A stretch of 64,000 nucleotides of DNA from Planctomycetota bacterium (GTDB lineage: Bacteria; Planctomycetota; GCA-002687715; CAIWVZ01): contig JBGANV010000002.1 of assembly GCA_044222185.1 (NCBI GenBank), positions 64,001-128,000 of the forward strand, written 5' to 3'. The notes under the pieces were generated by a model. That model did not search any database, was not told the DNA's origin, and saw only the letters and a list, made by a program, of their open reading frames with translations. Below, in pieces: positions 1-64,000 of the stretch. The position numbers were made by a program, and so were the translations under genes. Every line of letters begins with the position of its first letter. Position 1 is the first letter of the stretch.

Positions 1-2
1 TG

Positions 3-188
3 GCGGAGGTCCTGTTCCGAAGAGGCGACGTGGACCAGGCGATCGCATGCCTCGCAGCGCTAGTCGACGAATACGAGGAGACGCCGCCGGAGAACCCCAA
101 GGTCCAGGGACGCGTCGGAGCCCGACTCGCCGCCCTGCGCGCCGCCGCAGAGACGCGGAGGGATCCCGCGTCACGGCCCGTGAAGTGA
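3..188 (+). CDS. C-terminal fragment of a TPR-like protein (partial, runs in from window start)
   Basis: Open frame from position 3 reads AEVLFRRGDVDQAIACLAALVDEY... to TGA at 186-188; TPR-like helix pattern. Confidence 0.5.
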   Translation, partial: AEVLFRRGDVDQAIACLAALVDEYEETPPENPKVQGRVGARLAALRAAAETRRDPASRPVK

Positions 189-247
189 GCGCTGGAGATT
201 CGCGCCGTCGCCGCACCACGCGAGCGGCGGCGGCGACGGGCCCCTCG

Positions 248-1636
248 TCAGAACTTGATGATGAAGTTCACGGCGAGGTACGGCGGATTCGCAGTGCCAG
301 TCGGGACGGCCGACCCCGCGAGACCCGTGACGAGCCCGGTGGAGTTGAGGCCCGTGACCGAGGCGGACGATCCGCCCGTGTTGAACGCGTTCTGACCGTC
401 CGGGCCGCTGCCGTTCCCGGTCGAACCGCTCACCGTGTGGGTGTGCGCGCCGGCGCTCTGGATGGCTCCGGTCCAGGTCACGTTCGTGCCCGTCGTGCTG
501 CTCGCACCCGTGGGCACGTCCGCGCCCGACCCCAAGCCGGCTCCGTTCTCTCGCCCCGTCAGCGGATGCGTGTGCGCTCCGCCGGAACTCGTCGTCAGGT
601 TGACCGAGTGGAAGTGGCCCGGGACGGAGTGGACGTGGCTCATGCCGTGATCGTGCGCCGCCACCGAATGCTGGTGGTCGGGAAGAGTATGCGAGTGATT
701 CCACGACCCTCCGACCGAGCCCAACGGCACGCCACCGGCAACGCCGACGGGGAACCGCTGGGTGAGGTTCGGAAGATTGAACGTCGTCGACCCGTCGCCG
801 GCACCATAGGTCGTACCGATCACCGAGAAGAGTGCGGCGAAAGTCGTGCGGCTCACGGGCGCGCCGTCGCACAGGAGCCAGCCGGTCGGGGCTACGCTGC
901 CGCCGAACATCATCATCCCGCCAACGACGACCGGCCCGGCTGGCCCGGTCGCGCCAGTGGATCCGGTGGGGCCCGTGGGCCCGGTCGCCCCCGTTGCGCC
1001 GGCAGACCCGGTAGGCCCCGTTGGGCCAGTGGCTCCGATCGGCCCTGCCGCTCCGGCAGCACCGGTCGCGCCGGTTGGCCCCGTCGGGCCGATCAGTCCT
1101 GTCGGTGAACCGACCCATTGACCGTTCGAAGCGATGACGAGTTGCCCGTTGACCGAAACACTGTTCGGGTGGATGTCCCGCCCCGTCACATCGTCCGCCT
1201 TGAGCGAACGGAGTGAGTAGGGCACCGGGGTCAGCGCGAGCCTCGGCACCATCTCCGGGTCCGCATTGATGCGGACGCCCAGGAAGAGAGTCCCCGAGTC
1301 GATCACGCCCACAGGAATGCCTCCGGGCGTCGAGCTCCCGATCACCCAGGACGCAAGGCCGTTGACCACCGAGACGTTGTTGACGGTCTCCGTGAACAAC
1401 GGAGTCGCGCCGTTCGCCGTGTCATACAGGCTGAACACGATGGAGACCGGTTGAGTGATCGGCACTCCCGCCGCGTTGGTGAGACGCGCCTGATAGCGCA
1501 TGAATCGCGGCGGAGTCGTCCCCTGACCTGGCAAGCACGCAGCGACGGTGAAAGCCGCCAACATCACGACGCAGAATCCGGCCCCGAGTCGAATCGTGGA
1601 ACTCACAACACCTTCTCCTATTGCCAGGACGCTCAT
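248..1636 (-). CDS. Secreted phage tail-fibre-like protein (signal peptide, YQARL N-domain, collagen-like G-x-T repeats, tail-collar domain, HxH needle repeats)
   Basis: Tail-collar motif [40 protein letters not shown]; [10 protein letters not shown] repeats; 7 HxH motifs; C-terminal [11 protein letters not shown]. The ATG at 1636 overlaps the upstream stop; an alternative GTG at 1606 follows AGGAGAAGG. Confidence 0.85.
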
Positions 1637-2634
1637 GGAATCGTGACCGTAAGCACGTTCGTGAATTGCCCGCCGATCGCAGCCGGCGGGAGGCTCGTGA
1701 AGACGGCGGCTTGAAGTCCGAACGTCGCACCGTGAAGTGCCGGATTCGGCGGAATCGGGAACGCGAGCGAGATCTCGCCGGGCATCGTTGCGATGGGTAC
1801 GACGAACTCGAATCCCAGACTCTCGAGTCCTCCGCCGAACCCACCGATGTGAACGCACGACCCGGGCGCCTGGCTCTGGATCACGAGCGAAAACGGCACC
1901 GATGTCTGCTGCGGCGGGAGAACCGCCTGGAGGCGAACGACTCCGACTTGCCCGAGGATGGGCGGGCTCTCGACGGTGAGTGCCGGCAAGAACGTGAACG
2001 CGGACGAGATCGACGACGCGCCGAGCGAATCGACGACCGTGATCGCCGTTCTACCCAGGGGGTTCTGGCATGCGTTCGTGGTTCCAATGCCGCCCGACGG
2101 GGTCGAGATCGTGATCGAAGTATTCGTGATCGAGCCCGTGATGGGGACCGAGGTACCGCCGACGATGACGGTGTGCTGCGCGGCTCCCGGTGGCGCGAAG
2201 TTCAGGCCGTAGACCACCACCGGCGTCGAAGCGAACGCATCGCCGACGCTCGGCACCATGCCGAACACCAATGGCGCGCCTCCCGTGGGCACGTACTCCA
2301 AGGCCGGGAGTCCGCCGACTGCCGCGAACCCCGTCGACGTTCCGAAGTAGCCCGCGGTCACCTCCCCGACGCCGTGCTCGGCGACGTAGTTCGCACTCGT
2401 CGCGCGCTCGGTGCCAGTCGTGACCTCCTGCGACACCGCTGAGAAGTTCGCCGATCCGGCCGGCGAGCCGCCTCCGATGGAGAGGCCTTGTGCGAGTCCG
2501 CTTGGTGAGATCGCGACGGCGATCAGGAGAGCCGCCGCAACTTCGAGTCGACGGCTCGCACCAGCGGCGACCGCTTTCGGCCGCTCACTCTCAGCAGCCG
2601 GATGGCCGCCGCATGTGTACTGAAAACCGGTCAT
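1633..2634 (-). CDS. Secreted IPT/TIG-domain protein with lineage-type C-terminal domain
   Basis: AGGAGG RBS before the ATG; hydrophobic signal region ending LAQG; IPT-like segment (VVVYGLNF...VIVGG...SITISTP); C-terminus [18 protein letters not shown]...[10 protein letters not shown]. Confidence 0.7.
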
Positions 2635-2837
2635 CAGGACCTCCTATGGACGCCTCCGGCAATGAGGGCGGCATTGTGCCACGAGGTCCCGAAACTGGAA
2701 GTCCGCACGACCAGGCCTGCGACGAGTCAGCGTGCACCTGGATCTCACCGCATGCGGAGCGGCGACGGTGGCCGCTTGCGGTCGGACCGTATCGCAGAGC
2801 TATCCACGACCGCCGCGCGCAGCAGAAGCGAGCGGTT

Positions 2838-3581
2838 TCAGATTCCGCGCCACGGATCAGCCGCGGCCGGCCGACCGGCAAATGCGGCGATCGGAGGAAC
2901 CGGCCCAGGCACGTAGCCGTGCTTCGGAACGACGGCCGCGCGCCACCGCCGGCGACGCCGAACCCAGAAAAACCCTCCAAGTCCGATGAGTATCCCCGTG
3001 GCGACCATCCCGAACCCGTCCCCGACGGTGGGTGGCACGCCATGGAAGCGGATGACCGTCACGGAGTCAGGCGTGCACGCGAACGCGTTCCTGACGTACT
3101 CCGTGAGCTCCTTGGGGGGACTCTCGTCCACCGTGCCCGTGAATTCCGCGCGTTCGAAATCCGTGGACGGGGCGCCACGCGCCGCGTCGGGAAATGCGCG
3201 CGCGAGGTCGTCCGGCTCGAACCACAGCAGCGTGAGCCGGGCTGCTCCCGGGCGCTTGACCCCGGATGCCGTGGCCTGCCGCCAGCCATCCACCTCGCGC
3301 GAGCCAACGATCGGCACGCAGTACCCCAGGATCTTCTCGCTGCCGGCACCCGCTCTTCCGCCGTTCCGGAAGTAGCGCGCAACCTCGGGCCAATAGAGCC
3401 CGCCGTCGATGACGCGAAGGTACTCGTGATCGGGCTGCACCGACGCGAGCGTCTCGGCACGGACCTCGGTCGGGGTCGTCTCATGGGGGCGAAACACGAC
3501 CGAGACGCCACTGATGACGCCGAGCGCGCCGAACGACACGAGCGCGTACGGCGCGAGCATCCAGGCCAATCTGATGAGCAT
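2838..3581 (-). CDS. Hypothetical membrane protein (N- and C-terminal TM helices)
   Basis: GAGGAG RBS upstream; MLIRLAWMLAPYALVSFGALGVISG... and GFGMVATGILIGLGGFFWVRRRRR. Confidence 0.65.
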   Translation of the reverse strand: MLIRLAWMLAPYALVSFGALGVISGVSVVFRPHETTPTEVRAETLASVQPDHEYLRVIDGGLYWPEVARYFRNGGRAGAGSEKILGYCVPIVGSREVDGWRQATASGVKRPGAARLTLLWFEPDDLARAFPDAARGAPSTDFERAEFTGTVDESPPKELTEYVRNAFACTPDSVTVIRFHGVPPTVGDGFGMVATGILIGLGGFFWVRRRRRWRAAVVPKHGYVPGPVPPIAAFAGRPAAADPWRGI

Positions 3582-3730
3582 GTGCATTCTCCTCGGGAAT
3601 CTGCATCCACTGAGCGAATGGTGTCGTCCCGCGTTGCACGGCTTGCGATCGGCGTGCTCCGAGTTGCCGTGATCGCGACGACGAATCGCTCGCGATCGGG
3701 GCAACCCACGGGTGCAGCGTCGAGATGAGG

Positions 3731-4324
3731 TCAGTCGAACCAGTTGCGGATGTCGACCGCAGTACGGCGCGCGGATTCCGCAACGTCGCGAAGCACGCTG
3801 GCTCCGAATCGCACCGTGTCCTCCACGAGTTGGCCGCCCGCCTTCTGCACGAAGTCGAGGGGGCCATCCGCGTGCTGTCGGATCGTCTCCGCATCGACGG
3901 CTGCTTCGTACGCCGCGCCCGTCAGGTCGCCGAGGAGCCGCCGCGGGAGAAGGCCGTCCGAGGCTTCGTGAATGATCCCTTCCGAGAGGCGCCGGTTCGC
4001 TTCGAGCATTCCGTCGTACGACCGGTCGTTCGCCCAGTCGGCGTCGTGACGATCGCACGGACGACGGAGCGGGATGCCGAACAGCTTGTCGGGCACGAGC
4101 CCGGTGTTGTCGCTGCCGCACCCCGCAGGCCCGTCGGGGCCGAAGTTCACGAAGCCTCCCAGGTAGTCCGTCGTCCCGTCTGGCTGCTCGGACGCGAGGA
4201 ACGAGCGAAGCGCCGATGGTGCCTCCTCGGTCGTGGTCGAGACGCGAGCAGGCGCCGGCGTCGGCGTGGGCAGAGGTGCGGGCGCAGGCAGCCGCGGGGC
4301 CGCCGTGGGAAACTCGAAAGACAT
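3731..4324 (-). CDS. Prokaryotic phospholipase A2-like protein with Pro-rich disordered N-terminus; candidate T3SS effector
   Basis: GGAGG RBS; GCGS...VPD..FG....PCDRHD...W and A..YEAAV resemble the prokaryotic PLA2 fold; no Sec signal; lies directly downstream of sctU. Confidence 0.65.
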   Translation of the reverse strand: MSFEFPTAAPRLPAPAPLPTPTPAPARVSTTTEEAPSALRSFLASEQPDGTTDYLGGFVNFGPDGPAGCGSDNTGLVPDKLFGIPLRRPCDRHDADWANDRSYDGMLEANRRLSEGIIHEASDGLLPRRLLGDLTGAAYEAAVDAETIRQHADGPLDFVQKAGGQLVEDTVRFGASVLRDVAESARRTAVDIRNWFD

Positions 4325-4378
4325 GACGATCCTCCAACGCCCGTGCGCACAATCGCGCACGATCAGCGCTGTGGAGTG

Positions 4379-4404
4379 ATCGCTTGCTGGACGGCCCGTT
4401 GCGC
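4379..4404 (-). promoter_or_regulatory. Putative sigma-28-like promoter upstream of the PLA2-like gene
   Basis: Minus strand GCGCAAC-N14-GCGAT; one of five copies of this motif. Confidence 0.5.
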
Positions 4405-4442
4405 GACGGCGGCACCGCCAGGCCCTCACCCGAGCCGATCGA

Positions 4443-5612
4443 TCAACCCGCCGCGAGCGGAAGATCCCAGCTCCAGGATGCACCATCCTTCGGCTTGGAC
4501 TCGCGCGCTTCCCACGGAAGGGTTCGACCGTCGTCTTCGTAGCGCTCCCGCGCCCACTGATAGACGGCTGCCAATGCGTCGTGCAACTCCAACGGCGCCC
4601 AGCCTCCTTCGCGCACCGTGTAGAGACTGCGGGCGAGTTCCCGGTCGACCTTCACCGGAACTCCCGCGCGAAGTGCGATGTCGCGCAGGGCCAGGGCGTT
4701 CCCGTCTTCGGCTTTCACCCAGACACGCGGCGCACCTTCCGTCGGGTCGAACCGCAGGCCGACGAAGTAATGCGTCGGATTCATCACTCCCAGGTCCGTA
4801 TCCGGGGCTCGCTGCATCTTCCGCAGTTGCTCTCGGAACTCGGCCTGCGCGCGATGCTTCATCTCGCGAACCTCTGGAGAGCCGAGCTGATCCTTGATCT
4901 CCTCCTTCAGCTCCTTCTCCGACATGCGCGCGTCCACTCGGAACTTCCGCATCCGTCTGAGCAGGTCGACGAAGCCGAGACCGCCGAACGCACCGAGTAC
5001 GGCGCTGACGAGCGTGCCGGCCATGGCGCCGGTCGCTTCGACGGCAGCGATGGGGTCCGCACCACAGGTCCCGAGGAGCGTCGGGAGACGGTTCTCGAGG
5101 ATCGCGAAGGTCGTCCCGGCGACGGTGAGGAACTTGACCACCGTGAATGCGAACTCGACGCGCCCTTCTGGAGACAGCATGAGCATGCGCTTCAACTGGT
5201 CGCCGTTGAACAGCCGCTCGAACTTCGGACTGATCGACTCGAACGTGAAGATCGGCCCGACCGCCGGCAGGAGCCGTATGAACGACGCGAGCGCGCCGGC
5301 CATGGCCGCGGCGACGAGCGTGGGCCAGAGTGCCGTCACGGCTTCACCGGCCGTGCGGAGGATCGACAACTCCACGAGACCTCGCGCCGGCAGCTCATCG
5401 TTCCCGGCAGCTCCGATGGCTTCGTTCAAGGCGCGGACCAGCGGCCTGGTCACGGCCCCCACCGAGTTCGCGAGGCCGCCGATCGTGACGGCGACGACGA
5501 AGAACCCGGTGAAGTCCGCCGAGCCCGCAGGGCCCTGCCCGCGCTTGCGCATCTCGTCCAGGCGACGCGGGGTCGGCTCGTGTGGTTTCTCTTCCGTCTC
5601 GTCATCGGCCAC
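4443..5612 (-). CDS. sctU: T3SS export apparatus switch protein SctU (FlhB/EscU family)
   Basis: N-terminal EEKPHEPTPRRLDEMRKRGQ, four TM segments, RMSEKELKEEIKDQLGSPEV, autocleavage motif NPTH; GTG start at 5612. Confidence 0.93.
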   Translation of the reverse strand: MADDETEEKPHEPTPRRLDEMRKRGQGPAGSADFTGFFVVAVTIGGLANSVGAVTRPLVRALNEAIGAAGNDELPARGLVELSILRTAGEAVTALWPTLVAAAMAGALASFIRLLPAVGPIFTFESISPKFERLFNGDQLKRMLMLSPEGRVEFAFTVVKFLTVAGTTFAILENRLPTLLGTCGADPIAAVEATGAMAGTLVSAVLGAFGGLGFVDLLRRMRKFRVDARMSEKELKEEIKDQLGSPEVREMKHRAQAEFREQLRKMQRAPDTDLGVMNPTHYFVGLRFDPTEGAPRVWVKAEDGNALALRDIALRAGVPVKVDRELARSLYTVREGGWAPLELHDALAAVYQWARERYEDDGRTLPWEARESKPKDGASWSWDLPLAAG

Positions 5613-5619
5613 GACAGAC

Positions 5620-6411
5620 CTATTCCGTAATGAACGGGGCAAGGAGGCGCGGCAGGTCGTCGATCGTCAACGTCACGATGGCCGCCGCGGAGAAGAAGAC
5701 GATCAGCAGCCCGAGCCACGGCTTCAGCGTGAACCCGAGGAAGAAGAGCCCGCCGGGACCGAGCGGAGCGATGCGGTTCAGCAATCCCAAGGCGATGTCC
5801 ACGATGAACATGGTCGCGACCGCCGGGATCGCCAGGCGAATCGCCAAGAGGAACGTCTCACCGGCGAGCGTCGTGAGTCCAGCGACGGTCGCGTCGCCCG
5901 TCGCTCCGCCAGGTCCGTGACCGGGTGGAATCGCCCGGTAGCTCCGCGCGAGACCTGCGGCGAGGTAACCAAGCCCCCCCAGCGACGCGAACGTCGCCAG
6001 TTCGAGCTGGAGCAGGAACGGACCGAGGGGCGAGGACTGGGCCTGGGTCCACGGATCGATGAAGTTCGCGAATTTCACATCGCGCGCGACGTCGATCAGG
6101 TCGCCGGTTCCGGCCACGATCTCGAACACGAGACGCACCGCGACGGCGATGGTGATCCCCGTGGCCAGTTCGGAGCCCATGGCGAGGCCGAATTCGAAGC
6201 CGAACTCCGGCATGGGCTGCGCCCCGAGGCCCGGGGCGATCGCCAGGGCCAGGAGCAAGCCGGCACCGATCCGCACGGTCTGCGGCGCCTGCGGACCAGC
6301 GAACACGGGCGTCGCGACGATCACGGGCATCACTCGCGCGAGGACGAGAGCGATCGCCTCGATCCGCGGAACTCCGCTCACCGCACGCAAGACGCCGAGG
6401 ATTGCATCCAC
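5620..6411 (-). CDS. sctT: T3SS export apparatus subunit SctT (FliR family)
   Basis: LARV...PVF, AGTGDLIDVAR, LAIPAVATMFIVDIALGLLNRIAP; located between sctS and sctU. Confidence 0.9.
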   Translation of the reverse strand: MDAILGVLRAVSGVPRIEAIALVLARVMPVIVATPVFAGPQAPQTVRIGAGLLLALAIAPGLGAQPMPEFGFEFGLAMGSELATGITIAVAVRLVFEIVAGTGDLIDVARDVKFANFIDPWTQAQSSPLGPFLLQLELATFASLGGLGYLAAGLARSYRAIPPGHGPGGATGDATVAGLTTLAGETFLLAIRLAIPAVATMFIVDIALGLLNRIAPLGPGGLFFLGFTLKPWLGLLIVFFSAAAIVTLTIDDLPRLLAPFITE

Positions 6412-6438
6412 GATGATCGACTCGTCGGCGGCTCGCGG

Positions 6439-6708
6439 TCAGCGGCCGATCTCGGCGACGCCGCGGAACATCTCGCCGGCAAACTGGACCAGCTGCTCGA
6501 GGGCGGCGAGGCCGAGTCCGGCGATCACGGCGTACGCCGCGATGGTCTTGACGACGACGCTGATCGATTGCTCCTGAACCTGGGTCGCCGCCTGGAACAC
6601 ACTGACGATCATGCCGATCGCCGCGACCAGGACCACGACCGGCGCACTGAGCAGCAACGACAGGTAGAGGGCCTCTTGGGCCACGCGCACCGCTTGTTCC
6701 ATGGCCAT
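6439..6708 (-). CDS. sctS: T3SS export apparatus subunit SctS (FliQ family)
   Basis: ALYLSLLLSAP...VSVFQAATQVQEQSISVVVK signature; 89 aa. Confidence 0.93.
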   Translation of the reverse strand: MAMEQAVRVAQEALYLSLLLSAPVVVLVAAIGMIVSVFQAATQVQEQSISVVVKTIAAYAVIAGLGLAALEQLVQFAGEMFRGVAEIGR

Positions 6709-6722
6709 GATTTCACCGCCCT

Positions 6723-7391
6723 TCAGGCGTAGCCGCGAGTCAAACCGAAGAGGACGAGTCGCCAGCCGTCGGCCAGCACGAATAGGAGCAGCTTCAACGG
6801 CAACGTGATGCTCGTGGGCGTGAGCATCGAGGCCCCGACCGCCAGCAAGATGTTCGTCACCACGAGGTCGATCACGAGGAAGGGAACGAAGAGCAGGAAG
6901 CCGATCTGGAATGCCTCTCCGAGCTCGGTGAGGAGAAACGCTGGCGCATCGACCGTGAAGAGCGCGACCACGGGTCGGTAATCGTCCCCACCGTCGAGGA
7001 CGCCGGAGGACTCCGCTCGAAGGCCCAGGAAGAGTTCACGGTTCTCGATCGAGCTGTTCTTGATGAGGAACTCGCTCAACGGTTCGGCGACGGCGCGAGC
7101 CATCTGCGGGTACTTCGTCGCGCGCTCGACGGGCGGCAGCTCGACGATCGGCCTCAGCCGCTCGACGGCAACTCCGACGACGGGCGCCATGATGTGAAGA
7201 CTGAGGACGAGGGCGATCCCCGCGATGACGCTGTTCGGCGGCGTCTGTTGTGTGCCGATCGCCTGTCGAAGCAGGCTGCCGACGACCATGAGCTTCGCGA
7301 ACGAGGTGACGATCGTCAGGATGAATGGAGCGAGGCCGAGAAGGCTCAGCGCAATCACCGTCTCGAAACCGATTCCCATGCCGTCGTTCAT
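6723..7391 (-). CDS. sctR: T3SS export apparatus subunit SctR (FliP family, no cleavable signal peptide)
   Basis: TSFAKLMVV..LLRQAIGTQQTPPN, PAFLLTELGEAFQIGFLLFVPFLVIDLVV, LPLKLLLFVLADGW. Confidence 0.95.
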   Translation of the reverse strand: MNDGMGIGFETVIALSLLGLAPFILTIVTSFAKLMVVGSLLRQAIGTQQTPPNSVIAGIALVLSLHIMAPVVGVAVERLRPIVELPPVERATKYPQMARAVAEPLSEFLIKNSSIENRELFLGLRAESSGVLDGGDDYRPVVALFTVDAPAFLLTELGEAFQIGFLLFVPFLVIDLVVTNILLAVGASMLTPTSITLPLKLLLFVLADGWRLVLFGLTRGYA

Positions 7392-7864
7392 GCCGGCTCC
7401 TTCTCCGAAGGCCCGCGGGACCGCCCCGTCGTGAATCCGAGCCGGGACGCGAAATCGGCCCCGGCCAGCGTCGAGGGGACCGAAGAGCCCGCACGAGTGC
7501 CAAGTCGCGTCAGGCCGGTCTCGGACGCAGCGATCATCTCGACCCCGTCGTCGACGCGAACGAGGTACAGCGATCGGCGCGGCTCCAGCCGAAGGACGTC
7601 GATGATTTCCAGACGTCCGCCTCGGGACCGGGTCGTCGGCGAACCACGTCGGCGCAGGACCCGCGAGGCGACGAAGAACGCCGCGAGGATCACCAGGAGC
7701 GCGCCACCCGTCTTCAGGATCGACGCGCCGTACGACGGCGCACCGAGCGGGTTCGGCCCAGGCACCATGGTCCCCGTGCGGGTCACCAAGGGACGCGACG
7801 TGGCGACCTCGGACAGCTGTTGGAGCCGGGGCGCATCCAGGAAATCAGGGTGGATCGGATTCAT
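7388..7864 (-). CDS. fliO: FliO-family export-gate assembly chaperone
   Basis: One TM helix (ALLVILAAFFVASRVLRR), then LEIIDVLRLEPRRSLYLVRVDDGVEMIAASETGLTRL; overlaps the sctR start, as in fliO-fliP. Confidence 0.8.
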   Translation of the reverse strand: MNPIHPDFLDAPRLQQLSEVATSRPLVTRTGTMVPGPNPLGAPSYGASILKTGGALLVILAAFFVASRVLRRRGSPTTRSRGGRLEIIDVLRLEPRRSLYLVRVDDGVEMIAASETGLTRLGTRAGSSVPSTLAGADFASRLGFTTGRSRGPSEKEPA

Positions 7865-7904
7865 GGTCTCGGCGGACGGTCACCGACTACCCGCCGTCCG
7901 AACT

Positions 7905-7931
7905 ATCGCGATTCGCCCTCCCGCGTTGCGC
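7905..7931 (-). promoter_or_regulatory. Putative sigma-28-like internal promoter upstream of fliO-sctRSTU
   Basis: Minus strand GCGCAAC-N15-GCGAT(AG) in the 113-bp gap between sctQ and fliO. Confidence 0.6.
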
Positions 7932-7977
7932 CACACGGCGCGCGGCTCGGGGATTTGCGGGCGAGCCCCCACGTCCG

Positions 7978-9069
7978 TCACGCCGTCACGGCTGGCAGCA
8001 CCCGCACTCCCCGGCCGTTCTCGTGAACGGCGAAGTCGACGGCTCGAGGCGGAAAGCCATCCGCAACCAGCCAGGCGGGCGCGGCGGGATCCAACGTCAG
8101 GCGCAGGCGCGTCGCCGACGCCATGTGGCTGAACGTGGCGAAGTCGAGCGCGTGCGTTCCGGCGACGACGTACGCGGCGCAGATGTCCGCCCGGCCGTTC
8201 GGGACGTGAGCCACCTCGATCTTCGGGTCCGCCCGCAACTCCACTTCGAGCTCGAGCGGCGTCGCGCGAGACGCTTGCGCGGGAGCGATCGCGAAGCCGG
8301 TCTCGCTGACGAGCATGCCGTGGTTCCCCTCGGCCTCGCTCGACGCGCTCCGCCCCAGTTCCACGAAGTCGCCTGCCTCGATCATCCGGAGCTCGTGCAC
8401 GCGAGCGCCGAAAGGCAAGACCCATCGCACCGTGACGAGCTCGGTCGATCCGACGGAGAACGGGTCGCCTGGCAACCCTCGGAGCAGCGAGCCGACGTCC
8501 GGCGGAACACGTACCGGGCGTGTCCACCAGGTCGCACTGCCCCGACGCGCGCCGACGACGACGTCGAGCGGGATCCCCGACAGCCCCGCCGTCTTCACGC
8601 ATCTGTCCGCCTCGGGGCCCTCCAGAAGTCGCGTGGCGCCCAATCCTGGAGCGCCTGCGTCGAGCCGTCGGCTCCGCGCCTCGCCGAGCGCGTCCAGCAG
8701 GGTCACGAGACCAAAATCGAGGATCCCTCGCTCGCGTTCCGTGAGAGGTCCGGGCATGGGACCGTCGCCGACGGCCTCACGCATCCGATCGACGAGGATC
8801 CGCGCGAGGAACTCGTCGATGCTGACGAATGACGCCACCCCCGCTCCGTCGAGGAACTCGACGACACCGACTTGTGATCGCATGTCGACCGGCGGTGGTC
8901 GCCGCGAGACGGCGACCGCGACGTGTGCCGAAAACGCCGACCGCCCGGCCTCGTCCAGATCGCGAAGCACGTCCATCGCAGCAGCCCATTCCGTCGCCGT
9001 GAAGTCGCGTGTCGCGAGGCGGCGCACGGCGGCCTGGCTGAGTCGTGTCCATTCCTCGTGACTTCGCAT
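7978..9069 (-). CDS. sctQ: Divergent SctQ (FliM/FliN-like sorting-platform protein)
   Basis: Two degenerate SpoA-like segments (ELRMIEAGDFVELG; PAWLVADG...AVHENGRGVRVL); located between the sctP-like gene and fliO. Confidence 0.7.
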   Translation of the reverse strand: MRSHEEWTRLSQAAVRRLATRDFTATEWAAAMDVLRDLDEAGRSAFSAHVAVAVSRRPPPVDMRSQVGVVEFLDGAGVASFVSIDEFLARILVDRMREAVGDGPMPGPLTERERGILDFGLVTLLDALGEARSRRLDAGAPGLGATRLLEGPEADRCVKTAGLSGIPLDVVVGARRGSATWWTRPVRVPPDVGSLLRGLPGDPFSVGSTELVTVRWVLPFGARVHELRMIEAGDFVELGRSASSEAEGNHGMLVSETGFAIAPAQASRATPLELEVELRADPKIEVAHVPNGRADICAAYVVAGTHALDFATFSHMASATRLRLTLDPAAPAWLVADGFPPRAVDFAVHENGRGVRVLPAVTA

Positions 9070-9147
9070 GTCGCATACCCCCGTGACGAGACTCCCACTT
9101 CGCTGGCTCGATCCGCGAGGAACCCACGTCGTGGTCGCCACGTCGGT

Positions 9148-9978
9148 TCAAATCGACCCGTCGGCACTCCACGACTCCACTTCGATGCCTCGCCGCCGCA
9201 TCTCTTCCACGAGAGCCGTGCCGTGGCGCATTCCTTCGTCGCCCCCCGTCCGTGGCCCGTTCAGTCTCAGTCGGACCTTCCGCGGCCCCACGGCCGTGAC
9301 GAAGACCTCGACGCCGCCGAGGACCTGGTCGGCGAAGCCCACGCGCATCTCGTTCCGGCCCGACTCGTCGCGGCCGAACTCTGCGAATCGCACGAGCCGG
9401 CCGAAGTCCCCGCGGGACAAACCAGCTGGAGGTCGAACATCCGTTGGCGACTGCGCCGGTCCGGGGGCGAGGGGCGGTTCCGGGTCGACGGTCGTTCGCG
9501 GGGCATCCCCACCCGGATCGTCCGCCGATGGCCTCGATCGACCCTTCGCCGCCGTGGGGCGCTCCGCTGCCCGCGCATGGGCACCATCAGAAACCTCGCG
9601 GTGGTCCCGCGCGCGATGACGAGCGGCGGCAGGGTGCATTCGGATGTGATCGGCGACGTCCGGATCGCTCGTCTCCTCTGCCGACGGATCACCTCCCGCG
9701 CTCGCGGCCGTGTCATCCACTTCAGACGCCGGGTCCTCACGGTCGAAAGCCACTCCGCCGACCTGCACGTTCGCAATGATCGACCCGGCTTCGCCGGCGT
9801 CGCCCTCCATCGGACCGACGTCGTCGTGGACGTCCTCCGCACGCTCGGGGTTGAGTCGCTGCAGGAACTCGCGGCCCTCGCGCACCGCGTCTCGACGGAC
9901 GCGATCGTGCCGAGCGGGCACGCCGCGATCGCGACGGAGCGCACGAGGCGGATCTTTTGGCAACTCGAAGAAACTCAT
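9148..9978 (-). CDS. SctP/FliK-like length-control (ruler) protein
   Basis: Long low-complexity Pro/Asp/Ala N-terminus plus a compact C-domain (EMRVGFADQVLGGVEVFVTAVG..VRLRL...LVEEMRRRGIEV); located between sctO and sctQ. Confidence 0.6.
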   Translation of the reverse strand: MSFFELPKDPPRALRRDRGVPARHDRVRRDAVREGREFLQRLNPERAEDVHDDVGPMEGDAGEAGSIIANVQVGGVAFDREDPASEVDDTAASAGGDPSAEETSDPDVADHIRMHPAAARHRARDHREVSDGAHARAAERPTAAKGRSRPSADDPGGDAPRTTVDPEPPLAPGPAQSPTDVRPPAGLSRGDFGRLVRFAEFGRDESGRNEMRVGFADQVLGGVEVFVTAVGPRKVRLRLNGPRTGGDEGMRHGTALVEEMRRRGIEVESWSADGSI

Positions 9979-10550
9979 GTTCGCCGTCCTCCGGACCCCG
10001 GGCTGCGCTTCCGCCGATCCAGCCTCACGAGGTTCTCGTCCTCGCGCGTCGATTCGGTGATGGCCTCCTGGCGCGCCAGGAATTCCTCGATCTCGTCCAT
10101 GCGGATCGCATCGCAGATCTCGAACTGCCTCGTCGCGGTAGCGAGTTCACATCGAGCGGTCACGACGTTGTCCCACGCCCGGCGCATGACGTTGATCTGA
10201 TATCCACGCAAGCAGTTCGTCGGCCGGTTGCCGTCCGCGGTCGCCGCGTCCCCCCAGATGCGTGTTCGAAGGACTTCGAGCCAGTGTTGCTGAGCTGCGA
10301 GGAGGCCGCGGATCAGCGGATCCGGTTGAGCACCCTGGATCGCACCAAGGCGCGCGGTTCGCGTACGAAACCGTCGTGCCGCTCGCGCCGCCAGGCGCCG
10401 GAGCACGTCCTCCCCCCGTCGGGCCGCGCGATAGGCAGCACGTGCGCTGGCCAGCCGCGTCTCGGCCTCCTCGAGGTCGCGACGGACCCGGTCCAGCCTG
10501 AACTCCAGGCTGAACACGAACCCCTTCGGGTTTTGAACGACCTCCGTCAC
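9975..10550 (-). CDS. SctO/FliJ-like coiled-coil stalk protein
   Basis: FVFSLEFRLDRVRRDLEEAETRLA coiled coil, ending EDENL; immediately downstream of the ATPase. Confidence 0.65.
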   Translation of the reverse strand: MTEVVQNPKGFVFSLEFRLDRVRRDLEEAETRLASARAAYRAARRGEDVLRRLAARAARRFRTRTARLGAIQGAQPDPLIRGLLAAQQHWLEVLRTRIWGDAATADGNRPTNCLRGYQINVMRRAWDNVVTARCELATATRQFEICDAIRMDEIEEFLARQEAITESTREDENLVRLDRRKRSPGSGGRRT

Positions 10551-10553
10551 GGA

Positions 10554-11954
10554 TCACCTCCTGGTCTGAGCGCAAATGGACCCGAGGAGTTGCAGCGTCC
10601 GATCCAATGGAACGGGTGGATCCGACTTGTTTTGAGGCAGGAGCGGAGACGGCACGGTCTCCGTCCCGCCGAAGAGTGCGCGCCCGGTGATGGCCGCGAG
10701 CCGACGGTCGAAAGCCGCGCGCCCCTCGACCGGCCTGAAGTCGTCAGGGTTGCGCCGAAACTCGTACGCGGAGCGCAGGGTCTCCTCCACGAGCCGCACG
10801 CACGCGATTCGCCGTTCGGCCTCCTCGGGCGATGCGCACTCCGCATCGATCACCGCGTCCCGCACGCGACTGACGCTGTCGAAGACGTCGATACCCGGAC
10901 GCCACCGGACCCGGTCGCCCAGCGGTCGCAGATAGAGGTGCCCGTCGAGGAGGCTCTTCACCTCTTCGGCGACGACGTCCAGTGAGCCGTCGGTGGAGTC
11001 CATCAGCACCGTGTAGATCGCCGTGATCGACCCCTGCTCCGTGTTTCCGGCACGTTCGAACAACCGTGGCAGCTCGGCGAACACGGATGGCGGATAACCT
11101 CCACGCCCGGGAGCCTCCTCGAGGGCCAACCCGAGATCTCTCACGGCGCGCGCAAACCGCGTCACCGAGTCCATCAAGAGCAGGACGTCGCGGCCCATGG
11201 CACGCTCGCGTTCCGCGATCGCCGTGGCGATGTGCGCCGCGCGCAGGCGGAGGACGGCCGGCTCGTCGGACGTGGAGACGACGACGGTCGCCTGGGCGCG
11301 CGCAGCCCCCAGATCGTTCTCCAGGAACTCCCTCACCTCACGTTGCCGTTCCCCGATCAGCGCGACGACGATCGAGCGGTTCGTCCTGTCCGCGTCGGCG
11401 TCCAGGCCGCCCTGGCCGAGACGCGTGTCTCGGAAGTAACGGGTGAGCATGCCGAGGAGCGTGCTCTTGCCGACGCCGGCGCCCGCGAAAATCCCAACGC
11501 GCTGGCCTTTGCCGAGCGGAAACAAGGCATCGATGATCTTCACCCCGGTCACGAGTCTTTCCCTGACGATCGGCCGCGACAGCACGTCCATCGGGGTCGG
11601 CTCGATCGCCGCGAGGTTGGGCCTGGCTCCGTGGTCCGAGAGGCGTTGGGTGATCCGGCCGTGTGCGTTCAGGACGCATCCGCGGAGGTCTCCGTCGATC
11701 TCGGCGAGCTCACCGCCGGAAGCGGGGATGACCCGCGCACCTTCCTGCAGGCCCTGAAGCGAGCCGAACGGCATGAGGTGGACGACCTCGTCCGAGAAGC
11801 CGATGACTTCCGCGGGCACGCTCGACGCCGAGTTCACGACGATCGCACACCGTTCGCCCAGACGTGCGTCGGGCAGCGCGGCCTTGATGACGACCCCGGA
11901 CTTGGACGCCGCGCGTACGATCCCCTCGCGGCGGACTCTTGCGGACGACGTCAT
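10554..11954 (-). CDS. sctN: T3SS ATPase SctN (FliI family)
   Basis: GQRVGIFAGAGVGKST (Walker A), LLLMDSVTRFARA (Walker B), GYPPSVFAELPRLFERAG, GSITAIYTVL, LDGH. Confidence 0.95.
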   Translation of the reverse strand: MTSSARVRREGIVRAASKSGVVIKAALPDARLGERCAIVVNSASSVPAEVIGFSDEVVHLMPFGSLQGLQEGARVIPASGGELAEIDGDLRGCVLNAHGRITQRLSDHGARPNLAAIEPTPMDVLSRPIVRERLVTGVKIIDALFPLGKGQRVGIFAGAGVGKSTLLGMLTRYFRDTRLGQGGLDADADRTNRSIVVALIGERQREVREFLENDLGAARAQATVVVSTSDEPAVLRLRAAHIATAIAERERAMGRDVLLLMDSVTRFARAVRDLGLALEEAPGRGGYPPSVFAELPRLFERAGNTEQGSITAIYTVLMDSTDGSLDVVAEEVKSLLDGHLYLRPLGDRVRWRPGIDVFDSVSRVRDAVIDAECASPEEAERRIACVRLVEETLRSAYEFRRNPDDFRPVEGRAAFDRRLAAITGRALFGGTETVPSPLLPQNKSDPPVPLDRTLQLLGSICAQTRR

Positions 11955-12664
11955 GGCGCGGCCTCCATTTCGGGCTTCGAGCTGCCGATCCCCATCAGGA
12001 TCGCGAGGTCTTCGAGATCCTGCATCAACGATTCGCGGTAGCCGGCACCGCGGTCGACGTCGACGTACACGTCGTGGCGGCTCACCTCTTCCGAAGCGAC
12101 GACGCGGATCGACTCGATGTTCGGCGCGGACGCGCGGAGCCGGTCCAGCGCCGCCGTCAGGACCGACACGTCGTCCGCATGGACGCGCACGGTGACCTCG
12201 CTCCGTGCCTTCCGATTCGCCGCACCGAGGCCCCGAAGCGCCAGGCCGATCACGTGGCTCGGATCGGCCGTCAATTCGTTTCGGAGGACCTCCCGTGCGA
12301 TCTGCAACGCGCGCTCGGTCACGACGGCGTCGAATTCGGTGCGTCGTCGCAGCGTCTCGCGCTCGAGCACGTCGAGGACTTTGCGGACCATCGCCGCCCC
12401 CTCGGCGAACCCGTCCGTCCGCGCACGGTCTCGAACGGCATCGGACGCGAACGAAGCATTCTCCAGGATTCGCCGAACTCCCTTGCGCGCCGCAGCCAGG
12501 AGGGCGGCGATGCGCTCGCGGATCCGCTCCACTTCGAGATCGCACGCCGCACGGATGGCCTTCGCGTCGTCGAAGGCGGGCTTCGTCGTTCGCGCCGGTG
12601 GATCCCATGGGCCATCGAACGCCTTCCGATGGATCGTCGCCACGACCAGATGGTCACCGCTCAT
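11951..12664 (-). CDS. sctL: SctL (FliH-like stator)
   Basis: ARTDGFAEG (GxxxG), ALQIAREVL, VTVRVHADD; upstream of and overlapping sctN. Confidence 0.8.
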   Translation of the reverse strand: MSGDHLVVATIHRKAFDGPWDPPARTTKPAFDDAKAIRAACDLEVERIRERIAALLAAARKGVRRILENASFASDAVRDRARTDGFAEGAAMVRKVLDVLERETLRRRTEFDAVVTERALQIAREVLRNELTADPSHVIGLALRGLGAANRKARSEVTVRVHADDVSVLTAALDRLRASAPNIESIRVVASEEVSRHDVYVDVDRGAGYRESLMQDLEDLAILMGIGSSKPEMEAAP

Positions 12665-13577
12665 GTGGACTCCCCGGCTTTGCCTGCAACGCGAGACTCG
12701 CCTGGACACAGAGCAGCCCGACGAGGCGTCGGACTCTCTCGAGATCCAGCGGACCCGGAGTCGCGATGGGCAACGGCTCCGGCTCGGTCAGCACGGTGAG
12801 CGTCGATCGGCGGGCCCCGTCGAGGGAAACGCCCGCCGCAGAGAGCTCCGCCCGGATCCAACCGGAGACGAAGCGACGCCCGAGGTAGTAGGCGGCGCGG
12901 CGACGCATGCCGGTGACGATTCGAGATACCCGCCGCGCCGTCGCTTCCTCGGCCGCGAGACGTCGTGCCTCGAGCTCGAACGCCGACAGCCAGGCTTCCG
13001 CGGGCCAGGCTGCACCGGACGCATCATCCGGCGCACCTAGGAGCGATTGGACACGCTCGCCGACCCGGGCGCCGACATCCTGCCCGTCCTCGCCGAGAGG
13101 TCCGGCGATGCGCTGTGAGAACAGCCGCCGCGCCTCCTTCGGCCCGGTTGAACGAATGACCTGCGCGAGACCCGTGGCGAGAACCTCGATCCCGACCCCG
13201 GCGAGGAACGCCTTGAGCGCCTCGGCCTGCGCGTGTCCCTTCTCGACGGCGAGCACGAACCCTCGAAACGGCTCCGGCAGGACGGAGTACGCGTCGCGCG
13301 CCGACCGGGCGCAAAGCAGTTCGCGCCGCTCGGCCCAACGCTCGCCGCGACCCAGCCTTTCGAACGGAACCCCATCCAGGATCCCAGCTTCTTCACGTGA
13401 CTCCGCGAAGTCCTCTCGGAGCAGCGTCTGCGGCGGAACTGCCTCGTGACGCGGAAACTCCGTCGCTCCGGCGACCATGGCCAGCATGCGCGCCAGCGCT
13501 GCGCGATCGTTGACGCCAGCCAACGCGAACGAGCAGAACGCGCGGAGACGAACCGAGGGTCGAGGATTGGCCGTCAT
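12654..13577 (-). CDS. Hypothetical protein in the SctK position
   Basis: 307-aa helical ORF between sctJ and sctL; assigned by synteny only. Confidence 0.5.
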   Translation of the reverse strand: MTANPRPSVRLRAFCSFALAGVNDRAALARMLAMVAGATEFPRHEAVPPQTLLREDFAESREEAGILDGVPFERLGRGERWAERRELLCARSARDAYSVLPEPFRGFVLAVEKGHAQAEALKAFLAGVGIEVLATGLAQVIRSTGPKEARRLFSQRIAGPLGEDGQDVGARVGERVQSLLGAPDDASGAAWPAEAWLSAFELEARRLAAEEATARRVSRIVTGMRRRAAYYLGRRFVSGWIRAELSAAGVSLDGARRSTLTVLTEPEPLPIATPGPLDLERVRRLVGLLCVQASLALQAKPGSPHER

Positions 13578-13608
13578 TGCACGATGTCCGCACCTGGTTC
13601 AGGCAGAC

Positions 13609-14622
13609 TCAGGCCGAGGCTGCCGCGTCTTTCGCTGCGACCTGGGCAACGTCATCACGCGCGGCCCCGCGCCGGCGACCGAGTGCAAGCCGAAGCAGGA
13701 CGGCGACCAGGACGGCGCCGCAGCCGGCGAGGCCCCAGACCGCGGGCCATCGCATCAGGATCACGCCCTCCTCCGCAAGGGCCTTGAGGGCTGCGGCCTG
13801 AGCCTCGGGTGTCACCGTCGCTCCATCGCCGGACGGAGCTCGGCAATCCACCGCCACGTAGGTGATCGCCACATCCTCCAACCGCATGCCCTCGACCGCC
13901 TGCGCGAGGGTGGCGCAGACCTGGCTCGGGGTGAATGGCGCGTCTTCCGGAATGCCAGCCGTGGCGTCGGACGAGAACGGGCCGATCGCCACGGCATCGC
14001 TGGCGTCGGGCGACACCCCTCGTGGCCGGCTCTTCGACCGGTACCGGAGGATCACGGCCGCGGTCGAGCGGAGACCGTTCATCGGGCGCGATGCCGGCCC
14101 GTCGGCCTTGCCACGCGCGGCGTCGGCGCTCGTCGCGTTCCGAATCGCGTCCACTCCCATGGGCTTGTCCGGGATGACCACGTGAACGCGCGCGGTGATC
14201 ACGTCCGGGTGGACCTCGAACGACCGTGCCGCCTCACCCGCGAGCGCAGCCATGAGCTGCGCGCGCTCATCCGCACGCGTACGACCGAATCCCGTGCGGT
14301 TGCTGAACGCTTCGAGGCCGGAGGGCCTGGGTCGAGGCAACCCGAATGCGAGCATCTTCGCGCGCACGGTGTGGGCGACGTACCCAGGCACGACGACGTC
14401 GAACGACGCTTTCGCGCCCTTTTCCTTCGATGGGTCCACGCGCGGGGAGAGCTCGGGTCCGAGGAGGACCGCGATCTCGTTGGCGTCGTCCGCGCTCACC
14501 GCGAATGCGACCGTGACCTCGGGCGGCGTGCACGCGGTCGTCGCGAGGAGCAGTCCCGCCAGCATGGCGCAACGAAACAGGTTTCGAAACGACGAGCGAC
14601 CATCGACCTCGTGTGAATTCAT
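13609..14622 (-). CDS. sctJ: T3SS inner-membrane ring lipoprotein SctJ
   Basis: Lipobox-like LLLATTAC, DANEIAVLL, GLPRPRPSG, DVITARVHVVIP, AQAVEGMRLEDVAI, C-terminal TM; lacks the long FliF RBM3 region. Confidence 0.9.
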   Translation of the reverse strand: MNSHEVDGRSSFRNLFRCAMLAGLLLATTACTPPEVTVAFAVSADDANEIAVLLGPELSPRVDPSKEKGAKASFDVVVPGYVAHTVRAKMLAFGLPRPRPSGLEAFSNRTGFGRTRADERAQLMAALAGEAARSFEVHPDVITARVHVVIPDKPMGVDAIRNATSADAARGKADGPASRPMNGLRSTAAVILRYRSKSRPRGVSPDASDAVAIGPFSSDATAGIPEDAPFTPSQVCATLAQAVEGMRLEDVAITYVAVDCRAPSGDGATVTPEAQAAALKALAEEGVILMRWPAVWGLAGCGAVLVAVLLRLALGRRRGAARDDVAQVAAKDAAASA

Positions 14623-15074
14623 GACTGGCTCGACATCAACGTGCGAACGGCATTGGAGGCACTTCCGACGACCTGGGAGACGATGGCGACGGAAGACGAC
14701 ATCTCGTAGACGGAGGCTTGGAGCTTCAAGAACGCCTCCATCTTCTGGTTCTCGAGTTCCACCATGGCCGGGTCATCGGCGGTGACGCCCGCAGAGCGGA
14801 GCGCCTTCATCTCCGCGTTGATGCGCGAGAGGGTCGATTCGCACGCGGCGAGGCGCTCGCGAACGAATCCCGCCGGCCCGTTTCCCGCGGCGACTGCCGC
14901 GGCAGCGAATTGACCGTCAGTCGGTACGGCGACCGACGTCGGATCGACCTGCCGCGGAGGGACGACGAACGGACGCCCTCCAGCGGGAGCCTCGACGCTC
15001 TTCGGCGCCGGTACGGACGACGCGCCGTCGGGACGTGTCAGACCCGGGCTGCGGACTCCATCGATGTGCGGCAT
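14619..15074 (-). CDS. SctI-like inner rod protein
   Basis: C-terminal FLKLQASVYEMSSSVAIVSQVVGSASNAVRTLMSSQS matches the SctI pattern; disordered N-terminus; directly upstream of sctJ. Confidence 0.7.
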   Translation of the reverse strand: MPHIDGVRSPGLTRPDGASSVPAPKSVEAPAGGRPFVVPPRQVDPTSVAVPTDGQFAAAAVAAGNGPAGFVRERLAACESTLSRINAEMKALRSAGVTADDPAMVELENQKMEAFLKLQASVYEMSSSVAIVSQVVGSASNAVRTLMSSQS

Positions 15075-15081
15075 GGGAAGG

Positions 15082-15504
15082 TCACTCCGTTGCGCGGGAC
15101 GCCCGCAGGTAGACTTCGTCGAACAGATTGCGAAGCGACGGATCCATGGCGACCTGATCGGCAATCGCCGCCTTCACCTCGGGCGGGGTGCCTGGTCCGA
15201 ACGCACGGTCGATTTCCGCATCGATCACGCGATTGCGAATCGCATCCCGGCTCTCGCCGTTGCGAATGCCATCGGCGACGACGCCTCGCACGCGTTCGGT
15301 GACGCTTCCCGTCGGCACGGCGGCTTGCGTCGAAATCCCGGCCGCTCCTGGGGCCAGCCCCTGCGCGAACTCGGGCCGGTCGCTGAACCGGGCCCCATCC
15401 GCCGTCGGCGGACCGAGCCCCGGGTCCCGATGGCTCGGACCGATCGGATCCGATGGCCCCCTCGGTGGCGGGAGTGGCGAACCGGTACCTGTGATTCCAT
15501 TCAT
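15082..15504 (-). CDS. Hypothetical T3SS-cluster protein (disordered N-terminus, helical C-terminus)
   Basis: GGAGG RBS; MNGITGTGSPLPPP...; C-terminal AIADQVAMDPSLRNLF. Confidence 0.6.
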   Translation of the reverse strand: MNGITGTGSPLPPPRGPSDPIGPSHRDPGLGPPTADGARFSDRPEFAQGLAPGAAGISTQAAVPTGSVTERVRGVVADGIRNGESRDAIRNRVIDAEIDRAFGPGTPPEVKAAIADQVAMDPSLRNLFDEVYLRASRATE

Positions 15505-15534
15505 GGTGCTGCCTCCGGCCGAGTCGAAGCCGGC

Positions 15535-16026
15535 CTAAGCAGTGATCGTGGTGGCGTTGGATCCGTTGCGCCGAGCTCGGGCCACGCGTTGCAGTTCGGC
15601 CGCCGCTCGACCGCCATCCGTCCCGCGCCCGACCTGTCGAGCGCGATCGAACAGGCTCGCGATCGCCTGCGTTTCGCGCTCGTCCGCCGGAAGCCTCAGG
15701 CTCAGGTCGTGACGTGCGGCGCCCTCGAGCCCGAGGGCGAACGCCAGTTCCCCGGCGTTCAGGCGGGGTTTCGCCATCGCAGCCCGCGCATGCTGGACGG
15801 CGGCCTCGGGCCGACCCTCGAGCCACGATATGAGCGCAAGCTGGACGTCGACGAACCCGCTCTGCGGCTGGAGGATCATGAGCGCGCGATAGAGATCGCG
15901 TGCTCCGTCGAGCCACCGCAGCATCACCATGAAGTGGGCGACCTCGGCGAGGAACCGCACTCGCTCCACCCGACGGTCGTCGGGCGCGAGCCCCGCGAGG
16001 ACCTCATGTAGAACCGGCTTTTCCAT
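15535..16026 (-). CDS. TPR chaperone, SctG/CdsG-like needle chaperone
   Basis: FLAEVAHF...ARDLYRALMILQP...QLALISWLEGRPEAA TPR pattern; follows the needle-like gene. Confidence 0.6.
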   Translation of the reverse strand: MEKPVLHEVLAGLAPDDRRVERVRFLAEVAHFMVMLRWLDGARDLYRALMILQPQSGFVDVQLALISWLEGRPEAAVQHARAAMAKPRLNAGELAFALGLEGAARHDLSLRLPADERETQAIASLFDRARQVGRGTDGGRAAAELQRVARARRNGSNATTITA

Positions 16027-16062
16027 GACTCTTCCCTGGCCTCGACGGCCTGCGCCACGTCA

Positions 16063-16347
16063 TCACGGCTTGATGTTGCGGACGGCTTCCATCCCTGCGT
16101 CGTGATAGGTCTTCGAGATGTTCGATCGCAGGGAGAACTCCTGCATCACGGCTTGCATCTCGACCTGCTTCTCGAACAAGGCGTCGAGACGACTGATCTG
16201 ATCGCCGCCCCCGCCGAGACCGAGGAATGATGCGCCGATCCCCAAGGGCGAGCCGCTCAGCACCGTCGACACCGCGGCCCCGAAAGTCGTGCCTCCGAGG
16301 CTTGCACCGGAAAAACCAAGACCGCCGCTGAAGGACCCGGCACCCAT
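16063..16347 (-). CDS. SctF-like needle/filament subunit (94 aa)
   Basis: GAGGAG RBS; C-terminal QVEMQAVMQEFSLRSNISKTYHDAGMEAVRNIK matches the needle pattern SN..K..D....I..N. Confidence 0.75.
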   Translation of the reverse strand: MGAGSFSGGLGFSGASLGGTTFGAAVSTVLSGSPLGIGASFLGLGGGGDQISRLDALFEKQVEMQAVMQEFSLRSNISKTYHDAGMEAVRNIKP

Positions 16348-16400
16348 GACGTTGCTCCTCATGCTCCGCGCCCAGGATCGGGCGAGGCTCGCTGGTGATG

Positions 16401-16427
16401 ATCGGATCCGAGTCGGAGGCGTTGCGC
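16401..16427 (-). promoter_or_regulatory. Putative sigma-28-like promoter upstream of the needle gene
   Basis: Minus strand GCGCAAC-N15-CCGAT in the gap between the sctE-like and sctF-like genes. Confidence 0.6.
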
Positions 16428-16454
16428 CGCCACCCCGGATGACCCGCTCTGACC

Positions 16455-16727
16455 TCAGGCGTTTCCGAGCTTCCGCAGCTCCGCCACGAATGCCCCCGCT
16501 GCGCCGAACGCATGGTCGACGCGGTCGATGGCTTCCGCATCGTCGGTGCAGACCGAACGTGCCGACGCGAGCCAATCCCGCACTTCGCCGAGGAACCCGT
16601 CGAGTTCGGAACAGCGATCGCCGCTCCAGGACGCCGTCAGCATCCGGTGCAGGACGTCGCCCCCTCGAAGGGGTTCCGCGGGCTTGGATTCCGGCTGATC
16701 TGCCGGCGCTCGATCTGACGCGTTCAT
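16455..16727 (-). CDS. Small helical protein, SctE/CdsE-like needle co-chaperone
   Basis: 90-aa helical-hairpin-like ORF (..HAFGAAGAFVAEL) directly upstream of the needle gene; GAGGAG RBS; assigned mainly by synteny. Confidence 0.5.
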   Translation of the reverse strand: MNASDRAPADQPESKPAEPLRGGDVLHRMLTASWSGDRCSELDGFLGEVRDWLASARSVCTDDAEAIDRVDHAFGAAGAFVAELRKLGNA

Positions 16728-16740
16728 CACCTGCTCCTCC

Positions 16741-18111
16741 TCATCCGTTGGTCGCTTCATGGATCAGCCGGCGCATCTCGGCGACGACGCGATCGGCGGT
16801 TTTCTGAGTGGACCCGAACGGGTCGGCGGCGTCGTCGCCGCCCCGGTGTTCCGCCGCATCCAACGCCGCGCGCATCCCGTCCGAGTCGTGCGCGGCGAAT
16901 GCCGCGAAGAACCTCTGCGTCGCGTTCCAGAACGGCGAGAACCCCATGTCGACCGTCCCAGCCGTCGTTGCGACGAACTGGGAGAACCCGGCCAGGTCGT
17001 CAAGCGTGTCCTTCGTTCCTTCCTGGAGGAACCGCTGGGTGTAGACGACCAGCAGCCCGGCAACGAGCGGATCGTAGTTCGCGGCGAGCGCGGTCGGTCG
17101 CGCACGGAAATCGAGGAACGCCTCGAACTGAACGCGTGCCTTGTCGAATTCGCCGATCTCCATGTAGGTCGCGCCCAGTCGGAACTTCACGACGAACAAG
17201 TTCTTGTCGATCGTGAGAACTTCGCGCAGACGCTCGGCGTAAGCGCGCATGCGCGCGACGTACGCGGGATCGTGGGCCTTGACCGCCGGTCCCATGGCAT
17301 CGACGGATTCATCGAGATCCGTTGCGGCGCGCTCCGCCTGGATCAGGGCGCGGCTCGCCTCGAAGACGTCCGAGCGCCACGTCGCGCCAGGAACTCCGTT
17401 GCCGGGACCCCGAGCCGCGACGTTCCACGACCAGCTCTCCTTCAACCACGTCGCGACGATGCGCTTGGCAGCCGTCGGAGTGATCGTGGGGTCGTCTCGC
17501 AGGCGGCTCGAGTTGAACACTGCCCCGATGTTCGCTGCGAAGTTCTTCCCGATGATCGTTCCGAGGAACGAGAGGAACGCCTCGCCCGGCGGTTGGTCCC
17601 ACGCCTCGAGGGACGACGTGGCGACCTCCGCGCTCTCGAGGTAGCGGCGGGCTTCTGCGTACTTGCCTTCGAGACGCGCGATCAGGGCGAGCCCGATCCA
17701 CGCAGGCGGCCAGTCCGGGCAGATCCGCAGGGCATCGCCGAAGTGGTTGAACGCAAGCGCGTGTGCGCTCTCGGCCGCCGCGCCGCGCGGATGCCGCAGC
17801 GCCACGGCGTCGAGGCGCATTTCCCCGAGCTTCGAGTGGAACAAGAAGCACTGGGGGTCGTGTTGGATCGCGTCATCGAGCGGGCGGAGAACCAGACGCC
17901 GGCGTCCGCTCTCGAGTTCGTCTTGCGACAGTGGCGCGGAGTGGAGTTCGAACCAGCCCCGTCGCGCTTCCTCGTATTTCGTCTGACCGGCCTGGCTCAA
18001 GAACAGCGCATCCCGGTCCGGGATCTCGCGCGAAGCACAACCAGGCACGAAAACGATCACCAACGTGACGATCGCCATCACGACTGCGCGGCAGGTGGAC
18101 TCGAGGGTCAT
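16741..18111 (-). CDS. TPR-repeat lipoprotein, first gene of the T3SS operon
   Basis: Hydrophobic signal ending VFVPGC; TPR motifs (AWIGLALIARLEGKYAEA; FRLGATYMEIGEFDKARVQFE). Confidence 0.75.
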   Translation of the reverse strand: MTLESTCRAVVMAIVTLVIVFVPGCASREIPDRDALFLSQAGQTKYEEARRGWFELHSAPLSQDELESGRRRLVLRPLDDAIQHDPQCFLFHSKLGEMRLDAVALRHPRGAAAESAHALAFNHFGDALRICPDWPPAWIGLALIARLEGKYAEARRYLESAEVATSSLEAWDQPPGEAFLSFLGTIIGKNFAANIGAVFNSSRLRDDPTITPTAAKRIVATWLKESWSWNVAARGPGNGVPGATWRSDVFEASRALIQAERAATDLDESVDAMGPAVKAHDPAYVARMRAYAERLREVLTIDKNLFVVKFRLGATYMEIGEFDKARVQFEAFLDFRARPTALAANYDPLVAGLLVVYTQRFLQEGTKDTLDDLAGFSQFVATTAGTVDMGFSPFWNATQRFFAAFAAHDSDGMRAALDAAEHRGGDDAADPFGSTQKTADRVVAEMRRLIHEATNG

Positions 18112-18215
18112 TGGACGCTCCATGGAGGGTTCGCCCCGCGGTCGTTGCGGGCCCGACGGTGCAGAGCAGCGATCACCGAGCCCGTGACGGGCCAGGCCAC
18201 TGCCTCCGCAGTGCA

Positions 18216-18242
18216 ATCGCATTTGCTGGCGCTCCGTTGCAC
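18216..18242 (-). promoter_or_regulatory. Putative sigma-28-like promoter of the T3SS operon
   Basis: Minus strand GTGCAAC-N15-GCGAT. Confidence 0.6.
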
Positions 18243-18304
18243 GAGCCTCTCGAAGCCGGGGTCCCGCTGGGACGCGTGGATTCCGCCCGGACCCGCACGA
18301 CTCG

Positions 18305-18331
18305 GCGCAACGACGCTCCGCGTTCCGCGAT
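18305..18331 (+). promoter_or_regulatory. Putative sigma-28-like promoter of the divergent FHA/sigma operon
   Basis: Plus strand GCGCAAC-N15-GCGAT, about 70 bp upstream of the ATG at 18404. Confidence 0.6.
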
Positions 18332-18403
18332 CGTTGAGGATGATCTGCCGCATCGCCGGCAGGGCCCGCGGACCGCGTTCATCACGAGAGACAGGAACAC
18401 GCC

Positions 18404-20254
18404 ATGGCCGAGACCCTGATCGTCCGTCACGCTGCCAACTCGACCCTCGCTGGCCGGGAGCAACGGTTCACCAAGCCCGTCGTCCGCATCGGGCGGCGTC
18501 GCGGCAACGACGTCGTGTTCGACGAAGCGCAGGATCGGCTGGTCTCCGCCGTCCACGCGGAAGTCCGAACGGAGCCCTCCGGCGTCACGCTCGTCGACCT
18601 CGAGTCCAGCAACGGGACCTTCGTCAACGGGCGAAGACTGCGGCCGCACCAACCCTCGCGCATCGGCCCGTCGGACGACGTGCAGCTGGGCGGACCCACG
18701 GGCCCGCGCCTGTCGCTGTTCGCCGATGGTCCGCCTCCGTTCGCTCGGGGCGCCGACGAATTCGGCAGCGCGACGATCATCAATCGCCCGAAGGAACGTT
18801 CTGCGTCCCCCGCCATTCCCGCCGTTCCCATGCACGGCCAGAAGCAGGGCATCGGTCAGGCGACGCTCTTTCGCGTCGTCAGCGCCGCAACGGCCCACGA
18901 GCGACGGCGCGTCGTGTGGATCGCGACGGGCCTGCTCGTCGTCGCCGTCGGAGCGGCTGCGGCGTACTTCTTCTTTTGGCCCCCGCCGATACCACCCGTC
19001 GTCGTCGACGCGGATGCGGCGGCACTGAGCCGCAAGTTGAACGAGTACAAGGGCTCGGTCTACGTCGTCGCGCGACGATCGCGTGACCAGAACAACAACG
19101 TCACGGACGATCCGTTCGGAACGGCATGGTCCTGCGCCCCCGGACTTCTCGCGACGAATGGCCACGTGGCACGGGCGTTCGCCAACCTGAAGCCGGGAGA
19201 GACGCTGATCGCGCGGAGCGGCGCGACACCGCCGGTCGACCTCATGCTGGTCGGGCAACGGACTCACCCTGGCTACCTCGAGTTCGAGGATCTGGTGAAG
19301 CGGTACACGCTCAACCTCTCGGCCGCCCCATTCGAGTCGATCAAGGGCGGGTGCGACATCGCCGTGCTCGAGGTCGACCCGGGGTACGTCCCGCGACAAG
19401 CGCCCCCGCTGCCGATCGCCTCGGACGCAGAGCTCGGCTCCATGAAGCAGATGGACTCGGTCGGGTTCATCGGCTTCACCATGGAGAACCGCGGCCTGAA
19501 CATGGAGCGCCCGGTACCGATCATGGCGAACGGCGGGATCTCGAGCATCTCCGACTTCTTCCTGGGCGCCGCACCTTCGGACCGTGGCGAACTGATCGCG
19601 TTCACTGCCGCCGGCGGAGGCGGCGCAAGTGGGAGCCCGGTCATCGCCGCCAGTGGGAAAGTCGTCTGCCTCCTGTATGCCGGCGACGTGACGACTTCCG
19701 GACACTCGGGTCCACGAGTCAGTGTCCCCGGCGCCCAAACGTACGGCCAACGCGCGAACATCCTGCGCGAGCTCCTCGATGGGAGCATGTCGGCCCGACA
19801 GCCGATTCGGCGCGCCAGCTGGGAGCAGTCACTCCGACCGCTCTTCGAGCAAGCGAACGCGGAGTTCATCAACGCCGCGCTCAAGGACCAATCCGTCGCG
19901 CTGCGGCGCGCCGGCAAGATTCGCTATCCGGACAACGCCGTCGTCAGCGACGTCTGGGAGGAGGTCGACTCGAGGAAGGTGCGGATGAGCGGAGTCGGCG
20001 CGGCGAACGCGGCGACGGTCGAGATGCGGACGCTCCGCACGGGCTTCCACTTGATCATCGCCGTTCCGACGACTGGCCCGGCGAACATCGACATCATCGC
20101 GCCGGGTGCCGAGGACACGGCGGGAGACTTCATCCCGATAATCGGTCAACGCATCGCCCCTGGTCAGCCGGCAGTCATCCGTGTCGTGAACGCCGACACG
20201 CTCCTCACCGGCGCAGTCGAAGCGAACGTCAAGTGCTTCCGGCTGAAGGTCTGA
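18404..20254 (+). CDS. FHA domain - TM - trypsin-like serine protease
   Basis: FHA motifs IGR...VSAVHA...DLESSNGTFVNG; TM VVWIATGLLVVAVGAAAAYFFF; catalytic triad TNGHV, DIAVL, GASGSPV. Confidence 0.88.
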   Translation: MAETLIVRHAANSTLAGREQRFTKPVVRIGRRRGNDVVFDEAQDRLVSAVHAEVRTEPSGVTLVDLESSNGTFVNGRRLRPHQPSRIGPSDDVQLGGPTGPRLSLFADGPPPFARGADEFGSATIINRPKERSASPAIPAVPMHGQKQGIGQATLFRVVSAATAHERRRVVWIATGLLVVAVGAAAAYFFFWPPPIPPVVVDADAAALSRKLNEYKGSVYVVARRSRDQNNNVTDDPFGTAWSCAPGLLATNGHVARAFANLKPGETLIARSGATPPVDLMLVGQRTHPGYLEFEDLVKRYTLNLSAAPFESIKGGCDIAVLEVDPGYVPRQAPPLPIASDAELGSMKQMDSVGFIGFTMENRGLNMERPVPIMANGGISSISDFFLGAAPSDRGELIAFTAAGGGGASGSPVIAASGKVVCLLYAGDVTTSGHSGPRVSVPGAQTYGQRANILRELLDGSMSARQPIRRASWEQSLRPLFEQANAEFINAALKDQSVALRRAGKIRYPDNAVVSDVWEEVDSRKVRMSGVGAANAATVEMRTLRTGFHLIIAVPTTGPANIDIIAPGAEDTAGDFIPIIGQRIAPGQPAVIRVVNADTLLTGAVEANVKCFRLKV

Positions 20255-20261
20255 AGCCGCC

Positions 20262-21971
20262 GTGCACGCAAGAACACGTGAATGGGCTCGCGATGGTCGA
20301 CGGAGCGCGCTCGTCGCCGTGGCGATCGCCTTGGCGGCGTGCGTCATCGACCGCCCGGCTCGCGCCCAGGCCGAGCGCACCGTGCCCGCCGAGTTGGCGC
20401 AAGCAGCAGACGCACACGCCTACCGGAAGGCGGCGGAAGGGCTCGACGAGCTCCTTCGCGGATGCGAGGACGACACGTCCCGAACGGTGGTGGAACGGCG
20501 ACGCCTGCGCGCGCGGTGGTTCGAGTCGGCCGTCGCGGCCGAGCCGGGGGACGTCTTGTTGCGTGCCGCGGCCGTTCGCGCGCTGAAGGCCCACGCCCGC
20601 GACCTCGACCTTTCGGACCCGAAACGCGCCGACGTCGAGCGACGCGCCGAGGCGCTCTCGGCGTCCCGGGTGCCGACCGAGTCAGCGCCCGCACCGGCGG
20701 TCCGCCGAGGCTCGAGCGAGTCGGAGGTCGTGGCGTCGAGACTGCGATCGGTGATGAGAACTGCCATCTCCGCGTCCGACAGCGCGTCGATCGACGTGCG
20801 CGTCGCACTCATCGACGAGGCCCGCGCCGCCCTGGCGCGGATTGCCGTTCCGCAAGCGCTTCGGATCGAGGCGGCCGCCTGTCGTGCTCGCATCGCGCTC
20901 GCGGCCGGCGACTGGCGCGAGGGCGTCGCCGCCGCCGAGATCCTGCGGCCGCTCCGCGGGGCCGCGTCCGTCCCTTCTGGCTCGGATCTCTCGAGGACGC
21001 TCGATCTCATCGAGGATCGACATTGGTTCGACGCGATCGCGGACGTCGAACGGAGGGAGAGCCAGAAGGCCGCTGCCATCACGCTGCTGGAGGTTCGCGC
21101 CCGACGGGAGCGACGCCTCGTCGAGGCGGGATTCGAAGCCATGCCCCGCGGCGGTCTGGCGGACGGCGGATCGGGAATGCCTCGCCTGGTGAAACATCGT
21201 CGCACGGGCCTCGTGTTCGTCCTCATCGAACCGTCGGCCGTCGAAGACGGTCGCCTCGAAGCGGCCTTCGAATCGGCGACGAGCGCCGATGATCCATCGG
21301 AGTCGCCGGGGCCAGCGTTCCAACCGATCGCGTCGCCGGTCTACGTCGGGGTCTGCGAAGTCTCGAATGCTGCCTACCGGCTGGTCGTCCCCGGCCACGC
21401 CGAGTCGGGCCTGCCGAAGATCGATGATCCGGCCTGCTCGGCATCGAATGCTGCCTATCCCGCCACCGCCATCTCGCACGACGAGGCCTCGGCGTTCTGC
21501 CTGCGCTTCGGCTTCACCCTGCCCTCGCTCGCCGAGTGGGTCGCCGTCCTGCGTGCGTCGCACTCGGACCTGGACCTGGCGAACGGCGCGTTCGTGGCCG
21601 CGGCCCTCGCGCCGCGATTCGGCCCGCTTCCGAACTTCTGGGACACGTCCGCCGTCGCGCGACTCCGACACCCGACGGGAGGAGAGCCGTTCCCCTGGGA
21701 TGACCGTGCCGTCGTCTTGCGGCGCGCCACGTGCGAAATCGGCGATGCGTCGAAGGTCACGCCAGTCGACGTGCTCGGGAACGTCGCCGAGTGGCTCGAG
21801 CCGAGTCAACCGCATCAACCGCCAATCGCGCTCGCTGCGGGAGGCTCATGGCTGACTCCGCTGCCTGCGACGCTCGCCGACCGCGCGCGGCTCCTCTTCG
21901 CGCGTCGACACGAAGCTGACGAGCGGTTCGCGGACGTGGGGTTCCGGCCCGCGTTCCGAATCGACCCCTGA
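20262..21971 (+). CDS. Exported protein with C-terminal FGE-sulfatase/SUMF1 (C-type lectin-fold) domain
   Basis: Signal-like ALVAVAIALAAC...AQA; EVSNAAY, LPSLAEW, DVLGNVAEW, GGSW and VGFRP motifs. Confidence 0.8.
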   Translation: MHARTREWARDGRRSALVAVAIALAACVIDRPARAQAERTVPAELAQAADAHAYRKAAEGLDELLRGCEDDTSRTVVERRRLRARWFESAVAAEPGDVLLRAAAVRALKAHARDLDLSDPKRADVERRAEALSASRVPTESAPAPAVRRGSSESEVVASRLRSVMRTAISASDSASIDVRVALIDEARAALARIAVPQALRIEAAACRARIALAAGDWREGVAAAEILRPLRGAASVPSGSDLSRTLDLIEDRHWFDAIADVERRESQKAAAITLLEVRARRERRLVEAGFEAMPRGGLADGGSGMPRLVKHRRTGLVFVLIEPSAVEDGRLEAAFESATSADDPSESPGPAFQPIASPVYVGVCEVSNAAYRLVVPGHAESGLPKIDDPACSASNAAYPATAISHDEASAFCLRFGFTLPSLAEWVAVLRASHSDLDLANGAFVAAALAPRFGPLPNFWDTSAVARLRHPTGGEPFPWDDRAVVLRRATCEIGDASKVTPVDVLGNVAEWLEPSQPHQPPIALAAGGSWLTPLPATLADRARLLFARRHEADERFADVGFRPAFRIDP

Positions 21972-22100
21972 CCCGCCGTCGTCCGTGAGGTCGCCGACCG
22001 GCCGATCGCATGGCGCCATCAACGGTGCGCGGTCCGCGCGTCGCGATCGAATTCACTCGATGCACAACGGGGCGCGCGGTTTCACGCTGATTGATTCGTC

Positions 22101-22994
22101 ATGTCCCTCCAACCAGACCTCGGCTCGCCGCCGCGGCCGCGCCAAGGCGCCCGTTCGAGCGTCGGCCCGCCCCCGTCGAGTGAGTCCACAAGCAGCTTGC
22201 AGGATCGCTGCGTCGAGTTGCGCTTCGGGGCTCGACCGCCGCAGGTACCGGTCGTGATCGATCCCGACGGCGCGAGGCCACCTGACGACGACGGCGCCGT
22301 CCACGTCCGACTGACGCGCGACGGAGCGCAGGTCTACGGCGCCGACGGCCGATCCGCCGGATCGATTCGCAAGGGCGAGCTCGTCGGCGTCGACGGATGG
22401 TCCGTGGCTCTGGTCGAGGTCGCCTCCGACACCGGTCCCACGTCCTTCGTTCAGGGTTTGCTCCAAGCGCGGTTGGTCCTCGATGCGGGCCCCTCCACTG
22501 GCGGGCATCCGCGCGAGCGCGCACTCCGACCCGATCCGGACCGTGTCGTCACCGTCGGGAGAGGGCCGGACTGCACGATCGTCATCGACGACCCGAAGGT
22601 CTCGCGGCGCCAGTTCGAGATCACCTATCGCGCGGCTCTCCAGGACTTCTGGCTTCAGAACGTCAGCCAGAACGGGACGCGCGTCGACGGCCTCCTGATC
22701 ACGGGCTCCGACGGACGCCGTCTCGTGCACGGCGATGCCATCGCCGCGGGCGATTCCACGCTCACGTTCTTCAACGCATGCCGATTGCCGGACCTTCCGG
22801 CCAACGGTGCCGCCCAGGATCCCATCGATCCACCGCCGGAGCCCGCCCGACCGCAACCGCGCAAGAAGGGCAAACGATCGGATGCGACGGCTCGACGTCG
22901 CCGCGATGCGGTCGCCTTCATCGGCCTCGTCCTGGCGCTGGTCGGCCTCATGGGATTGCTCATCTGGACCCTCACTTCTCCAGGTCACCAGTAG
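22101..22994 (+). CDS. FHA-domain membrane protein (degenerate + canonical FHA, C-terminal TM)
   Basis: TVGRGPDCTIVIDDPKVSRRQFEI...SQNGTRVDG; C-terminal FIGLVLALVGLMGLLIW. Confidence 0.85.
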   Translation: MSLQPDLGSPPRPRQGARSSVGPPPSSESTSSLQDRCVELRFGARPPQVPVVIDPDGARPPDDDGAVHVRLTRDGAQVYGADGRSAGSIRKGELVGVDGWSVALVEVASDTGPTSFVQGLLQARLVLDAGPSTGGHPRERALRPDPDRVVTVGRGPDCTIVIDDPKVSRRQFEITYRAALQDFWLQNVSQNGTRVDGLLITGSDGRRLVHGDAIAAGDSTLTFFNACRLPDLPANGAAQDPIDPPPEPARPQPRKKGKRSDATARRRRDAVAFIGLVLALVGLMGLLIWTLTSPGHQ

Positions 22995-23008
22995 GCACAG
23001 GTACTGCC

Positions 23009-23794
23009 ATGACGAAGCCCGAACCGCAGATGATGGATGTGACCTCCGGTGTGCCGCTGACGCCAGAGGAGGCCACTCTCGCCGCCAATCACGTGGGTTA
23101 CGCGGAGAGCCTCGCGAGGCTGGTCAAGAGCCGCTTGCCCCGTCACGTCGACGTCGATGAGCTCATCGGCGCGACGTACGCCAAACTCCTGGAGCTCGTC
23201 CGGCGCTTCGATGCCGGCCGTGGCGCGACGTTCACGAGTTTCGCGTACCTGCCGCTCCTCGGAGCAGCCTGGGACGCGGCACGGAAACTCGCCCGCCACG
23301 ACCGCCAGGTGCAACGGATCATTCGGACGCATCGCGCCCACCTCGAGGTCGGAGCTGCCGAAGGCATCGCAGGCCCGGTCGCGGGAGAGACGCCTGAGGA
23401 GACGTTCTCCCGCGCGGTGCGCAGCCGCGTCGTCGTCCACATGATCTCCCAGATTCCCGATGAGGATGACTCGATGCCGGAACCCTTCGTCGATGAAACA
23501 TCCGCGGCGGCCCATGCGCAGGAACGTGAGGACGCCTCGATCCGCGAGCGCGTCCGCGCGAGGCTGCGTTCGTTGATCGCGAGGCACCTGGAGGCGGCGG
23601 AGGAGAAGGAACGCCTCGTCATCCGCGAAGTCCTGCTGAAGGGCCGCACCCTCGACGACGTCGCGACCGAGCTCGGCGGAATCAACAAGTCGAACGTCGC
23701 CCGTCGGCTTCAGAAGGCCGTCGACCGTCTGGCCGAGCGGCTTGGGCCGGACCTGCAGGCTGGCGACGGTTATTGGGCCACGAGCCCGGGTTGA
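23009..23794 (+). CDS. Sigma-70 family RNA polymerase sigma factor, FliA/WhiG-like
   Basis: LPRHVDVDELIG...LLELVRRFDAGRGATFTSFAY..LGAAWDAAR (region 2); ERLVI...GRTLDDVATELGGINKSNVAR (region 4 HTH). Confidence 0.85.
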   Translation: MTKPEPQMMDVTSGVPLTPEEATLAANHVGYAESLARLVKSRLPRHVDVDELIGATYAKLLELVRRFDAGRGATFTSFAYLPLLGAAWDAARKLARHDRQVQRIIRTHRAHLEVGAAEGIAGPVAGETPEETFSRAVRSRVVVHMISQIPDEDDSMPEPFVDETSAAAHAQEREDASIRERVRARLRSLIARHLEAAEEKERLVIREVLLKGRTLDDVATELGGINKSNVARRLQKAVDRLAERLGPDLQAGDGYWATSPG

Positions 23795-23822
23795 ATCGCG
23801 CAGGCGGCCCCCCGCGCCCGCG

Positions 23823-23856
23823 AAAAAGAGAGGGGCGCCGAGCCGGCGTCCCTCTC
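23823..23856. terminator. Intrinsic terminator-like hairpin after the sigma factor gene (U-tract on minus strand)
   Basis: AAAAA-GAGAGGGGCGCCG-AGC-CGGCGTCCCTCTC; 13-bp stem. Confidence 0.6.
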
Positions 23857-24141
23857 CCCCCTCTACGGCGCGGCCCGCGGGCGGCCGCACGTGCTCAGGG
23901 TCGTGGTGCGGGCGCCGAGGCTTCGCGATGCGGGGATCGGTCGCGCGGCGACGGTGAGCCCGGTCGTTTCAGGGTGCAAACACCGTGTGACTCGTCGTAC
24001 GCGGATTACGACGATCGCGACGCGACGCTGCGACATGCCTTTACGCTCGGCAACCGCCGTCATAGGCTGTGACGCCTCCATGGAATCAGCCGACGGCCCC
24101 GAACGAGAATGTCCCCGCGTGACACCGAACACGTTCACCAC

Positions 24142-24960
24142 ATGACGGACTCACTGCGCCGCTACGCGAGCGTTTTCTGGATCGTCGCCGTCGCCGTCGT
24201 GGGAACGACGACGTTCGTCGTCGACTCGAGGAGGATCGACAAGCTCACGCTCGCCCCGACGCGGAGCGTGACCGTCAAGAAGATCCACGAGTGCTCCGGT
24301 CTCGCGTACTGGCCCTCACGCAAGCACCTCTTGACCGTGGCAGACAGTGGCTACATCGCCGAGCTCTCTCTCGAGGGTGAAGTCGTCCGGGAGCGCCGCG
24401 AGAAGGGCCTCGACTTCGAGGACATCGTGCTCGTCGACGACGAGCACGCGATGATCGTCGACGAGCAGCAGCACCTCCTCGCCGACCTGCGTCTCTCCGA
24501 CCTCGCGGTCATCAATCAACGCCCCCTGCCCGTGATCTCGCCCGCCAAGGGCACGAACCGGATGTTCGAAGGAATCACGATCGATCCCGTTTCGAAACGG
24601 ACGATCCTGGTCCACGAGTCGCACCCCGCGGCCGTCGTGCGCCTCGCGCAGGACGGGATCACGCCCGAGCACGCTGCGATCCTGGAGTCGAACAGCCTCA
24701 GCGGGATCGACATCTCCCCCGACGGGCGCAACGCGATCATCGTCTCCAACCAGGGTTACATCATCCTGATGGACCTGGCGCAACGGACGATCCTGGGTGA
24801 GGTCCGCACGCCGATGCGGCGCATCGAGGGATGCGCCCTCGTGCCAGGCGTCGGGCTCTTCGCGTGCACCGACGCGAACGAATCCAAACTTCTCGTCTTC
24901 GAGTCGCTCGACTCGTGGGACGCGATCCGCGCGCAGCTGACCGGGAGGAAGTCGCGATGA
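24142..24960 (+). CDS. SdiA-regulated/YjiK-like beta-propeller protein
   Basis: ECSGLAY, DFEDI, FEGITID, LSGIDI and IEGCAL repeats; N-terminal anchor. Confidence 0.75.
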   Translation: MTDSLRRYASVFWIVAVAVVGTTTFVVDSRRIDKLTLAPTRSVTVKKIHECSGLAYWPSRKHLLTVADSGYIAELSLEGEVVRERREKGLDFEDIVLVDDEHAMIVDEQQHLLADLRLSDLAVINQRPLPVISPAKGTNRMFEGITIDPVSKRTILVHESHPAAVVRLAQDGITPEHAAILESNSLSGIDISPDGRNAIIVSNQGYIILMDLAQRTILGEVRTPMRRIEGCALVPGVGLFACTDANESKLLVFESLDSWDAIRAQLTGRKSR

Positions 24961-26516
24961 GCCGGTCGCTGAGCGCATGGCCATTCCTCGTCTTCATCCT
25001 CGTCGCGGCCGCCGTCGCGTTCGCGCTGCATCGCGAGCACCGGCTCCTCGCCTCACCCCACGAATACCGTGCGATCGAAACGGCTCGCGAGATGCGTGCG
25101 AGCCACGAGTGGATCGTGCCCCAACTGCGCGGCCTGCCGCGACTCGAGAAACCGCCCCTGGCGTACTGGGCATCGATGATCGCCTTCGGTTCGCACGACG
25201 AGCCGAGCGTCGGCGCCGCGCGCGTCGCCGCGGCGATCGCCGGACTCGTCACCCTGCTCGCGATCTGGTTCCTCGCACGCGACCTCGCGGACCGCGCCGT
25301 CGCGAACGTCGCCGCGGCGGTCGCCGGTGCCGGACTCGTCGCCATCATCGAGTTCCGCAAGGTGACGTCGGATCCGTTTCTCACGGCGGGATGCGCCGTC
25401 GCGATCGCAGCATGGGCCGCGGCCTTGCGACGCGACCGGCTCATCGGGCAGGCCCTGTGGCTCGTCGGCTTCGGAGGTTTGGGCCTGGCGCTGCTGGCCA
25501 AGGGTCCCATCGCCCTCGTCTTCGCAGGGATCGGCCTGGGATTCGTCCGGCCGTCGGCACCGGTACGCAAACCGGGCCTGGCGACGCTGCTGATCGGTCT
25601 CGTGATCGCCTTCGGTCCCATCGCGTGGTGGGCTCACGCGGTGTTCGATCGCCTCCCCGACGCCCTCTCGGTGTGGAAGCGAGAGATCGGCTCACGCCTC
25701 GAGCACGACGCCGAAGACGGACGGTCCGTGTGGACGTACGCGGGCACGCTCCTCAAGTTCCTCGCGCCGTGGACCCTCGCGTTCATCGCATCGCTCGTCA
25801 CACCGGGGGATCAGCGGACCCGACGCGCGCGCTGGTGGTTCCTCACGGGGCTCGCGTTCCTGCTCTGCCTCTCGAGCCGCAAGGACGCCTACGCGCTTCC
25901 GCTCCTGCCCCCGGCAGCGATCGTCACGGCCGGCTTCCTCGTGGATTGTGCCCGGGGAACGACGAAGTTCGGCCGGATCGTCCTGGTCGTTCAGTGCGCG
26001 CTCATCGCGCTCGGCGTTCCCGCGCTGATCGCGCTCAGCATCACTCGCGAGATGGACCTGTCAGGCGCGGCGGCGGTCCTCGGCGCGGCATCCGCCATCG
26101 GCACCGTGATGATCTGGTTGCAACGAGGTCGGCCCACGCGCTTGCTGACGTCGACCCTCGCCACGGCCCTACTCGCCATGTGCCTCTACCAGGGCGTCCT
26201 GGAGACGTTCGCGCCGCAGAAGTCGGGGCGATACCACCTCGGCAATTGGATCGCGCGCAACGTTCCCGGTTCCGCGAGGTTCGTCTCCATCGCCGAAGAC
26301 GACGCCGTGATCATGTTCTACGGGCGGCGGGTGCCCGAGCTGTTCCCCGATGCCCCCGCGGCTCTGGCGGCGCGCCGCGGCGAGACGTTCACGCTGGCTC
26401 GAACCGCCGCCGCGGTCGGAGTCGACCTGGGCGTCGAGGTTGCGCGCATCGTCGACCCCGGTGAGACCAATCCGGTCGCGGTCTACCGCTGGACGCCCCG
26501 CGCCGAGTCGCGCTGA
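24957..26516 (+). CDS. ArnT-like GT-C glycosyltransferase (family 39/83)
   Basis: E.R..E.AREM....WIVP..G.PRLEKPPLAYW, LAKGPIA, multiple TMs, Y.LPLLP. Confidence 0.85.
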   Translation: MSRSLSAWPFLVFILVAAAVAFALHREHRLLASPHEYRAIETAREMRASHEWIVPQLRGLPRLEKPPLAYWASMIAFGSHDEPSVGAARVAAAIAGLVTLLAIWFLARDLADRAVANVAAAVAGAGLVAIIEFRKVTSDPFLTAGCAVAIAAWAAALRRDRLIGQALWLVGFGGLGLALLAKGPIALVFAGIGLGFVRPSAPVRKPGLATLLIGLVIAFGPIAWWAHAVFDRLPDALSVWKREIGSRLEHDAEDGRSVWTYAGTLLKFLAPWTLAFIASLVTPGDQRTRRARWWFLTGLAFLLCLSSRKDAYALPLLPPAAIVTAGFLVDCARGTTKFGRIVLVVQCALIALGVPALIALSITREMDLSGAAAVLGAASAIGTVMIWLQRGRPTRLLTSTLATALLAMCLYQGVLETFAPQKSGRYHLGNWIARNVPGSARFVSIAEDDAVIMFYGRRVPELFPDAPAALAARRGETFTLARTAAAVGVDLGVEVARIVDPGETNPVAVYRWTPRAESR

Positions 26517-26672
26517 CACTCGGACGGCGCCGCGCCCCATCACCGTGGCAGCCACCTGACTGCCACGCTGTCCGAGAGGCCCGCGGCCGGGCCTGAACGT
26601 CCTTTCCGCCCCGGAATTCGCAAGTGCTTCATTCACGGGCGCATCCGCCAATCGGCGCCCCATCGGCGCGGT

Positions 26673-26688
26673 CTGGCACGGCAGTTGT
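26673..26688 (+). promoter_or_regulatory. Putative sigma-54 (-24/-12) promoter of hsp20
   Basis: CTGGCACGGCAGTTGT versus consensus TGGCACG-N4-TTGC (one mismatch). Confidence 0.5.
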
Positions 26689-26769
26689 GATGTGGGGCAT
26701 CACGGATGCGTCGTCGCGTTCGACATGCGACTTCCGACGGCGCCAGACCAGAAAAAGGAGATCAGACCC

Positions 26770-27228
26770 ATGCGAAACGGACTTTCCTGCGCCCCAGCCT
26801 CGTCCCGTCAGTTCTCGAGCCTCTTCTCACCGTTCGGCACCTTCGACCACCTGTTCGAGAACGTCCTCGGGAACCAGCGCGCGAGCGGATCGGGGACGAT
26901 GACTCCGCCCATCGATCTGAACGAGACGACCGACGCATACACGGTCGTCATGGACGTGCCCGGTTTCACGATCGATCAGATCAACGTGCAGTTCTCGGAG
27001 AACGTCCTGACGCTCAGCGCCGAGCAGCCCGAGGCCACGAAGGGCGGCGATGACACGCGCTGGCACTTCGTCGAACGCGTTCGAGGCTCGTTCTCGCGCG
27101 GGATCAAGTTCCCCGTGCCCGTCGACGGCACGGCCGTGAAGGCGACGATGAAGAACGGCGTGCTCACGGTCACCGTGCCGAAGGCGGCGGCGGCCCGCAC
27201 GCAGAAGATCAAGATCCTCGAGTCATGA
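26770..27228 (+). CDS. Hsp20/alpha-crystallin small heat-shock protein
   Basis: AAGGAG RBS; PPIDLNET...DVPG...ERVRGSFSR...ATMKNGVLTVTVPK...KIKI. Confidence 0.95.
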   Translation: MRNGLSCAPASSRQFSSLFSPFGTFDHLFENVLGNQRASGSGTMTPPIDLNETTDAYTVVMDVPGFTIDQINVQFSENVLTLSAEQPEATKGGDDTRWHFVERVRGSFSRGIKFPVPVDGTAVKATMKNGVLTVTVPKAAAARTQKIKILES

Positions 27229-27318
27229 TCGAGCGCGGGCGCCGGGCCAGAGGTCGGATCCGATCCGCCCTCGAAGCCCGGCGCCCGTGTCGTTTCCCGA
27301 CCACTCCTCGGGACGCCG

Positions 27319-30300
27319 TCAGGAGTCGAACTCGAGGACCAGCGTCTGCGCCGTGATGACGCCAGCGTTGCTGACGAGCGCGAAGATCGCGTCGAAATCC
27401 AGCCCAGCCGGGAACACGGCGTCGAAGTCGATCCGCGCCGAGCCGCGACCGTCCAGCACTCCCGTGAACGGCGGCGTCGTGCCGAACGCCTGGAAGTTCG
27501 TGAGGGCGTCCGCACCAAGCCCGAGCACCGGGCCGAGACCGCTCTGGTGGCCACCGCTGACGAGGAAGTAGTAGGTGTCACCGGCGCGAACGGTGCCTGC
27601 GTTCATGATGATCGTGAACCCTGGGAACGCCGTCGTGTGGGCACGCACGTCGAACGCGTCGGCATGACCCGAAGCTCCCGTGAACCCGCCGGCCGGATTC
27701 GGCAAGCCCATGGATCGCGTGGCGACCGCCCGCCAATCCGACCCGGCATCCGCGTCCGTCGTCGACACGCGGCCGATGCACCGATCGCCGAGCAGCGTCC
27801 GCGGCGCGCCTCCGACGAAGTCCGACCAGGCTGACGGCACGCGCGGAGTGTTGTGGACGACCGGACCGGCCTCTGCCACGGTGCGCACGAGGTCCACGAG
27901 ACGGCCGTGGCTGTCGTAAAGCCCGAGTTCGAACTCGGACGTCGTGAAAGGCAGGTTTCCGCCACCGACCGCCGCGAGCGAACGGAACTCCACGAACGCC
28001 GGCAGCTCGGTCGGAGCCGGCGCCGCGTCACCGATCACCATGCGCGCGTTCGCGGCGATCGCAGTCGAATCCGGCCAAGGCAGGAGCAACGTGGGCGCCG
28101 CCGTCGGCGAATTCTGCGCACTTGCGAGGAAGTACCAGTTCCACAGATCCAACGATGAACCCGACTGGTTGCGGATCTCGACGAAGTCCGGGTTGTCGTC
28201 CACTTCGGTGATGAGGACGGTCGTCGACGGGACGGGATCGGTCCCGCGCGGCCCCGAGCTTCGGTTCTCGCGTCCCATGCTGGTCTGCGTCTCCGCCGTC
28301 CAGTCGGCCCCGGCGTTGGAATCGAGCTCCCAGATCCGTTCGACGCCCACGGCTCCGACGCTTCGGAGTGCGAGACCTCGGAACAGATCTCCCTTCGACG
28401 GGATCGCGTGGACGCCACCGGCGTCCGCGATCCGGACCGAATCGGTGACGACGCCGTTGGGTCGCACGAGCCTCACGGTGAAATCCTGCGTCGTCGTCCC
28501 GATCGCCGGGAACGCGGCGAGTTGCGTCACGGCGGCGGGCCTGCCTGCGAAATTCCCGCCGATCTCGACGACGATCAGTGAGGCGCCTCCCGAGAGAGTG
28601 CCCGATAGCACCGCCTGCTTGAGCGTGACGGCGCCGTCATCCCATTCGAGTCGCCAGCCGTTCAGGCTGACACTGCTCGAACCGAAGTTCGTGACCTCCA
28701 CTCCATCCGGATTGTCCCAGCTCACCTCCGTGATCAGTACGCGGCCGCGGGCCGGCGGCACCGGCGGATGGAACGCGCGGACCTCGCCGGCAGCGGGGCA
28801 CGTCGCGTCGTTGTTCGGAGCACCGACCAACACGTCCCACCGCCCGTCGCCATCCAGGTCACCGCCAGAAGCGACTGCGAATCCGAAGCGATCGCCGGAC
28901 GCCGCGCCGGCCGTCTCGAAGACCGTCACGAACCCCTCGATGTCGACCACGCGCACGAAGCCCGCGCCCGTGGGTCCCGCCGGCGTCCCGCCCTGCCATG
29001 CGCCGATGATGAATTCATCGGACCCGTCCTGGTCGAGATCGCCCGCCGAGCGCACGCAGCCACCGAAACGGTCGCCGACTGCATTCCCAGGAAGCGTCGT
29101 GACGACGGCATAGGCGAGTACCGACGACCCGAACACACGAACGTATCCCGGGCCGACGCCCGCTCCGAACAGGTCGCCCGGCTCGATCGCACCAGCGACG
29201 ACGAATCCGCCCGACCCGCTCGTCCGGATCATGGCGACGGAGATCCCGAGCTGGTCGTCGGCCCCGCTCCCGCTCCGCGTCGCAAGGAGCGCTCCCGTTC
29301 CACCGGCGCGGATCTCGATGCGTCCCGAGTTGCTCCCGTTCGCATCCGAGAACGGCGCGCCGATCACCACGTCCGGCACCCCGTCCAGGTTCACGTCGAC
29401 CCCGCCTCCCACGGCGACGCCGAACTGCTCGCCTGCGACGGCACCGTTGAACGTCGCGAGGATCGCGCCGTTCGACTCGGAGTAGACACGGACGACGCCG
29501 GCGAGTCCGCTCGCCGTTCCGCCACCGACGATGAGGTCCGGGATGCCGTCGCCGTTGTAATCACCGGCACTGGCGACCGCGCGCCCCTGGCCGTCGCCCG
29601 CGGCGCCCGTGTGGGTGCGGATCAGGCTCCCGTCGTTGCCTCGCAGGACGTACACGCGGCCTTGTCCCCCGGAGTACGCAGGAGCGCCCGCGGCCACGTC
29701 GTCGATTCCATCTCCATCCACGTCACCAATGGCGGCGACCGCGGTCCCGAGCGCCGAATCGGAAGGTCCCGTGAAGTTCCACAACGTGGCGCCCGTGGCA
29801 CCGGAGTAGCAGGTGACGCGGCCGTCGTTCGAGAAGAACCCCGGTGCCCCGATCACCACGTCGTCGTGTCCGTCGCCGTTCACGTCGCGGACCCCCGCGA
29901 CGGCGAACCCCGAGTTCTCCGACGGCGTGTTGCCTCGCCACCGATCGACGGTCGGCGTCAGGTCGATGATGTTGAACATCACCGTGTTCGACGTCCCGCC
30001 GCCGGGGACGGCGTAATTCTCGACCTCGATCGTCACGCAGCCGGCGCCCGCCGCGGCGACCATGTTGTTCGTGACGGCGATCTGCACCTGCGTCGGGCTG
30101 ACGTAGGTCAAGGCCAGCGGCGCGCCGTTCCAGCGCGCTCGAGTCCCCTGGACGCCCTGGTTGTTCGTCGAGCCGTCGTAGAAGCGCGCCCCCGTGATCG
30201 TGATCGTGGGCGGCGTGGTGCCGAGCACCATGAAGTCCGGGGTGATGTTCGTGATCGTTGGTGCGGCAGGAAGCCCGTACACCGCCTGCAGGCCGAGGGC

Positions 30301-30981
30301 GTCCGTCACCGTCATGTTCGACGAGTTCCCCATGAGCGACGCCATGGCCGCATAGGCCGGCTTGGGGTCGATCGTGTTGCCGTTCCCGTTGCTGAAGTTC
30401 GACTGGCCGTAGTGCATGATCGACGCGAAGTCGTATCCGCCATACGTCGTCGCGTTGGCGCGGATCGCGAACGCCCCATCGCAGGGCCCGTTGCAAAGCG
30501 TCTGCGAGATGTTGGCGACGTTCACCGTGATGTAGGTGTTGCGGTCAGGCCGTTGATGCTCGTGCCGGAACCCGAGCGTGTGGAACAGCTCGTGCACGAT
30601 GATGAACCGCGTGAACCAGTGACTGGATCCGATGTCGACGAACTGTTCGCCGCCGGTCATGCCCAGCGCCGAGAAGCTGCACGACGCGGGGCAGGTCAAG
30701 CTCGGGCTCGGGCGCACCGTGATGAAGTTCACCTGCGCCGTCCACGGAACGAAGTTCACTCCGGACACACCCTCGATCTCCGCCATGGCGTCGAGCACGC
30801 CCGCCTGCTGCGCGGCCGAGATTCCCGCCGCGAACCGGTAGGGAACGATTCCGGCGGGCCACGGTGTCCCGTCGAACGTCGACCTCGGAACGAGGTGTTC
30901 GTGGCCGTGCGGTCCGGGTGTCGAGGCGACGACGGACGGGAGGATCAATGAAAGGAACACGATCGAGCGAAGGCTGAGCAT
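27319..30981 (-). CDS. Secreted astacin (M12A) zinc metallopeptidase with IPT, FG-GAP propeller and lamin-tail-like domains
   Basis: Signal peptide; HELFHTLGFRHEHQRPDR; Met-turn SIMHY; DxNGDG..D..GAP repeats; two VLITEV..NPD.VE repeats. Confidence 0.92.
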   Translation of the reverse strand: MLSLRSIVFLSLILPSVVASTPGPHGHEHLVPRSTFDGTPWPAGIVPYRFAAGISAAQQAGVLDAMAEIEGVSGVNFVPWTAQVNFITVRPSPSLTCPASCSFSALGMTGGEQFVDIGSSHWFTRFIIVHELFHTLGFRHEHQRPDRNTYITVNVANISQTLCNGPCDGAFAIRANATTYGGYDFASIMHYGQSNFSNGNGNTIDPKPAYAAMASLMGNSSNMTVTDALGLQAVYGLPAAPTITNITPDFMVLGTTPPTITITGARFYDGSTNNQGVQGTRARWNGAPLALTYVSPTQVQIAVTNNMVAAAGAGCVTIEVENYAVPGGGTSNTVMFNIIDLTPTVDRWRGNTPSENSGFAVAGVRDVNGDGHDDVVIGAPGFFSNDGRVTCYSGATGATLWNFTGPSDSALGTAVAAIGDVDGDGIDDVAAGAPAYSGGQGRVYVLRGNDGSLIRTHTGAAGDGQGRAVASAGDYNGDGIPDLIVGGGTASGLAGVVRVYSESNGAILATFNGAVAGEQFGVAVGGGVDVNLDGVPDVVIGAPFSDANGSNSGRIEIRAGGTGALLATRSGSGADDQLGISVAMIRTSGSGGFVVAGAIEPGDLFGAGVGPGYVRVFGSSVLAYAVVTTLPGNAVGDRFGGCVRSAGDLDQDGSDEFIIGAWQGGTPAGPTGAGFVRVVDIEGFVTVFETAGAASGDRFGFAVASGGDLDGDGRWDVLVGAPNNDATCPAAGEVRAFHPPVPPARGRVLITEVSWDNPDGVEVTNFGSSSVSLNGWRLEWDDGAVTLKQAVLSGTLSGGASLIVVEIGGNFAGRPAAVTQLAAFPAIGTTTQDFTVRLVRPNGVVTDSVRIADAGGVHAIPSKGDLFRGLALRSVGAVGVERIWELDSNAGADWTAETQTSMGRENRSSGPRGTDPVPSTTVLITEVDDNPDFVEIRNQSGSSLDLWNWYFLASAQNSPTAAPTLLLPWPDSTAIAANARMVIGDAAPAPTELPAFVEFRSLAAVGGGNLPFTTSEFELGLYDSHGRLVDLVRTVAEAGPVVHNTPRVPSAWSDFVGGAPRTLLGDRCIGRVSTTDADAGSDWRAVATRSMGLPNPAGGFTGASGHADAFDVRAHTTAFPGFTIIMNAGTVRAGDTYYFLVSGGHQSGLGPVLGLGADALTNFQAFGTTPPFTGVLDGRGSARIDFDAVFPAGLDFDAIFALVSNAGVITAQTLVLEFDS

Positions 30982-31074
30982 GAGAAGGTCTCCTGAAGTC
31001 GGGCGATCGGCGCCCGCGACGGGGGATGCGATGGAGGATCCATGTCCGCCGCGACGCGGACGGGATCACCGATC

Positions 31075-34047
31075 TCAGCTCGTCTCGATTTCGCGCAGGA
31101 TCCGCGCGAGTTCCACGAAAAGCGCATTCCAGTTCGCGCGCTCCTCCGGCCCGAGTGCGGCGGAGTCGCCTGAGCGCAAGAACTGGAGCGCGGGATCCTC
31201 GATCAGCGCACTTGCAAACAGCGCCAGTCGAACGCGACCGGGCTCGTCGACGGCAGCACCTGCCCAGCCCTCGCGGAGGCTCGTGAGGCTCTCGAACGCG
31301 TGGTCGCGCAGTTCGCGCCCGCGCTCCGTTCGACCCCGCGCGACCTCGCTGCGAACCTCGCACAGCGCCGCACGGAATGCCGGGACGTCGGCGGGTGAGG
31401 GCCCGGGCGCAGTGGAACATGCGGACCACGCTCTCGACGCCCGGTCGAACTCGCCCGCCGCTTCCGCGAGCACGGCATCGAGCAGTCGATCGGATTCGTC
31501 GGCGGGGGGCGGCGGTGGCATTCCGGACGTCCGCGCACGCGCACGCTCGACGGCGCGCTCGAGCCTCGGGACGTCCCCTTCGAGTGCGGCCGACTTCCGC
31601 GCCACGTCGAGCGCGGCGCGAGGGTCACCGGTCATCAGCAGGGCGCGACACAGGCCCCGCTGCGCCTCGGGGTTCACCGCATCCAGCGCGATCGCGGATC
31701 GAAACGCCGCCACCGCCTCCACGTCGCGTCGAACGGCGAGGAGGGAGAGCCCGAGGTCGCAACGCGGAACGAAGGCCCTGGGCTCGAGCCGGGCCGCCTC
31801 CTCGAGGCACCGGATCGCGGCTCCGACGTGCCCCTTCCCAGCCCAGAGCTTCCCCAGCTGAGACGGCACGCCCCAGAACAGCGGATCGCGCCGACCGCAC
31901 TCCTCCAGGCGGCGCCGCGCCAAGGCCCAGTCACCCAGCCGGATGGCGGCCCGTCCCGCCACGTACCACGCCCGGGAGCGTGCGGAGTGTGCCTCGAGCA
32001 GGTCGACCGTGCTCGCACGGGCTTCGGCCGGGTGATTCGTTCCGAGGAGCAGGTCGATCTCCGCGACGTGCGCGCGGAAATCCCCCGGTGCGATCCGGCG
32101 GGCCTCGCGGATCCAGGCCTGCGCGCGTGACGGGTCCTTCACGCGATCGAACGCGACGCTCGCGGCGGCAACCCGAGCGGGAACGTTGGTGGGATCGTCG
32201 CGACAAAGCCCATCGTAGATCGTGAGCGCCGCCTCGGGGTCGACACGTCCGAGCGCGCGCGCCGCCCAATAGCGCGTCGCGAACGTTCCGGGTACGTGAT
32301 CGAGCAGGATCTTCGAGACGTCGCGCGCCAACGCCGGCCGATCCGCGCGTTCGACGGCCTCGGCCAGACGGAAGTAGTAGTAGATCGGCCGATCACCGGG
32401 GAACAACACGGCACGCGTGAGGTCGTCGGCGGCACGCGCGGCGTACCCCAGCCGTCCCGTGGCTGCGTGCGACAGCGCGACGGAGCCCTCGACGAACCAG
32501 TCGAGAGCGGTGACGGGCTCGCCACATGCGTCGCCCTGCGGAAGTCCGGCCGCCGACGCCAGATCGTTGCGCAGCCGGCGGATCGCGTGGGGCCGCGACG
32601 AGACGTCCCTCTGCCCGTCGATGCTATCGATCGCGGCCTTCGCACCATCGGTCGCAAGACGGGTGAGCGCGAGCCCCGTCAGTGCCGATGCGGATTCGGG
32701 GTCATCCTCGAGGGCGCGCTCGAAGGCATCGATCGCCGCGGCGTGATCTTCGTTGCCGAGGAGGTTCCACGCGGACTCGAGCCGTGCCTCGCGGGCCTGC
32801 GCGCGGGCCGTCTCGCGGCCGGTTCGGATCTCGGGCAGGCGCGCGAGGAGGAATCCGCCGCCTGCGGCCAGCAGCAGGAGGAACACCAGCGCCATGCTCG
32901 CGATGGGATGGCGAACCGCCAGCCTCAGTGCGCGCCCGAGCGCCGGCACGGGTCGCGCCTCGATCGGTTCGCCGCGCCGGAGCCGACCCAGGTCTTCGGC
33001 GAATGCGTGCGCAGTCGGGTAGCGGGCCTCGGGCTTCTTCGCGAGCGCCCGCCCGAGGATCGTCCGCACGTCCATCGGCAGCGTCCGATTCAATCGTCCC
33101 GGATCCACGGGATCGTCCTGGAGGATCGCCCGGTAGAGTTCCTCTCGCGTCGCGCCTTCGAAGGGTCGGCGCAGCGTCAGACACTCGTAGAGGACGACGC
33201 CGAGCGCGTGGCCGTCGGCGCGGGCGTCGACCGCTCGACCGCTCCGCTGAATCTGCTCCGGGGCCGCATACGCGGGCGTGCCGAGGACGCCGTCCGTCCG
33301 CGTGATGCCGGTCTCGGACCCTTCGAGATCGCGGGCGAGCCCGAAGTCCACGAGCACGGGCTCTCCGGCGGCCGTCACGATCACGTTGGCCGGCTTGATG
33401 TCGCGATGAATGACGCCCGCATCGTGAGCCGCCGCGGCTGCGCGCGCGATCTTCTCCACGAATGCGACGATGGGGTCGTGGCGCCCGGCGCAGAGGTCCG
33501 CGACGATCGGCGGATCCGTGGGCGCGACCGTTCCGCCGCTCGACCGGATGCTGCGCGCGCGATCGAGCAACGTCGCCAGGTCGAGCCCTTCGAGGTGACG
33601 CATGGCGATGTAGAGGACTCCGCGCTCTTCGCCCGCGTCGAACACCGTGCAGATACCTGGGTGGTCGAGGCGCGCGGCCACCTCCGCCTCCCGTTGAAAC
33701 CGCTCGCTGCCGTCGCGCGAGAGTCGCCCGATCTGCGTGAGGATCTTGAGCGCGACGCGACGCCGCAAACGCGTGTCCTCGGCCAGGTAGACGACACCCT
33801 GCCCGCCCCTGCCGATCTCGCCGATCAGCGCGTACGGCCCGATGCGCCCGTCGCGGACTCCCGGCGGGGAGAGCGACTCGGGGGTCGACGTTTCGGCCTC
33901 CCCGTGGATTTGCGCCCATTCCCGAGCGATGACTTCGGCGTGTTCGGGAAACGACGCCTGATAGTCCTCCAGCGGTCGCGGCGTACCGCGGGCGCGATCT
34001 TCCGTCATCCGGCGGAGAAACTCGTTGACGGCGGTGTCCGAGTCCAT
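31075..34047 (-). CDS. Ser/Thr protein kinase with TM and TPR repeats
   Basis: IGRGGQGVVY, VALK, HRDIKPAN, DFGLA, GTPAYAAPEQ, followed by a TM segment and TPRs. Confidence 0.93.
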   Translation of the reverse strand: MDSDTAVNEFLRRMTEDRARGTPRPLEDYQASFPEHAEVIAREWAQIHGEAETSTPESLSPPGVRDGRIGPYALIGEIGRGGQGVVYLAEDTRLRRRVALKILTQIGRLSRDGSERFQREAEVAARLDHPGICTVFDAGEERGVLYIAMRHLEGLDLATLLDRARSIRSSGGTVAPTDPPIVADLCAGRHDPIVAFVEKIARAAAAAHDAGVIHRDIKPANVIVTAAGEPVLVDFGLARDLEGSETGITRTDGVLGTPAYAAPEQIQRSGRAVDARADGHALGVVLYECLTLRRPFEGATREELYRAILQDDPVDPGRLNRTLPMDVRTILGRALAKKPEARYPTAHAFAEDLGRLRRGEPIEARPVPALGRALRLAVRHPIASMALVFLLLLAAGGGFLLARLPEIRTGRETARAQAREARLESAWNLLGNEDHAAAIDAFERALEDDPESASALTGLALTRLATDGAKAAIDSIDGQRDVSSRPHAIRRLRNDLASAAGLPQGDACGEPVTALDWFVEGSVALSHAATGRLGYAARAADDLTRAVLFPGDRPIYYYFRLAEAVERADRPALARDVSKILLDHVPGTFATRYWAARALGRVDPEAALTIYDGLCRDDPTNVPARVAAASVAFDRVKDPSRAQAWIREARRIAPGDFRAHVAEIDLLLGTNHPAEARASTVDLLEAHSARSRAWYVAGRAAIRLGDWALARRRLEECGRRDPLFWGVPSQLGKLWAGKGHVGAAIRCLEEAARLEPRAFVPRCDLGLSLLAVRRDVEAVAAFRSAIALDAVNPEAQRGLCRALLMTGDPRAALDVARKSAALEGDVPRLERAVERARARTSGMPPPPPADESDRLLDAVLAEAAGEFDRASRAWSACSTAPGPSPADVPAFRAALCEVRSEVARGRTERGRELRDHAFESLTSLREGWAGAAVDEPGRVRLALFASALIEDPALQFLRSGDSAALGPEERANWNALFVELARILREIETS

Positions 34048-34134
34048 CTCAGTCGTTCCATGTCCTGGAATCGTGATTCGGGACGGGAATCTCGAAACTC
34101 GCACCGCCGGACGGGAATGCCGCGCCGGACGCGC

Positions 34135-34758
34135 TCACTCGTCCAGCTCGGAGAAGATCGACTCGGGAAGACGGCGCCGCAGGTTTTCCAGCGCGCGCCC
34201 GTAGCGATGCGAGATCGTGTTGGCCTTCTCGCCGACGAGCTCGCCGATCTCCTTGTTCGACAAACCTTCGATCCCGCGCATCACGAGGATCTGCCGGTCC
34301 GCTTCGTCCAGTTCGGCGACGGCCCGGGCGATCGCAGCCCCGGTTTCATGATGAACGGCTTCGTTCACGGCGCCGACGATCTGGGCAGCGACCTCGTCCA
34401 AGGGGTCGGTGCCGGACCGAGGCCGCCCGCCCATGCGCGCCTCGCCGCGGAGGTGAAGGCGCAACGCATTGTTCGCGACGAACCGCACGGTCTGCGCCAG
34501 GAACGCGAGCACGATCGGCGTGGAACGGCTCGCCCGCGTGTCGAACTCAGGGAGTTTCCGGAGCGCGATCAGCCACGCCTCGGCGACGATGTCGTCCGGA
34601 TCGATGCGTTTCGAAAGCGTGCTGCCGAGTCGGAACGCGGCCTGCACCCGGAGCAGCGGGCTGAAACGGCGCACGATCCAGCCCAGGCTCTCCGAATCGC
34701 CGTCGAGCGCCCTTCGCACGTGAAGGGTCGTGAGGTCGGATCGGGCCGGCGGGTCCAT
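34135..34758 (-). CDS. ECF-type RNA polymerase sigma factor (kinase-associated)
   Basis: DPDDIVAEAW region 2; LDEADRQILVMRGIEGLSNKEIGELVG...YGRALENLR region 4; upstream of the kinase gene. Confidence 0.9.
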   Translation of the reverse strand: MDPPARSDLTTLHVRRALDGDSESLGWIVRRFSPLLRVQAAFRLGSTLSKRIDPDDIVAEAWLIALRKLPEFDTRASRSTPIVLAFLAQTVRFVANNALRLHLRGEARMGGRPRSGTDPLDEVAAQIVGAVNEAVHHETGAAIARAVAELDEADRQILVMRGIEGLSNKEIGELVGEKANTISHRYGRALENLRRRLPESIFSELDE

Positions 34759-34830
34759 GCGCGTGCATGCTGCGCACGCGGCACGCGCGCGGCAACACGC
34801 ACGTTTCGGCCACGGGTATGATCTCGGCCC

Positions 34831-36582
34831 ATGCGCGCCGCCGAATTCTCTATCCTTCTCGTCCTCATGAGCACTGCATTCCACGACTCGATCGGCCAGG
34901 CGCCGCAGGCATCGCAGCCGACGGCCATTGCGACCATGGATCCAGGGCTTCGAGACGTGATCGAGCGTTTCGCTGCGGACGAGGACGCGCTCGAACGCAA
35001 ATACCCACGCCCCCGCTCGGAGCCGCGGCGCAACCGACTGCGATCGTTCTACGCCGAGGCGCAGAAGTCCCTGGCCGCCTTGCCGTTCGACTCGCTCGGC
35101 GTCGATGGCCGCGTCGACTGGCATCTCCTGCGCGCCTACGTCGCGCGTCGCCAGAAGGCGCTCGATCGCGAGCAGCAAAGGGCAGCCGACGCCGCGCCGC
35201 TCCTGCCGTTCCGCGACGCGATCCTCTCTCTCGTGGACGCCCGTCTGCGATTCGAAGCCGTCGTTCCCAAGGACGCTGCGGCAAACCTCGATGCCATCGC
35301 CAAGTCACTCCCCGACGTCGAGCGCCGTCTCGATTCGGGCGAGCTGGATTCCGTCGACGTCGTTCGCGCCAACCGCACCGTGGGCCAGCTTCGCGAACTG
35401 CGTGGCGCGTTCCGCGGCTGGTACGACTACTTCGCCGGATACGAGCCCACCTTCGAATGGTGGTGCCGGAAGCCATTCGAAGCCTGCACCGAGGGCCTGG
35501 ACCGCCTGTCGGCCAAGGTCCAGGAGCGGCTCATCTCGAAGCGAACGCAGAATGCCTCGGCCCCACTGATCGCGGACCCCATCGGCGACGTGGCCTTGCG
35601 CGAGGAGCTCGGATTCGAGTTCATCCCCTATTCGCCGCCGGAGCTCGTCGCGATCGCCGAGCGCGAATTCGCCTGGTGTGACGCCGAAATGGCGAAGGCG
35701 ACGCAGGCCCTCGGTTTCGGCGACGACTGGCGCAAGGCGCAGGAGCACGTGAAGGAACTTCACGTCGAGCCTGGCCGTCAGCCAGACATGGTTCGCGACA
35801 TGGCCCTGGAAGCCATCGACTGGGTGACGAAGCGGGACCTCGTCACCGTTCCAGATCTCTGCCGCGAGACCTGGCGGATGGAGATGATGGCGCCTGCCGA
35901 CCAGCGGGTGAATCCGTTCTTTCTCGGCGGTGAGGTGATCAAGGTCTCGTTCCCGACGGACGCCATGACGCAATCGGAGAAGCTGCAAAGTCTCCGCGCC
36001 AACAACCGCCATTTCTCACGCGCGGTCGTTCACCACGAACTCATACCCGGGCATCACCTGCAGGGGTTCATGCAGCAGCGGTACCGGCCGTACCGTCGGA
36101 TGTTCAGCACTCCGTTCTGGGTGGAAGGCTGGGCGCTGTATTGGGAGCTGCGCCTCTACGACATGAACTTCGCGGCGACACCCGAGGATCGCATCGGCAT
36201 GTTGTATTGGCGCAAGCATCGCTGCGCCCGAATCATCTTCTCGCTGGGAATCCACCAGGGGACCATGTCGCCGACGGAGGCCGTGAAGTTCCTCGTGGAT
36301 CGCGTGGGACACGAGCCGGCCGCAGCCGAGGGTGAGGTCCGTCGCTCGATCAACGGCGACTACGGACCGCTCTACCAGGCGGGCTACATGCTGGGCGGGA
36401 TGCAGATCCGCGCGCTCCAGCGGGAGCTCGTCGAAGGCGGGCGAATGTCCGAGAAGTCGTTCCACGACGCAGTGCTGCAGCAGAACTCGATCCCCATCGA
36501 GCTGATTCGCGCCTCGCTCACGGGGACGAAGCTTGCCGCGGACATGGGCGCGACGTGGCGGTTTGCCGACGGCGGCAAATGA
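34831..36582 (+). CDS. DUF885 family putative metallopeptidase
   Basis: HHELIPGHHLQ, EGWALYWE, EVRRS, YQAGYMLG; N-terminal signal. Confidence 0.88.
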   Translation: MRAAEFSILLVLMSTAFHDSIGQAPQASQPTAIATMDPGLRDVIERFAADEDALERKYPRPRSEPRRNRLRSFYAEAQKSLAALPFDSLGVDGRVDWHLLRAYVARRQKALDREQQRAADAAPLLPFRDAILSLVDARLRFEAVVPKDAAANLDAIAKSLPDVERRLDSGELDSVDVVRANRTVGQLRELRGAFRGWYDYFAGYEPTFEWWCRKPFEACTEGLDRLSAKVQERLISKRTQNASAPLIADPIGDVALREELGFEFIPYSPPELVAIAEREFAWCDAEMAKATQALGFGDDWRKAQEHVKELHVEPGRQPDMVRDMALEAIDWVTKRDLVTVPDLCRETWRMEMMAPADQRVNPFFLGGEVIKVSFPTDAMTQSEKLQSLRANNRHFSRAVVHHELIPGHHLQGFMQQRYRPYRRMFSTPFWVEGWALYWELRLYDMNFAATPEDRIGMLYWRKHRCARIIFSLGIHQGTMSPTEAVKFLVDRVGHEPAAAEGEVRRSINGDYGPLYQAGYMLGGMQIRALQRELVEGGRMSEKSFHDAVLQQNSIPIELIRASLTGTKLAADMGATWRFADGGK

Positions 36583-36933
36583 TCGGGGCGCGGGGCGAGG
36601 TGGCGTAGCGAACGTCGTGCGCGTGGCGTGGGTGCGAGACGGTCGTCGCTCGGGCGGTAGGAGGAGACGAGGCTCGCCGACGTCTCGCGCAAGGCAGAAC
36701 TCCAGGCGTCCGGCCGGGCGAAGCCCGGCGGTCCGACTTCGCCGACGATGACCGAGGCGCATCGTCTTGCGACACGCACGGAGAGTCCGAACCGGCGATC
36801 TGATGAACGCAGCGCCTGGTCCGGTCATCCCCGGGATGCGGCGACCGACGCCGTCAGGCGGCCGCCCGACCTGCTCAGGGCCGTCTGATACGATCCCGGC
36901 CATCCCTCACCGACCTCCTCGCGGCGCACCATC

Positions 36934-38571
36934 ATGCCTCCGACCGACTCACGACCCATTGCCGGGGTTTCCATCATCGCCGGGCGGCACGCTGCGGCCT
37001 CGCCTGCACCGGATGCACGTTTCCACGGCGTCGAGGCCGCGACGGGAGCACCCCTCGCGATCACGTTCGTCGCAGCCTCTCCACAGGACGTGTCGGCCGC
37101 GTGCGAGGCTGGGCGCGGTGCCGAATCCATCCTGCGCGACAGCTCGCCGGATCGGCGTGCGGCGCTGTTGAGAGGCATCGCCGACGGCATCGCGGCCCTC
37201 GGCGATTCGCTCGTGGAGACGGTGTGTCTGGAGACGGGACTCGGCTCCGACCGCATCCGAGGCGAGCGCGACCGCACCGTGTTCCAGCTGCGTACATTCG
37301 CCGATCTGGCGGTTCGAGGCGACTGGGTCGACGCCGTGATCGATCGCGGGAACCCCACGCGCACGCCGCTCCCCAAACCGGACGTGCGCCGCATGCTGCG
37401 GCCGTTGGGGCTCTGCGCCGTGTTTCCAGCGAGCAATTTTCCGCTCGCTTTCGGGGTCGCGGGTGGCGACACCGCGTCCGCCGTCGCCGCCGGTTGCCCG
37501 GTCGTGGTCAAGGGTCACCCGGCACATCCGGCGACCGGTGAGATGGTGGCCACGGTCGTCGCTGCGGCAGTCGCGGGAACCGGCCTTCCCGGCGGCACGT
37601 TCTCGTTCCTGCACGCCGGCGGGGTGCGCGACATCACGGTAGGCGAGGAACTCGTTCGGCATCCGCACGTGCGGGCGGTCGGATTCACGGGATCGAAGGG
37701 CGGCGGACTTTCGCTCGCGCGCCTCGCGGCCTCGCGCGACGAACCGATCCCGGTCTTCGCCGAGATGGGCAGCGTGAACCCGACGTTCCTTCTCCCTGAC
37801 GCCGTCGCCGCCGATGCGGAAGGGCTCGCGACCAAGCTCGCCGGCGCGATCGTCGGCTCGGTGGGACAGCTCTGCACGAAGCCAGGGCTCCTGTTCGTCG
37901 TCGCATCGAAGCCCGCCGAGGCGTTTCTCTTCGCACTCGCCGGACGACTGGCTGCGGCATCGCCCGCGCCCATGCTCACGTCGCGTACGCTCGCGAACTT
38001 CGCAGCCCGCCTGCGGTCGCAGGCGACGATCGAAGGCGTCAGCACCGTAGGCGGAGTCGCCGAGCCCGCGAGCTCGCCAGGCTCCAAGGTCTTGCCAGTC
38101 CTGTTGCGCGTCAGCGCCGACGTCTTCGCGCGGAACCCCACGCTCGCCGAGGAGTGCTTCGGGCCATCCGCGATCGCGGTCGTCTGCACGAGTCCCGAAC
38201 AGATGCAGGCGCTCGCAGCGACGTTGCCCGGCAGCCTCGCGGCGGCGGTGTTCGCCGCAGACTCGGACTCGAAGCACGCGACGATCCTCGCCGACGTCGT
38301 CGCAAGCCGCGTCGGACGCGTCGTCTTCGGCGGAGTGACGACGGGCGTCGAAGTCTGCGCCGCGATGCAGCACGGTGGGCCGTTTCCGGCGACGACCCGC
38401 CCTGAAACCACCTCCGTCGGAAGCGCCGCGATCCGACGCTGGTGTCGGCCGATCGCATGGCAGAACGCGCCCGACGGATTCCTCCCGCCTGCGTTGCGTG
38501 ACGCGAACCCCCTGAACATCGCGCGGACCGTGGACGGACTCCTCGTGCCCGCCGGAATGGCCCCATCGTGA
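36934..38571 (+). CDS. Alpha-ketoglutaric semialdehyde dehydrogenase (NADP-dependent ALDH)
   Basis: ASNFPLAFGVAGGDTASA, GFTGS, AEMGSVNP, GQLCTKPG, EECFGP, HGGPFPAT. Confidence 0.92.
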   Translation: MPPTDSRPIAGVSIIAGRHAAASPAPDARFHGVEAATGAPLAITFVAASPQDVSAACEAGRGAESILRDSSPDRRAALLRGIADGIAALGDSLVETVCLETGLGSDRIRGERDRTVFQLRTFADLAVRGDWVDAVIDRGNPTRTPLPKPDVRRMLRPLGLCAVFPASNFPLAFGVAGGDTASAVAAGCPVVVKGHPAHPATGEMVATVVAAAVAGTGLPGGTFSFLHAGGVRDITVGEELVRHPHVRAVGFTGSKGGGLSLARLAASRDEPIPVFAEMGSVNPTFLLPDAVAADAEGLATKLAGAIVGSVGQLCTKPGLLFVVASKPAEAFLFALAGRLAAASPAPMLTSRTLANFAARLRSQATIEGVSTVGGVAEPASSPGSKVLPVLLRVSADVFARNPTLAEECFGPSAIAVVCTSPEQMQALAATLPGSLAAAVFAADSDSKHATILADVVASRVGRVVFGGVTTGVEVCAAMQHGGPFPATTRPETTSVGSAAIRRWCRPIAWQNAPDGFLPPALRDANPLNIARTVDGLLVPAGMAPS

Positions 38572-39518
38572 ACGCGGTCCGCGTCATCGACTCACACACC
38601 GAGGGTGAGCCGACCCGTGTCGTGATCGATGGTGGACCGGACCTCGGCGGCGGGTCGCTCGTCGAACGACGTGAGATCTTCGCGCGGCACCACGACGCGT
38701 TCCGCGCCGCGGTGGTGAACGAACCACGGGGATCGGACGTCCTCGTCGGCGCGCTCCTCGTACCACCGGCGGACGCGCGTGCGGTCGCCGGCGTGATCTT
38801 CTTCAACAACGTGGGACCGCTTTGGGGATGCGGACACGGCACGATCGGCGTCGCGCGGACCCTCGTGCGGATGGGCCGGATCAAAGCCGGAGAACATCTC
38901 GTCGAAACGCCCAGCGGCCTCGTCACGATTCGCCTCGGCGACGCCGATCCGGCTGGCGGCGACGTGGAGATCGACAACGTCCCATCGTTCCGCCACCGTA
39001 AAGACGTCGTCGTGAACGTTCATGGCATGGGATCCGTCATGGGTGACGTCGCCTGGGGCGGCAACTGGTTCTTCCTCGTCGACGGCCACGGGCTGCGCCT
39101 CGACCTCTCCAACGTCGACGCATTGACGGACCGCGCGTGGAAGATCCGCCGGGCTCTCGCACGCGACGGCATCACGGGCGCGGACGGGGCGGAGATCGAT
39201 CACGTCGAGTTCTTCGGAACGCCGTCGCGGTCGGATTGCCACAGCCGCAACTTCGTCCTTTGCCCCGGTCGGGCCTACGACCGTTCGCCGTGTGGAACGG
39301 GAACGAGCGCCAAACTCGCGTGTCTCGTCGCCGACGGAAAGCTCGCGCCCGGAGTCTGGTGGGGACAGGAGAGCATCGTCGGCAGCGCCTTCCGCGCGCG
39401 CGCACGCCGGGATGGCGAGCGCATCGTCCCGACGATCGCGGGCGCGGCGTGGATCACGGCGGAGGCGACGCTCCTCCGCGACGACCGTGACCCGTTTCGC
39501 GACGGCATCCGGGGCTGA
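38568..39518 (+). CDS. 4-hydroxyproline 2-epimerase (proline racemase family)
   Basis: IDSHTEGEPTR, NEPRG, CGHG, WGGNWF, DRSPCGTGTSA; hydroxyproline operon context. Confidence 0.9.
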   Translation: MNAVRVIDSHTEGEPTRVVIDGGPDLGGGSLVERREIFARHHDAFRAAVVNEPRGSDVLVGALLVPPADARAVAGVIFFNNVGPLWGCGHGTIGVARTLVRMGRIKAGEHLVETPSGLVTIRLGDADPAGGDVEIDNVPSFRHRKDVVVNVHGMGSVMGDVAWGGNWFFLVDGHGLRLDLSNVDALTDRAWKIRRALARDGITGADGAEIDHVEFFGTPSRSDCHSRNFVLCPGRAYDRSPCGTGTSAKLACLVADGKLAPGVWWGQESIVGSAFRARARRDGERIVPTIAGAAWITAEATLLRDDRDPFRDGIRG

Positions 39519-39521
39519 GCG

Positions 39522-40643
39522 GTGACGCTCGCGGACGTGATCGTCGTCGGTGCGGGCATCGTCGGTGCGGCGTGTGCCGATGCACTGAGTTCGCGCGGCA
39601 TGCGTGTGACGGTGATCGAGTCCTCGGAGATCGGAGGCAGTGCCACGGCCGCGGGCATGGGGCACGTCGTCGTCCTCGACGACTCGGAACCCGAGTTCGC
39701 GCTCGCTCGCGACTCGCAGCTGCGATGGGCGCGCCTTCTCCCCGAACTGCCGAGCGACGTGGAAGCGCGGGTCTGCGGGACGCTGTGGGTGGCACTCGAC
39801 GACGAGGAGATGGCAGAAGCCCGCCGCAAGGCTGCGTACTTCCAGACGCGCGGCGCGCGGGCGCAGCTGCTGGATTCCGCCGAGACGCGCGCCCTCGAGC
39901 CCGCGCTGTGCGCCGACGTCGCGGGAGGGCTTCTCGTCCCGGACGACGGAGTGATCTACCCGCCGACGGCAGCACGGTGGCTCCTTCGACGCTCGCGGGC
40001 GACGGTGCTTCGCGGCCAGCCCGCGCGACGGATCGATGGCCGCTCGGTGACGCTGCGGGACGGCACGCGCATCGACGGCCACGCCGTCGTCAACGCTGGC
40101 GGCATCCGTGCGCGAGAGCTTTCCCCGTCGCTGCCGTTGCGGCACAAGAAGGGTCACCTCGTCATCACGGATCGCCACCCCGGCTTCCTCCGGCACCAGG
40201 TCGTGGAACTGGGATATGTGAAGTCGGCCCACGCTGGCGCCCGCGAATCCGTGGCGTTCAACGTCCAGCCGCGCGCAACGGGCCAGGTGCTGATCGGCTC
40301 GTCCCGACAGCTCGACGTGGAGGATCCCGTCGTCGAGCCGCACGTGGTGTCCCGGATGCTCGACCGGGCGGTTCGATACATGCCGTCGATCGGTCGACTC
40401 TCGGCAATCCGGACCTGGACGGGCTTTCGCGCCGCCACACCCGACGGTTTGCCCCTGATCGGACGATGCGACGCCGAAGGTGGCACGTGGATCGCGGCGG
40501 GGCACGAGGGGCTCGGGATCACGACGTCGCTGGGCACTGCGGCACTCCTTGCCGACCTGATGACGGGCACGAACCCGTCGATTCCCCCGACTCCTTATGC
40601 TCCGGATCGATTTGCGCGCGCACGGGGAATGGCCCATGACTGA
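39522..40643 (+). CDS. D-hydroxyproline dehydrogenase FAD subunit (DAO family)
   Basis: GAGIVG, ATAAGMGH, WTGFRAATPDGLP, GHEGLGITT. Confidence 0.85.
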   Translation: MTLADVIVVGAGIVGAACADALSSRGMRVTVIESSEIGGSATAAGMGHVVVLDDSEPEFALARDSQLRWARLLPELPSDVEARVCGTLWVALDDEEMAEARRKAAYFQTRGARAQLLDSAETRALEPALCADVAGGLLVPDDGVIYPPTAARWLLRRSRATVLRGQPARRIDGRSVTLRDGTRIDGHAVVNAGGIRARELSPSLPLRHKKGHLVITDRHPGFLRHQVVELGYVKSAHAGARESVAFNVQPRATGQVLIGSSRQLDVEDPVVEPHVVSRMLDRAVRYMPSIGRLSAIRTWTGFRAATPDGLPLIGRCDAEGGTWIAAGHEGLGITTSLGTAALLADLMTGTNPSIPPTPYAPDRFARARGMAHD

Positions 40644-40887
40644 GCCGTCCATCCAAATCGTCGTGGACGGGAGGTCGATCGCAGCGAGCTCGGGTACGAC
40701 GCTCGCGGCCGCCCTTCTCAATGCGGGCGTCGACGCGTTCCGGCAATCGGTCGACGGGCTCGCGCGCGGACCGGTGTGCGCCATGGGAACGTGTCACGAG
40801 TGCCGCGTGACGCTCGACGGCATGCCCCACGTCCGTGCCTGCCTCGTGGACGTGCGACCTGGAATGCGCGTGGAGACGAGAGCGTGA
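40636..40887 (+). CDS. D-hydroxyproline dehydrogenase 2Fe-2S subunit
   Basis: CAMGTCHEC...RAC motif. Confidence 0.85.
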   Translation: MTEPSIQIVVDGRSIAASSGTTLAAALLNAGVDAFRQSVDGLARGPVCAMGTCHECRVTLDGMPHVRACLVDVRPGMRVETRA

Positions 40888-42170
40888 CGCTCTCAGCACG
40901 CATCGCGTGCGACGTGGCGATCGTGGGCGCGGGCCCGGCCGGGCTGTCGGCGGCCGTCGAAGCAGGACGGTTCGGACGTCGCGTGCTGGTCATCGAGGAG
41001 GCGAACGCCGCCGGCGGACAGATCTGGAGGCGGGCGTCGGGCGGGCAAGCCGAGGGCTTGCGAGCCGAAGCCACGAGGCATGGTGTCGGTTTCCATCACG
41101 GCCTCACGCTCGTCGCCGCGGATCGCACGGGTGCAGGACGAACGCTGTGGTGCATTCGGCGCGACGGCGGCGAGGCGGTCCGCGTCGATGCCGCTCGCGT
41201 CGTCCTCGCCACGGGCGCCCGGGAACTTCTCCTGCCGTTTCCCAATTGGACGCTGCCGGGGGTCTTCGCGGCCGGCGGACTCCAGGCGCTCTCGAAAGAC
41301 GGGTTCGACGTGGCGCGAAAGCGCATCGTCGTCGCCGGCTCGGGTCCGCTGCTGATGGCCGTGGCGGCACAGCTTCGGGCCCGCGGCGGCACCGTGATCG
41401 AGATCGCCGAACAAGCGCCGTGGCGCACCGTCGTCCGCTTCCTCGCGAAGCTCACCGCGCATCCCGCGAAACTGGCGCAGGCGTGCGCACTCCGCGGGCG
41501 CACGGCGGGGGCACGCTATCGAACGGGCACGTGGCCCGTTCGCGCCGAGGGTGACGGAAGGATCGAAGCCGTCGTGCTCTCCGACGGCACGCACGAACGC
41601 CGCATCGCGTGCGATGCGCTGGCGGTCGGGTTCGGACTCGTCCCGAACGTCCAGACCGCCGCCCTGCTCGGCTGCGCCATCGACGACGGAGCCGTGCGCG
41701 TGTCGCCGAACCTGGAGACGACGGCGGCAGGGGTGTTCGCCGCCGGCGAAGCCCTCGGTATCGGAGGAGTGGAGTGTGCGCGCGTCGAGGGAGCGATCGC
41801 CGGCCGCGCCGCCGTGGATGCGCTCACGCCGGACGATCCCCTTCTCGCGCGGCGAACGCGAGCGCGCCGGTTTGCACGCGCAGTCGAGGAAGCGTTCGCC
41901 CTTCGGGCCGAACTCTCGGCGCTGCCGGCGCCGGACACGCTCGTGTGTCGATGCGAGGACGTCACCTGGGCGAGGATCCGCGAGTGCCAGTCGTGGCGCG
42001 AGGCGAAACTCATGACTCGATGTGGCATGGGTCCCTGCCAGGGTCGCGTCTGTGGACCCGCGCTGCGCGTCCTCACCGGGTGGAGCGGTGGCGATTCCCG
42101 GCCGCCGTCGAGCCCCGTCGGCGTCGACGCGCTCCGGTGCTTCGGCGTCGACGCCAACCCCACTGCGTGA
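40884..42170 (+). CDS. D-hydroxyproline dehydrogenase FAD/NAD oxidoreductase subunit with BFD-like Fe-S domain
   Basis: GAGPAG, ATGARE, CRCEDV...TRCGMGPCQGRVC. Confidence 0.85.
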   Translation: MTLSARIACDVAIVGAGPAGLSAAVEAGRFGRRVLVIEEANAAGGQIWRRASGGQAEGLRAEATRHGVGFHHGLTLVAADRTGAGRTLWCIRRDGGEAVRVDAARVVLATGARELLLPFPNWTLPGVFAAGGLQALSKDGFDVARKRIVVAGSGPLLMAVAAQLRARGGTVIEIAEQAPWRTVVRFLAKLTAHPAKLAQACALRGRTAGARYRTGTWPVRAEGDGRIEAVVLSDGTHERRIACDALAVGFGLVPNVQTAALLGCAIDDGAVRVSPNLETTAAGVFAAGEALGIGGVECARVEGAIAGRAAVDALTPDDPLLARRTRARRFARAVEEAFALRAELSALPAPDTLVCRCEDVTWARIRECQSWREAKLMTRCGMGPCQGRVCGPALRVLTGWSGGDSRPPSSPVGVDALRCFGVDANPTA

Positions 42171-42203
42171 GGCGCCGGACGGCGGTTCGTTACGATCGCC
42201 GCC

Positions 42204-43118
42204 ATGCTCCGCAAAGACTGGCACGGTGTGATGCCCGCCATCACCACTCCGTTCTCCTCGGATCTCTCGATCGATCACGCGCTCCTCGCCCGGCACGCGG
42301 CCTGGATGGTCGACCAGGGCTGCACGGGAATCGTCGCACTGGGATCGCTCGGTGAAGGCGGAGCTCTCGACGCCGACGAGAAGTCCGCCGTACTCACGAC
42401 GCTCGTCAGGAGCGTGGGGGCACGTGTCCCCGTGATCGCAGGCGTCGCCGCCGTGGGAACGCTCCACGCCGTGAAGCTCGCGCGCGCGGCGCAGGACGCC
42501 GGTTGTCGCGGGCTCATGGTGCTGCCTCCGTACGTGTACCGCGGAGACTGGCGCGAGATGCGCGCCCACTTCGATGCCGTCATCCGCGCGACGCCGCTCT
42601 CGTGCATGCTCTACAACAATCCGATCGCGTACGGCACCGACGTCACGCCGGACCAGATCGCCGAGCTCGCCTCCGCTCACGCGAATCTCCACGCGGTGAA
42701 GGAATCATCGGCGGACGTACGCCGCGTCACGGCAATCCGGCACCTCGTCTCGGATCGTCTCGCGCTGTTCGTCGGAGTCGACGACCTCATCGTCGAGGGA
42801 ATCGCCGCTGGCGCCGTCGGCTGGATCGCGGGACTCGTCAATGCGTTCCCGAAGGAATCGGTCGACCTGTTCGAACTCGCGCGCTCTGGACGCCACGCCG
42901 ATGCGGACGCGCTCTACCGATGGTTCCTTCCGCTCCTTCGAATGGACACCGTTCCGGCGTTCGTGCACCTCATCAAGCTCGTTCAACAGGAGATGGGGTG
43001 GGGCTCGGAGCGGGTGCGTCCTCCGCGGCTCGCGCTCGAGGGATCCGCGCGCGCGGCAGCCCTGATGGCACTCGCGGACGCAAGAAGTTTGGGACGTCCG
43101 GCACCTTCTCGCCCGTGA
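42204..43118 (+). CDS. Delta1-pyrroline-4-hydroxy-2-carboxylate deaminase (DHDPS family)
   Basis: GSLGE, YNNPIAY, KESS, GVDD, GWIAG; operon context. Confidence 0.85.
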   Translation: MLRKDWHGVMPAITTPFSSDLSIDHALLARHAAWMVDQGCTGIVALGSLGEGGALDADEKSAVLTTLVRSVGARVPVIAGVAAVGTLHAVKLARAAQDAGCRGLMVLPPYVYRGDWREMRAHFDAVIRATPLSCMLYNNPIAYGTDVTPDQIAELASAHANLHAVKESSADVRRVTAIRHLVSDRLALFVGVDDLIVEGIAAGAVGWIAGLVNAFPKESVDLFELARSGRHADADALYRWFLPLLRMDTVPAFVHLIKLVQQEMGWGSERVRPPRLALEGSARAAALMALADARSLGRPAPSRP

Positions 43119-43489
43119 GTCGCCGCCAGGCCGCCCACGTAACTCCGACGCAGTCTGAGACAGGAACGACACGCTTTTCCGCGCGACTCCACGTGGAGCA
43201 TCGGCCCGACCATGCACGGACCGACACGGTCCCTGTAAGAAGTACCCGCTGCCGCTCATGAGTCACGCAGCCGTATCACCTCCGCCATGACGCGCGGCCG
43301 CGGAGTCGTGCTTGACAACACGCCTCGGGCGACGAGACTCGCCTTCGCTGCGCGCGATACGGACTCGTGCGCAGCAGTGCTCGCAACGTGAACTCGGAGT
43401 GAGGTTCCCCACCTCCTCGCCGGGTAAGGGCGCCCGTCGGGGCACACACGGCCTCACGGGGTTCCGCTCATCGAGCCGGAGGAATCGTC

Positions 43490-46333
43490 ATGCTCTCGCG
43501 TCCCATGTGCGCTCTTCTCGTCGTCTGGTCTTGGAGCGCGGTTGCCACCGCCGTTCTGGCGCAGGGTCAGGAGTACGAGAACAACACCGGTGTGTTCCTG
43601 AACTTCGAGAGTCCCCAGGTCCACCCGATCGCGATCTCGGCCGACGGAACGCGGCTCTTCGCCGTCGACACGCCTGACGCACGGCTTTCCGTCTTCGACC
43701 TCGCTGCACCTTCCAACCCGGTACTGCTCACGGAAATTCCCGTGGGCATCGAGCCGGTGTCGGTCCGCGTCCGCACGCCCGACGAGATCTGGGTCGTGAA
43801 TCACACGTCCGACAGCGTCAGCGTCGTCTCCCTGTCGCTCGGTTCGGTGACGGACACGATCTTCTGCAAGGACGAACCGTGCGACGTGGTCTTTGCCGGC
43901 AATCCGCAGAGGGCCTACGTCACCGTGGCCGGATCGCGCGAAGTGCGCGTGTTCAACGTCACGACGCACGCATTGGTCGCGACGATCACCATTCCCGGAC
44001 AGCAGCCCCGCTCACTGGCGGCGAGCGCGGATGGACTTCACGTCTATGCCGCCGTCGCCATCTCCGGGAACAAGACGACGGTTCTCCCGGCAGCGATCGC
44101 ACCGGCGCAGCCGCCGTCGAACAACGCGAACGTCGGACCGCCGCCGCAGACGGCTCTGGTCATCGATTCGACGAACCCCGCGTATGCCGCATCGATCCCC
44201 TACACGGTGTCGGATAACGACGTCATCGAGATCGCAACGGCGACGAACACGATCTCCCGCCTGTTCACGGGCGTGGGCACCCTGAATTTCTCCGTCACGG
44301 TGAATCCGGTCTCCGGAGACCTCTTCGTCGCGAACACGGACGCACGCAACACGACGCGTTACGAGACGAACCTTCGCGGCCACGCCGTGGACAACCAGAT
44401 CTCGCGAATCGCGATCACGAACGGCGCCGTCACGAAGTTCGACCTGAACGCGGGGATCAGCTACGCGAATCCGGCGAACCCTGCGGCCAAGGCCAACGCC
44501 CTCGCGCAGCCGACGGATGCGGTGTTCACGCCGAACGGCTCGGCGCTCTACGTGGCCGCGTTCGGGACGGATCGCGTCGCGAAGATCAATCCGGCGACCG
44601 GCGCGGTGCTCAACCGGATCGAGATCGGCAACACGCCCGGAGCAGCGACGGATCCTCGCAACAAGCGGGGGCCGCGCGGACTCGCGATGCATCAAACGGC
44701 CGGCCGTCTCTACGTCATGAACCGCATCTCGAACACGATCTCGGTGATCGTGACCGCGACGGACACGCTGGCGGTCGAGGTCCCCGTGGGATCCTTCGAT
44801 CCGACGCCGCCGGCCATCCGCCAGGGACGCGGCTTCCTCTACGACGCCAAGCTCTCCGGCAACGGGACCATGTCGTGCGCGTCCTGCCACATCGACGCGG
44901 AGTCGGACCACGAGGACTGGGACCTGGGCGATCCCGAGGGTCCAGAGATCGAGATTCCCGACCCGTCGAATACCTACGGACTCATCGCCATCCACCCGAT
45001 GAAGGGACCGATGTTCACCCAGACGCTGCGCGGACTCTCGCAGGGGTCGAACCCACTGCACTGGCGCGGCGACCGCTCCGACTTCAACGCGTTCAACTCG
45101 GCGTTCGTCTCGCTGATGGGCGGAACGCAGCTGTCGGCGGTGGACATGCAGACGTTCACCGACTTCATCATGACGTGTGATTTCGAGGCGAACCCCAACC
45201 TGGCCATCGACCGCTCGCTGCCGGCGACATTGAATGGCGGCAACCCGACACATGGCGCGCAGGTCTTCCAGGTGGACTCGGCGACGACACCGCTCGGCAG
45301 CTGCAACTCGTGCCACCACCTCCCGCTCGGAACCGGAAGCAAGATCGTGAACCACACGGTCCTGAACCAGGCGCAGGGGATGAAGGTCCCGCAGTTGCGG
45401 ACCACGTACCAGAAGAACACGTTCAACAACGCCGCGGGTGCCACGTCACTGTCGGGTTTCGGCTTCGCCCATGACGGCGCGTTCCCGACGGTCGAGTCGT
45501 TCCTCTCGAATCCGACGACGTTCGGCTCGTTGGCGACAGACACGGTCGCGAAGCGCGATCTCGCGGCGTTTCTCATGTGCATCGACACGAACACGCCGCC
45601 GGGCGTGGGCTACAGCCGGACGGTGAAGTCCACGAACGCGACGTCGTCGGTCGTAACGAGCGAGGTGAACCTCCTCTTGTCGCGCGCGAACCTCGGTGAG
45701 ATCGACGTCATCATCAAGGGCCGGCTCGACGGCGTCGCCCACGGGCTGCTCTGGGTGCCGGTGAACGGCGAGTTCCAGAGTGACACCGCAGGTTACGGCC
45801 CATTCTCGTGGTCGCAGCTCGTGTCGAAGGCGCAATCGGGCTCGACTTTCACCGTCCTGGGAGTGCCACCGGACTCGGGTCAGCGCATGGGGATCGACCG
45901 AGACAACGACGCCATCCCCGACGGCAATGAAGAGCCGCCATTCGTCGCCGAGTCGTTCGGGCACGCTTCGCCGCCATGCGTCGGCGACATCCACCTCGGC
46001 ACGAACTCGGAGCCTCTCCTCGGGAACTACGGGTTCGCGTTCACCTGCACGCACCTCACGCCGAATACCGACTCGCTCGTGTTCATCGCTGCCGGTCCTG
46101 GCCTGGAGCCCGGTCCGACGATGTTCGACATCACCGTGTGGATCGACCTGAACAACCTGCTCTTCTACCTGCCGATGCCGGCAGATGACCTGGGGTTCGG
46201 CTACACACCGCTCCCAATCCCCACGGATCCGCAGCTCGAGAACCTCGAGTTCTCGGCGATGGTCGTGACGAGCAGCACCTGTTCGATGCTCGGCGCGTCG
46301 CAGGGCATCCGTGTCGAGCTCGCGGCGCCGTAA
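43490..46333 (+). CDS. Secreted YVTN beta-propeller / di-haem cytochrome c peroxidase-like protein
   Basis: GGAGG RBS, signal peptide, NFESPQVHP, propeller repeats, haem motifs CASCH and CNSCH, KGPMFTQTLRG, HWRGDR, HDG. Confidence 0.85.
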   Translation: MLSRPMCALLVVWSWSAVATAVLAQGQEYENNTGVFLNFESPQVHPIAISADGTRLFAVDTPDARLSVFDLAAPSNPVLLTEIPVGIEPVSVRVRTPDEIWVVNHTSDSVSVVSLSLGSVTDTIFCKDEPCDVVFAGNPQRAYVTVAGSREVRVFNVTTHALVATITIPGQQPRSLAASADGLHVYAAVAISGNKTTVLPAAIAPAQPPSNNANVGPPPQTALVIDSTNPAYAASIPYTVSDNDVIEIATATNTISRLFTGVGTLNFSVTVNPVSGDLFVANTDARNTTRYETNLRGHAVDNQISRIAITNGAVTKFDLNAGISYANPANPAAKANALAQPTDAVFTPNGSALYVAAFGTDRVAKINPATGAVLNRIEIGNTPGAATDPRNKRGPRGLAMHQTAGRLYVMNRISNTISVIVTATDTLAVEVPVGSFDPTPPAIRQGRGFLYDAKLSGNGTMSCASCHIDAESDHEDWDLGDPEGPEIEIPDPSNTYGLIAIHPMKGPMFTQTLRGLSQGSNPLHWRGDRSDFNAFNSAFVSLMGGTQLSAVDMQTFTDFIMTCDFEANPNLAIDRSLPATLNGGNPTHGAQVFQVDSATTPLGSCNSCHHLPLGTGSKIVNHTVLNQAQGMKVPQLRTTYQKNTFNNAAGATSLSGFGFAHDGAFPTVESFLSNPTTFGSLATDTVAKRDLAAFLMCIDTNTPPGVGYSRTVKSTNATSSVVTSEVNLLLSRANLGEIDVIIKGRLDGVAHGLLWVPVNGEFQSDTAGYGPFSWSQLVSKAQSGSTFTVLGVPPDSGQRMGIDRDNDAIPDGNEEPPFVAESFGHASPPCVGDIHLGTNSEPLLGNYGFAFTCTHLTPNTDSLVFIAAGPGLEPGPTMFDITVWIDLNNLLFYLPMPADDLGFGYTPLPIPTDPQLENLEFSAMVVTSSTCSMLGASQGIRVELAAP

Positions 46334-46362
46334 CGTTCGTCGGTTCGCCGCGCGCTGCCCGA

Positions 46363-46437
46363 CGCCCGCACGCCGCGCTTCGCACAGCGCCCGCACGCCG
46401 CGCTTCGCACAGCGCCCGCACGCCGCGCTTCGCACAG
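46363..46437 (+). repeat. Tandem repeat, 3 x 25 bp (CGCCCGCACGCCGCGCTTCGCACAG)
   Basis: Three identical head-to-tail copies at 46363, 46388 and 46413. Confidence 0.9.
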
Positions 46438-46440
46438 CGG

Positions 46441-46611
46441 CGGAGCGCCGCGCTCCAGCGCGGCCGGATGGCGGGGCTCCGCCCCGCCTCTCGTGGCCAA
46501 CCGTTCCTCGCAGGCTCGTCTGCGGCCAACGTCGATCGCTGACGAAGACACTCGGTTTGCCCGGCAGGGCAGAGCCCTGCCGGTCCGGCCGCGCTGGAGC
46601 GCGGCGCTCCG
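46441..46611. repeat. REPIN-like element (28-bp perfect inverted REP pair)
   Basis: CGGAGCGCCGCGCTCCAGCGCGGCCGGA (46441-46468) and its reverse complement (46584-46611); related to the REPs flanking the RAYT gene. Confidence 0.85.
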
Positions 46612-46624
46612 AGGTCTCCCTCCT

Positions 46625-47983
46625 CTACAGACCGAAGCGCTTCAGCCGCTTCCAGAGCGTCACGCGGCTGATCCCCAGGAGCCTCGCGGCCTCGATGCGG
46701 CTGCCGCCGCATTTCGCCAGCGCATCCTTGATCCGGGCCACGTCGTCGTCGGTAGTCGGCCCGGTGACGGGCCGAGGCGTCTCCATCAGGTCGCCGCAGA
46801 CTTCGGGCGGTAGATCCTCGAGCCGGATCGTGTCGCCTTCACAAACCACCAGACAATGCTCGATGGCATTGCGGAGTTCGCGCACGTTCCCCGGCCAGTC
46901 GTGATCCATGAACGCGTGCAGCACCTCCGGCGCCACGTGCTTCACGACCTTGCCGTACGTGCGCCCCAGATCGGCGACGAAGCGCTCGACGATCAGCGGA
47001 ATGTCCTCGCGGCGCGCGCGCAGCGGCGGGAGCGCGATCTCGAATACACGGATGCGATAGTAGAAGTCCTCGCGCATGGACCCGTCGGCGACGAGACGCT
47101 TCAGATCGCGGTTCGTCGCGCCCACGATGCGCACGTCGATCTTGCGGGCACGGTCGTCGCCCACGCGCCGGATCTCGCGCTCTTGGAGCGCGCGCAGGAG
47201 TTTCAGCTGGAGAAGTGGGGTCACGTCGCCGATCTCGTCCAGGAAGAGCGTGCCCCCGTCCGCCGCTTCGAAGAACCCGATCTTGTCCTTGTGTGCGTTG
47301 GTGAACGCACCCTTGGTGTGACCGAAGAGCTCGCTCTCGAGCAGGGACTCGGGAATCGCGCCGCAGTTGACCGCGAGGAACGGGCGCTCGCGGCGAGCGC
47401 TCTGGACGTGGATCGCCTGCGCTGCCAGCTCCTTGCCCGTCCCGCTCTCGCCGGTGAACAGCACCGTCACATCCGTCTGCGACGCGAGCTTGATTCGACG
47501 GAAAACGTCCTGCATCAGAAGGCTGCGGCCGACCAGTCCCTCGAACGAGGTGTGCACGCGCGTGTGCTCCTCGAGAAGCGACACCTTCTGCTCGGCGAGC
47601 TCGGTCCGACGGTGCAACGACGCGATGCGACCCGCGACGATCAAGCGCACGCTCAGTTCGTCCGCGTCCAGCGGCTTCGTGAGGAAGTCGTCGGCTCCCG
47701 CTTCGATCCCCATCAGCAGGCTGTCGCGGCTGCGGCTCGCCGTGAGCAGAATGAAGTAGGTGTACGTTTCGCGGTTCGCGGCGCGCACCCGCCGGCACAA
47801 CTCCAATCCATCGACCCGGGGCATGAACCAGTCGCTGACGATCACGTCGATCGGCTGCGCGAGGAACGCCTCCCAGGCGAGCGCGCCGTCGGCGGCGACG
47901 ACGACTTCGTGGCCGCGCTGCGTGAGCGCGATCCGCACGACCTCAGAGGCAAACGGGTCGTCTTCGGCGACGAGAATCTTCAC
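46625..47983 (-). CDS. Sigma-54-dependent response regulator (NtrC family)
   Basis: Receiver domain (EDD, DWFMP, KP), [37 protein letters not shown], Fis-type HTH. Confidence 0.95.
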
Positions 47984-50205
47984 GCAACACCACTCATCCT
48001 GCCGCGCAAGGCATCGACGACGCGCGCGAACTCCGCCCGCGCGTCACGTAGGACATCTCCGTCGACGACGCCGTTCTGCGCATCTCGTTCCAATCGCTGA
48101 AGAAGCGCCGTGAGCCGCGTCGCGCCGACATAGGCCGCCGCGCCCTTCACTCGGTGGGCCACTGCTCCCACGTTGGCGATGTCCCCATCGAGCGCCGCGC
48201 GATCGAGTTCGACGACACGCTTGGGCGTGTCGTCGAGGAAGACCTTCAGGAGGCGATCCAGCGTCTCGCGATCGCCGCCCGCCGTTCGACGCAGCCGCTC
48301 GAACGCCGCGTCATCGATGGCGTCCGACATCGCAGTGGACGTGCGCGCGATCCACTCACGAAGCGTCGCGTCCAGATGCTCGAGCGTGACGGGTTTCAGG
48401 AGGAATGCATCCATGCCGGCCTTCCGTGCCCGCTCGGCTTCCGCGGGCATGCCAGCGGCAGTCAACGCGATGATCGGCGTCCGACGACCGTCGGTTTCCC
48501 CACTCCTGATTTTCACCGTCGCGTCGAACCCGTCCATGACGGGCATCTGGCAATCCATGAGGATCGCAGCGTAACGGTTCCGCGAGGCCGCTTCGACGGC
48601 CTCCGCACCGTTGCGAACGAGTTCGGCGTCGAAGCCCAGCGACCCCAACATGGCGGATACGACTTCCTGGTTCACGACGTTGTCCTCGGCGACGAGCAGC
48701 CTGGGACGCGTCGCGAACCGTGCGACGTCCTTCGAGGGACTCGCAGAAAGCGAGACCGGTGCACCGTGGGCGACGTCGATCGGAACCTCGAAGAGAAAGA
48801 GGCTTCCCACTCCGATCTCGCTCTCGACGGTGATCGACCCGCCCATGATCCCGACGAGTTTGCGTGCGATGGCCAGGCCCAGGCCCGTCCCGCCGAACCG
48901 TCGCGTCGTCGATGCGTCGGCCTGGGAGAACGACTCGAAGAGCCGCGGGAGCACGTCCGCCGCGATTCCGATTCCCGTGTCGCGAATCTCGCACCGAAGG
49001 AACGACCGCCCATCCGTGGTCGTGCGGCGCGCGAGAGTCACCTGCACAGATCCCCGCTCGGTGAATTTCAGCGCGTTGCTCAAGAGGTTCAGCAACACCT
49101 GTCGGATCCGGACGGGATCTGCGCGCACAACCGTCGGCCCATCGAATCGAACGGTCGATCGCCAATCGAGCCCCTTCGCGCGGGCAGCCTCGCGGAACAT
49201 CTCGACCGCCTCGCCGACGAGCATGACGACGTCGAAGTCGATCGCTTCCAGCATCATCTTGCCCGATTCGATCTTCGACAGATCGAGCACGTCATTAATG
49301 ATCGCGAGCAGGGCCTGCCCCGAGCTGTTCATGATCTCGACGGACCGGCGCTGCTCCGGAGAGAGAGGCGACCGCAAGAGCAGGCTCCCCATGCCGATCA
49401 CTGCATTCATCGGTGTGCGGATCTCGTGACTCACGTTCGCCAGGAATTCGCTCTTGACGCGACTGGCTTCCTCGGCGCGGTCCCGTGCGGCAGTGAGATC
49501 CTCGTTCGCCCGTCGTAGCTGGGCCGTGCGTTCGGTGACACGGTCCTCGAGTTCGTTGGCTCGCGTCTGCATGGTTTGCTGATTGCGGCCGACGCTCAGA
49601 GCGAGCCAGGTGAACATCACGATGTACAGCGCGATGATCGAGCCGTTGAGCCATGCGATCGTGGTGCGGTCCTGGGCGATGACGCGATCCATCACGCGCG
49701 AGAGGTCCTCGCAGAGTCCCAGGATTTCGGTGAACACCGCGTCGAAGTCCTCGTCGGACTTGCCGCCGGCCGCTCCCGTGGTTGCGCGATGAGCCCACCG
49801 GTCGACGGCGATCTCACGGATCCGCGCCAGCTTGGCGCGGATCGCCGCGAAGCGGGCACGCGTCGGCTTGTGAACGACCGGGTCAAAGGCGCCGATCCGC
49901 GTCGTACCGCCTTCGAGGGCCGCGGCGATCAACGCATCGAGTTCGTCCACGTTCGCGAAGAAGTCGCGATCGACCTAGATCGCCGCATCCCCCGCCACGG
50001 CCTCCTCGAACCAGAGGTGGGCCAGGGAGATGCGCCGCTGGATGAGCTCTCCCAGGCGCGAGAGGGCCGTATGGCGGTCGAACGCCGCCGACACGAACCA
50101 CTCGGATCCGATGACGAGCACCAACGTGACGATTCCCGTCTCGATGATTCCGCGGGCCATGGGGACGCGGCGACGCGGAGGTTTGTCCGGGAGCGTGACG
50201 GCCAT
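47980..50205 (-). CDS. Hybrid sensor histidine kinase (HisKA-HATPase-REC-Hpt) interrupted by an in-frame TAG at 49975-49977
   Basis: FLANVSHEIRTPMN, NLLSNALKFT, DTGIG, GGTGLGL, MDCQMP, Hpt AHRVKG. The upstream 76-aa ORF (TM1) is in the same frame, separated by a single TAG. Confidence 0.85.
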
Positions 50206-50390
50206 GAGGGGTCGTTCAGTATGCGCACGCGACGGCGTCGGCGTGCGCGACTGACTATACAGGGCACCCGACCGGGCCGAATCCGCACCGGGACGAACCG
50301 CTGCCCGCCACGACCTTCAGGCGGCATCACGCTCCGCCCCCGTCGGATGCGCCCGTTGCGCGGCCTTCGGGCGGCCACTACGCTGTCCCC

Positions 50391-51620
50391 GTGAAACCCA
50401 CGTTCGCGCTCATCTTCCTGTGTTGCGGGCTCGCCACCGCGTTCGGCCAGGCGCGAGCGGGCAACCAGGTCGCGTGGTGGGGTGGAACGTGGGACGCGGC
50501 GTTGAAGGAAGCCACCGCCCGCAACGTGCCGCTCCTCGTAGGGTTCGTCCAAGACGGTGAAGAAGCGAACGAGCGGTGCGCCACGGGGCTCTTCGTCGAC
50601 CCCGAGTTCGTGAAGATCACCGAACGCACCGTGCCGATCGTCGTCAACATCTCCGACCACCAGAAGAAGAAGCAGGAGGTGAACGGTCAGGTGCTCGCCG
50701 TGTGCGCGAAGTTCGGCGCCATTCCGTGCGCGGCCCATCGATCGCTGGAGGGCAAGGCGCGCGAAGCGTTGTGCGAGGACGAAGTCAAGACACCTCAGAT
50801 CGTCGCCGCACTGCCTACTGGCGTCGCCGTCGCGCGCATCGTCGACGTGGCAGCGCCAAGCCTCTACAACGACCTCGTCCTGAAGGCACAGCAGAAGCTC
50901 GGCGGTCGTGGCCTCACGGCACTGGAGTTCTCGAATGCACGCCGTCTCGTCAAAGCCGCTCGCGAAGCCCTGGAGAAGGAGGACTTCCCCACGGTCCTGA
51001 AGAGCGTCCGCGAAGCCTCGGACCAGGTGAAGGGTTCACCGTTCGCAAAAGAGCCGGAGGCCGTGATGGCCGAGCTCGAGGCACGCGCGAAGAAGGAACT
51101 CGATGCGGCCCGGAGCACGGCCGAATCCGGAGACGTGCTCTCCGCGTTGCGTGCCCTCACCGCATCGAAGGAGCGCTTCGAGGGTACGTCGACGGCGGGC
51201 GAGATGAAGAAGGAAGAGACCCGGCTCAAGGCGACGAAGGCTGGCGGCGAAGCGTCGCGACTGCTCGCGCGCGAACAGAAGGGCATGCCGGCATTTCTCG
51301 CGGGGCAGGCGGCGGAGAAGCAGAAGGACTTCGTCAAGGCGCGTCGCGAATACCTGAAGACGCAGCAACTCGCGCCGGAGACCCCGATCGCACGGCAGGC
51401 GGCCGAACGCATCGCCGAGCTGGCGAAGGACCCGGACGTGAAGAGCCTCTTCGATCGCGACGAGCGCGACTCGGCGGCGACGACCGCGTTCAAGGACGCA
51501 GAGAAGCTGGCGCGGTCGGGTGACAAGGAGAAGGCGAAGGCGGCGTTCCGCGAGATCACCGAGAAGTTCCCCGGTACGAAGGCCGCGGACGACGCGAAGA
51601 AGAGGCTCGCCGAGCTTTGA
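50391..51620 (+). CDS. Exported thioredoxin-like-fold protein with helical/TPR C-terminus
   Basis: Signal peptide; W..TWDAALKEATARNVPLLV thioredoxin-like start without CxxC; C-terminal KFPGTKAA TPR-like helices. Confidence 0.65.
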   Translation: MKPTFALIFLCCGLATAFGQARAGNQVAWWGGTWDAALKEATARNVPLLVGFVQDGEEANERCATGLFVDPEFVKITERTVPIVVNISDHQKKKQEVNGQVLAVCAKFGAIPCAAHRSLEGKAREALCEDEVKTPQIVAALPTGVAVARIVDVAAPSLYNDLVLKAQQKLGGRGLTALEFSNARRLVKAAREALEKEDFPTVLKSVREASDQVKGSPFAKEPEAVMAELEARAKKELDAARSTAESGDVLSALRALTASKERFEGTSTAGEMKKEETRLKATKAGGEASRLLAREQKGMPAFLAGQAAEKQKDFVKARREYLKTQQLAPETPIARQAAERIAELAKDPDVKSLFDRDERDSAATTAFKDAEKLARSGDKEKAKAAFREITEKFPGTKAADDAKKRLAEL

Positions 51621-52573
51621 GAGTCGTCTTCTGCGGGACGGGCGCCTTCGGACTGCCGGCGCTGCGCGCGCTGCGATCCGCGGGTTTCGCCATTCCGCTC
51701 GTCGTCACACAGCCCGACCGTCCGGCGGGACGCAAGCGAGAGTTGCAGGCCTCTCCCGTGAAAGTCGAGGCGCTCGCCGCGGGACTCGCCGTCTTCCAGC
51801 CCGAACGCATCAATCGCACCGAGGCGCTCGCCGAGATTTCCGCCGCGGCTCCGGACGTGCTCGTCGTCGTTTCGTACGGACAGATCCTGCGCCGCGCGGT
51901 TCTCGACCTGCCACCTCTCGGATGCGTGAACATTCACGGGTCACTGCTGCCGCGGCATCGCGGCGCGTCTCCCGTGCATGCGGCGATCCTCGCGGGAGAC
52001 ACCGAGACGGGCGTGACCGTGATGCGAATGGATGAGGGGCTCGACACCGGTCCCATGCTGCTTTGGGCCTCCGAGCCAGTGCGGCCCGACGACACGACGC
52101 CGTCGCTGCACGATCGCCTCGCCGAGCTCGGTGGGAGGTTGATCGTGCCGGCGCTGCGCGGCCTCGCCGACGGCACGCTTCGCCCGATCCCCCAGGACGA
52201 CGCACGCGCGACCCTTTGCCGGGTGATCGAAAAGGACGCCGGACGCATCGACTGGACGAAATCCGCGGACGAGATCGAGCGCGCGACCCGTGCCTACACG
52301 CCGTGGCCCGGCACCTCGGGGGTGTTGCTGCGCGCGGACGGTTCGCGCCTGGAGCTGGGAATCGTCGCGGCAAAGGCCGTCGAATCACGCGGCGATGGTG
52401 CCCCGCCGGGGCGGGTCGTCGGCACCGAAGGCGGCGCCTTGGACGTCGCCACGGGATCGGGACGACTGCGGATCCTGCACGTCAAACCTGCGGGCCGCGG
52501 TGCCATGGACGCAGGCGCGTTCTTGCGTGGATACCGCATCGCCGTCGGTGACGGATTCGTCGCGCACACGTAG
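51617..52573 (+). CDS. fmt: Methionyl-tRNA formyltransferase
   Basis: VVTQPDRPAGR, NIHGSLLPRHRGASP, GDTETGVTVMRMDEGLDTG, RAYTPWPG. Confidence 0.96.
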   Translation: MRVVFCGTGAFGLPALRALRSAGFAIPLVVTQPDRPAGRKRELQASPVKVEALAAGLAVFQPERINRTEALAEISAAAPDVLVVVSYGQILRRAVLDLPPLGCVNIHGSLLPRHRGASPVHAAILAGDTETGVTVMRMDEGLDTGPMLLWASEPVRPDDTTPSLHDRLAELGGRLIVPALRGLADGTLRPIPQDDARATLCRVIEKDAGRIDWTKSADEIERATRAYTPWPGTSGVLLRADGSRLELGIVAAKAVESRGDGAPPGRVVGTEGGALDVATGSGRLRILHVKPAGRGAMDAGAFLRGYRIAVGDGFVAHT

Positions 52574-52584
52574 AACGACGGTCC

Positions 52585-53919
52585 ATGACCGCCGACACCA
52601 CGCGCCTCGCTGCCCTGCGCAGCCTCGTCCGCAACAAACCGGGACGTTCCGATCGCGAGGCCGCCGACCGCACGGCGCTCGATCACAACGCCCGCGAGCT
52701 CGTGGGCGGCGTGCGTCGGCACATGGCGACGATCGACGCCGTCGTCCAGCCGTTCGTGCACCAGCCGCTGGATCGCATCGAAGCCGAACTGCGGGAGGCG
52801 TTGCGCATCGGCGTCTGGGGTCTCCTCTTCGATCGACGGACGCCGCCTCCGCTCACCGTCGCGGCCGCCGTCGAGCTCGCGGGCCCCACGAAACGGCGCC
52901 GTGGATTCCTCAACGCCGTCTTGCGGAAGATCGCGGGCGAGCTCCGCTTCGAGCCCATGCCGTCCGAGCCGATCCGCGCTCGTGACACCATCATCGTCGA
53001 TGCGACGACCGTCGCCCGGCTTCCGACCCCCGTGCTCGCCGATCCGGCGATCGATCTGAAGGCCTACCTCGCCGCCCAGTACAGCGTGCCGCGGTGGTTC
53101 GCCGCCATGATGGAGCCGCTCCTCGGGGACGCCGTCGATGCGTTCCTCGCGAGCTGCAACCGGGCGATTCCGTTGGCTCTCCGGGTGAATCGTCTGCGCG
53201 CGACGCCGGACGAGGCCGCCGCGGCGCTGCGGAGCGCCGGGGTGGACGTCCTCCGCATTCTCGGCGACGTGATCGAAGTGCGCTTCGACGGGCAGATCAC
53301 CACGTGCTCGCCGTTCCGTGATGGACTGGTGACCGTCCAGGATCTGGTGGCGTCGGAGGTCGCGCCGTTCGTCGGTGCCGCCGAGGGCGAGCGCATCCTC
53401 GATCTGTGCGCGGGCGTGGGCGGCAAGTCACTCCACCTCGCCGAGGTCTCCGCCGGAAAGGCGACCGTCGTCGCCGCCGACACGAGCGCCGTCCAACTCG
53501 CCCGTCTGCAAGAGAACGTCACCCGGCTCCGCACGCCGAACGTGACGATCCTCCAGCTCGATGCGGGACCGGGCACGGAACTCGTCGGCCCCTTCGACCG
53601 CGTCCTGGTCGATGCCCCCTGCTCGAACAGCGGCGTACTGATGAAACGGATCGAGGCGCGATGGCGCCTGGATCCGGAGACCGTCGCCAAGCTCGGTGAA
53701 CTCCAGCTCGACCTCTTGAAGCGCGCGGCGCCGCTGGTGAAACCCGGCGGCATCCTCGTCTACTCCACGTGCAGCGTGCTGCGGCAGGAGAACGAGGCCG
53801 TCGTTCGCCGCTTCGTCACCGCCTATCCCGACTTCACGGTGGAGGCCACCCAGCTCCGCTTCCCCCACGTCACGACCCGCGACGGCGGCTTCATGGCGCG
53901 GTTGGTGAAGAAGGCCTGA
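52585..53919 (+). CDS. rsmB: 16S rRNA m5C967 methyltransferase RsmB/Sun (NusB-like + SAM MTase)
   Basis: GFLNAVLR, DLCAGVGGKS, VLVDAPCSNSG, YSTCS, ENE; follows fmt. Confidence 0.9.
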   Translation: MTADTTRLAALRSLVRNKPGRSDREAADRTALDHNARELVGGVRRHMATIDAVVQPFVHQPLDRIEAELREALRIGVWGLLFDRRTPPPLTVAAAVELAGPTKRRRGFLNAVLRKIAGELRFEPMPSEPIRARDTIIVDATTVARLPTPVLADPAIDLKAYLAAQYSVPRWFAAMMEPLLGDAVDAFLASCNRAIPLALRVNRLRATPDEAAAALRSAGVDVLRILGDVIEVRFDGQITTCSPFRDGLVTVQDLVASEVAPFVGAAEGERILDLCAGVGGKSLHLAEVSAGKATVVAADTSAVQLARLQENVTRLRTPNVTILQLDAGPGTELVGPFDRVLVDAPCSNSGVLMKRIEARWRLDPETVAKLGELQLDLLKRAAPLVKPGGILVYSTCSVLRQENEAVVRRFVTAYPDFTVEATQLRFPHVTTRDGGFMARLVKKA

Positions 53920-53957
53920 TCGCGCGCCGAGCCTCGCGGACCGACGCGCGCGAAGCC

Positions 53958-56417
53958 TCACCGTCGAACGAACGGGTTGCGGACGGAGAAGGGGACGTGC
54001 GTCGAGCCGCGGGTCGCGACGCCTTCGAGGAATTCCGCCGAGTCCCAATCGGCAGACACCAGCACGACACGGACGGATGACCCCAACGCACCCGCCTCGG
54101 AGCCGATGCCACCGCGCTCTGACTGACTGCGAAATTGGAGGTGCCCGTCGGGCGTGCGCCGGATGGAGAGATAGAGGAACGGCCACAGCGTTCCGCCCTG
54201 ATCATCGGACGCCTGAAGGACGGCTATCCGCCAACTGCCGTCCCACTCCTGATCGAGGTCCAGCATGGATGAACCGGCATGAACGCGAGGCGGGCCCAGC
54301 TCGGCCGAAGCGTCGACCACGATGGACTGCCACGCGCCTCGATCGGGATCACGCCCTGCTATCACGTCGAGCGTGCGATCGAGCTCGAGTCGAAGCCAGG
54401 ACTGCGCCGGCTCCTCGTGCGCCATTTCACGGAGGTCCGGCAGTGCTTCCTCCGCGTCCGGCCCGATCTTGCGAAGTGCCGTGAGAATCGCCCGCGTAGG
54501 CGGTTCGCGGTAGCTGGTCGTCACCGATCGGCGCAGCTCCACGTCGAGGGGATGGAGGCCTGAGTCGCCGGGTTCCCCGCGGGATTCCGCCCGTTCCCAG
54601 TCGCGACGAGTTGCGAGCACCTCGCTGCGCAGCATCGCGACCAGCGTAGGCACGGCAGCCTTGGCGGAAGGACCCAAGCCCCCGAGCGCGCGGATGACGG
54701 GGTCGCGCAGCGGAAGGAACTCCGACCGAAGCGCGACGCGAAGTGCCGGAAGCGCCGCTCCCGCCGCGCGCCCGAGTCTGCGGATGCGGATCGCCGCAAG
54801 CACGGCGTCAGCGGACCTGGTGTCGCGCTCGATCGTGGCCGCGAGGGTCGCCGGATCGACGTTCCAACCTTTGTCGATCCCTTCGATGGCCGAACACGCG
54901 ACCTCCGCCATGCGAGCGTCAGCGTCGACGAGGATCGGCACGAGGCATTCGACGGCGGCGCCAGCCGCAGTCCCCATGGCCTGGAGCGCGTAGATGGCGG
55001 GCTCTCTCGATTCGGCATTCGACCGAACGAGCTCGATGAGCGCGGGCACGGCGGCCGCGGCCTTGGGGCCAATCCGGCCGACAGCTCGGATGGCGCTCTC
55101 TCGAACCGGTCCATCGCCGCTCGACGCGAGATGCACCATCCTCGCGATCACGGCTGGGTCTTCCCGACCCGTCAGGAGAAGCCTGTCGATCATGGCGAGG
55201 CGCAGCCCCGGCTCTCTGCGCTCGAGCAGGCGCAGGCAGAGCCGGAGGAACTCCTCCCTGGGGGCGATGCGAGCGACCGCGTCCACGAGATCGAAGTACG
55301 GCGAGCTCGGGGAATCCCAGGGCTCACCCCACGATCGCGCGGCACTTGCGTCGTGCGAGTCGGCGACGAAGGGTTCGCGGGAGGTAACGGCGATCAGCTC
55401 GGGCAGAACGGCGCGCGCCCGGACGCCGAATCCGGCCAGTTCGGTCGCGGCTGCCGCGCGCGTGAGGGGTGACGAATCCGAGAGATACGCCGCAAGGAGC
55501 GGAATGGCGATCCGACCGCTCGGGTCGATCCAACCCATCAGCGTGAGCGGAACGCGATTTCCACGCGCAACGGCCGCGGCCACGATCTTCGTGACGAGCG
55601 AACGACTGACGTCGCCCGCGCCATCGATCGCCACGACGGTGGCGAGAGCGCGCAACGACCACGGTCGATCGCGCGAGGACTGGGCGACCAAGGCAGGTAG
55701 CGCGGGTTCGGCGATCCGGCCCAACGCGGTCAGTGCGGCGAGCGCCGGTTCGCACGAGTTCCAATCGTCTTCGTCCAAGAGCTGCGCGAGCGCGGGGATC
55801 GCCGGCGCTGCCAGGTCGCCCATGGTGCCGATCGCGTAGCACGCCCCCATCCGCGTCTGGACGTCCGCGTCGGTGAGTGCACGAACGAGCACCGGCACCC
55901 AGGCGGGGGAGTCTGGCCCGATCCGCGCCGCGGCCCAGATCGCCGTCGATCGCGGTTGGATGCGGTCCGCGATGATGGCGTCGAACAGCTGGGGCAGCGA
56001 CGGGCGCGCGAATGGTCCGAGGCGCCCCAGCGCACTGCTGCAGATGCGCCGCACGTCGGCGTCCGGGGCGCGGAGTCCATCCGTGAGCGCCGGGAGGGTG
56101 GCTGCGGCGACGTCCTGCATCCGACCCAGGCGACCCGACAAGCGTTCGAACGCCGTGTCGAGGGCCTCGAGCGCCACGACGTCGCCTGATTTCATCCGAT
56201 CGAGGAGAGTCACCAGGGCCTCGCGGGATGAAACGTCGTCGGGGCGAAGCTGCTCGGCCGTCCGCAGCCGCGTCACCGCCGAAGGATCGCAGAGCCCCCG
56301 AACCAGCGCGGATTCGATGCTCGATGTCGGTCGTGAGGCAGGGGCGGACTCAGACTGCGCGAGCGTCAGCGACGCGAGGGTCAGGGACACCGTGGCGAAT
56401 CCAAGTCTCGACACCAT
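53958..56417 (-). CDS. Exported HEAT/PBS-lyase repeat protein
   Basis: Signal peptide (LTLAQ); many ALGR.GP.A.AAVPAL repeats. Confidence 0.85.
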   Translation of the reverse strand: MVSRLGFATVSLTLASLTLAQSESAPASRPTSSIESALVRGLCDPSAVTRLRTAEQLRPDDVSSREALVTLLDRMKSGDVVALEALDTAFERLSGRLGRMQDVAAATLPALTDGLRAPDADVRRICSSALGRLGPFARPSLPQLFDAIIADRIQPRSTAIWAAARIGPDSPAWVPVLVRALTDADVQTRMGACYAIGTMGDLAAPAIPALAQLLDEDDWNSCEPALAALTALGRIAEPALPALVAQSSRDRPWSLRALATVVAIDGAGDVSRSLVTKIVAAAVARGNRVPLTLMGWIDPSGRIAIPLLAAYLSDSSPLTRAAAATELAGFGVRARAVLPELIAVTSREPFVADSHDASAARSWGEPWDSPSSPYFDLVDAVARIAPREEFLRLCLRLLERREPGLRLAMIDRLLLTGREDPAVIARMVHLASSGDGPVRESAIRAVGRIGPKAAAAVPALIELVRSNAESREPAIYALQAMGTAAGAAVECLVPILVDADARMAEVACSAIEGIDKGWNVDPATLAATIERDTRSADAVLAAIRIRRLGRAAGAALPALRVALRSEFLPLRDPVIRALGGLGPSAKAAVPTLVAMLRSEVLATRRDWERAESRGEPGDSGLHPLDVELRRSVTTSYREPPTRAILTALRKIGPDAEEALPDLREMAHEEPAQSWLRLELDRTLDVIAGRDPDRGAWQSIVVDASAELGPPRVHAGSSMLDLDQEWDGSWRIAVLQASDDQGGTLWPFLYLSIRRTPDGHLQFRSQSERGGIGSEAGALGSSVRVVLVSADWDSAEFLEGVATRGSTHVPFSVRNPFVRR

Positions 56418-56550
56418 GAGGAAGGGCACAGCATACCCCGAGCGAGCGCGGGTTTGGCACGATCACGACCCGCGCTCGGAAATCGGCGACGCGTCGCGGC
56501 GCCACGACGCCTGGTCGATGCCGGGCCGTCGCGCGCCCCCGCCGCGCGCT

Positions 56551-57342
56551 TCACTCCGTCGTGCACGCGGTGCCGTCGAGGGCGACGACGGGCGCGCGAT
56601 GCGGCAGCCAGAGGTCGAGGAGGATCAGCAGCGAGGCGAGCACCAATCCACCGGCGAACGCGGCGCCGGAGAGGATCAGGAGCCAGATCATTCCGGCCGA
56701 CTGCCGCGTGAGCCACCACGACGCGAAGTCGAGGAAGAGTCCGAGACCCACGGCAAGCGAGACGAGACTACGCAGCCGACTCGACCAGCGCGTGAACCAC
56801 AAGAGCGCGACGACCACCACGCCCAGCGGGGCGAGCGCGAGCGCGTGCGTGTGCGCCGAGGCCACCACGATCTTGGCCGGCACGGGATCGATCTGGCGCG
56901 CGAATGCGACCTTCTTCACGTCGTCGAAGAACTCGAGCGGGATGCGCTCGCCGATGTGCGAGGGATCCGTCGACTTGCGGCCGTGACACGAGACGCAGTT
57001 CTTCGCGAGGATCTCGGCGGGGACGCGCGCCCCCTGGTCCGGGTCGTCGTACTGCTCGGAGACCTTCGTCCCCTTGAGCCACTTGACGAGATGCTCGCGA
57101 TCGGCAGCGGGCAGCGCCTCCGGGTGACCGCGCTCGAGGGCGGAGACGAGCGGCGCCGGCACGTTGACGCCGTGGTAGGCGCCGACCAGATCATCCAGCG
57201 AGACGCCGGGCCGGTCGTCGCGATTCTCGTGATGATCCTCCAGGTGGATCATCGCCGATGCGATCCCGATGAGCATGACGCCGAGAAGCGCCGTGAGGCT
57301 CAGACGCACGCCGGCCGGCAGCTCGCGGAGGTGGAACGTCAC
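56551..57342 (-). CDS. Membrane-bound mono-haem c-type cytochrome
   Basis: GTG start overlaps the upstream stop; one TM, then CVSCH, then SAHTH and three further TMs. Confidence 0.7.
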   Translation of the reverse strand: MTFHLRELPAGVRLSLTALLGVMLIGIASAMIHLEDHHENRDDRPGVSLDDLVGAYHGVNVPAPLVSALERGHPEALPAADREHLVKWLKGTKVSEQYDDPDQGARVPAEILAKNCVSCHGRKSTDPSHIGERIPLEFFDDVKKVAFARQIDPVPAKIVVASAHTHALALAPLGVVVVALLWFTRWSSRLRSLVSLAVGLGLFLDFASWWLTRQSAGMIWLLILSGAAFAGGLVLASLLILLDLWLPHRAPVVALDGTACTTE

Positions 57343-58568
57343 TTCCCGCTCTCCTTGAACAGCGCGGGATCGATCGCCTCCTCCTTGCCGCTCGCGAGCG
57401 CCCGCTGCGCGTGAAGGGCGACGACGTTCGCGCGAAAACCGTCCTGCGCCGAACACACGACGGGCTTCTGCTCGAGGGCCGACTTGAGGAAGTCGGTGAT
57501 GGCGAAATAGAGCGGCGTCTCCGGAAGGCCCACGCCTTCCTTCAGCTTGTTCTGCGCCGCGAGCTTCGTGGCGTCGGCGATGAGCGTGATGCCCTGCTCG
57601 GAGTGGAACGGCTCGCGATTGGCGTAGACCTCCCAGCCCTGCGTCGGAGCATCGGCCTCCTTGAAGAGCCAGCCCGCATTCCACGCGAGCTTGATGGCAC
57701 CCATCTCGCCGTGGAACAGCTCGTACGTCCCGTCGAAGGAGTTGCCGAGCGTCGCCGCATACTGCATGCGCAGCCCATCGGCGAATGCGAACTCGCACGA
57801 GACCGTGTCGGGAACGGTGCGGCCATCCTTGTGCAGCCGGATGCTGCCGTTGGCGCGGACGGAGGTGGGGTACGCGTTGATGAACCAATGAACGACGTCG
57901 AATTGGTGGATGCCCCACTCGCCCAGGAGCCCCAGCGACACCTTCTCGTCGAGGCGCCAGTTGGCCTCCGCATCGTCGGCATTGGCGGACGGAGATCGCC
58001 ACGTCGTCTTCTTGTGCGCCTGGGCACGCACGCTCGCGATGTCGCGAATGGCGCCGGCGCGGGCGAAGGATCGGGCCAGTCCGTAGATGGGGTTCGAGCG
58101 GCCCTGCATGCCGGTGTGGAAGACGGTCTTCGCACCGCGGGCCGCGGCCATGATCGCCGTGAGGTCCTCCATCGAGGACGCGAGCGGCGCTTCGCAGAAG
58201 ACGTGCTTGCCCGCGGCGAGTGCGTCGACGCAGATCTCCTTGTGGCGATGCGTGGGCGTCGCGACGAAGACGGCGGTGACTCCCGTCGCCTTGTCGAGGA
58301 GTTCCTTGTGGGTTGCGAATCCCACGGCGTCCTTCGCGCGGCGGATGCCCGACTCGAGGCGACCCGCGTTGGTGTCGCAGAGGGCCGCGACCTTCACGTT
58401 GGGCATCTTCTGCAGCTCGGTGACGATGGCGCGCCCTTGCCGGCCGGTTCCAATGACGGCGACGGACGCGGGATCGCGCGGTTTCCACGTGAGCGATGGG
58501 CGGTCGATCTCGGGGATGATCGCGAGCGCGGCGGCGGCGCGCAGGAAGTCACGACGGCTCTGGGTCAT
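57339..58568 (-). CDS. Tat-exported Gfo/Idh/MocA oxidoreductase
   Basis: SRRDFL Tat motif, IGTGRQG, ATPTHRH, GKHVFCEAP, H.FD. Confidence 0.9.
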   Translation of the reverse strand: MTQSRRDFLRAAAALAIIPEIDRPSLTWKPRDPASVAVIGTGRQGRAIVTELQKMPNVKVAALCDTNAGRLESGIRRAKDAVGFATHKELLDKATGVTAVFVATPTHRHKEICVDALAAGKHVFCEAPLASSMEDLTAIMAAARGAKTVFHTGMQGRSNPIYGLARSFARAGAIRDIASVRAQAHKKTTWRSPSANADDAEANWRLDEKVSLGLLGEWGIHQFDVVHWFINAYPTSVRANGSIRLHKDGRTVPDTVSCEFAFADGLRMQYAATLGNSFDGTYELFHGEMGAIKLAWNAGWLFKEADAPTQGWEVYANREPFHSEQGITLIADATKLAAQNKLKEGVGLPETPLYFAITDFLKSALEQKPVVCSAQDGFRANVVALHAQRALASGKEEAIDPALFKESGK

Positions 58569-59469
58569 GGACGGGCTCCGGTGGGAAGGCGGAGTGTACG
58601 ACGCCTTTCGGAAGATCCGACCACGTGCGGCGACCGCGTTCGCCGACTCCCAGGAATCCGGACAATCCGGACGGCAGGATCCGCGGGTCGAACGTCACGA
58701 GGAGCGCCGTCGACCAGGCGTCGGCGAGCATGCCCGTGGGCGCGAGGGTCGCTGCAAGGCCGTCCGGGCGCGCGCTCACGCCGGTCCGGGGGTCGAGGAC
58801 GTGGCCGGCACCTTCGACGTTGACTCGCCCATGGGACGCCGAAACGGAGAGCGCCGAGTCGCGGAGAGTCACCAGCGGCGCGGCGACGCCGCCCTCGACG
58901 GCCACGATCCACCCCGTCGACCCCGCGGGCGCCCCGATTGCGACGACGGTGCTCGTTCCCCCGTGGAGCAACGCCCGGCAAATGCCGCTCTGCCTGAGTG
59001 TCGCCGCCGCGAGGTCCAGGGCGAATCCCTTGGCAACGGCGCCGAGGTCCAACGACACATCACGACGCAGGAGGCGGATCGAACGCGCGCCGTCATCCAA
59101 GGCGTAGGCCTCCGTCGATGCCGGTTGCGTCGGGCTCGACGCCGCGCCGCTGGGTTCGCCGCGAAATCCGCGCGCGCGCATGAGGTGTCCCACGTCGATG
59201 TCGAATGCGCCACCCGATCGCCGGCGAACGTCAGCGCAGAGTCGAAATAGCTCGAACGTATCTGCGTCGAGCCGGACCTCGGTTCCGATTTCGGCTCGGG
59301 CGAGATGCCCGAGAAGGCTCTCGCGTCGGAAACAACTGAGTTGTCGCTCGCACTCCTCGATCTCAGCCAACGCGGCTTCGCCGGCCGCTCGCAGCTGCGG
59401 TTCCTCGTCGCCCTCGATCAGGATCTCGAAGCGCGTCGCCATGGCGTTCAGCGCGAGTCGGACGGTCAT
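58549..59469 (-). CDS. apbE: FAD:protein FMN transferase ApbE
   Basis: AMATRF, GGAFDI, LDLGAVAKG, HVLDPRTG, ADAWSTAL. Confidence 0.9.
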   Translation of the reverse strand: MTVRLALNAMATRFEILIEGDEEPQLRAAGEAALAEIEECERQLSCFRRESLLGHLARAEIGTEVRLDADTFELFRLCADVRRRSGGAFDIDVGHLMRARGFRGEPSGAASSPTQPASTEAYALDDGARSIRLLRRDVSLDLGAVAKGFALDLAAATLRQSGICRALLHGGTSTVVAIGAPAGSTGWIVAVEGGVAAPLVTLRDSALSVSASHGRVNVEGAGHVLDPRTGVSARPDGLAATLAPTGMLADAWSTALLVTFDPRILPSGLSGFLGVGERGRRTWSDLPKGVVHSAFPPEPVHDPEPS

Positions 59470-59506
59470 GTCCGACTCTGCCGCCCATCGCATCGCCCGG
59501 CAACCC

Positions 59507-59680
59507 GGCGCGCCGCGCTCCAGCGCGGCTGGAACGGCAGGGCTCGGACCTGCCGAGATCGTCGGGTGGATCGGCGTCGACTACGGCCGGCGCGCATGCG
59601 TCATCGCGCGAGCTATCGCCTCGTCACGCGCCAGGCCGGGCAGAGCCCGGCCATCCGGCCACGCTGGTGCGTGGCGCTCC
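59507..59680. repeat. REPIN-like element downstream of RAYT
   Basis: GCGCCGCGCTCCAGCGCGGC ... GCCACGCTGGTGCGTGGCGCTCC inverted REP pair with internal hairpins. Confidence 0.8.
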
Positions 59681-59695
59681 TGGTATTAGACGGAC

Positions 59696-60301
59696 TCAGG
59701 TGGCAACGTCGCGAGCGGCGCGACGGCGCGAAGCACTCGACCACGGCCACTCCCAGGCAAGTCGACACAGCCCCGCCTTCACCGGATTTGCTTCCGTGTA
59801 TGCGACGGCGCGCGCAATTTCGTCCTCGGTCCGGAGTTCGCGATCGAAATACTCGCGCTGCCAGAAGCGGCCGGTTTGCCCGAGCACACGGTTCGCCGCT
59901 CGGCCGCTGAAGGCCTTCCAGCTCGCGACGACATCGCGAATGTTCGCGCCTTCGATCAACTCGACCACGGCATGAACGTGATTCGGCATGACGACCCAGG
60001 CTCGGAGCCGGTATCGACGATCGTCGAAGTAGAGCAGCGCTGCCTGTACCTGGTCGGCAACCGCCGGGGTTCTCAGAGAACACGCGCCGAGCCCGGTATC
60101 GAGGGTCTTCTCGAGCGCGTGTCGCATGTGGATCCTCAACACGAGGGCGCGCGCCGGATCGCGAGCCGCGTCCACGCGACGTTGCCATTCGACGAAGAAC
60201 TCGGCGGGCAAGCTGTCCGCAAGCCGAAACGTCACGAACTGCCACCGCGGCAACAACCGATGCGGGAGGTACCCCCGCGATGCAAACGGCACGGGCATCA
60301 T
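59696..60301 (-). mobile_element. REP-associated tyrosine transposase (RAYT, Y1 HUH family)
   Basis: RGYLPH, FVTFRLADSLP, VMPNHVH (HUH), FWQREYFDR, Y..ANPVKAGL, WPWSS; GGAGG RBS; flanked by REPs. Confidence 0.92.
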
Positions 60302-60464
60302 CAGACCTCCGGCTGGTAGACGCTGCCATTCGCCAAATGACCAGCCCGCGGTCGAAATTCGGTCGTTCGTGTCGTCGTTCTCGGAGCGCTGCGCTCGCCT
60401 GCGGTGGGAACGGTGGGGGTCGGGCCTGCCGGGGATCACGGATGCTTGAAGACACGCGCGCAAC

Positions 60465-60753
60465 GCGAGCTATCGCCTCGTCACGCGCCCGGCCGGGCGG
60501 AGCCCGGCCATCCAGCCACGCTTGAGCGTGGCGCTCCTCGAACATCGCGGGTCATGCCGCCGGGGCGCTGGGCTCCAGCGCGGCTGGAACGGCAGGGCTC
60601 GGCCCTGCAGAGATCGTCGGGCGGATCGGCTTCGACGACGGCAGGTGCGGCTTGTCGTCGCGTTTCGCGCGCATGGTCGTGCGAGCTATCGCCTCGTTAC
60701 GCGCCCGGCCGGGCGGAGCCCGCCCATCCGGCCACGCTGGTGCGTGGCGCTCC
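60465..60753. repeat. One partial and one full REPIN-like copy upstream of RAYT
   Basis: 60465-60537 and 60562-60753 are degenerate copies of 59507-59680 (shared GCGAGCTATCGCCTCGT.ACGCGCC and REP arms). Confidence 0.8.
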
Positions 60754-60862
60754 GGGAGCAAAAGGGGCGAGAAACGGCCGCAACGAGGCTGGTTTTTTTG
60801 AAGGACTCGACGAACTGGGAGGAGTGGGCACTTTGCTACAAGGGCGCGTGACTAGCGAACCC

Positions 60863-63800
60863 ATGAAGACGCCTGCGCCGGCCGCACGTACGCCGCGTTG
60901 GCTGCCGATTCGATTCGTCCTGATCGGTGCGCTCGCCGCGGGCGCGTGCGCTGTTCTGGACGCTCTCCTCCTCCACCGCGTCCTGCCAGGAAGCCCGCCG
61001 CGCTGGTCGACCCGGACACTGGCGTACGCCGGGTGCATAGCCATCCCGGCCGGCGTCGTCATCGGGTGCTGCGTAGCGATCGTGAACGCCATCGCATCGC
61101 GGCTCGGACGGGGCGGTACGAAACCCGCGCGGGCAGCGCTCCCGTGGGCGATCGTCGGCGGGGCTCTGCTGATCTGGTGGAACCAGGATCTGTTCGACGG
61201 CCCCTGGATCAAGATGCAGTCCTGGGTGGGCCTCGCGAAGGCCGTTTTCATGGGACTGATGCCGGTTTGCGCCGGAATCGCCGCGTGGCTGCTGATCCGG
61301 ATTGCGAACGGCTCGACGGCGCTTCGGCTCGGAGGGGCCATGGTCCTCGCGGCTGCCGCCCTCGTCGTGGATTACCTGAACGGCACGGCGCTTCTCGCCT
61401 ATGCGCGAATCCACGAGCAGATGTCGCTCGCGGTCGTCGGGCTGCTGATTGCCGCCAGCGACGGCCTCGTGGGGCGAATCGTCGGGAGGTATCCCCGCGT
61501 CGGGCTGATCGTCGCACTCGCGCTCGTGGCGGTGTGTCTGGGACTCGGCACCTACCTCCGCGGCCAGAACACCATCTACCGAGTTCGCGGCGCAATCCGG
61601 TCGGGTCCCTATCCCGCCGTCTCGCGGGTCATGTCGAGAGTCGAGGAGCCGATCTTCGACCGGCTCCGACGGATCAAGGAATTCGACGCAGGGAGTTCGA
61701 TCGACCTCACGAAATGGAAGGCACCCGACGTCACCGGCGAGGTCGCGACCATGCGTCGCGACGGCGGCGCGAAGAACGTGTTGTGGATCGCAATCGACGC
61801 GATCCGCGCCGACCACCTGGGCGCCATGGGCTACAACCGACCGATCACGCCCCGACTCGACGCCTTCATCGCGAAGTCCGTGTTGTTCGAGCGGGCATAC
61901 ACACCCGCACCAGCAAGCATGTTCGCGTACTCGTCCATACTCTCCGGCATGCTGGCCCGCGCGTCGGTGGGCTATTCGGCGGAGAACAACGCGGGCTACC
62001 CCGTCCCCGACGACTTCTCCCTCGCATCACAGCTGAAGTCGCATGGCTTCGTGACAGCCGGCTTCATGGCGTTCCATCAGGCGACGCTGAAGAGCACGCC
62101 GGGCTTCGGCACTTTTGCGGCAGGTTTCGACTTCTGGAACCAGGGTCGATCACCGGACGAGATCGCCGGCGACAAGGTGACCGACATCGGCATCTCGTTG
62201 ATCGACAACCTGCGGAAGACGAAGGCTCCCTACTTCGCGTTCATCCACTACATGGATCCGCACGCGCCTTACCGGATCCATGATCAGTTCGATTACGGCC
62301 GGCGCCCGCAGGACGGCTACGACAGCGAAATCGCCTTCGCGGACCGCGAAGTCGGGCGCCTGCTCGACCACGTGGAGGCGACGGGCGGACTCTCGGACAC
62401 GATCATCGTCCTCTTCGGAGATCACGGCGAGTCGTTCGGAGAACACAACGCCCGCGAGCACGGCGGCAGCCTCCACGACCACGAAGCCCGCATCCCGCTG
62501 ATCGTCGCCTGCCCAGGAATACAACCACGGCGTGTGAAAGAAGCCGTTTCGCTCGGTGACCTCATGCCGACGATGCTCCAGCTCCTCGGATTGAAGGACA
62601 AATACGAGCGGCTCGGGCGCGACCTCACTCCGTTGATGCTTGGCCGCACGGATGGATGGTTCGACTACGCGTATGCGGAGCGACCCTGCCGCATCACGAG
62701 GTGGCCCGGTTCGTTCGAGCGCATGGTCGTGCGCAACGATCTGAAGATGATCTGGGACCCCGTCGGTGGCACGTACCGCGTGTACGACCTCGCGCGCGAT
62801 CCGGCCGAGACCGCGGACGTATTCGATGCCGGAAACGCCAAGCATCAGGAGCTCCGCGCCCTGCTCGCAGAGATGGACAAACGGATCGACGGGTATTGGA
62901 AGACGTCGACTGCGAGCCGCCCCGCGCCCCAGGCCTCGGTGACGGATTCACTCCAAAGCCAACTGGACGCTCTCGCGGCAGCCACCGACGATTCCAAGCG
63001 TGTCGCGGTTCTCGCACAGATGTCGTCGCTGCTCCACGGCGACGACGGGTGCTTCCGCGGTGAGCGCACCTTCGCCATCGGCGAGGCGAAGATGAAGGAG
63101 TTCGAGCAACGCCTCGTCGAGCTCGCTCAGCGCGTCGACATCACGGGCCCCGTGGCGAGACCGCTCGTGACACTGCTGGCACTATTCAAGGACCCGGAGC
63201 TCGCGCCCCTGTTCAAGCGATTCGGCACCTCGTCGGCCGGAGACGTCCGCCTCATCTCCGGGTTGGGCCTCGCCGATCTGGGCGACGACGGGTTGCGCAA
63301 CATCCTCGATTTCGAGCAGGACAACGCGGACTTCCGCCTGCGACTCCGGATCCGCGCGGCGCTCGCGAAGCTGGGCGACGAGGACGCGCGCGCCTGGCTG
63401 CGCCCTCACCTCTCGGCGGACACGTCGCCGATCCTCGCCGTCACCCTGCGCGGGCTCGCGGGCACGAAGGATCCGGAGATCTGCGAGCGCTACCTCGCCC
63501 GCATGCAGCACCATTGGCGTGAGGCCGTCGTCGACCGGGCCATGGTCGACGTGTGTGCAGCCGGGACCACGCCCTGGCACGATCTCGCTCTCTATACGGT
63601 GGCGGGAAGCGCGGACGACACCGCGCGGGTCGGCGCCGAACGACTTCTGGCCAGGCGAGGAATCACCACGCTGCCGGACCGCGACCGCAACCGCGCCGAG
63701 ATCTTCTCGACGGTGGCCCAGTCGTCACTGGGATGGGACTGGCCTCTCGCCCTCAAATACCTCTCGGACTGGAAGCTCTACGACGAGGCCGCGCGCCTGC

Positions 63801-64000
63801 CGGAAGCCCTCTGGCGCGTCCGGCTCGCCTGGGAGACGCACGACGCGCCGACCCTCAACGGCGCCATCGCCGATGCTCGAAGCCTGGGCAAGCACCTGTC
63901 GCCGATGGGTGATTCCATGCTCTCGAAGCTCCAGGCCTCCTTCGCGAAGACAGCCTTCACGGAGAACCGGCTCGCGATCAGCGCGGAGATCCTCGATGCG
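60863..64000 (+). CDS. Multi-TM sulfatase/alkaline-phosphatase-superfamily protein with HEAT-like C-terminus (partial, runs off the window)
   Basis: Open frame of 1046 codons to the window end (absent from the ORF track); several TMs, then IAIDAIRADHLG..GY...TPRLD, HYMDPHAPY, GDHGESFGEH. Confidence 0.85.
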   Translation, partial: MKTPAPAARTPRWLPIRFVLIGALAAGACAVLDALLLHRVLPGSPPRWSTRTLAYAGCIAIPAGVVIGCCVAIVNAIASRLGRGGTKPARAALPWAIVGGALLIWWNQDLFDGPWIKMQSWVGLAKAVFMGLMPVCAGIAAWLLIRIANGSTALRLGGAMVLAAAALVVDYLNGTALLAYARIHEQMSLAVVGLLIAASDGLVGRIVGRYPRVGLIVALALVAVCLGLGTYLRGQNTIYRVRGAIRSGPYPAVSRVMSRVEEPIFDRLRRIKEFDAGSSIDLTKWKAPDVTGEVATMRRDGGAKNVLWIAIDAIRADHLGAMGYNRPITPRLDAFIAKSVLFERAYTPAPASMFAYSSILSGMLARASVGYSAENNAGYPVPDDFSLASQLKSHGFVTAGFMAFHQATLKSTPGFGTFAAGFDFWNQGRSPDEIAGDKVTDIGISLIDNLRKTKAPYFAFIHYMDPHAPYRIHDQFDYGRRPQDGYDSEIAFADREVGRLLDHVEATGGLSDTIIVLFGDHGESFGEHNAREHGGSLHDHEARIPLIVACPGIQPRRVKEAVSLGDLMPTMLQLLGLKDKYERLGRDLTPLMLGRTDGWFDYAYAERPCRITRWPGSFERMVVRNDLKMIWDPVGGTYRVYDLARDPAETADVFDAGNAKHQELRALLAEMDKRIDGYWKTSTASRPAPQASVTDSLQSQLDALAAATDDSKRVAVLAQMSSLLHGDDGCFRGERTFAIGEAKMKEFEQRLVELAQRVDITGPVARPLVTLLALFKDPELAPLFKRFGTSSAGDVRLISGLGLADLGDDGLRNILDFEQDNADFRLRLRIRAALAKLGDEDARAWLRPHLSADTSPILAVTLRGLAGTKDPEICERYLARMQHHWREAVVDRAMVDVCAAGTTPWHDLALYTVAGSADDTARVGAERLLARRGITTLPDRDRNRAEIFSTVAQSSLGWDWPLALKYLSDWKLYDEAARLPEALWRVRLAWETHDAPTLNGAIADARSLGKHLSPMGDSMLSKLQASFAKTAFTENRLAISAEILDA

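Follow-up and report, generated by a model that had tools for sequence, protein, structure and literature searches.

The non-flagellar type III secretion system (T3SS) island that extends into this DNA carries 12 candidate copies of a two-block box, [CG][CT]GCAAC[G]-N15/16-[GA]CGAT[C]A (spacer counted from GCAAC to CGAT), each with a start codon 11-104 nt downstream. The box is probably the -35/-10 promoter of an alternative sigma factor, most likely the FliA/WhiG-derived one encoded at 23009-23794, and would drive the T3SS island. The window, i.e. the whole stretch of 64,000 nucleotides that was analysed, lies on contig C6 of the genome of the host, an uncultured planctomycete (G000, 7,084,855 bases), and the island occupies C6:49.4-87.8 kb, which corresponds to window coordinates of about -14,600 to 23,800.

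Five boxes had been listed in the initial annotation, and all of them were recovered on the strands given there, in intergenic positions with a start codon 40-104 nt downstream, the one at 4379 having a spacer one base shorter. A sixth box is found in the window, overlooked because its -10 block reads ACGAT. The sites in the window, including two pattern matches within ORFs, are as follows.

4379-4404, minus strand: box 1, GCGCAACG-N13-GCGAT, GCAAC-to-CGAT spacer of 15; 54 nt upstream of the ATG at 4324 of a 197-aa ORF (3731-4324, GGAGG ribosome-binding site)
7905-7931, minus strand: box 2, 40 nt upstream of the ATG at 7864 of the fliO-like gene
15545-15571, minus strand: the additional box, GGCGCAACG...ACGAT, 40 nt upstream of the ATG at 15504
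16401-16427, minus strand: box 53 nt upstream of the ATG at 16347 of a 94-aa ORF
18216-18242, minus strand: box 92-104 nt upstream of the start of the TPR gene
18305-18331, plus strand: box 72 nt upstream of the ATG at 18404, heading the FHA-trypsin / FGE-sulfatase-like / FHA / sigma operon
15239-15263, minus strand: pattern match within a 140-aa ORF, probably fortuitous or else a weak internal site
32732-32756, minus strand: pattern match within a 1009-aa ORF (31075-34104), probably chance

Six more boxes were found to the left of the window, upstream of the sctV, sctD-like, DUF1521, orf411, Ser/Thr kinase and ECF-type sigma genes, so that the proposed five-box regulon grows to about 12 candidate boxes. 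The genome scan that had been suggested for remote members such as sctV located one 69 nt upstream of sctV, whose start at C6:51672 is 12.3 kb to the left of the window. The box of the ECF sigma gene scores 22.7 bits; it is 11 nt away from the first ATG and 224 nt away from the start codon that the database gene call (209 aa) uses. Assignments made by Pfam are marked in the following list of genes.

4443-7864, minus strand: fliO-like-sctR-sctS-sctT-sctU operon (Pfam FliO, FliP, Bac_export_3, Bac_export_1, Bac_export_2)
7388-7864, minus strand: fliO-like gene (FliO)
6723-7391, minus strand: sctR (FliP)
6439-6708, minus strand: sctS (Bac_export_3)
5620-6411, minus strand: sctT (Bac_export_1)
4443-5642, minus strand: sctU (Bac_export_2)
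stop at 10554, minus strand: sctN ATPase (ATP-synt_ab)
11951-12709, minus strand: sctL/FliH-like gene (Pfam)
12654-13577, minus strand: 306-aa ORF
13609-14622, minus strand: sctJ (Pfam)
15082-15504, minus strand: 140-aa ORF (orf140), with a homologue in genome G043
16063-16347, minus strand: 94-aa ORF (orf94), earlier called the needle gene
16741-18123, minus strand: TPR gene (Pfam), head of a long minus-strand operon
18404-20254, plus strand: protein with FHA and trypsin-like peptidase domains (Pfam)
20262-21971, plus strand: FGE-sulfatase-domain protein (Pfam)
22101-22994, plus strand: FHA protein, predicted to end in a membrane helix (Pfam; alignment)
23009-23794, plus strand: FliA/WhiG-related sigma factor of 261 aa, proposed to read the box
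C6:60683-61525, about 2.5 kb left of the window: ECF sigma, adjoined by the gene of a 1074-aa Ser/Thr kinase

Neither the 94-aa ORF nor the 197-aa ORF, earlier called a PLA2-like gene, has a Pfam match or a PDB sequence match; the C-terminal 43 residues of the former are conserved in the planctomycete genomes G401 (39%) and G043 (51%). Downstream of the box at 4379-4404 there is also an alternative ORF, 2838-4352.

The enrichment of the motif over shuffled sequence was confirmed: GCAACG-N13/14-SCGAT occurs seven times in the window, whereas 100 shuffles that preserve dinucleotides average 0.54 matches and never reach seven. The stricter pattern G[CT]GCAACG-N13/14-[GC]CGAT occurs 13 times on both strands of the 7,084,855 bases, with five of these matches within 13,953 bases (Poisson 9e-11); at least five of the remaining eight lie within long ORFs and one is upstream of an unrelated ECF sigma gene. 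When the spacer of GCAAC-Nx-CGAT was varied from 10 to 22 in C6:51,000-83,000, the counts were 1,1,0,0,0,3,11,0,1,0,0,0,0, i.e. 11 sites with a spacer of 16, three with 15, and none or one for each of the spacers 10-14 and 17-22; the genome-wide background is 70-173 matches per spacer value. For the spacers 15 and 16 together, 14 of the 243 genome-wide matches fall within these 32 kb, where 1.1 were expected (Poisson 1.5e-11). Clustering, orientation and spacing specificity of the boxes are demonstrated by these data. From their sequence and position we infer, in line with the original proposal, that the boxes act as the promoters of a single regulon centred on a non-flagellar T3SS.

Instead of a promoter as such, the box might be the target of an activating or repressing transcription factor, with GCAAC and CGAT as contact points or half-sites. 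Between sctV and the sctD-like gene the two GCAAC blocks together make up a perfect palindrome of 14 nt, GTTGCACGTGCAAC (C6:51762-51775), which could bind a dimer; this palindrome is, however, explained by back-to-back divergent promoters, and the divergent pair at sctV of G401 lacks it. The two blocks are also unlike each other, being neither inverted nor direct repeats, their orientation always matches the downstream gene and their spacing is that of -35/-10 elements. Besides the two sigma factors, Pfam searches of 77 ORFs of window positions 1-26,600 and 17 ORFs of C6:44-64 kb revealed no helix-turn-helix regulator. Binding of such a regulator is thus an improbable explanation, and a sigma-dependent promoter remains the preferred one.

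The sigma factor of the window had been described as FliA/WhiG-like. Its residues 22-246 align to positions 16-237 of the 241 positions of the NCBIfam FliA models, which bears out the relationship over the full length; the score of 51.8 bits is far below the 189.6-bit cut-off of TIGR02479, and membership of the FliA/WhiG family by curated cut-offs was rejected. A profile search of PDB sequences gave nine matches, seven to FliA/sigma-28/WhiG and two to RpoS (best E 6e-13). With Foldseek, eight of the nine matches at E<=1e-3 were sigma-28/FliA/WhiG/RPSD chains aligned over 226-254 columns, and an ECF sigma was named in none of the 50 titles listed; the sigma-3 region in the middle of the structure model is of low confidence (pLDDT about 50). 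On sequence and modelled fold, the protein is a group-3, FliA-type sigma factor related to FliA/WhiG.

The ECF sigma of the island, which had been overlooked, is a real rival reader. The box would then be an ECF-type promoter, the ECF sigma would be activated via the adjacent 1074-aa Ser/Thr kinase in a HrpL-like arrangement, and the FliA-like sigma would be one of its targets, itself reading other late promoters. The protein is a genuine ECF sigma (sigma70-ECF score 62.5 bits, cut-off 42.9; it has regions 2 and 4 only), and the box immediately upstream of its gene scores high. Autoregulation is typical of ECF sigmas, whose promoters carry AAC at -35 and CG at -10, about 16 nt apart, a general type with which the box is compatible. 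Passages of Casas-Pastor 2021 (PMC7826278) describe ECF32/HrpL-type sigmas as conserved beside T3SS genes. The island of G020, a 5.0-Mb genome of a different genus in the same order, also has an ECF sigma, which adjoins the kinase orthologue.

Comparison with related islands nevertheless argues against this reading. GCAACG-N13/14-SCGAT, applied to G020 as defined on the host window only, has four of its 21 genome matches in the 25-kb T3SS island (Poisson 4.9e-6), all four on the strand of the local T3SS genes, and relaxed matches precede the DUF1521, orf411 and TPR homologues as well as a 120-aa gene. The same box is used in both genomes, although the ECF sigma of G020 is not an orthologue of the one studied here (32% identity over 72 aa; its best match in the host is C6:537878-538486). 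No relative of the latter was found at E<=1e-18 in 400 genomes of the phylum, with six candidates scored per genome. In G401, from a distant family (53.5% GC, 5.3 Mb), boxes are present and no ECF sigma is encoded within 62 kb. The host consensus is inexact there, the spacer being one longer and the -10 block CGANAA, and CGCAAC-N16/17-CGANAA has six of its 22 matches in the 5.3 Mb searched within 21 kb of the island, a cluster whose P-value is inflated because sites of that island helped to define the pattern. The six sites are upstream of sctV, its divergent neighbour, an orf94-like gene, a 131-aa gene, a 575-aa gene and the DUF1521 homologue, with an ATG 55-100 nt downstream at four of them. 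Their -10 blocks (CGATAA, CGACAA, CGAGAA) are of the sigma-28 type, which also speaks against an ECF promoter. We therefore regard the ECF sigma as an unlikely reader.

The FliA-like sigma, by comparison, accompanies 3/3 distantly related islands (G020, G401, G043), encoded either within the island or elsewhere on its contig. The G020 copy is readable only through frameshifts and adjoins the TPR operon; kinase and FHA genes are present in that island. In G401, C34:238-300 kb contains no sigma-70-family gene other than that of this sigma, whose best match in the host is the window sigma (28% identity, 68.9 bits), the true FliAs scoring 60.5 and 58.5. An FHA-sigma-kinase arrangement occurs on the T3SS contig of G043, where about 48 kb separate the sigma from the nearest of the T3SS genes found; the strict host pattern is not enriched in this genome (2/85 genome matches on the island contig). 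An FHA gene precedes the sigma gene in the host, G401 and G043. The sigma-4 recognition helix is similar across five aligned sigmas, G-[IV]-x-K-[SA]-[NT]-[VI]-[SA] with invariant G and K, which is consistent with a common GCAAC block. The case for orthology across islands is made by identities of 25-29%, by synteny and by a reciprocal-best margin that is narrow; with this qualification, the three related islands favour the FliA-like sigma as reader.

The host also encodes two bona fide FliAs (C1:1905541-1906203 and C7:394594-395259, the latter adjoining flhA; two scores above the cut-off, 251.4 and 239.4 bits), either of which might read the box and so co-regulate the secretion island with the flagellum. 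The sigma-28 -10 consensus is GCCGATAA, and FliA-dependent flagellar class III promoters read TAAA-N15-GCCGATAA. Both flagellin genes of the host are preceded by TCAAG-N16/17-CGA[TC]A, and comparison with these sequences indicates that the T3SS box has the local sigma-28-type CAA and CGA cores and spacing with other -35 flanking bases. These flanks differ consistently, GCAAC in 12/12 island sites against TCAAG in the four intergenic flagellar-type sites found (spacer 16/17). Outside the island, box matches with the correct spacers are no commoner than those with wrong ones, so no flagellar genes are picked up, and the island has its own FliA-like sigma, recurring in related islands. Control by a flagellar FliA is accordingly highly improbable.

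If the window sigma is the reader, the box promoter would drive nearly every transcription unit of the island: sctV, sctD-like, DUF1521, orf411, the kinase, the ECF sigma, the 197-aa ORF, fliO-sctRSTU, orf140, orf94, the TPR-headed operon and the FHA-sigma operon. RNA polymerase with this sigma would begin transcription a few bases past CGAT, with the first start codon 11-104 nt further on. The box before the sigma's own FHA-sigma operon would create positive feedback in the host, so that the autoregulation suggested initially is plausible there; it is not conserved, no box being seen upstream of the FHA-sigma operon of G401. Sigma activity would probably be gated after translation by the membrane-anchored FHA protein and the island Ser/Thr kinase.

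The proposed system resembles those of FliA (sigma-28) and of WhiG of Streptomyces in the sigma lineage, by sequence and fold, in the presence of a sigma gene alongside a type III export machine and in promoter spacing; as in FliA promoters, the -10 is built on CGA, with CGATAA and CGACAA in the G401 island. It differs in the -35, which is GCAAC instead of TAAA or the local TCAAG, and in serving a non-flagellar island where the box fronts structural genes (sctV, sctRSTU, the sctJ-sctN operon), beyond late genes. The upstream neighbour of the window sigma is the FHA protein with its predicted membrane helix, and a gene resembling FlgM was not recognised. The hrp box, GGAACC-N15/16-CCACNNA, is read by HrpL, a group-4 (ECF) sigma. 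HrpL (ECF32) of Pseudomonas syringae and Erwinia offers a similar logic, one alternative sigma and a two-block box before T3SS operons and candidate secreted proteins, and ECF32 sigmas are conserved next to T3SS genes according to sections of PMC7826278. In contrast, the conserved sigma of the planctomycete islands is group-3-like with a GCAAC-N15/16-CGAT box, and the ECF sigma present in the host island is not conserved across related islands.

Chlamydia trachomatis, of the same PVC superphylum, is a non-flagellate relative with a sigma-28, in which alternative sigmas (sigma-28 and sigma-54) are associated with late genes and with effectors of type III secretion, as set out in parts of PMC10597470, PMC7482065 and PMC12282069. 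The sigma-28 targets shown in the portion of PMC12282069 considered are hctB and tsp, and the effectors are linked to sigma-54 in title and abstract text of PMC10597470 and PMC7482065; in the planctomycete host, by contrast, a single box covers the whole secretion machine. Genes for an FHA protein and a Ser/Thr kinase accompany the secretion genes in the host and G401 and the sigma gene in G043, a likeness in gene content to kinase/FHA-controlled systems. Such control is exerted by PpkA/Fha1 in the Pseudomonas H1-T6SS and by PknD/CdsD in Chlamydia. A further example, direct phosphorylation of ECF sigmas, is mentioned in PMC7826278. The island differs from these in that its FHA gene lies directly before the sigma gene and encodes a product ending in a predicted membrane helix.

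All five boxes that the initial annotation had proposed, each as a sigma-28-like promoter with GCAAC at -35 and CGAT at -10, are present in the window, which spans C6:64001-128000 in a 7.08-Mb genome of 16 contigs and 67.5% G+C. They are intergenic, and each points to a start codon at a distance of 40-104 nt. The window contains 7 matches to the pattern GCAACG-N13/14-SCGAT, where 100 dinucleotide-preserving shuffles averaged 0.54 and never reached 7. The stricter G[CT]GCAACG-N13/14-[GC]CGAT occurs 13 times on both strands of the whole genome, with five of these matches within 13,953 bases (Poisson 9e-11) and at least five of the remaining 8 within long ORFs. The comparison with chance that the annotation had proposed thus came out, by shuffles and genome scan, as an enrichment at the T3SS island. 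Two extra matches of the pattern (15239 and 32732) lie inside ORFs. A sixth true site was found at 15545-15569, although the motif had been reported from five gaps and from none of the other intergenic regions checked; it was overlooked because its -10 block reads ACGAT. Among the 40 of 80 differences listed between the contigs of four DNA runs and window 4000-23800, too few for footprinting, none fell in a box, and the nearest to any box was an A>C change at 18300, five bases before the 18305 box.

A scan of contig C6 from 30 to 100 kb with the relaxed GCAAC-N14-16-CGAT, with annotation of 44-64 kb, recovered additional sites to the left of the window. One of them precedes sctV (the second FHIPEP gene, C6:49396-51672, 12.3 kb left of the window), a gene named beforehand as a remote member that a genome scan might reveal. 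The regulon exceeds the five sites first described and extends past the window edge.

Candidate boxes of the island (contig C6 coordinates to the left of the window, window coordinates inside it).
C6:51742, minus strand, 5' of sctV
C6:51771, plus strand, 5' of the divergent FHA/YscD-type gene, probably sctD
C6:54306, 5' of the gene for a DUF1521 protein
C6:55889, 5' of a 411-aa ORF (orf411)
C6:57330, 5' of the gene for a 1074-aa Ser/Thr kinase
C6:60647, 5' of an ECF sigma gene
4379-4404, minus strand, 5' of the gene annotated as PLA2-like
7905-7931, minus strand, 5' of fliO-sctRSTU
15545-15569, minus strand, the sixth site
16401-16427, minus strand, 5' of the gene annotated as needle
18216-18242, minus strand, 5' of the operon head
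18305-18331, plus strand, 5' of the divergent operon encoding FHA proteins and the window sigma

GCAAC-N15/16-CGAT was found 243 times genome-wide, including 14 times in C6:51,742-82,331 (expected 1.1; Poisson 1.5e-11), a count not approached anywhere else in the genome over 32 kb. When the spacer was varied from 10 to 22 as a control, the island counts were 1, 1, 0, 0, 0, 3, 11, 0, 1, 0, 0, 0 and 0. Twelve of the 14 sites were kept as candidate promoters, 57072 and 79239 being left out as both lie within ORFs. The candidates share the orientation of the gene that follows, lie 11-104 nt from the first start codon and align to the consensus [CG][CT]GCAAC[G]...[GA]CGAT[C]A; the weakest are 55889 and 57330, at 13.9 and 13.6 bits in leave-one-out scoring, where the others reach 16.8-24.3. 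In its spacer specificity, orientation and start-codon proximity the box appears to have the properties of an alternative-sigma promoter, and it is very unlikely to be a transcription-factor site instead.

Scored with a position weight matrix derived from these 12 sites, a test that is circular for the island, the island gave 11 matches of at least 20 bits at spacers 15/16, and all other spacers gave none. Outside the island, spacers 15/16 gave 9 matches of at least 20 bits, two of them intergenic and oriented, and genome-wide the correct spacers showed no excess there over wrong spacers, so the regulon is essentially local to the island. The best outside matches, both intergenic, oriented and of 22.6 bits, are C1:799082, 5' of a 215-aa ORF with no family match, and C7:692628, 5' of the gene for a 994-aa protein with a CarboxypepD_reg domain. 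Either may be a remote member, though such matches are no commoner than in wrong-spacer controls. A strict match at C7:514324-514350 (L043:6324-6350) lies about 60 nt 5' of an ECF sigma gene (PF07638) that has a Ser/Thr kinase gene after it. The two, which form the planctomycete ECF-kinase pairing, were rejected as members: the ECF sigma is unrelated and the strict match there is probably due to chance. At the divergent sctV and sctD-like genes, the -35 blocks share 14 nt that form a perfect palindrome, GTTGCACGTGCAAC (C6:51762-51775, window about -12,238 to -12,225; L041:7762-7775), on which two polymerases could not be seated simultaneously.

The non-flagellar nature of the T3SS was confirmed by Pfam (FHIPEP, ATP-synt_ab, YscJ_FliF, FliP, Bac_export_1/2/3, FliH, Yop-YscD_cpl). 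The core genes sctV, sctN, sctJ, sctR, sctS, sctT, sctU, sctL and sctD are present and stand apart from the flagellar genes. By strand, the genes are as follows.

Minus strand: sctU, sctT, sctS, sctR, FliO-like, sctN, sctL, sctJ, with a TPR gene at the operon head
Plus strand: FHA-trypsin protein, FGE-sulfatase-domain protein, FHA protein, window sigma

The ORFs scanned yielded no recognisable secretin or sctQ, matches of SctI and SctO type were weak (E 0.04 and 0.025), and the products first called "needle" and "PLA2-like" gave no Pfam match and no PDB sequence match. A separate flagellar set is encoded elsewhere: C7 carries flhA (828 bits), C1 has two flagellin genes, and C10 gave a weaker Flagellin_N match. 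Just past the sctU end of the island, a 535-aa ORF (248-1855, minus) carries a collagen triple-helix repeat and a phage tail collar domain. On the other side, 3' of the window sigma gene, are genes for an SdiA-regulated/phytase-like domain protein and a PMT-family glycosyltransferase (24109-24957 and 24831-26513), neither with a box. Third-position G+C is about 0.74-0.83 in the island genes (window 4000-24000) against 0.85-0.88 in several flanking genes.

The 261-aa sigma factor encoded at 23009-23794 aligns to positions 5-223 of the 224-position FliA profile. A profile of three close sigma sequences searched against PDB matched FliA/sigma-28/WhiG in seven of nine cases and RpoS in the other two (best E 6e-13). 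In the AlphaFold model (pLDDT 71.8), sigma-2 and sigma-4 are confident and the middle part is of low confidence. Eight of the nine Foldseek matches at E<=1e-3 were sigma-28/FliA/WhiG/RPSD chains over 226-254 columns, and no ECF sigma was named among the 50 matches listed. The protein is thus predicted, from alignment and model, to have the full-length group-3 architecture (sigma-2, sigma-3, sigma-4) with FliA-type nearest relatives. It falls below the curated FliA/WhiG family cut-offs (TIGR02479, 51.8 bits for a cut-off of 189.6; NF005413, 53.9 for 201) and is sixth among the genome's TIGR02479 matches, of which the two true FliAs reach 251.4 and 239.4 bits. The label "FliA/WhiG-like" is therefore apt for kinship and architecture, which the full-length alignment and the structural neighbours support, and fails at the family threshold. 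The gene is surrounded by FHA protein and non-flagellar T3SS genes rather than flagellar ones, the flagellar flhA-fliA pair sitting on C7, and no FlgM-like gene was recognised.

Close relatives of the window sigma are rare. HMMER against 1.84 billion representatives returned only two, the database proteins P0005 (50% identity) and P0006 (48%); in the next tier, nine of ten proteins scanned had FliA_WhiG as best specific family, below cut-off, and one was a true FliA. None was found among 40 relative genomes (best 27% identity), in a collection of 5.8 billion proteins the sigma matched just itself and one protein at 28%, and a profile search with the sigma alignment A1 in genome and metagenome contigs found nothing. 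The contig with the best sigma match among the relatives (G039:C534) was rejected, being without T3SS homologues. Nor did the 400 genomes sampled from the phylum yield a close relative of this sigma, of the island ECF sigma or of SctV. The island may be a horizontal acquisition.

Both flagellin genes of the source genome (G000) are preceded by TCAAG-N16/17-CGA[TC]A, a pattern found at two more intergenic sites, and the canonical sigma-28 TAAA-N14-16-CCGATA has no match in the genome. The T3SS box therefore resembles the local sigma-28 promoter with changed -35 flanks, in line with the initial view of a sigma-28-like promoter with a new -35. The accessible part of PMC12282069 contains no text on the sigma-28 consensus. 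That a true FliA of this genome reads the box itself seems highly improbable.

The ECF sigma encoded in the island (C6:60683-61525), a candidate absent from the initial annotation, might also be the reader. It is genuine (sigma70-ECF, 62.5 bits for a cut-off of 42.9), its gene follows that of a Ser/Thr kinase and a 22.7-bit box lies just upstream; ECF sigmas usually drive their own genes. An AAC at -35 and a CG at -10 some 16 nt apart also correspond to the general look of ECF promoters, and HrpL-type ECF sigmas are the textbook T3SS sigmas. A conservation of ECF32 sigmas with T3SS genes is reported in the accessible part of PMC7826278. In the 400 genomes of the phylum, with 6 candidates scored in each, the search brought up no relative of the island ECF sigma at E<=1e-18, and a large protein collection held only the protein itself and one 31% match. 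From the source genome alone, the FliA-like and ECF sigmas cannot be told apart as readers.

Related islands favour the FliA-like sigma over the ECF sigma, though not conclusively. The best database relative of SctV is P0157 (54% identity). Loci retrieved with a profile of the SctV alignment A2 were mostly FlhA-like, with chance-like box counts in the metagenome loci, and searching the retrieved loci with all island proteins picked out L181, a locus of genome G401 (53.5% G+C, island on its contig C34). The sct genes of this island are sctN (47% identity), sctJ, sctV and sctU/T/S/R. The island also has an orf94-like gene, a TPR gene, a DUF1521 homologue (39%), the gene for a 1617-aa kinase and, after an FHA gene, that for a 223-aa sigma. 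Its sigma, the sole sigma-70-family gene in C34:238-300 kb, has the window sigma as best match in the source genome (68.9 bits, against 60.5 and 58.5 for the true FliAs). CGCAAC-N16/17-CGANAA, a pattern partly derived there, occurs 22 times in this 5.3-Mb genome, 6 of them in 21 kb of the island, and the earlier-chosen GCAAC-N15-17-CGAYAA has 3 of its 29 matches in the island. The genes that they precede are sctV and the one divergent from it, the orf94-like gene, the DUF1521 homologue and two genes of 131 and 575 aa; at least four of the sites have an ATG 55-100 nt downstream, the pair at sctV is again divergent but without the palindrome, and the -10 blocks (CGATAA, CGACAA, CGAGAA) are of sigma-28 type.

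Genome G020, from the same taxonomic order as the source organism and another genus, has an island with FHA-trypsin (33%), sctRSTU, DUF1521 (43%), orf411 (38%), sctV, sctN (50%), kinase (41%) and TPR genes. The strict pattern, defined on the source genome only before it was applied here, has 4 of its 21 genome matches in the 25-kb island, all on the T3SS strand there (Poisson 4.9e-6), and relaxed matches lie 5' of the DUF1521, orf411 and TPR homologues. A FliA-like sigma adjoins the TPR operon and is readable only across frameshifts. These look like assembly indel errors rather than gene decay, because sctR is also split over frames (contig C12:5200-5900 and 25109-25707 for the two genes). An ECF sigma beside the kinase is also present; it is 32% identical to that of the source genome over 72 residues only and has its best match there elsewhere. 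In genome G043, the T3SS genes are at C34:127-158 kb and an FHA-sigma-kinase operon at C34:77-81 kb. The sigma is 35% identical to that of G401, and G401-type boxes lie 5' of the DUF1521 and orf94 homologues, with no enrichment of the strict pattern.

A FliA-like sigma is thus found in or near four of four islands (one frameshifted, one 48 kb away), with an FHA gene directly 5' in three. ECF sigmas are found in two, are not orthologous to each other, and the G401 island has none. Box clustering is significant in three of the four, G043 having single box-like matches 5' of two homologous genes only. Taken together, these data indicate that the window sigma is probably the reader of the box and that the ECF sigma is an unlikely one; the small probability left falls to something else. 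The DUF1521 protein (L041:10404-11750, i.e. C6:54404-55750) is kept in all four islands (39-44% identity), each time with a box-like site 5' of its gene. We take DUF1521 to be the self-cleaving domain of NopE1, a rhizobial type III-secreted protein; if so, this protein would be a good candidate for a secreted substrate.

The FHA proteins whose genes directly precede that of the sigma have a common layout, in which an N-terminal domain is followed by an FHA domain and, at the C-terminus, by a hydrophobic helix.

FHA genes preceding the sigma gene in three genomes.
Window 22101-22994, source genome
L181:7522-8295, G401
L275:7220-8452, G043

Through the tail-anchor-like helix they resemble single-pass anti-sigma factors. 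This common layout, with the ever-present Ser/Thr kinase, suggests a phospho-threonine-dependent control of the sigma. In such a scheme, the tail-anchored FHA protein would hold or release the FliA-derived sigma on a signal from the island kinase, and the sigma would guide RNA polymerase to the boxes and switch on the whole island; in the source genome its targets would include the operon that encodes it and the genes for the kinase and the ECF sigma. As a tentative and rather doubtful generalisation, T3SS islands of free-living Planctomycetota may have kept a flagellar-derived FliA sigma and one box, GCAAC-N15-17-CGA, for the whole machine, with an FHA/kinase switch replacing the FlgM-type checkpoint.

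The box provides a directly testable regulon map that names transcription units and ties the T3SS to an FHA/kinase signalling module. Box-preceded genes without a known function, namely those of the DUF1521 protein, orf411, orf94 and the 197-aa ORF, stand out in it as coding for possible secreted proteins. It also bears on how regulation was carried over when flagella gave rise to injectisome-like systems. Full-text literature searches brought up no paper on a T3SS of planctomycetes or on its sigma, and the accessible text of Abby & Rocha 2012 places non-flagellar T3SS in Chlamydiae, Proteobacteria and Verrucomicrobia only. New would be a FliA-type sigma on a non-flagellar system, in a phylum without such a system in the searched literature, together with a conserved FHA/kinase module. 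A dedicated sigma running a secretion regulon is itself familiar, from HrpL for injectisomes and FliA for flagella; we know of no FliA-type sigma dedicated to a non-flagellar T3SS. Unlike in a regulon of the HrpL/ECF32 type, no ECF sigma is conserved across the islands, and the present box differs from the hrp box, GGAACC-N15/16-CCACNNA. With flagellar promoters of the TAAA-N15-GCCGATAA type it has the CGA(T) core and the spacing in common, but its -35 is GCAAC and it stands 5' of non-flagellar T3SS genes.

Follow-up and report, generated by a model that had tools for sequence, protein, structure and literature searches.

[quoted passage not shown] The window, that is the whole stretch of 64,000 nucleotides that was analysed, belongs to a PVC/Planctomycetota-type genome, as a preliminary description of this DNA had proposed. 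Together with its relatives in G346 and G022, two further genomes of the phylum, the cluster forms a separate deep clade between the flagellar and the classical injectisome export systems, inside neither, and represents an additional deep offshoot in the evolution of type III export machines.

Gene content of the operon

Codon-usage gene calls place 18 co-oriented genes on the minus strand, from 16741-18123 down to 4443-5612, the operon spanning 4443-18123 of the window. The genes mostly abut, as had been described, neighbours overlapping by 4 bp at g151/SctJ, SctL/SctN and FliO/SctR, and the gaps are mostly below 100 bp. The operon genes, the four co-oriented genes that continue downstream of sctU as far as position 248 and one divergently transcribed neighbour are:

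18404..20254, plus strand: FHA-membrane-protease protein, 616 aa, divergently transcribed (Pfam)
16741..18123, minus strand: TPR protein, 460 aa, first operon gene (Pfam TPR_2, 32.7 bits)
16455..16760, minus strand: acidic protein, 101 aa, yscE position (gene call)
16063..16362, minus strand: g99, 99 aa, yscF position, candidate exported axial or early substrate (G022 homologue)
15535..16026, minus strand: TPR-like protein, 163 aa, yscG/SctY position, candidate secretion chaperone (NCBIfam T3SS_chap_SctY)
15082..15504, minus strand: g140, conserved protein, 140 aa, yscH position (G022 homologue, E 1e-12)
14619..15074, minus strand: g151, 151 aa, weak SctI (inner rod) candidate (TIGR02497, E 0.0064; PF17001, E 0.023)
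13609..14622, minus strand: SctJ-type inner-membrane ring protein, 337 aa (PF01514 YscJ_FliF, 42.4 bits, gathering score 24.4)
12654..13577, minus strand: protein at the SctK/FliG position, 307 aa (gene order)
11951..12664, minus strand: SctL/FliH-family stator protein, 237 aa (NCBIfam and blastp)
10554..11954, minus strand: SctN/FliI-family ATPase, 466 aa, Walker A GAGVGKST (PF00006 ATP-synt_ab, 224.2 bits)
9975..10550, minus strand: coiled-coil protein, 191 aa, weak SctO/FliJ candidate (TIGR02473, E 0.0015; PF02050, E 0.025; under cut-offs)
9148..9978, minus strand: g257, 257-276 aa, SctP/FliK position, candidate ruler by position (gene order)
7978..9069, minus strand: SctQ/FliM-FliN-family cytoplasmic ring protein, 363 aa (family profile, structure model)
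7388..7864, minus strand: FliO-like single-pass membrane protein, 158 aa (PF04347, 25.7 bits, gathering score 22)
6723..7391, minus strand: SctR (FliP family), 222 aa (PF00813, 190.2 bits)
6439..6708, minus strand: SctS (FliQ family), 89 aa (PF01313 Bac_export_3, 66.9 bits)
5620..6411, minus strand: SctT (FliR family), 263 aa (PF01311 Bac_export_1, 151.8 bits)
4443..5612, minus strand: SctU (FlhB family) switch protein, 389 aa (PF01312 Bac_export_2, 200.9 bits)
248..4360, minus strand: four downstream genes of 209, 249, 333 and 462 aa (codon-usage gene calls)

The matches of SctU, SctT, SctS, SctR, SctN and SctJ lie above the Pfam gathering scores, in keeping with the preliminary description, which had called these families clear. 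SctL had been called clear as well; it does match the NCBIfam models HrpE/YscL (E 2.8e-7), SctL (E 7.7e-7) and FliH (E 4.7e-6), all under cut-off, and chlamydial SctL by blastp (E 1.3e-9). All core proteins fall under the NCBIfam equivalog cut-offs, of SctX and flagellar models alike, with the exception of SctR, which scored 202 bits against NF009438 (EscR/YscR/HrcR; cut-off 179). SctN scored 358 bits with the SctN model and 348 with FliI, and reached neither cut-off (about 600).

SctU has an intact NPTH autocleavage motif (N278-P279-T280-H281, invariant in the SctU alignment), and a comparison with 5.8 billion protein clusters gave 46% identity for its nearest match. SctR lacks the long N-terminal signal region of FliP and carries the motif TSFAK, both as first described. 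The K state was found in 13 of 13 non-flagellar rows of the motif table. As an injectisome-like trait it stands up in the window and in G022 and fails in G346, which has R; the sctR gene of G346 is moreover split and reads in two frames.

The FliO-like gene immediately precedes sctR, an arrangement known from flagellar operons. Its product scored 41.4 bits against TIGR03500 (under the cut-off of 55) and has homologues in G346 (PF04347, 29.7 bits) and G022 (E 1.3e-6). The SctV gene is found outside the operon span, about 17 kb left of sctU (G000:C6:49396-51654). No secretin is encoded on this 933-kb contig (C6), the eight secretin matches of the genome being all on other contigs, and one of these eight could serve the cluster. 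The FliO-like gene, the position of SctV and the lack of a secretin on the contig were points absent from the preliminary description.

SctJ begins with a signal that ends in ...LLLATTAC and has a transmembrane helix at its C-terminus; it scored 46.6 bits against SctJ (TIGR02544) and 20.2 against FliF, both under cut-off; the G022 locus contains a second short YscJ_FliF member. The SctQ-like assignment was upheld through a family profile, the window protein alone giving no direct Pfam match: three of the five family members match Pfam FliMN_C (best E 2.5e-12), the profile finds FliN, HrcQ2, SpaO and YscQ-C in the PDB (E 3.6e-7 to 5.6e-5), and the AF2 model (pLDDT 65) matches FliM and FliM::FliN in Foldseek (E down to 7.5e-7). 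Its closest ESM Atlas clusters are YscQ/HrcQ/FliMN, mostly from Myxococcota, which is a lead only; a purpose-built SpoA profile of about 100 sequences missed this candidate.

The SctO- and SctI-like labels given earlier correspond to matches that are weak and under all cut-offs, those of g151 both at its C-terminus, and the SctP-, SctK- and SctF-like labels reflect gene order only, without statistical support. The positional homologue of the SctO candidate in G346 matches FliJ (E 0.0024); g151 is 30% identical to its positional homologue in G022, and its profile found no PDB match. The 307-aa protein, 26% identical to its G022 positional homologue, had no match in Pfam, NCBIfam, ESM Atlas or PDB, and g257, whose C-terminal domain is conserved and which has homologues in G346 and in G022 (E 1.4e-8), had none in Pfam, PDB or a purpose-built T3S4 profile. 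Neither g140 nor the 101-aa acidic protein matched any Pfam or NCBIfam family. The 460-aa TPR protein, at the position of yscD in the Ysc order, has an N-terminal hydrophobic segment ending ...VPGC and is a probable lipoprotein; G022 has at this position a 469-aa helical-repeat protein with ...LLLAVGC, followed at the positions of the 101-aa and 163-aa genes by a 96-aa ORF and a TPR-like 146-aa ORF. The 163-aa protein matched T3SS_chap_SctY under the cut-off of 70 (20.8 bits, E 4.3e-4).

Phylogenetic placement and relatives

Relatives of the cluster are very rare: of 400 genomes sampled from the phylum, two contain one. The order g99, g140, SctJ, SctL, SctN, g257 homologue, SctQ-like, FliO, R, S, T is common to the window and G022, and this conservation of order and of small ORFs spans classes of the phylum.

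A concatenated tree of 36 rows and 2051 columns (LG+G4) contained a non-flagellar clade of 14 rows and a flagellar clade of 19 rows, each with an SH-aLRT of 100, and grouped the window, G346 and G022 (support 99) at a point between the two; a second tree (18 rows, LG+C20) gave the same placement. Both trees are unrooted and contain no Myxococcota rows; given also the narrow flagellar sampling and the long branches of the window (1.3-3.1 changes per column), the support values overstate the certainty of its placement. The SctN tree joins the window to G346 (95), apart from the FliI and the chlamydial SctN clades. The earlier proposal of a highly divergent, deep-branching non-flagellar T3SS is in agreement with the concatenated trees, and no close described homologue was found among the Ysc, Hrp2, Rhc, SPI-1 and chlamydial systems (27-45% identity).

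The cluster contains the same protein families as the flagellar export apparatus (FliOPQR, FlhBA, FliHIJ, FliMN) and matches the flagellar order fliF-G-H-I-J-K ... fliM/N-O-P-Q-R-flhB, including FliO before FliP; the model of its SctQ candidate, too, matches full-length FliM. Unlike flagella, it lies outside the flagellar clade and has no FliF-length ring protein, FliG, rod, hook, filament or stator genes; as had been claimed, Pfam and NCBIfam matches to rod, hook, flagellin, motor, FliF and FliG families were absent from its span. Such genes form a separate set, far more typical of flagella, on contigs C7, C10 and C1 (FliP, FlhA, FliM/N, FliF, FliG, FlgB/C, FliE, FlgI/K and flagellin), tblastn locating the rod, hook, flagellin, motor, FliF and FliG genes. 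Cluster proteins are only 27-43% identical to these paralogues (SctN and FliI, 43%), and the Pfam FlhA-family model gives the flagellar FlhA 828 bits versus 457 for the cluster SctV.

Candidate substrates and an FHA-domain protease

The g99 protein combines a Gly-rich N-terminal half, probably disordered, with a single long C-terminal helix (residues 54-97 of the AF2 model, pLDDT 57). It is 45% identical to its G022 homologue (E 4.7e-12) and had no match in Pfam, NCBIfam or PDB, a pairwise test against needle proteins being likewise negative. Its C-terminal 53 aa share a motif with the C-terminus of a DUF1521 protein (38% identity, E 2e-8) that is encoded in all three loci. In the protein of the present locus the DUF1521 domain is followed by a long low-complexity region and the C-terminal helix motif common with g99, and WGDPH is invariant in seven of seven DUF1521 sequences. 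In PMC6506597, GDPH is the site of MIIA autocleavage in proteins secreted by T3SSs, and the same source describes DUF1521 proteins as calcium-activated T3SS substrates, namely NopE1/2, which are T3SS-secreted in Bradyrhizobium, and VIC_001052, whose gene belongs to the T3SS cluster of Vibrio coralliilyticus, a pathogen of corals. Common to the cluster protein and these are the DUF1521 domain of Pfam, an invariant GDPH and the location at a T3SS locus; unlike them, the cluster protein has the low-complexity region and the g99-like helix motif. It is a likely T3SS substrate.

The divergently transcribed 616-aa protein matches the Pfam families FHA (60.6 bits), Yop-YscD_cpl (35.1 bits; gathering score 33.2) and Trypsin_2 (37.7 bits), with a cytoplasmic YscD-like FHA domain, a transmembrane segment (168-186) and a trypsin-like domain in which H254, D318 and S409 of the His/Asp/Ser motifs are invariant. 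The G346 operon contains a 34% identical homologue, encoded upstream of its SctQ-like gene, and none was found in the G022 stretches examined, so that two of the three loci have it. The protein is a candidate for a functional replacement of SctD or for a regulator. By their position, the four genes downstream of sctU are candidate members of the system; neither the G346 nor the G022 locus contains homologues of them, and the last of the four (462 aa) matches Pfam Collar (phage tail collar, 87.4 bits) and Collagen (34.3 bits).

Proposed working and alternative readings

The reading that we favour draws on the needleless T3SS* of Myxococcus xanthus (the 'Myxo' group; Abby & Rocha 2012, PMC3459982; PMC10433427), in a comparison that covers gene content and described placement. 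According to the gene content reviewed in PMC10433427, T3SS* and the cluster are alike in having no secretin, recognisable needle or translocon genes, and in having SctJ, SctI-like (weak here), SctQ, SctRSTUV, SctN, SctL, TPR-type chaperone candidates and FHA-domain proteins encoded around them. Both also have a FliO homologue in the operon, a preprint describing FliO in non-flagellar T3SSs of Myxococcota (PMC12248157), and both are placed between flagellar and classical injectisome systems. Unlike T3SS*, the cluster belongs to a Planctomycetota-type host which also has flagella, its SctV is encoded apart, the FHA-membrane-serine-protease protein is kept in two of three loci instead of a standard SctD, and a putatively autocleaving DUF1521 protein, not apparent in the T3SS* gene list of PMC10433427, occurs in all three.

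The machine would assemble in the inner membrane like other T3SSs, with FliO aiding the building of the R/S/T core and SctJ, perhaps together with the FHA-membrane-protease protein, forming a ring around it. SctQ, SctL, SctN and SctO would feed the substrates, of which the small conserved operon proteins g99, g140 and g151 and the DUF1521 protein are the likely ones. A use in contact-dependent killing or predation is proposed purely by analogy with the Myxococcus T3SS*, which acts at prey contact sites (PMC10433427).

An alternative that we consider unlikely is a classical, complete injectisome, with g99 as needle, g151 as inner rod, secretin and translocators encoded elsewhere, and DUF1521-type effectors delivered into eukaryotes, for example sludge protists. 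The T3SSs of the Bradyrhizobium strains with NopE1/2 and of V. coralliilyticus both act on eukaryotic hosts, and DUF1521 substrates, putative in the cluster, are common to its loci and these rhizobial and Vibrio systems. The genome does have eight secretin genes elsewhere, and the gene order E-F-G-H-I-J-K-L-N-O-P-Q-R-S-T-U of classical injectisomes (Ysc, Hrp2, Rhc, SPI-1, chlamydial Cds) is that of the cluster, the parallel with yscE-F-G-H-I-J-K-L and yscN-O-P-Q-R-S-T-U emerging from the L201 annotation set against the gene calls. Likewise shared are a short SctJ-type ring protein, probably a lipoprotein, and the K residue of SctR TSF.K. Nevertheless, the needle-bearing injectisome of the preliminary description found no support: SctW, translocon and tip families were not found, no needle or SctD of the usual form was detectable, the contig has no secretin, g99 is unlike needle proteins and is modelled as one helix after a Gly-rich tail rather than a hairpin, FliO is retained, the core proteins are only 25-45% identical to those of classical injectisomes, and the clade lies outside theirs.

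We regard as quite improbable that the cluster is the export core of another surface or periplasmic organelle, carrying cytoplasmic proteins no further than the periplasm or the cell surface, with no cell-to-cell delivery. The large periplasm of planctomycetes, the lack of outer-membrane components, translocon or recognisable needle, the putative periplasmic protease tethered to a YscD-like FHA domain and the probable lipoproteins encoded in the locus would be consistent with such a role, which nevertheless is pure inference without precedent, and against which stand both the DUF1521 substrates, known in PMC6506597 only from host-directed T3SSs, and the action of T3SS* at sites of prey contact (PMC10433427).

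It is hardly credible that the cluster is what remains of a flagellar export apparatus, duplicated or transferred, that now decays or lies idle and serves no function: very long branches, low HMM scores, a separate SctV, the interruption of the G022 locus by unrelated genes, the split sctR of G346 and the non-synonymous state of about half of the listed SNPs would fit it, but each of the 18 genes has an open frame, the regions of NPTH, Walker A and FHIPEP are full length, operon order and small ORFs are kept with G022 across classes and accessory genes with G346, and the G+C content matches that of the genome, as expected of native DNA. Pieces of the cluster at least 99% alike were found in four activated-sludge runs from three other studies. 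The SNPs listed in these low-depth contigs (18 synonymous, 19 non-synonymous and 3 intergenic) indicate at most mild constraint; a single indel was listed, outside coding sequence, and no frameshift among the four runs.

Gene content of the cluster and of the flagellar set

Raw ORF lists are noisy at the ~67.5% G+C of the source genome (7.08 Mb in 16 contigs), and genes were therefore called from codon usage, by a log-odds model that had been trained on 704 of its long ORFs. This gave a single minus-strand run of 22 genes, from 18123 to 248, whose first 18 genes are the co-oriented cluster of the preliminary description. The elements needed here are:

18123 to 4443, minus strand: 18-gene cluster
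7388-7864, minus strand: FliO-family protein, upstream of sctR
49396-51654 of C6 (the contig that holds the window, at 64001-128000): SctV, ~17 kb left of sctU

The genes are tightly packed and overlap by 4 bp at g151/SctJ, SctL/SctN and FliO/SctR (g numbers name operon ORFs by their length in amino acids). We conclude that the cluster is a real, apparently intact second type III secretion system (T3SS), non-flagellar by gene content and deep-branching by phylogeny.

The core assignments made beforehand were borne out. SctR, SctS, SctT and SctU matched PF00813, PF01313, PF01311 and PF01312 above gathering score, as did the SctN ATPase and the SctJ protein of the YscJ_FliF family with their Pfam models, and SctL gave an SctL/FliH match at E 3e-7 in NCBIfam, below the cut-offs. 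The cluster holds the FliI/SctN ATPase, its FliH/SctL partner and a SpoA-domain platform protein. Its ring protein is a probable lipoprotein of the short SctJ type instead of FliF (337 aa, PF01514, with a signal that ends in Cys and a transmembrane helix at the C-terminus), scoring 46.6 bits with the NCBIfam SctJ model vs 20.2 with the FliF model. Counting the full-length SctV (FHIPEP, PF00771, 456.9 bits), which lies outside the span first described, all five export-gate families SctR/S/T/U/V (FliP/Q/R, FlhB/A) are present. The FliO-family protein reached 25.7 bits with PF04347; according to an excerpt of PMC12248157, FliO before FliP is no longer a flagellum-specific feature.

Paired NCBIfam equivalogs gave almost equal injectisome and flagellar scores, all far below their cut-offs, and the only NCBIfam model passed was that of the EscR/YscR/HrcR subfamily, by SctR with 202 bits (cut-off 179).

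Scores of cluster proteins with paired NCBIfam equivalogs
SctU model 171.5, FlhB model 163.5
SctT model 114.7, FliR model 121.8
SctS model 56.9, FliQ model 55.7
SctN model 358, FliI model 348

Gene order matches yscE-F-G-H-I-J-K-L plus yscN-O-P-Q-R-S-T-U, as annotated in the locus L201, and matches fliF...fliR-flhB equally well, FliO included. A scan of window positions 1-20000 found no promoter-like sites, and its 8 terminator-like sites (8.7 expected) are uninformative.

As stated beforehand for most of these families, Pfam and NCBIfam found no FliF, FliG, FliE, FlgB/C, hook or flagellin genes in the locus. The flagellum-specific genes are single-copy and lie on other contigs (C7, C10 and C1), together with another export set. 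The cluster proteins are only 27-43% identical to their flagellar counterparts in the same genome, which rules out a recent paralogue of the flagellar set.

Flagellar set of the source genome
C7, 267-273 kb: FlgB/C, FliE/F/G/I
C7, 380 kb: FliM/N
C7, 389-394 kb: FliPQR-FlhBA
C10: FlgI/K and a hook-type gene
C1: flagellin

Among injectisome parts, the secretin family (PF00263) has eight matches in the genome and none on the 933-kb contig C6, a loner secretin elsewhere being possible. No scanned locus protein matched SctW or translocon families in Pfam or NCBIfam, and blastp gave no match to YopN or InvE. For SctD, the only sign was FHA/Yop-YscD_cpl domains in proteins that are built differently. 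A needle protein (SctF) was not found among the operon ORFs with Pfam, PDB, shuffle tests or an AF2 model, its absence being unproven.

Relatives and phylogenetic position

The genome carries five genes for PSD1 (PF07587), which we take to be a planctomycete marker and which was found in none of 14 control genomes; DUF1559 (PF07596), also tried as a marker, matched neither this genome nor the control. Relatives bear the name Planctomycetota in database protein names, and the class of the source genome holds only 23 species genomes.

Close relatives of the cluster are few. With one genome for each of 185,579 species, the best SctN matches were 41-48% identical, a mix of chlamydial SctN and spirochaete FliI. 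The nearest SctU in 5.8 billion protein clusters was 46% identical, followed by 36% and 33%, and the nearest SctV was 54% identical, followed at 34-37% by three proteins that NCBI names "flagellar biosynthesis protein FlhA" of a Planctomycetota bacterium, so that such systems may be hidden in annotation. Among 400 other sampled genomes of the phylum, only two stood above the level of flagellar FlhB (~100 bits): G346, of the same order (163 bits, 34%), and G022 (161.9 bits, 33%), the next best reaching 120 bits. A relative occurs in one of the 22 other genomes of the class and in none of four in the family.

The operon of G022 follows the order of the window: TPR lipoprotein, small ORF, g99 homologue (E 4.7e-12), TPR protein, g140 homologue (E 1e-12), SctI-position ORF, SctJ-type protein, K-position ORF, SctL, SctN, O, g257 homologue, SctQ-like protein, FliO, R, S and T. 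Its sctU, a DUF1521 gene and sctV are grouped ~15 kb from the operon. The stretch between sctT and sctU consists of ~15 kb of two-component, lipase and TetR genes, and an unrelated-looking 179-aa gene (L224:6371-6910) stands between sctL and sctN. The G346 locus holds N-O-P-like genes, an ECF sigma factor, a Ser/Thr kinase and an FHA-TM-trypsin protein, and continues with an SctQ-like gene, FliO, R, S, T, U, a DUF1521 protein and a homologue of a 411-aa protein encoded left of the window. Its sctR (L119:15067-15710) is split across two reading frames, as ORFs of 63 and 147 aa, through either a frameshift or an assembly error.

In order to place the cluster, we built an SctN tree of 56 rows (at most four per taxon group, from 92) with two genomic F1 ATPase subunits as outgroup (quick search, LG+C20), and a quick LG+G4 tree of concatenated SctN/R/S/T/U/V (36 rows by 2051 columns; each row holds at least two of the six proteins and 10 rows are less than half filled). 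The SctN tree joins the window to G346 (SH-aLRT 95), on a long branch, and this pair is one arm of a three-way polytomy whose other arms are chlamydial SctN and FliI. The F1 ATPase outgroup placed the root within the injectisome ATPases of Proteobacteria, on a branch of length 10, and this rooting was not used.

The concatenated tree holds a classical non-flagellar clade of 14 rows (SH-aLRT 100; Ysc, Hrp2, Rhc, SPI-1, four chlamydial-type genomes, a Verrucomicrobiia MAG and five others) and a flagellar clade of 19 rows (support 100). The window, G346 and G022 form a clade (support 99) that attaches on the branch between them, outside both, in a tree that is without Myxococcota and has narrow flagellar sampling; the deep-branching position first suggested agrees with this. 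The same three clades were recovered from an 18-row subset under LG+C20+F+G4, with the window clade outside a non-flagellar clade of 7 rows and a flagellar clade of 8. As the concatenated tree is unrooted, it does not tell on which side the sister of the window clade lies. Recent transfer from Chlamydiae or Proteobacteria is ruled out by the native G+C, the tree position and the relatives named Planctomycetota.

The SctR motif TSFAK had been taken as injectisome-like. At its last position, all 13 non-flagellar rows have K and all 13 flagellar rows have R; the window and G022 have K and bear this reading out, and G346, with TPFIR, has R and does not.

Several other loci were noted. Six contigs labelled Acidobacteriota or Verrucomicrobiota (L028, L060, L042, L054, L058 and L062) have an SctN inside the tight chlamydial SctN clade, and a scattered T3SS of chlamydia-like arrangement is found in the genome G404, which carries the label Verrucomicrobiae; all of these could be chlamydial MAGs with a wrong label or wrong binning. 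In addition, a Verrucomicrobiia MAG (L210, G405:C6:18001-24012) has a Ysc-like sctQ-R-S-T-U block whose SctR is 54% identical to YscR.

Small operon proteins and neighbouring genes

The 363-aa protein in the SctQ position has no direct Pfam match, and only four relatives at E <=0.001 were found among 1.84 billion representatives. Nevertheless, its naming as SctQ-like proved sound. Three of the five family members match FliMN_C (best E 2.5e-12), the family profile matches FliN, HrcQ2, SpaO and YscQ-C structures (E 3.6e-7 to 5.6e-5), an AF2 model (pLDDT 65) matches FliM and FliM::FliN, and in the ESM Atlas the protein adjoins YscQ/HrcQ/FliMN clusters, mostly of Myxococcota, which we treat as a lead only. 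Because these lines agree, we assign it to the SctQ family.

The remaining weak ORFs fared less well. The SctO- and SctI-like proposals keep sub-threshold matches, each in two libraries (Pfam and NCBIfam), and nothing above threshold. The SctP- and SctF-like ORFs were left with their position when searched with Pfam (E up to 10), PDB sequence and profile searches, our own profiles and shuffle tests. The same holds for the ORFs in the SctK, YscE, YscG and YscH positions after Pfam (E up to 10), PDB, own-profile and shuffle searches, except that the TPR-like g163 has a sub-threshold SctY-chaperone match in NCBIfam. Our iterated HMMs (SpoA with ~100 sequences, T3S4 with 28, needle, SctI, SctO/FliJ and SctK) matched nothing in the locus, small profiles being weak. 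Profiles of g99, g151, g257 and g307 with their G022 or G346 homologues gave chance-level PDB matches only (E >=0.17), and g307 gave no usable match in the ESM Atlas. Shuffle tests of g99, g151 and g140 against YscF, YscI, FliE, YscE, YscG and YscX reached z <=2.4; a z of 5.0 for g101 against YscF was distrusted, as the alignment runs over a low-complexity stretch.

Needle proteins are expected to form a hairpin. The AF2 model of g99 shows a disordered, Gly-rich half and, after it, a single long helix, and is therefore unlike a needle protein. An uncontrolled prediction of a complex between g163 and the g99 C-terminus gave no answer, with a median score of 0.14.

The helix of g99 recurs in a protein encoded left of the window.

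Genes left of the window on C6
sctV
525-aa FHA/coiled-coil protein without transmembrane segment
214-aa lipoprotein
54380-55750 (L208:3380-4750): 456-aa protein, N-terminal DUF1521/MIIA and C-terminal g99-like helix motif
411-aa protein
1074-aa Ser/Thr kinase
ECF sigma factor
second kinase, with TPR repeats

A DUF1521 protein is encoded in all three loci (PF07481: 23.9 bits in the window genome against a gathering score of 23.6, 49.3 in G346 and 31.9 in G022), and its build with the helix motif recurs adjoining sctU in G346 and between sctU and sctV in G022. The last ~50 residues resemble the g99 helix (E 2e-8), and g99 shares with each of the three DUF1521 proteins the motif K-[TK]-x-H-[DE]-x-x-M-x-x-[IVL]-[RN]-N-[IVL]. 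W69-G70-D71-P72-H73 is invariant in seven of seven DUF1521 sequences; an excerpt of PMC6506597 gives GDPH as the calcium-induced autocleavage site of the MIIA domain in the T3SS-secreted NopE1/2 and in VIC_001052. The window-genome protein thus shares both domain and GDPH motif with MIIA/DUF1521 T3SS substrates. Judged from these sequences, the DUF1521 protein is a conserved candidate substrate that shares a helix with the small operon protein g99.

The FHA/coiled-coil protein adjoining sctV was ruled out as SctD, since it lacks a transmembrane segment. Right of the operon and divergently transcribed is a 616-aa FHA-TM-trypsin-like protein (Yop-YscD_cpl, 35.1 bits), 34% identical to the in-operon protein of G346, with His, Asp and Ser positions invariant; such an FHA-membrane-protease protein occurs in two of the three loci.

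Three further features of the surroundings were recorded:

22197-23794, plus strand, and C6:57367-64188: dense regulators, with a third FHA protein, two sigma-70/ECF-type factors and two Ser/Thr kinases, one with TPR repeats (kinase and ECF factor also in the G346 locus)
248-1636, minus strand: 462-aa collagen-repeat and phage tail collar protein that closes the co-oriented run, with a 47%-identical paralogue on C15 of the genome; a collar-domain ORF also lies near an FlhB-like gene in the metagenome locus L123
27319-30981, minus strand: 1220-aa protein with astacin metalloprotease, FG-GAP repeats and lamin tail domains

Relation to known type III systems

The cluster shares an SctJ-type ring protein with classical injectisomes, but has no system secretin on C6 and lies outside their clade; with the bacterial flagellum it shares FliO upstream of FliP, but it lacks flagellum-specific genes and lies outside the flagellar clade. 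It probably works most like T3SS*, the secretin-less "needleless" system of Myxococcus xanthus. Common to both are the presence of FliO and a locus in which no secretin, needle or translocon genes were found. In an excerpt of PMC10433427, T3SS* comprises SctD, J, I, Q, RSTUV, N, L and LcrH-like chaperones; secretin, needle and translocon are missing from it, and it acts at contact sites with prey.

In the text available from Abby & Rocha 2012 (PMC3459982), non-flagellar T3SS are given only for Proteobacteria (which then took in the myxobacteria as delta-proteobacteria), Chlamydiae and Verrucomicrobia, Planctomycetes are listed only among flagellum holders, and the secretin-less "Myxo" group is placed at the base. 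The partial texts returned by our literature search held no description of a non-flagellar T3SS in Planctomycetes, Planctomycetota or Phycisphaerae. New here are the phylum, the distinct three-locus clade, the DUF1521 candidate substrate with its g99-shared helix and the FHA-membrane-protease partner in two of three loci.

One joint reading, to which we give roughly one chance in four, is that the window, G346 and G022 represent a third, Planctomycetota-specific type III line and not a myxobacterial offshoot. FliO would have been kept, a serine protease anchored in the membrane and bearing a YscD-like FHA domain would have taken the place of SctD, and the distal part would consist of g99 and a calcium-triggered, self-cleaving DUF1521 protein with the same helix. 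If true, this would be a newly built type of device for secretion or contact, which may have arisen by an exaptation of its own from the flagellar export apparatus. 

A system that lacks a secretin, keeps FliO and branches between flagella and injectisomes in another phylum would offer a second view of a flagellum-to-injectisome intermediate, independent of the myxobacterial lineage, and the conserved, putatively self-cleaving DUF1521 substrate and the FHA-protease membrane partner are concrete candidates for explaining how such "half machines" work.

No RNA run was among the sequencing runs listed with matching DNA. DNA at least 99% alike was found in activated-sludge runs of three other studies; as the organism recurs in activated sludge, samples exist for transcript, protein and imaging work. 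Among the 40 differences listed of 85, 18 are synonymous, 19 non-synonymous and 3 intergenic, and the one indel among the differences listed is non-coding.
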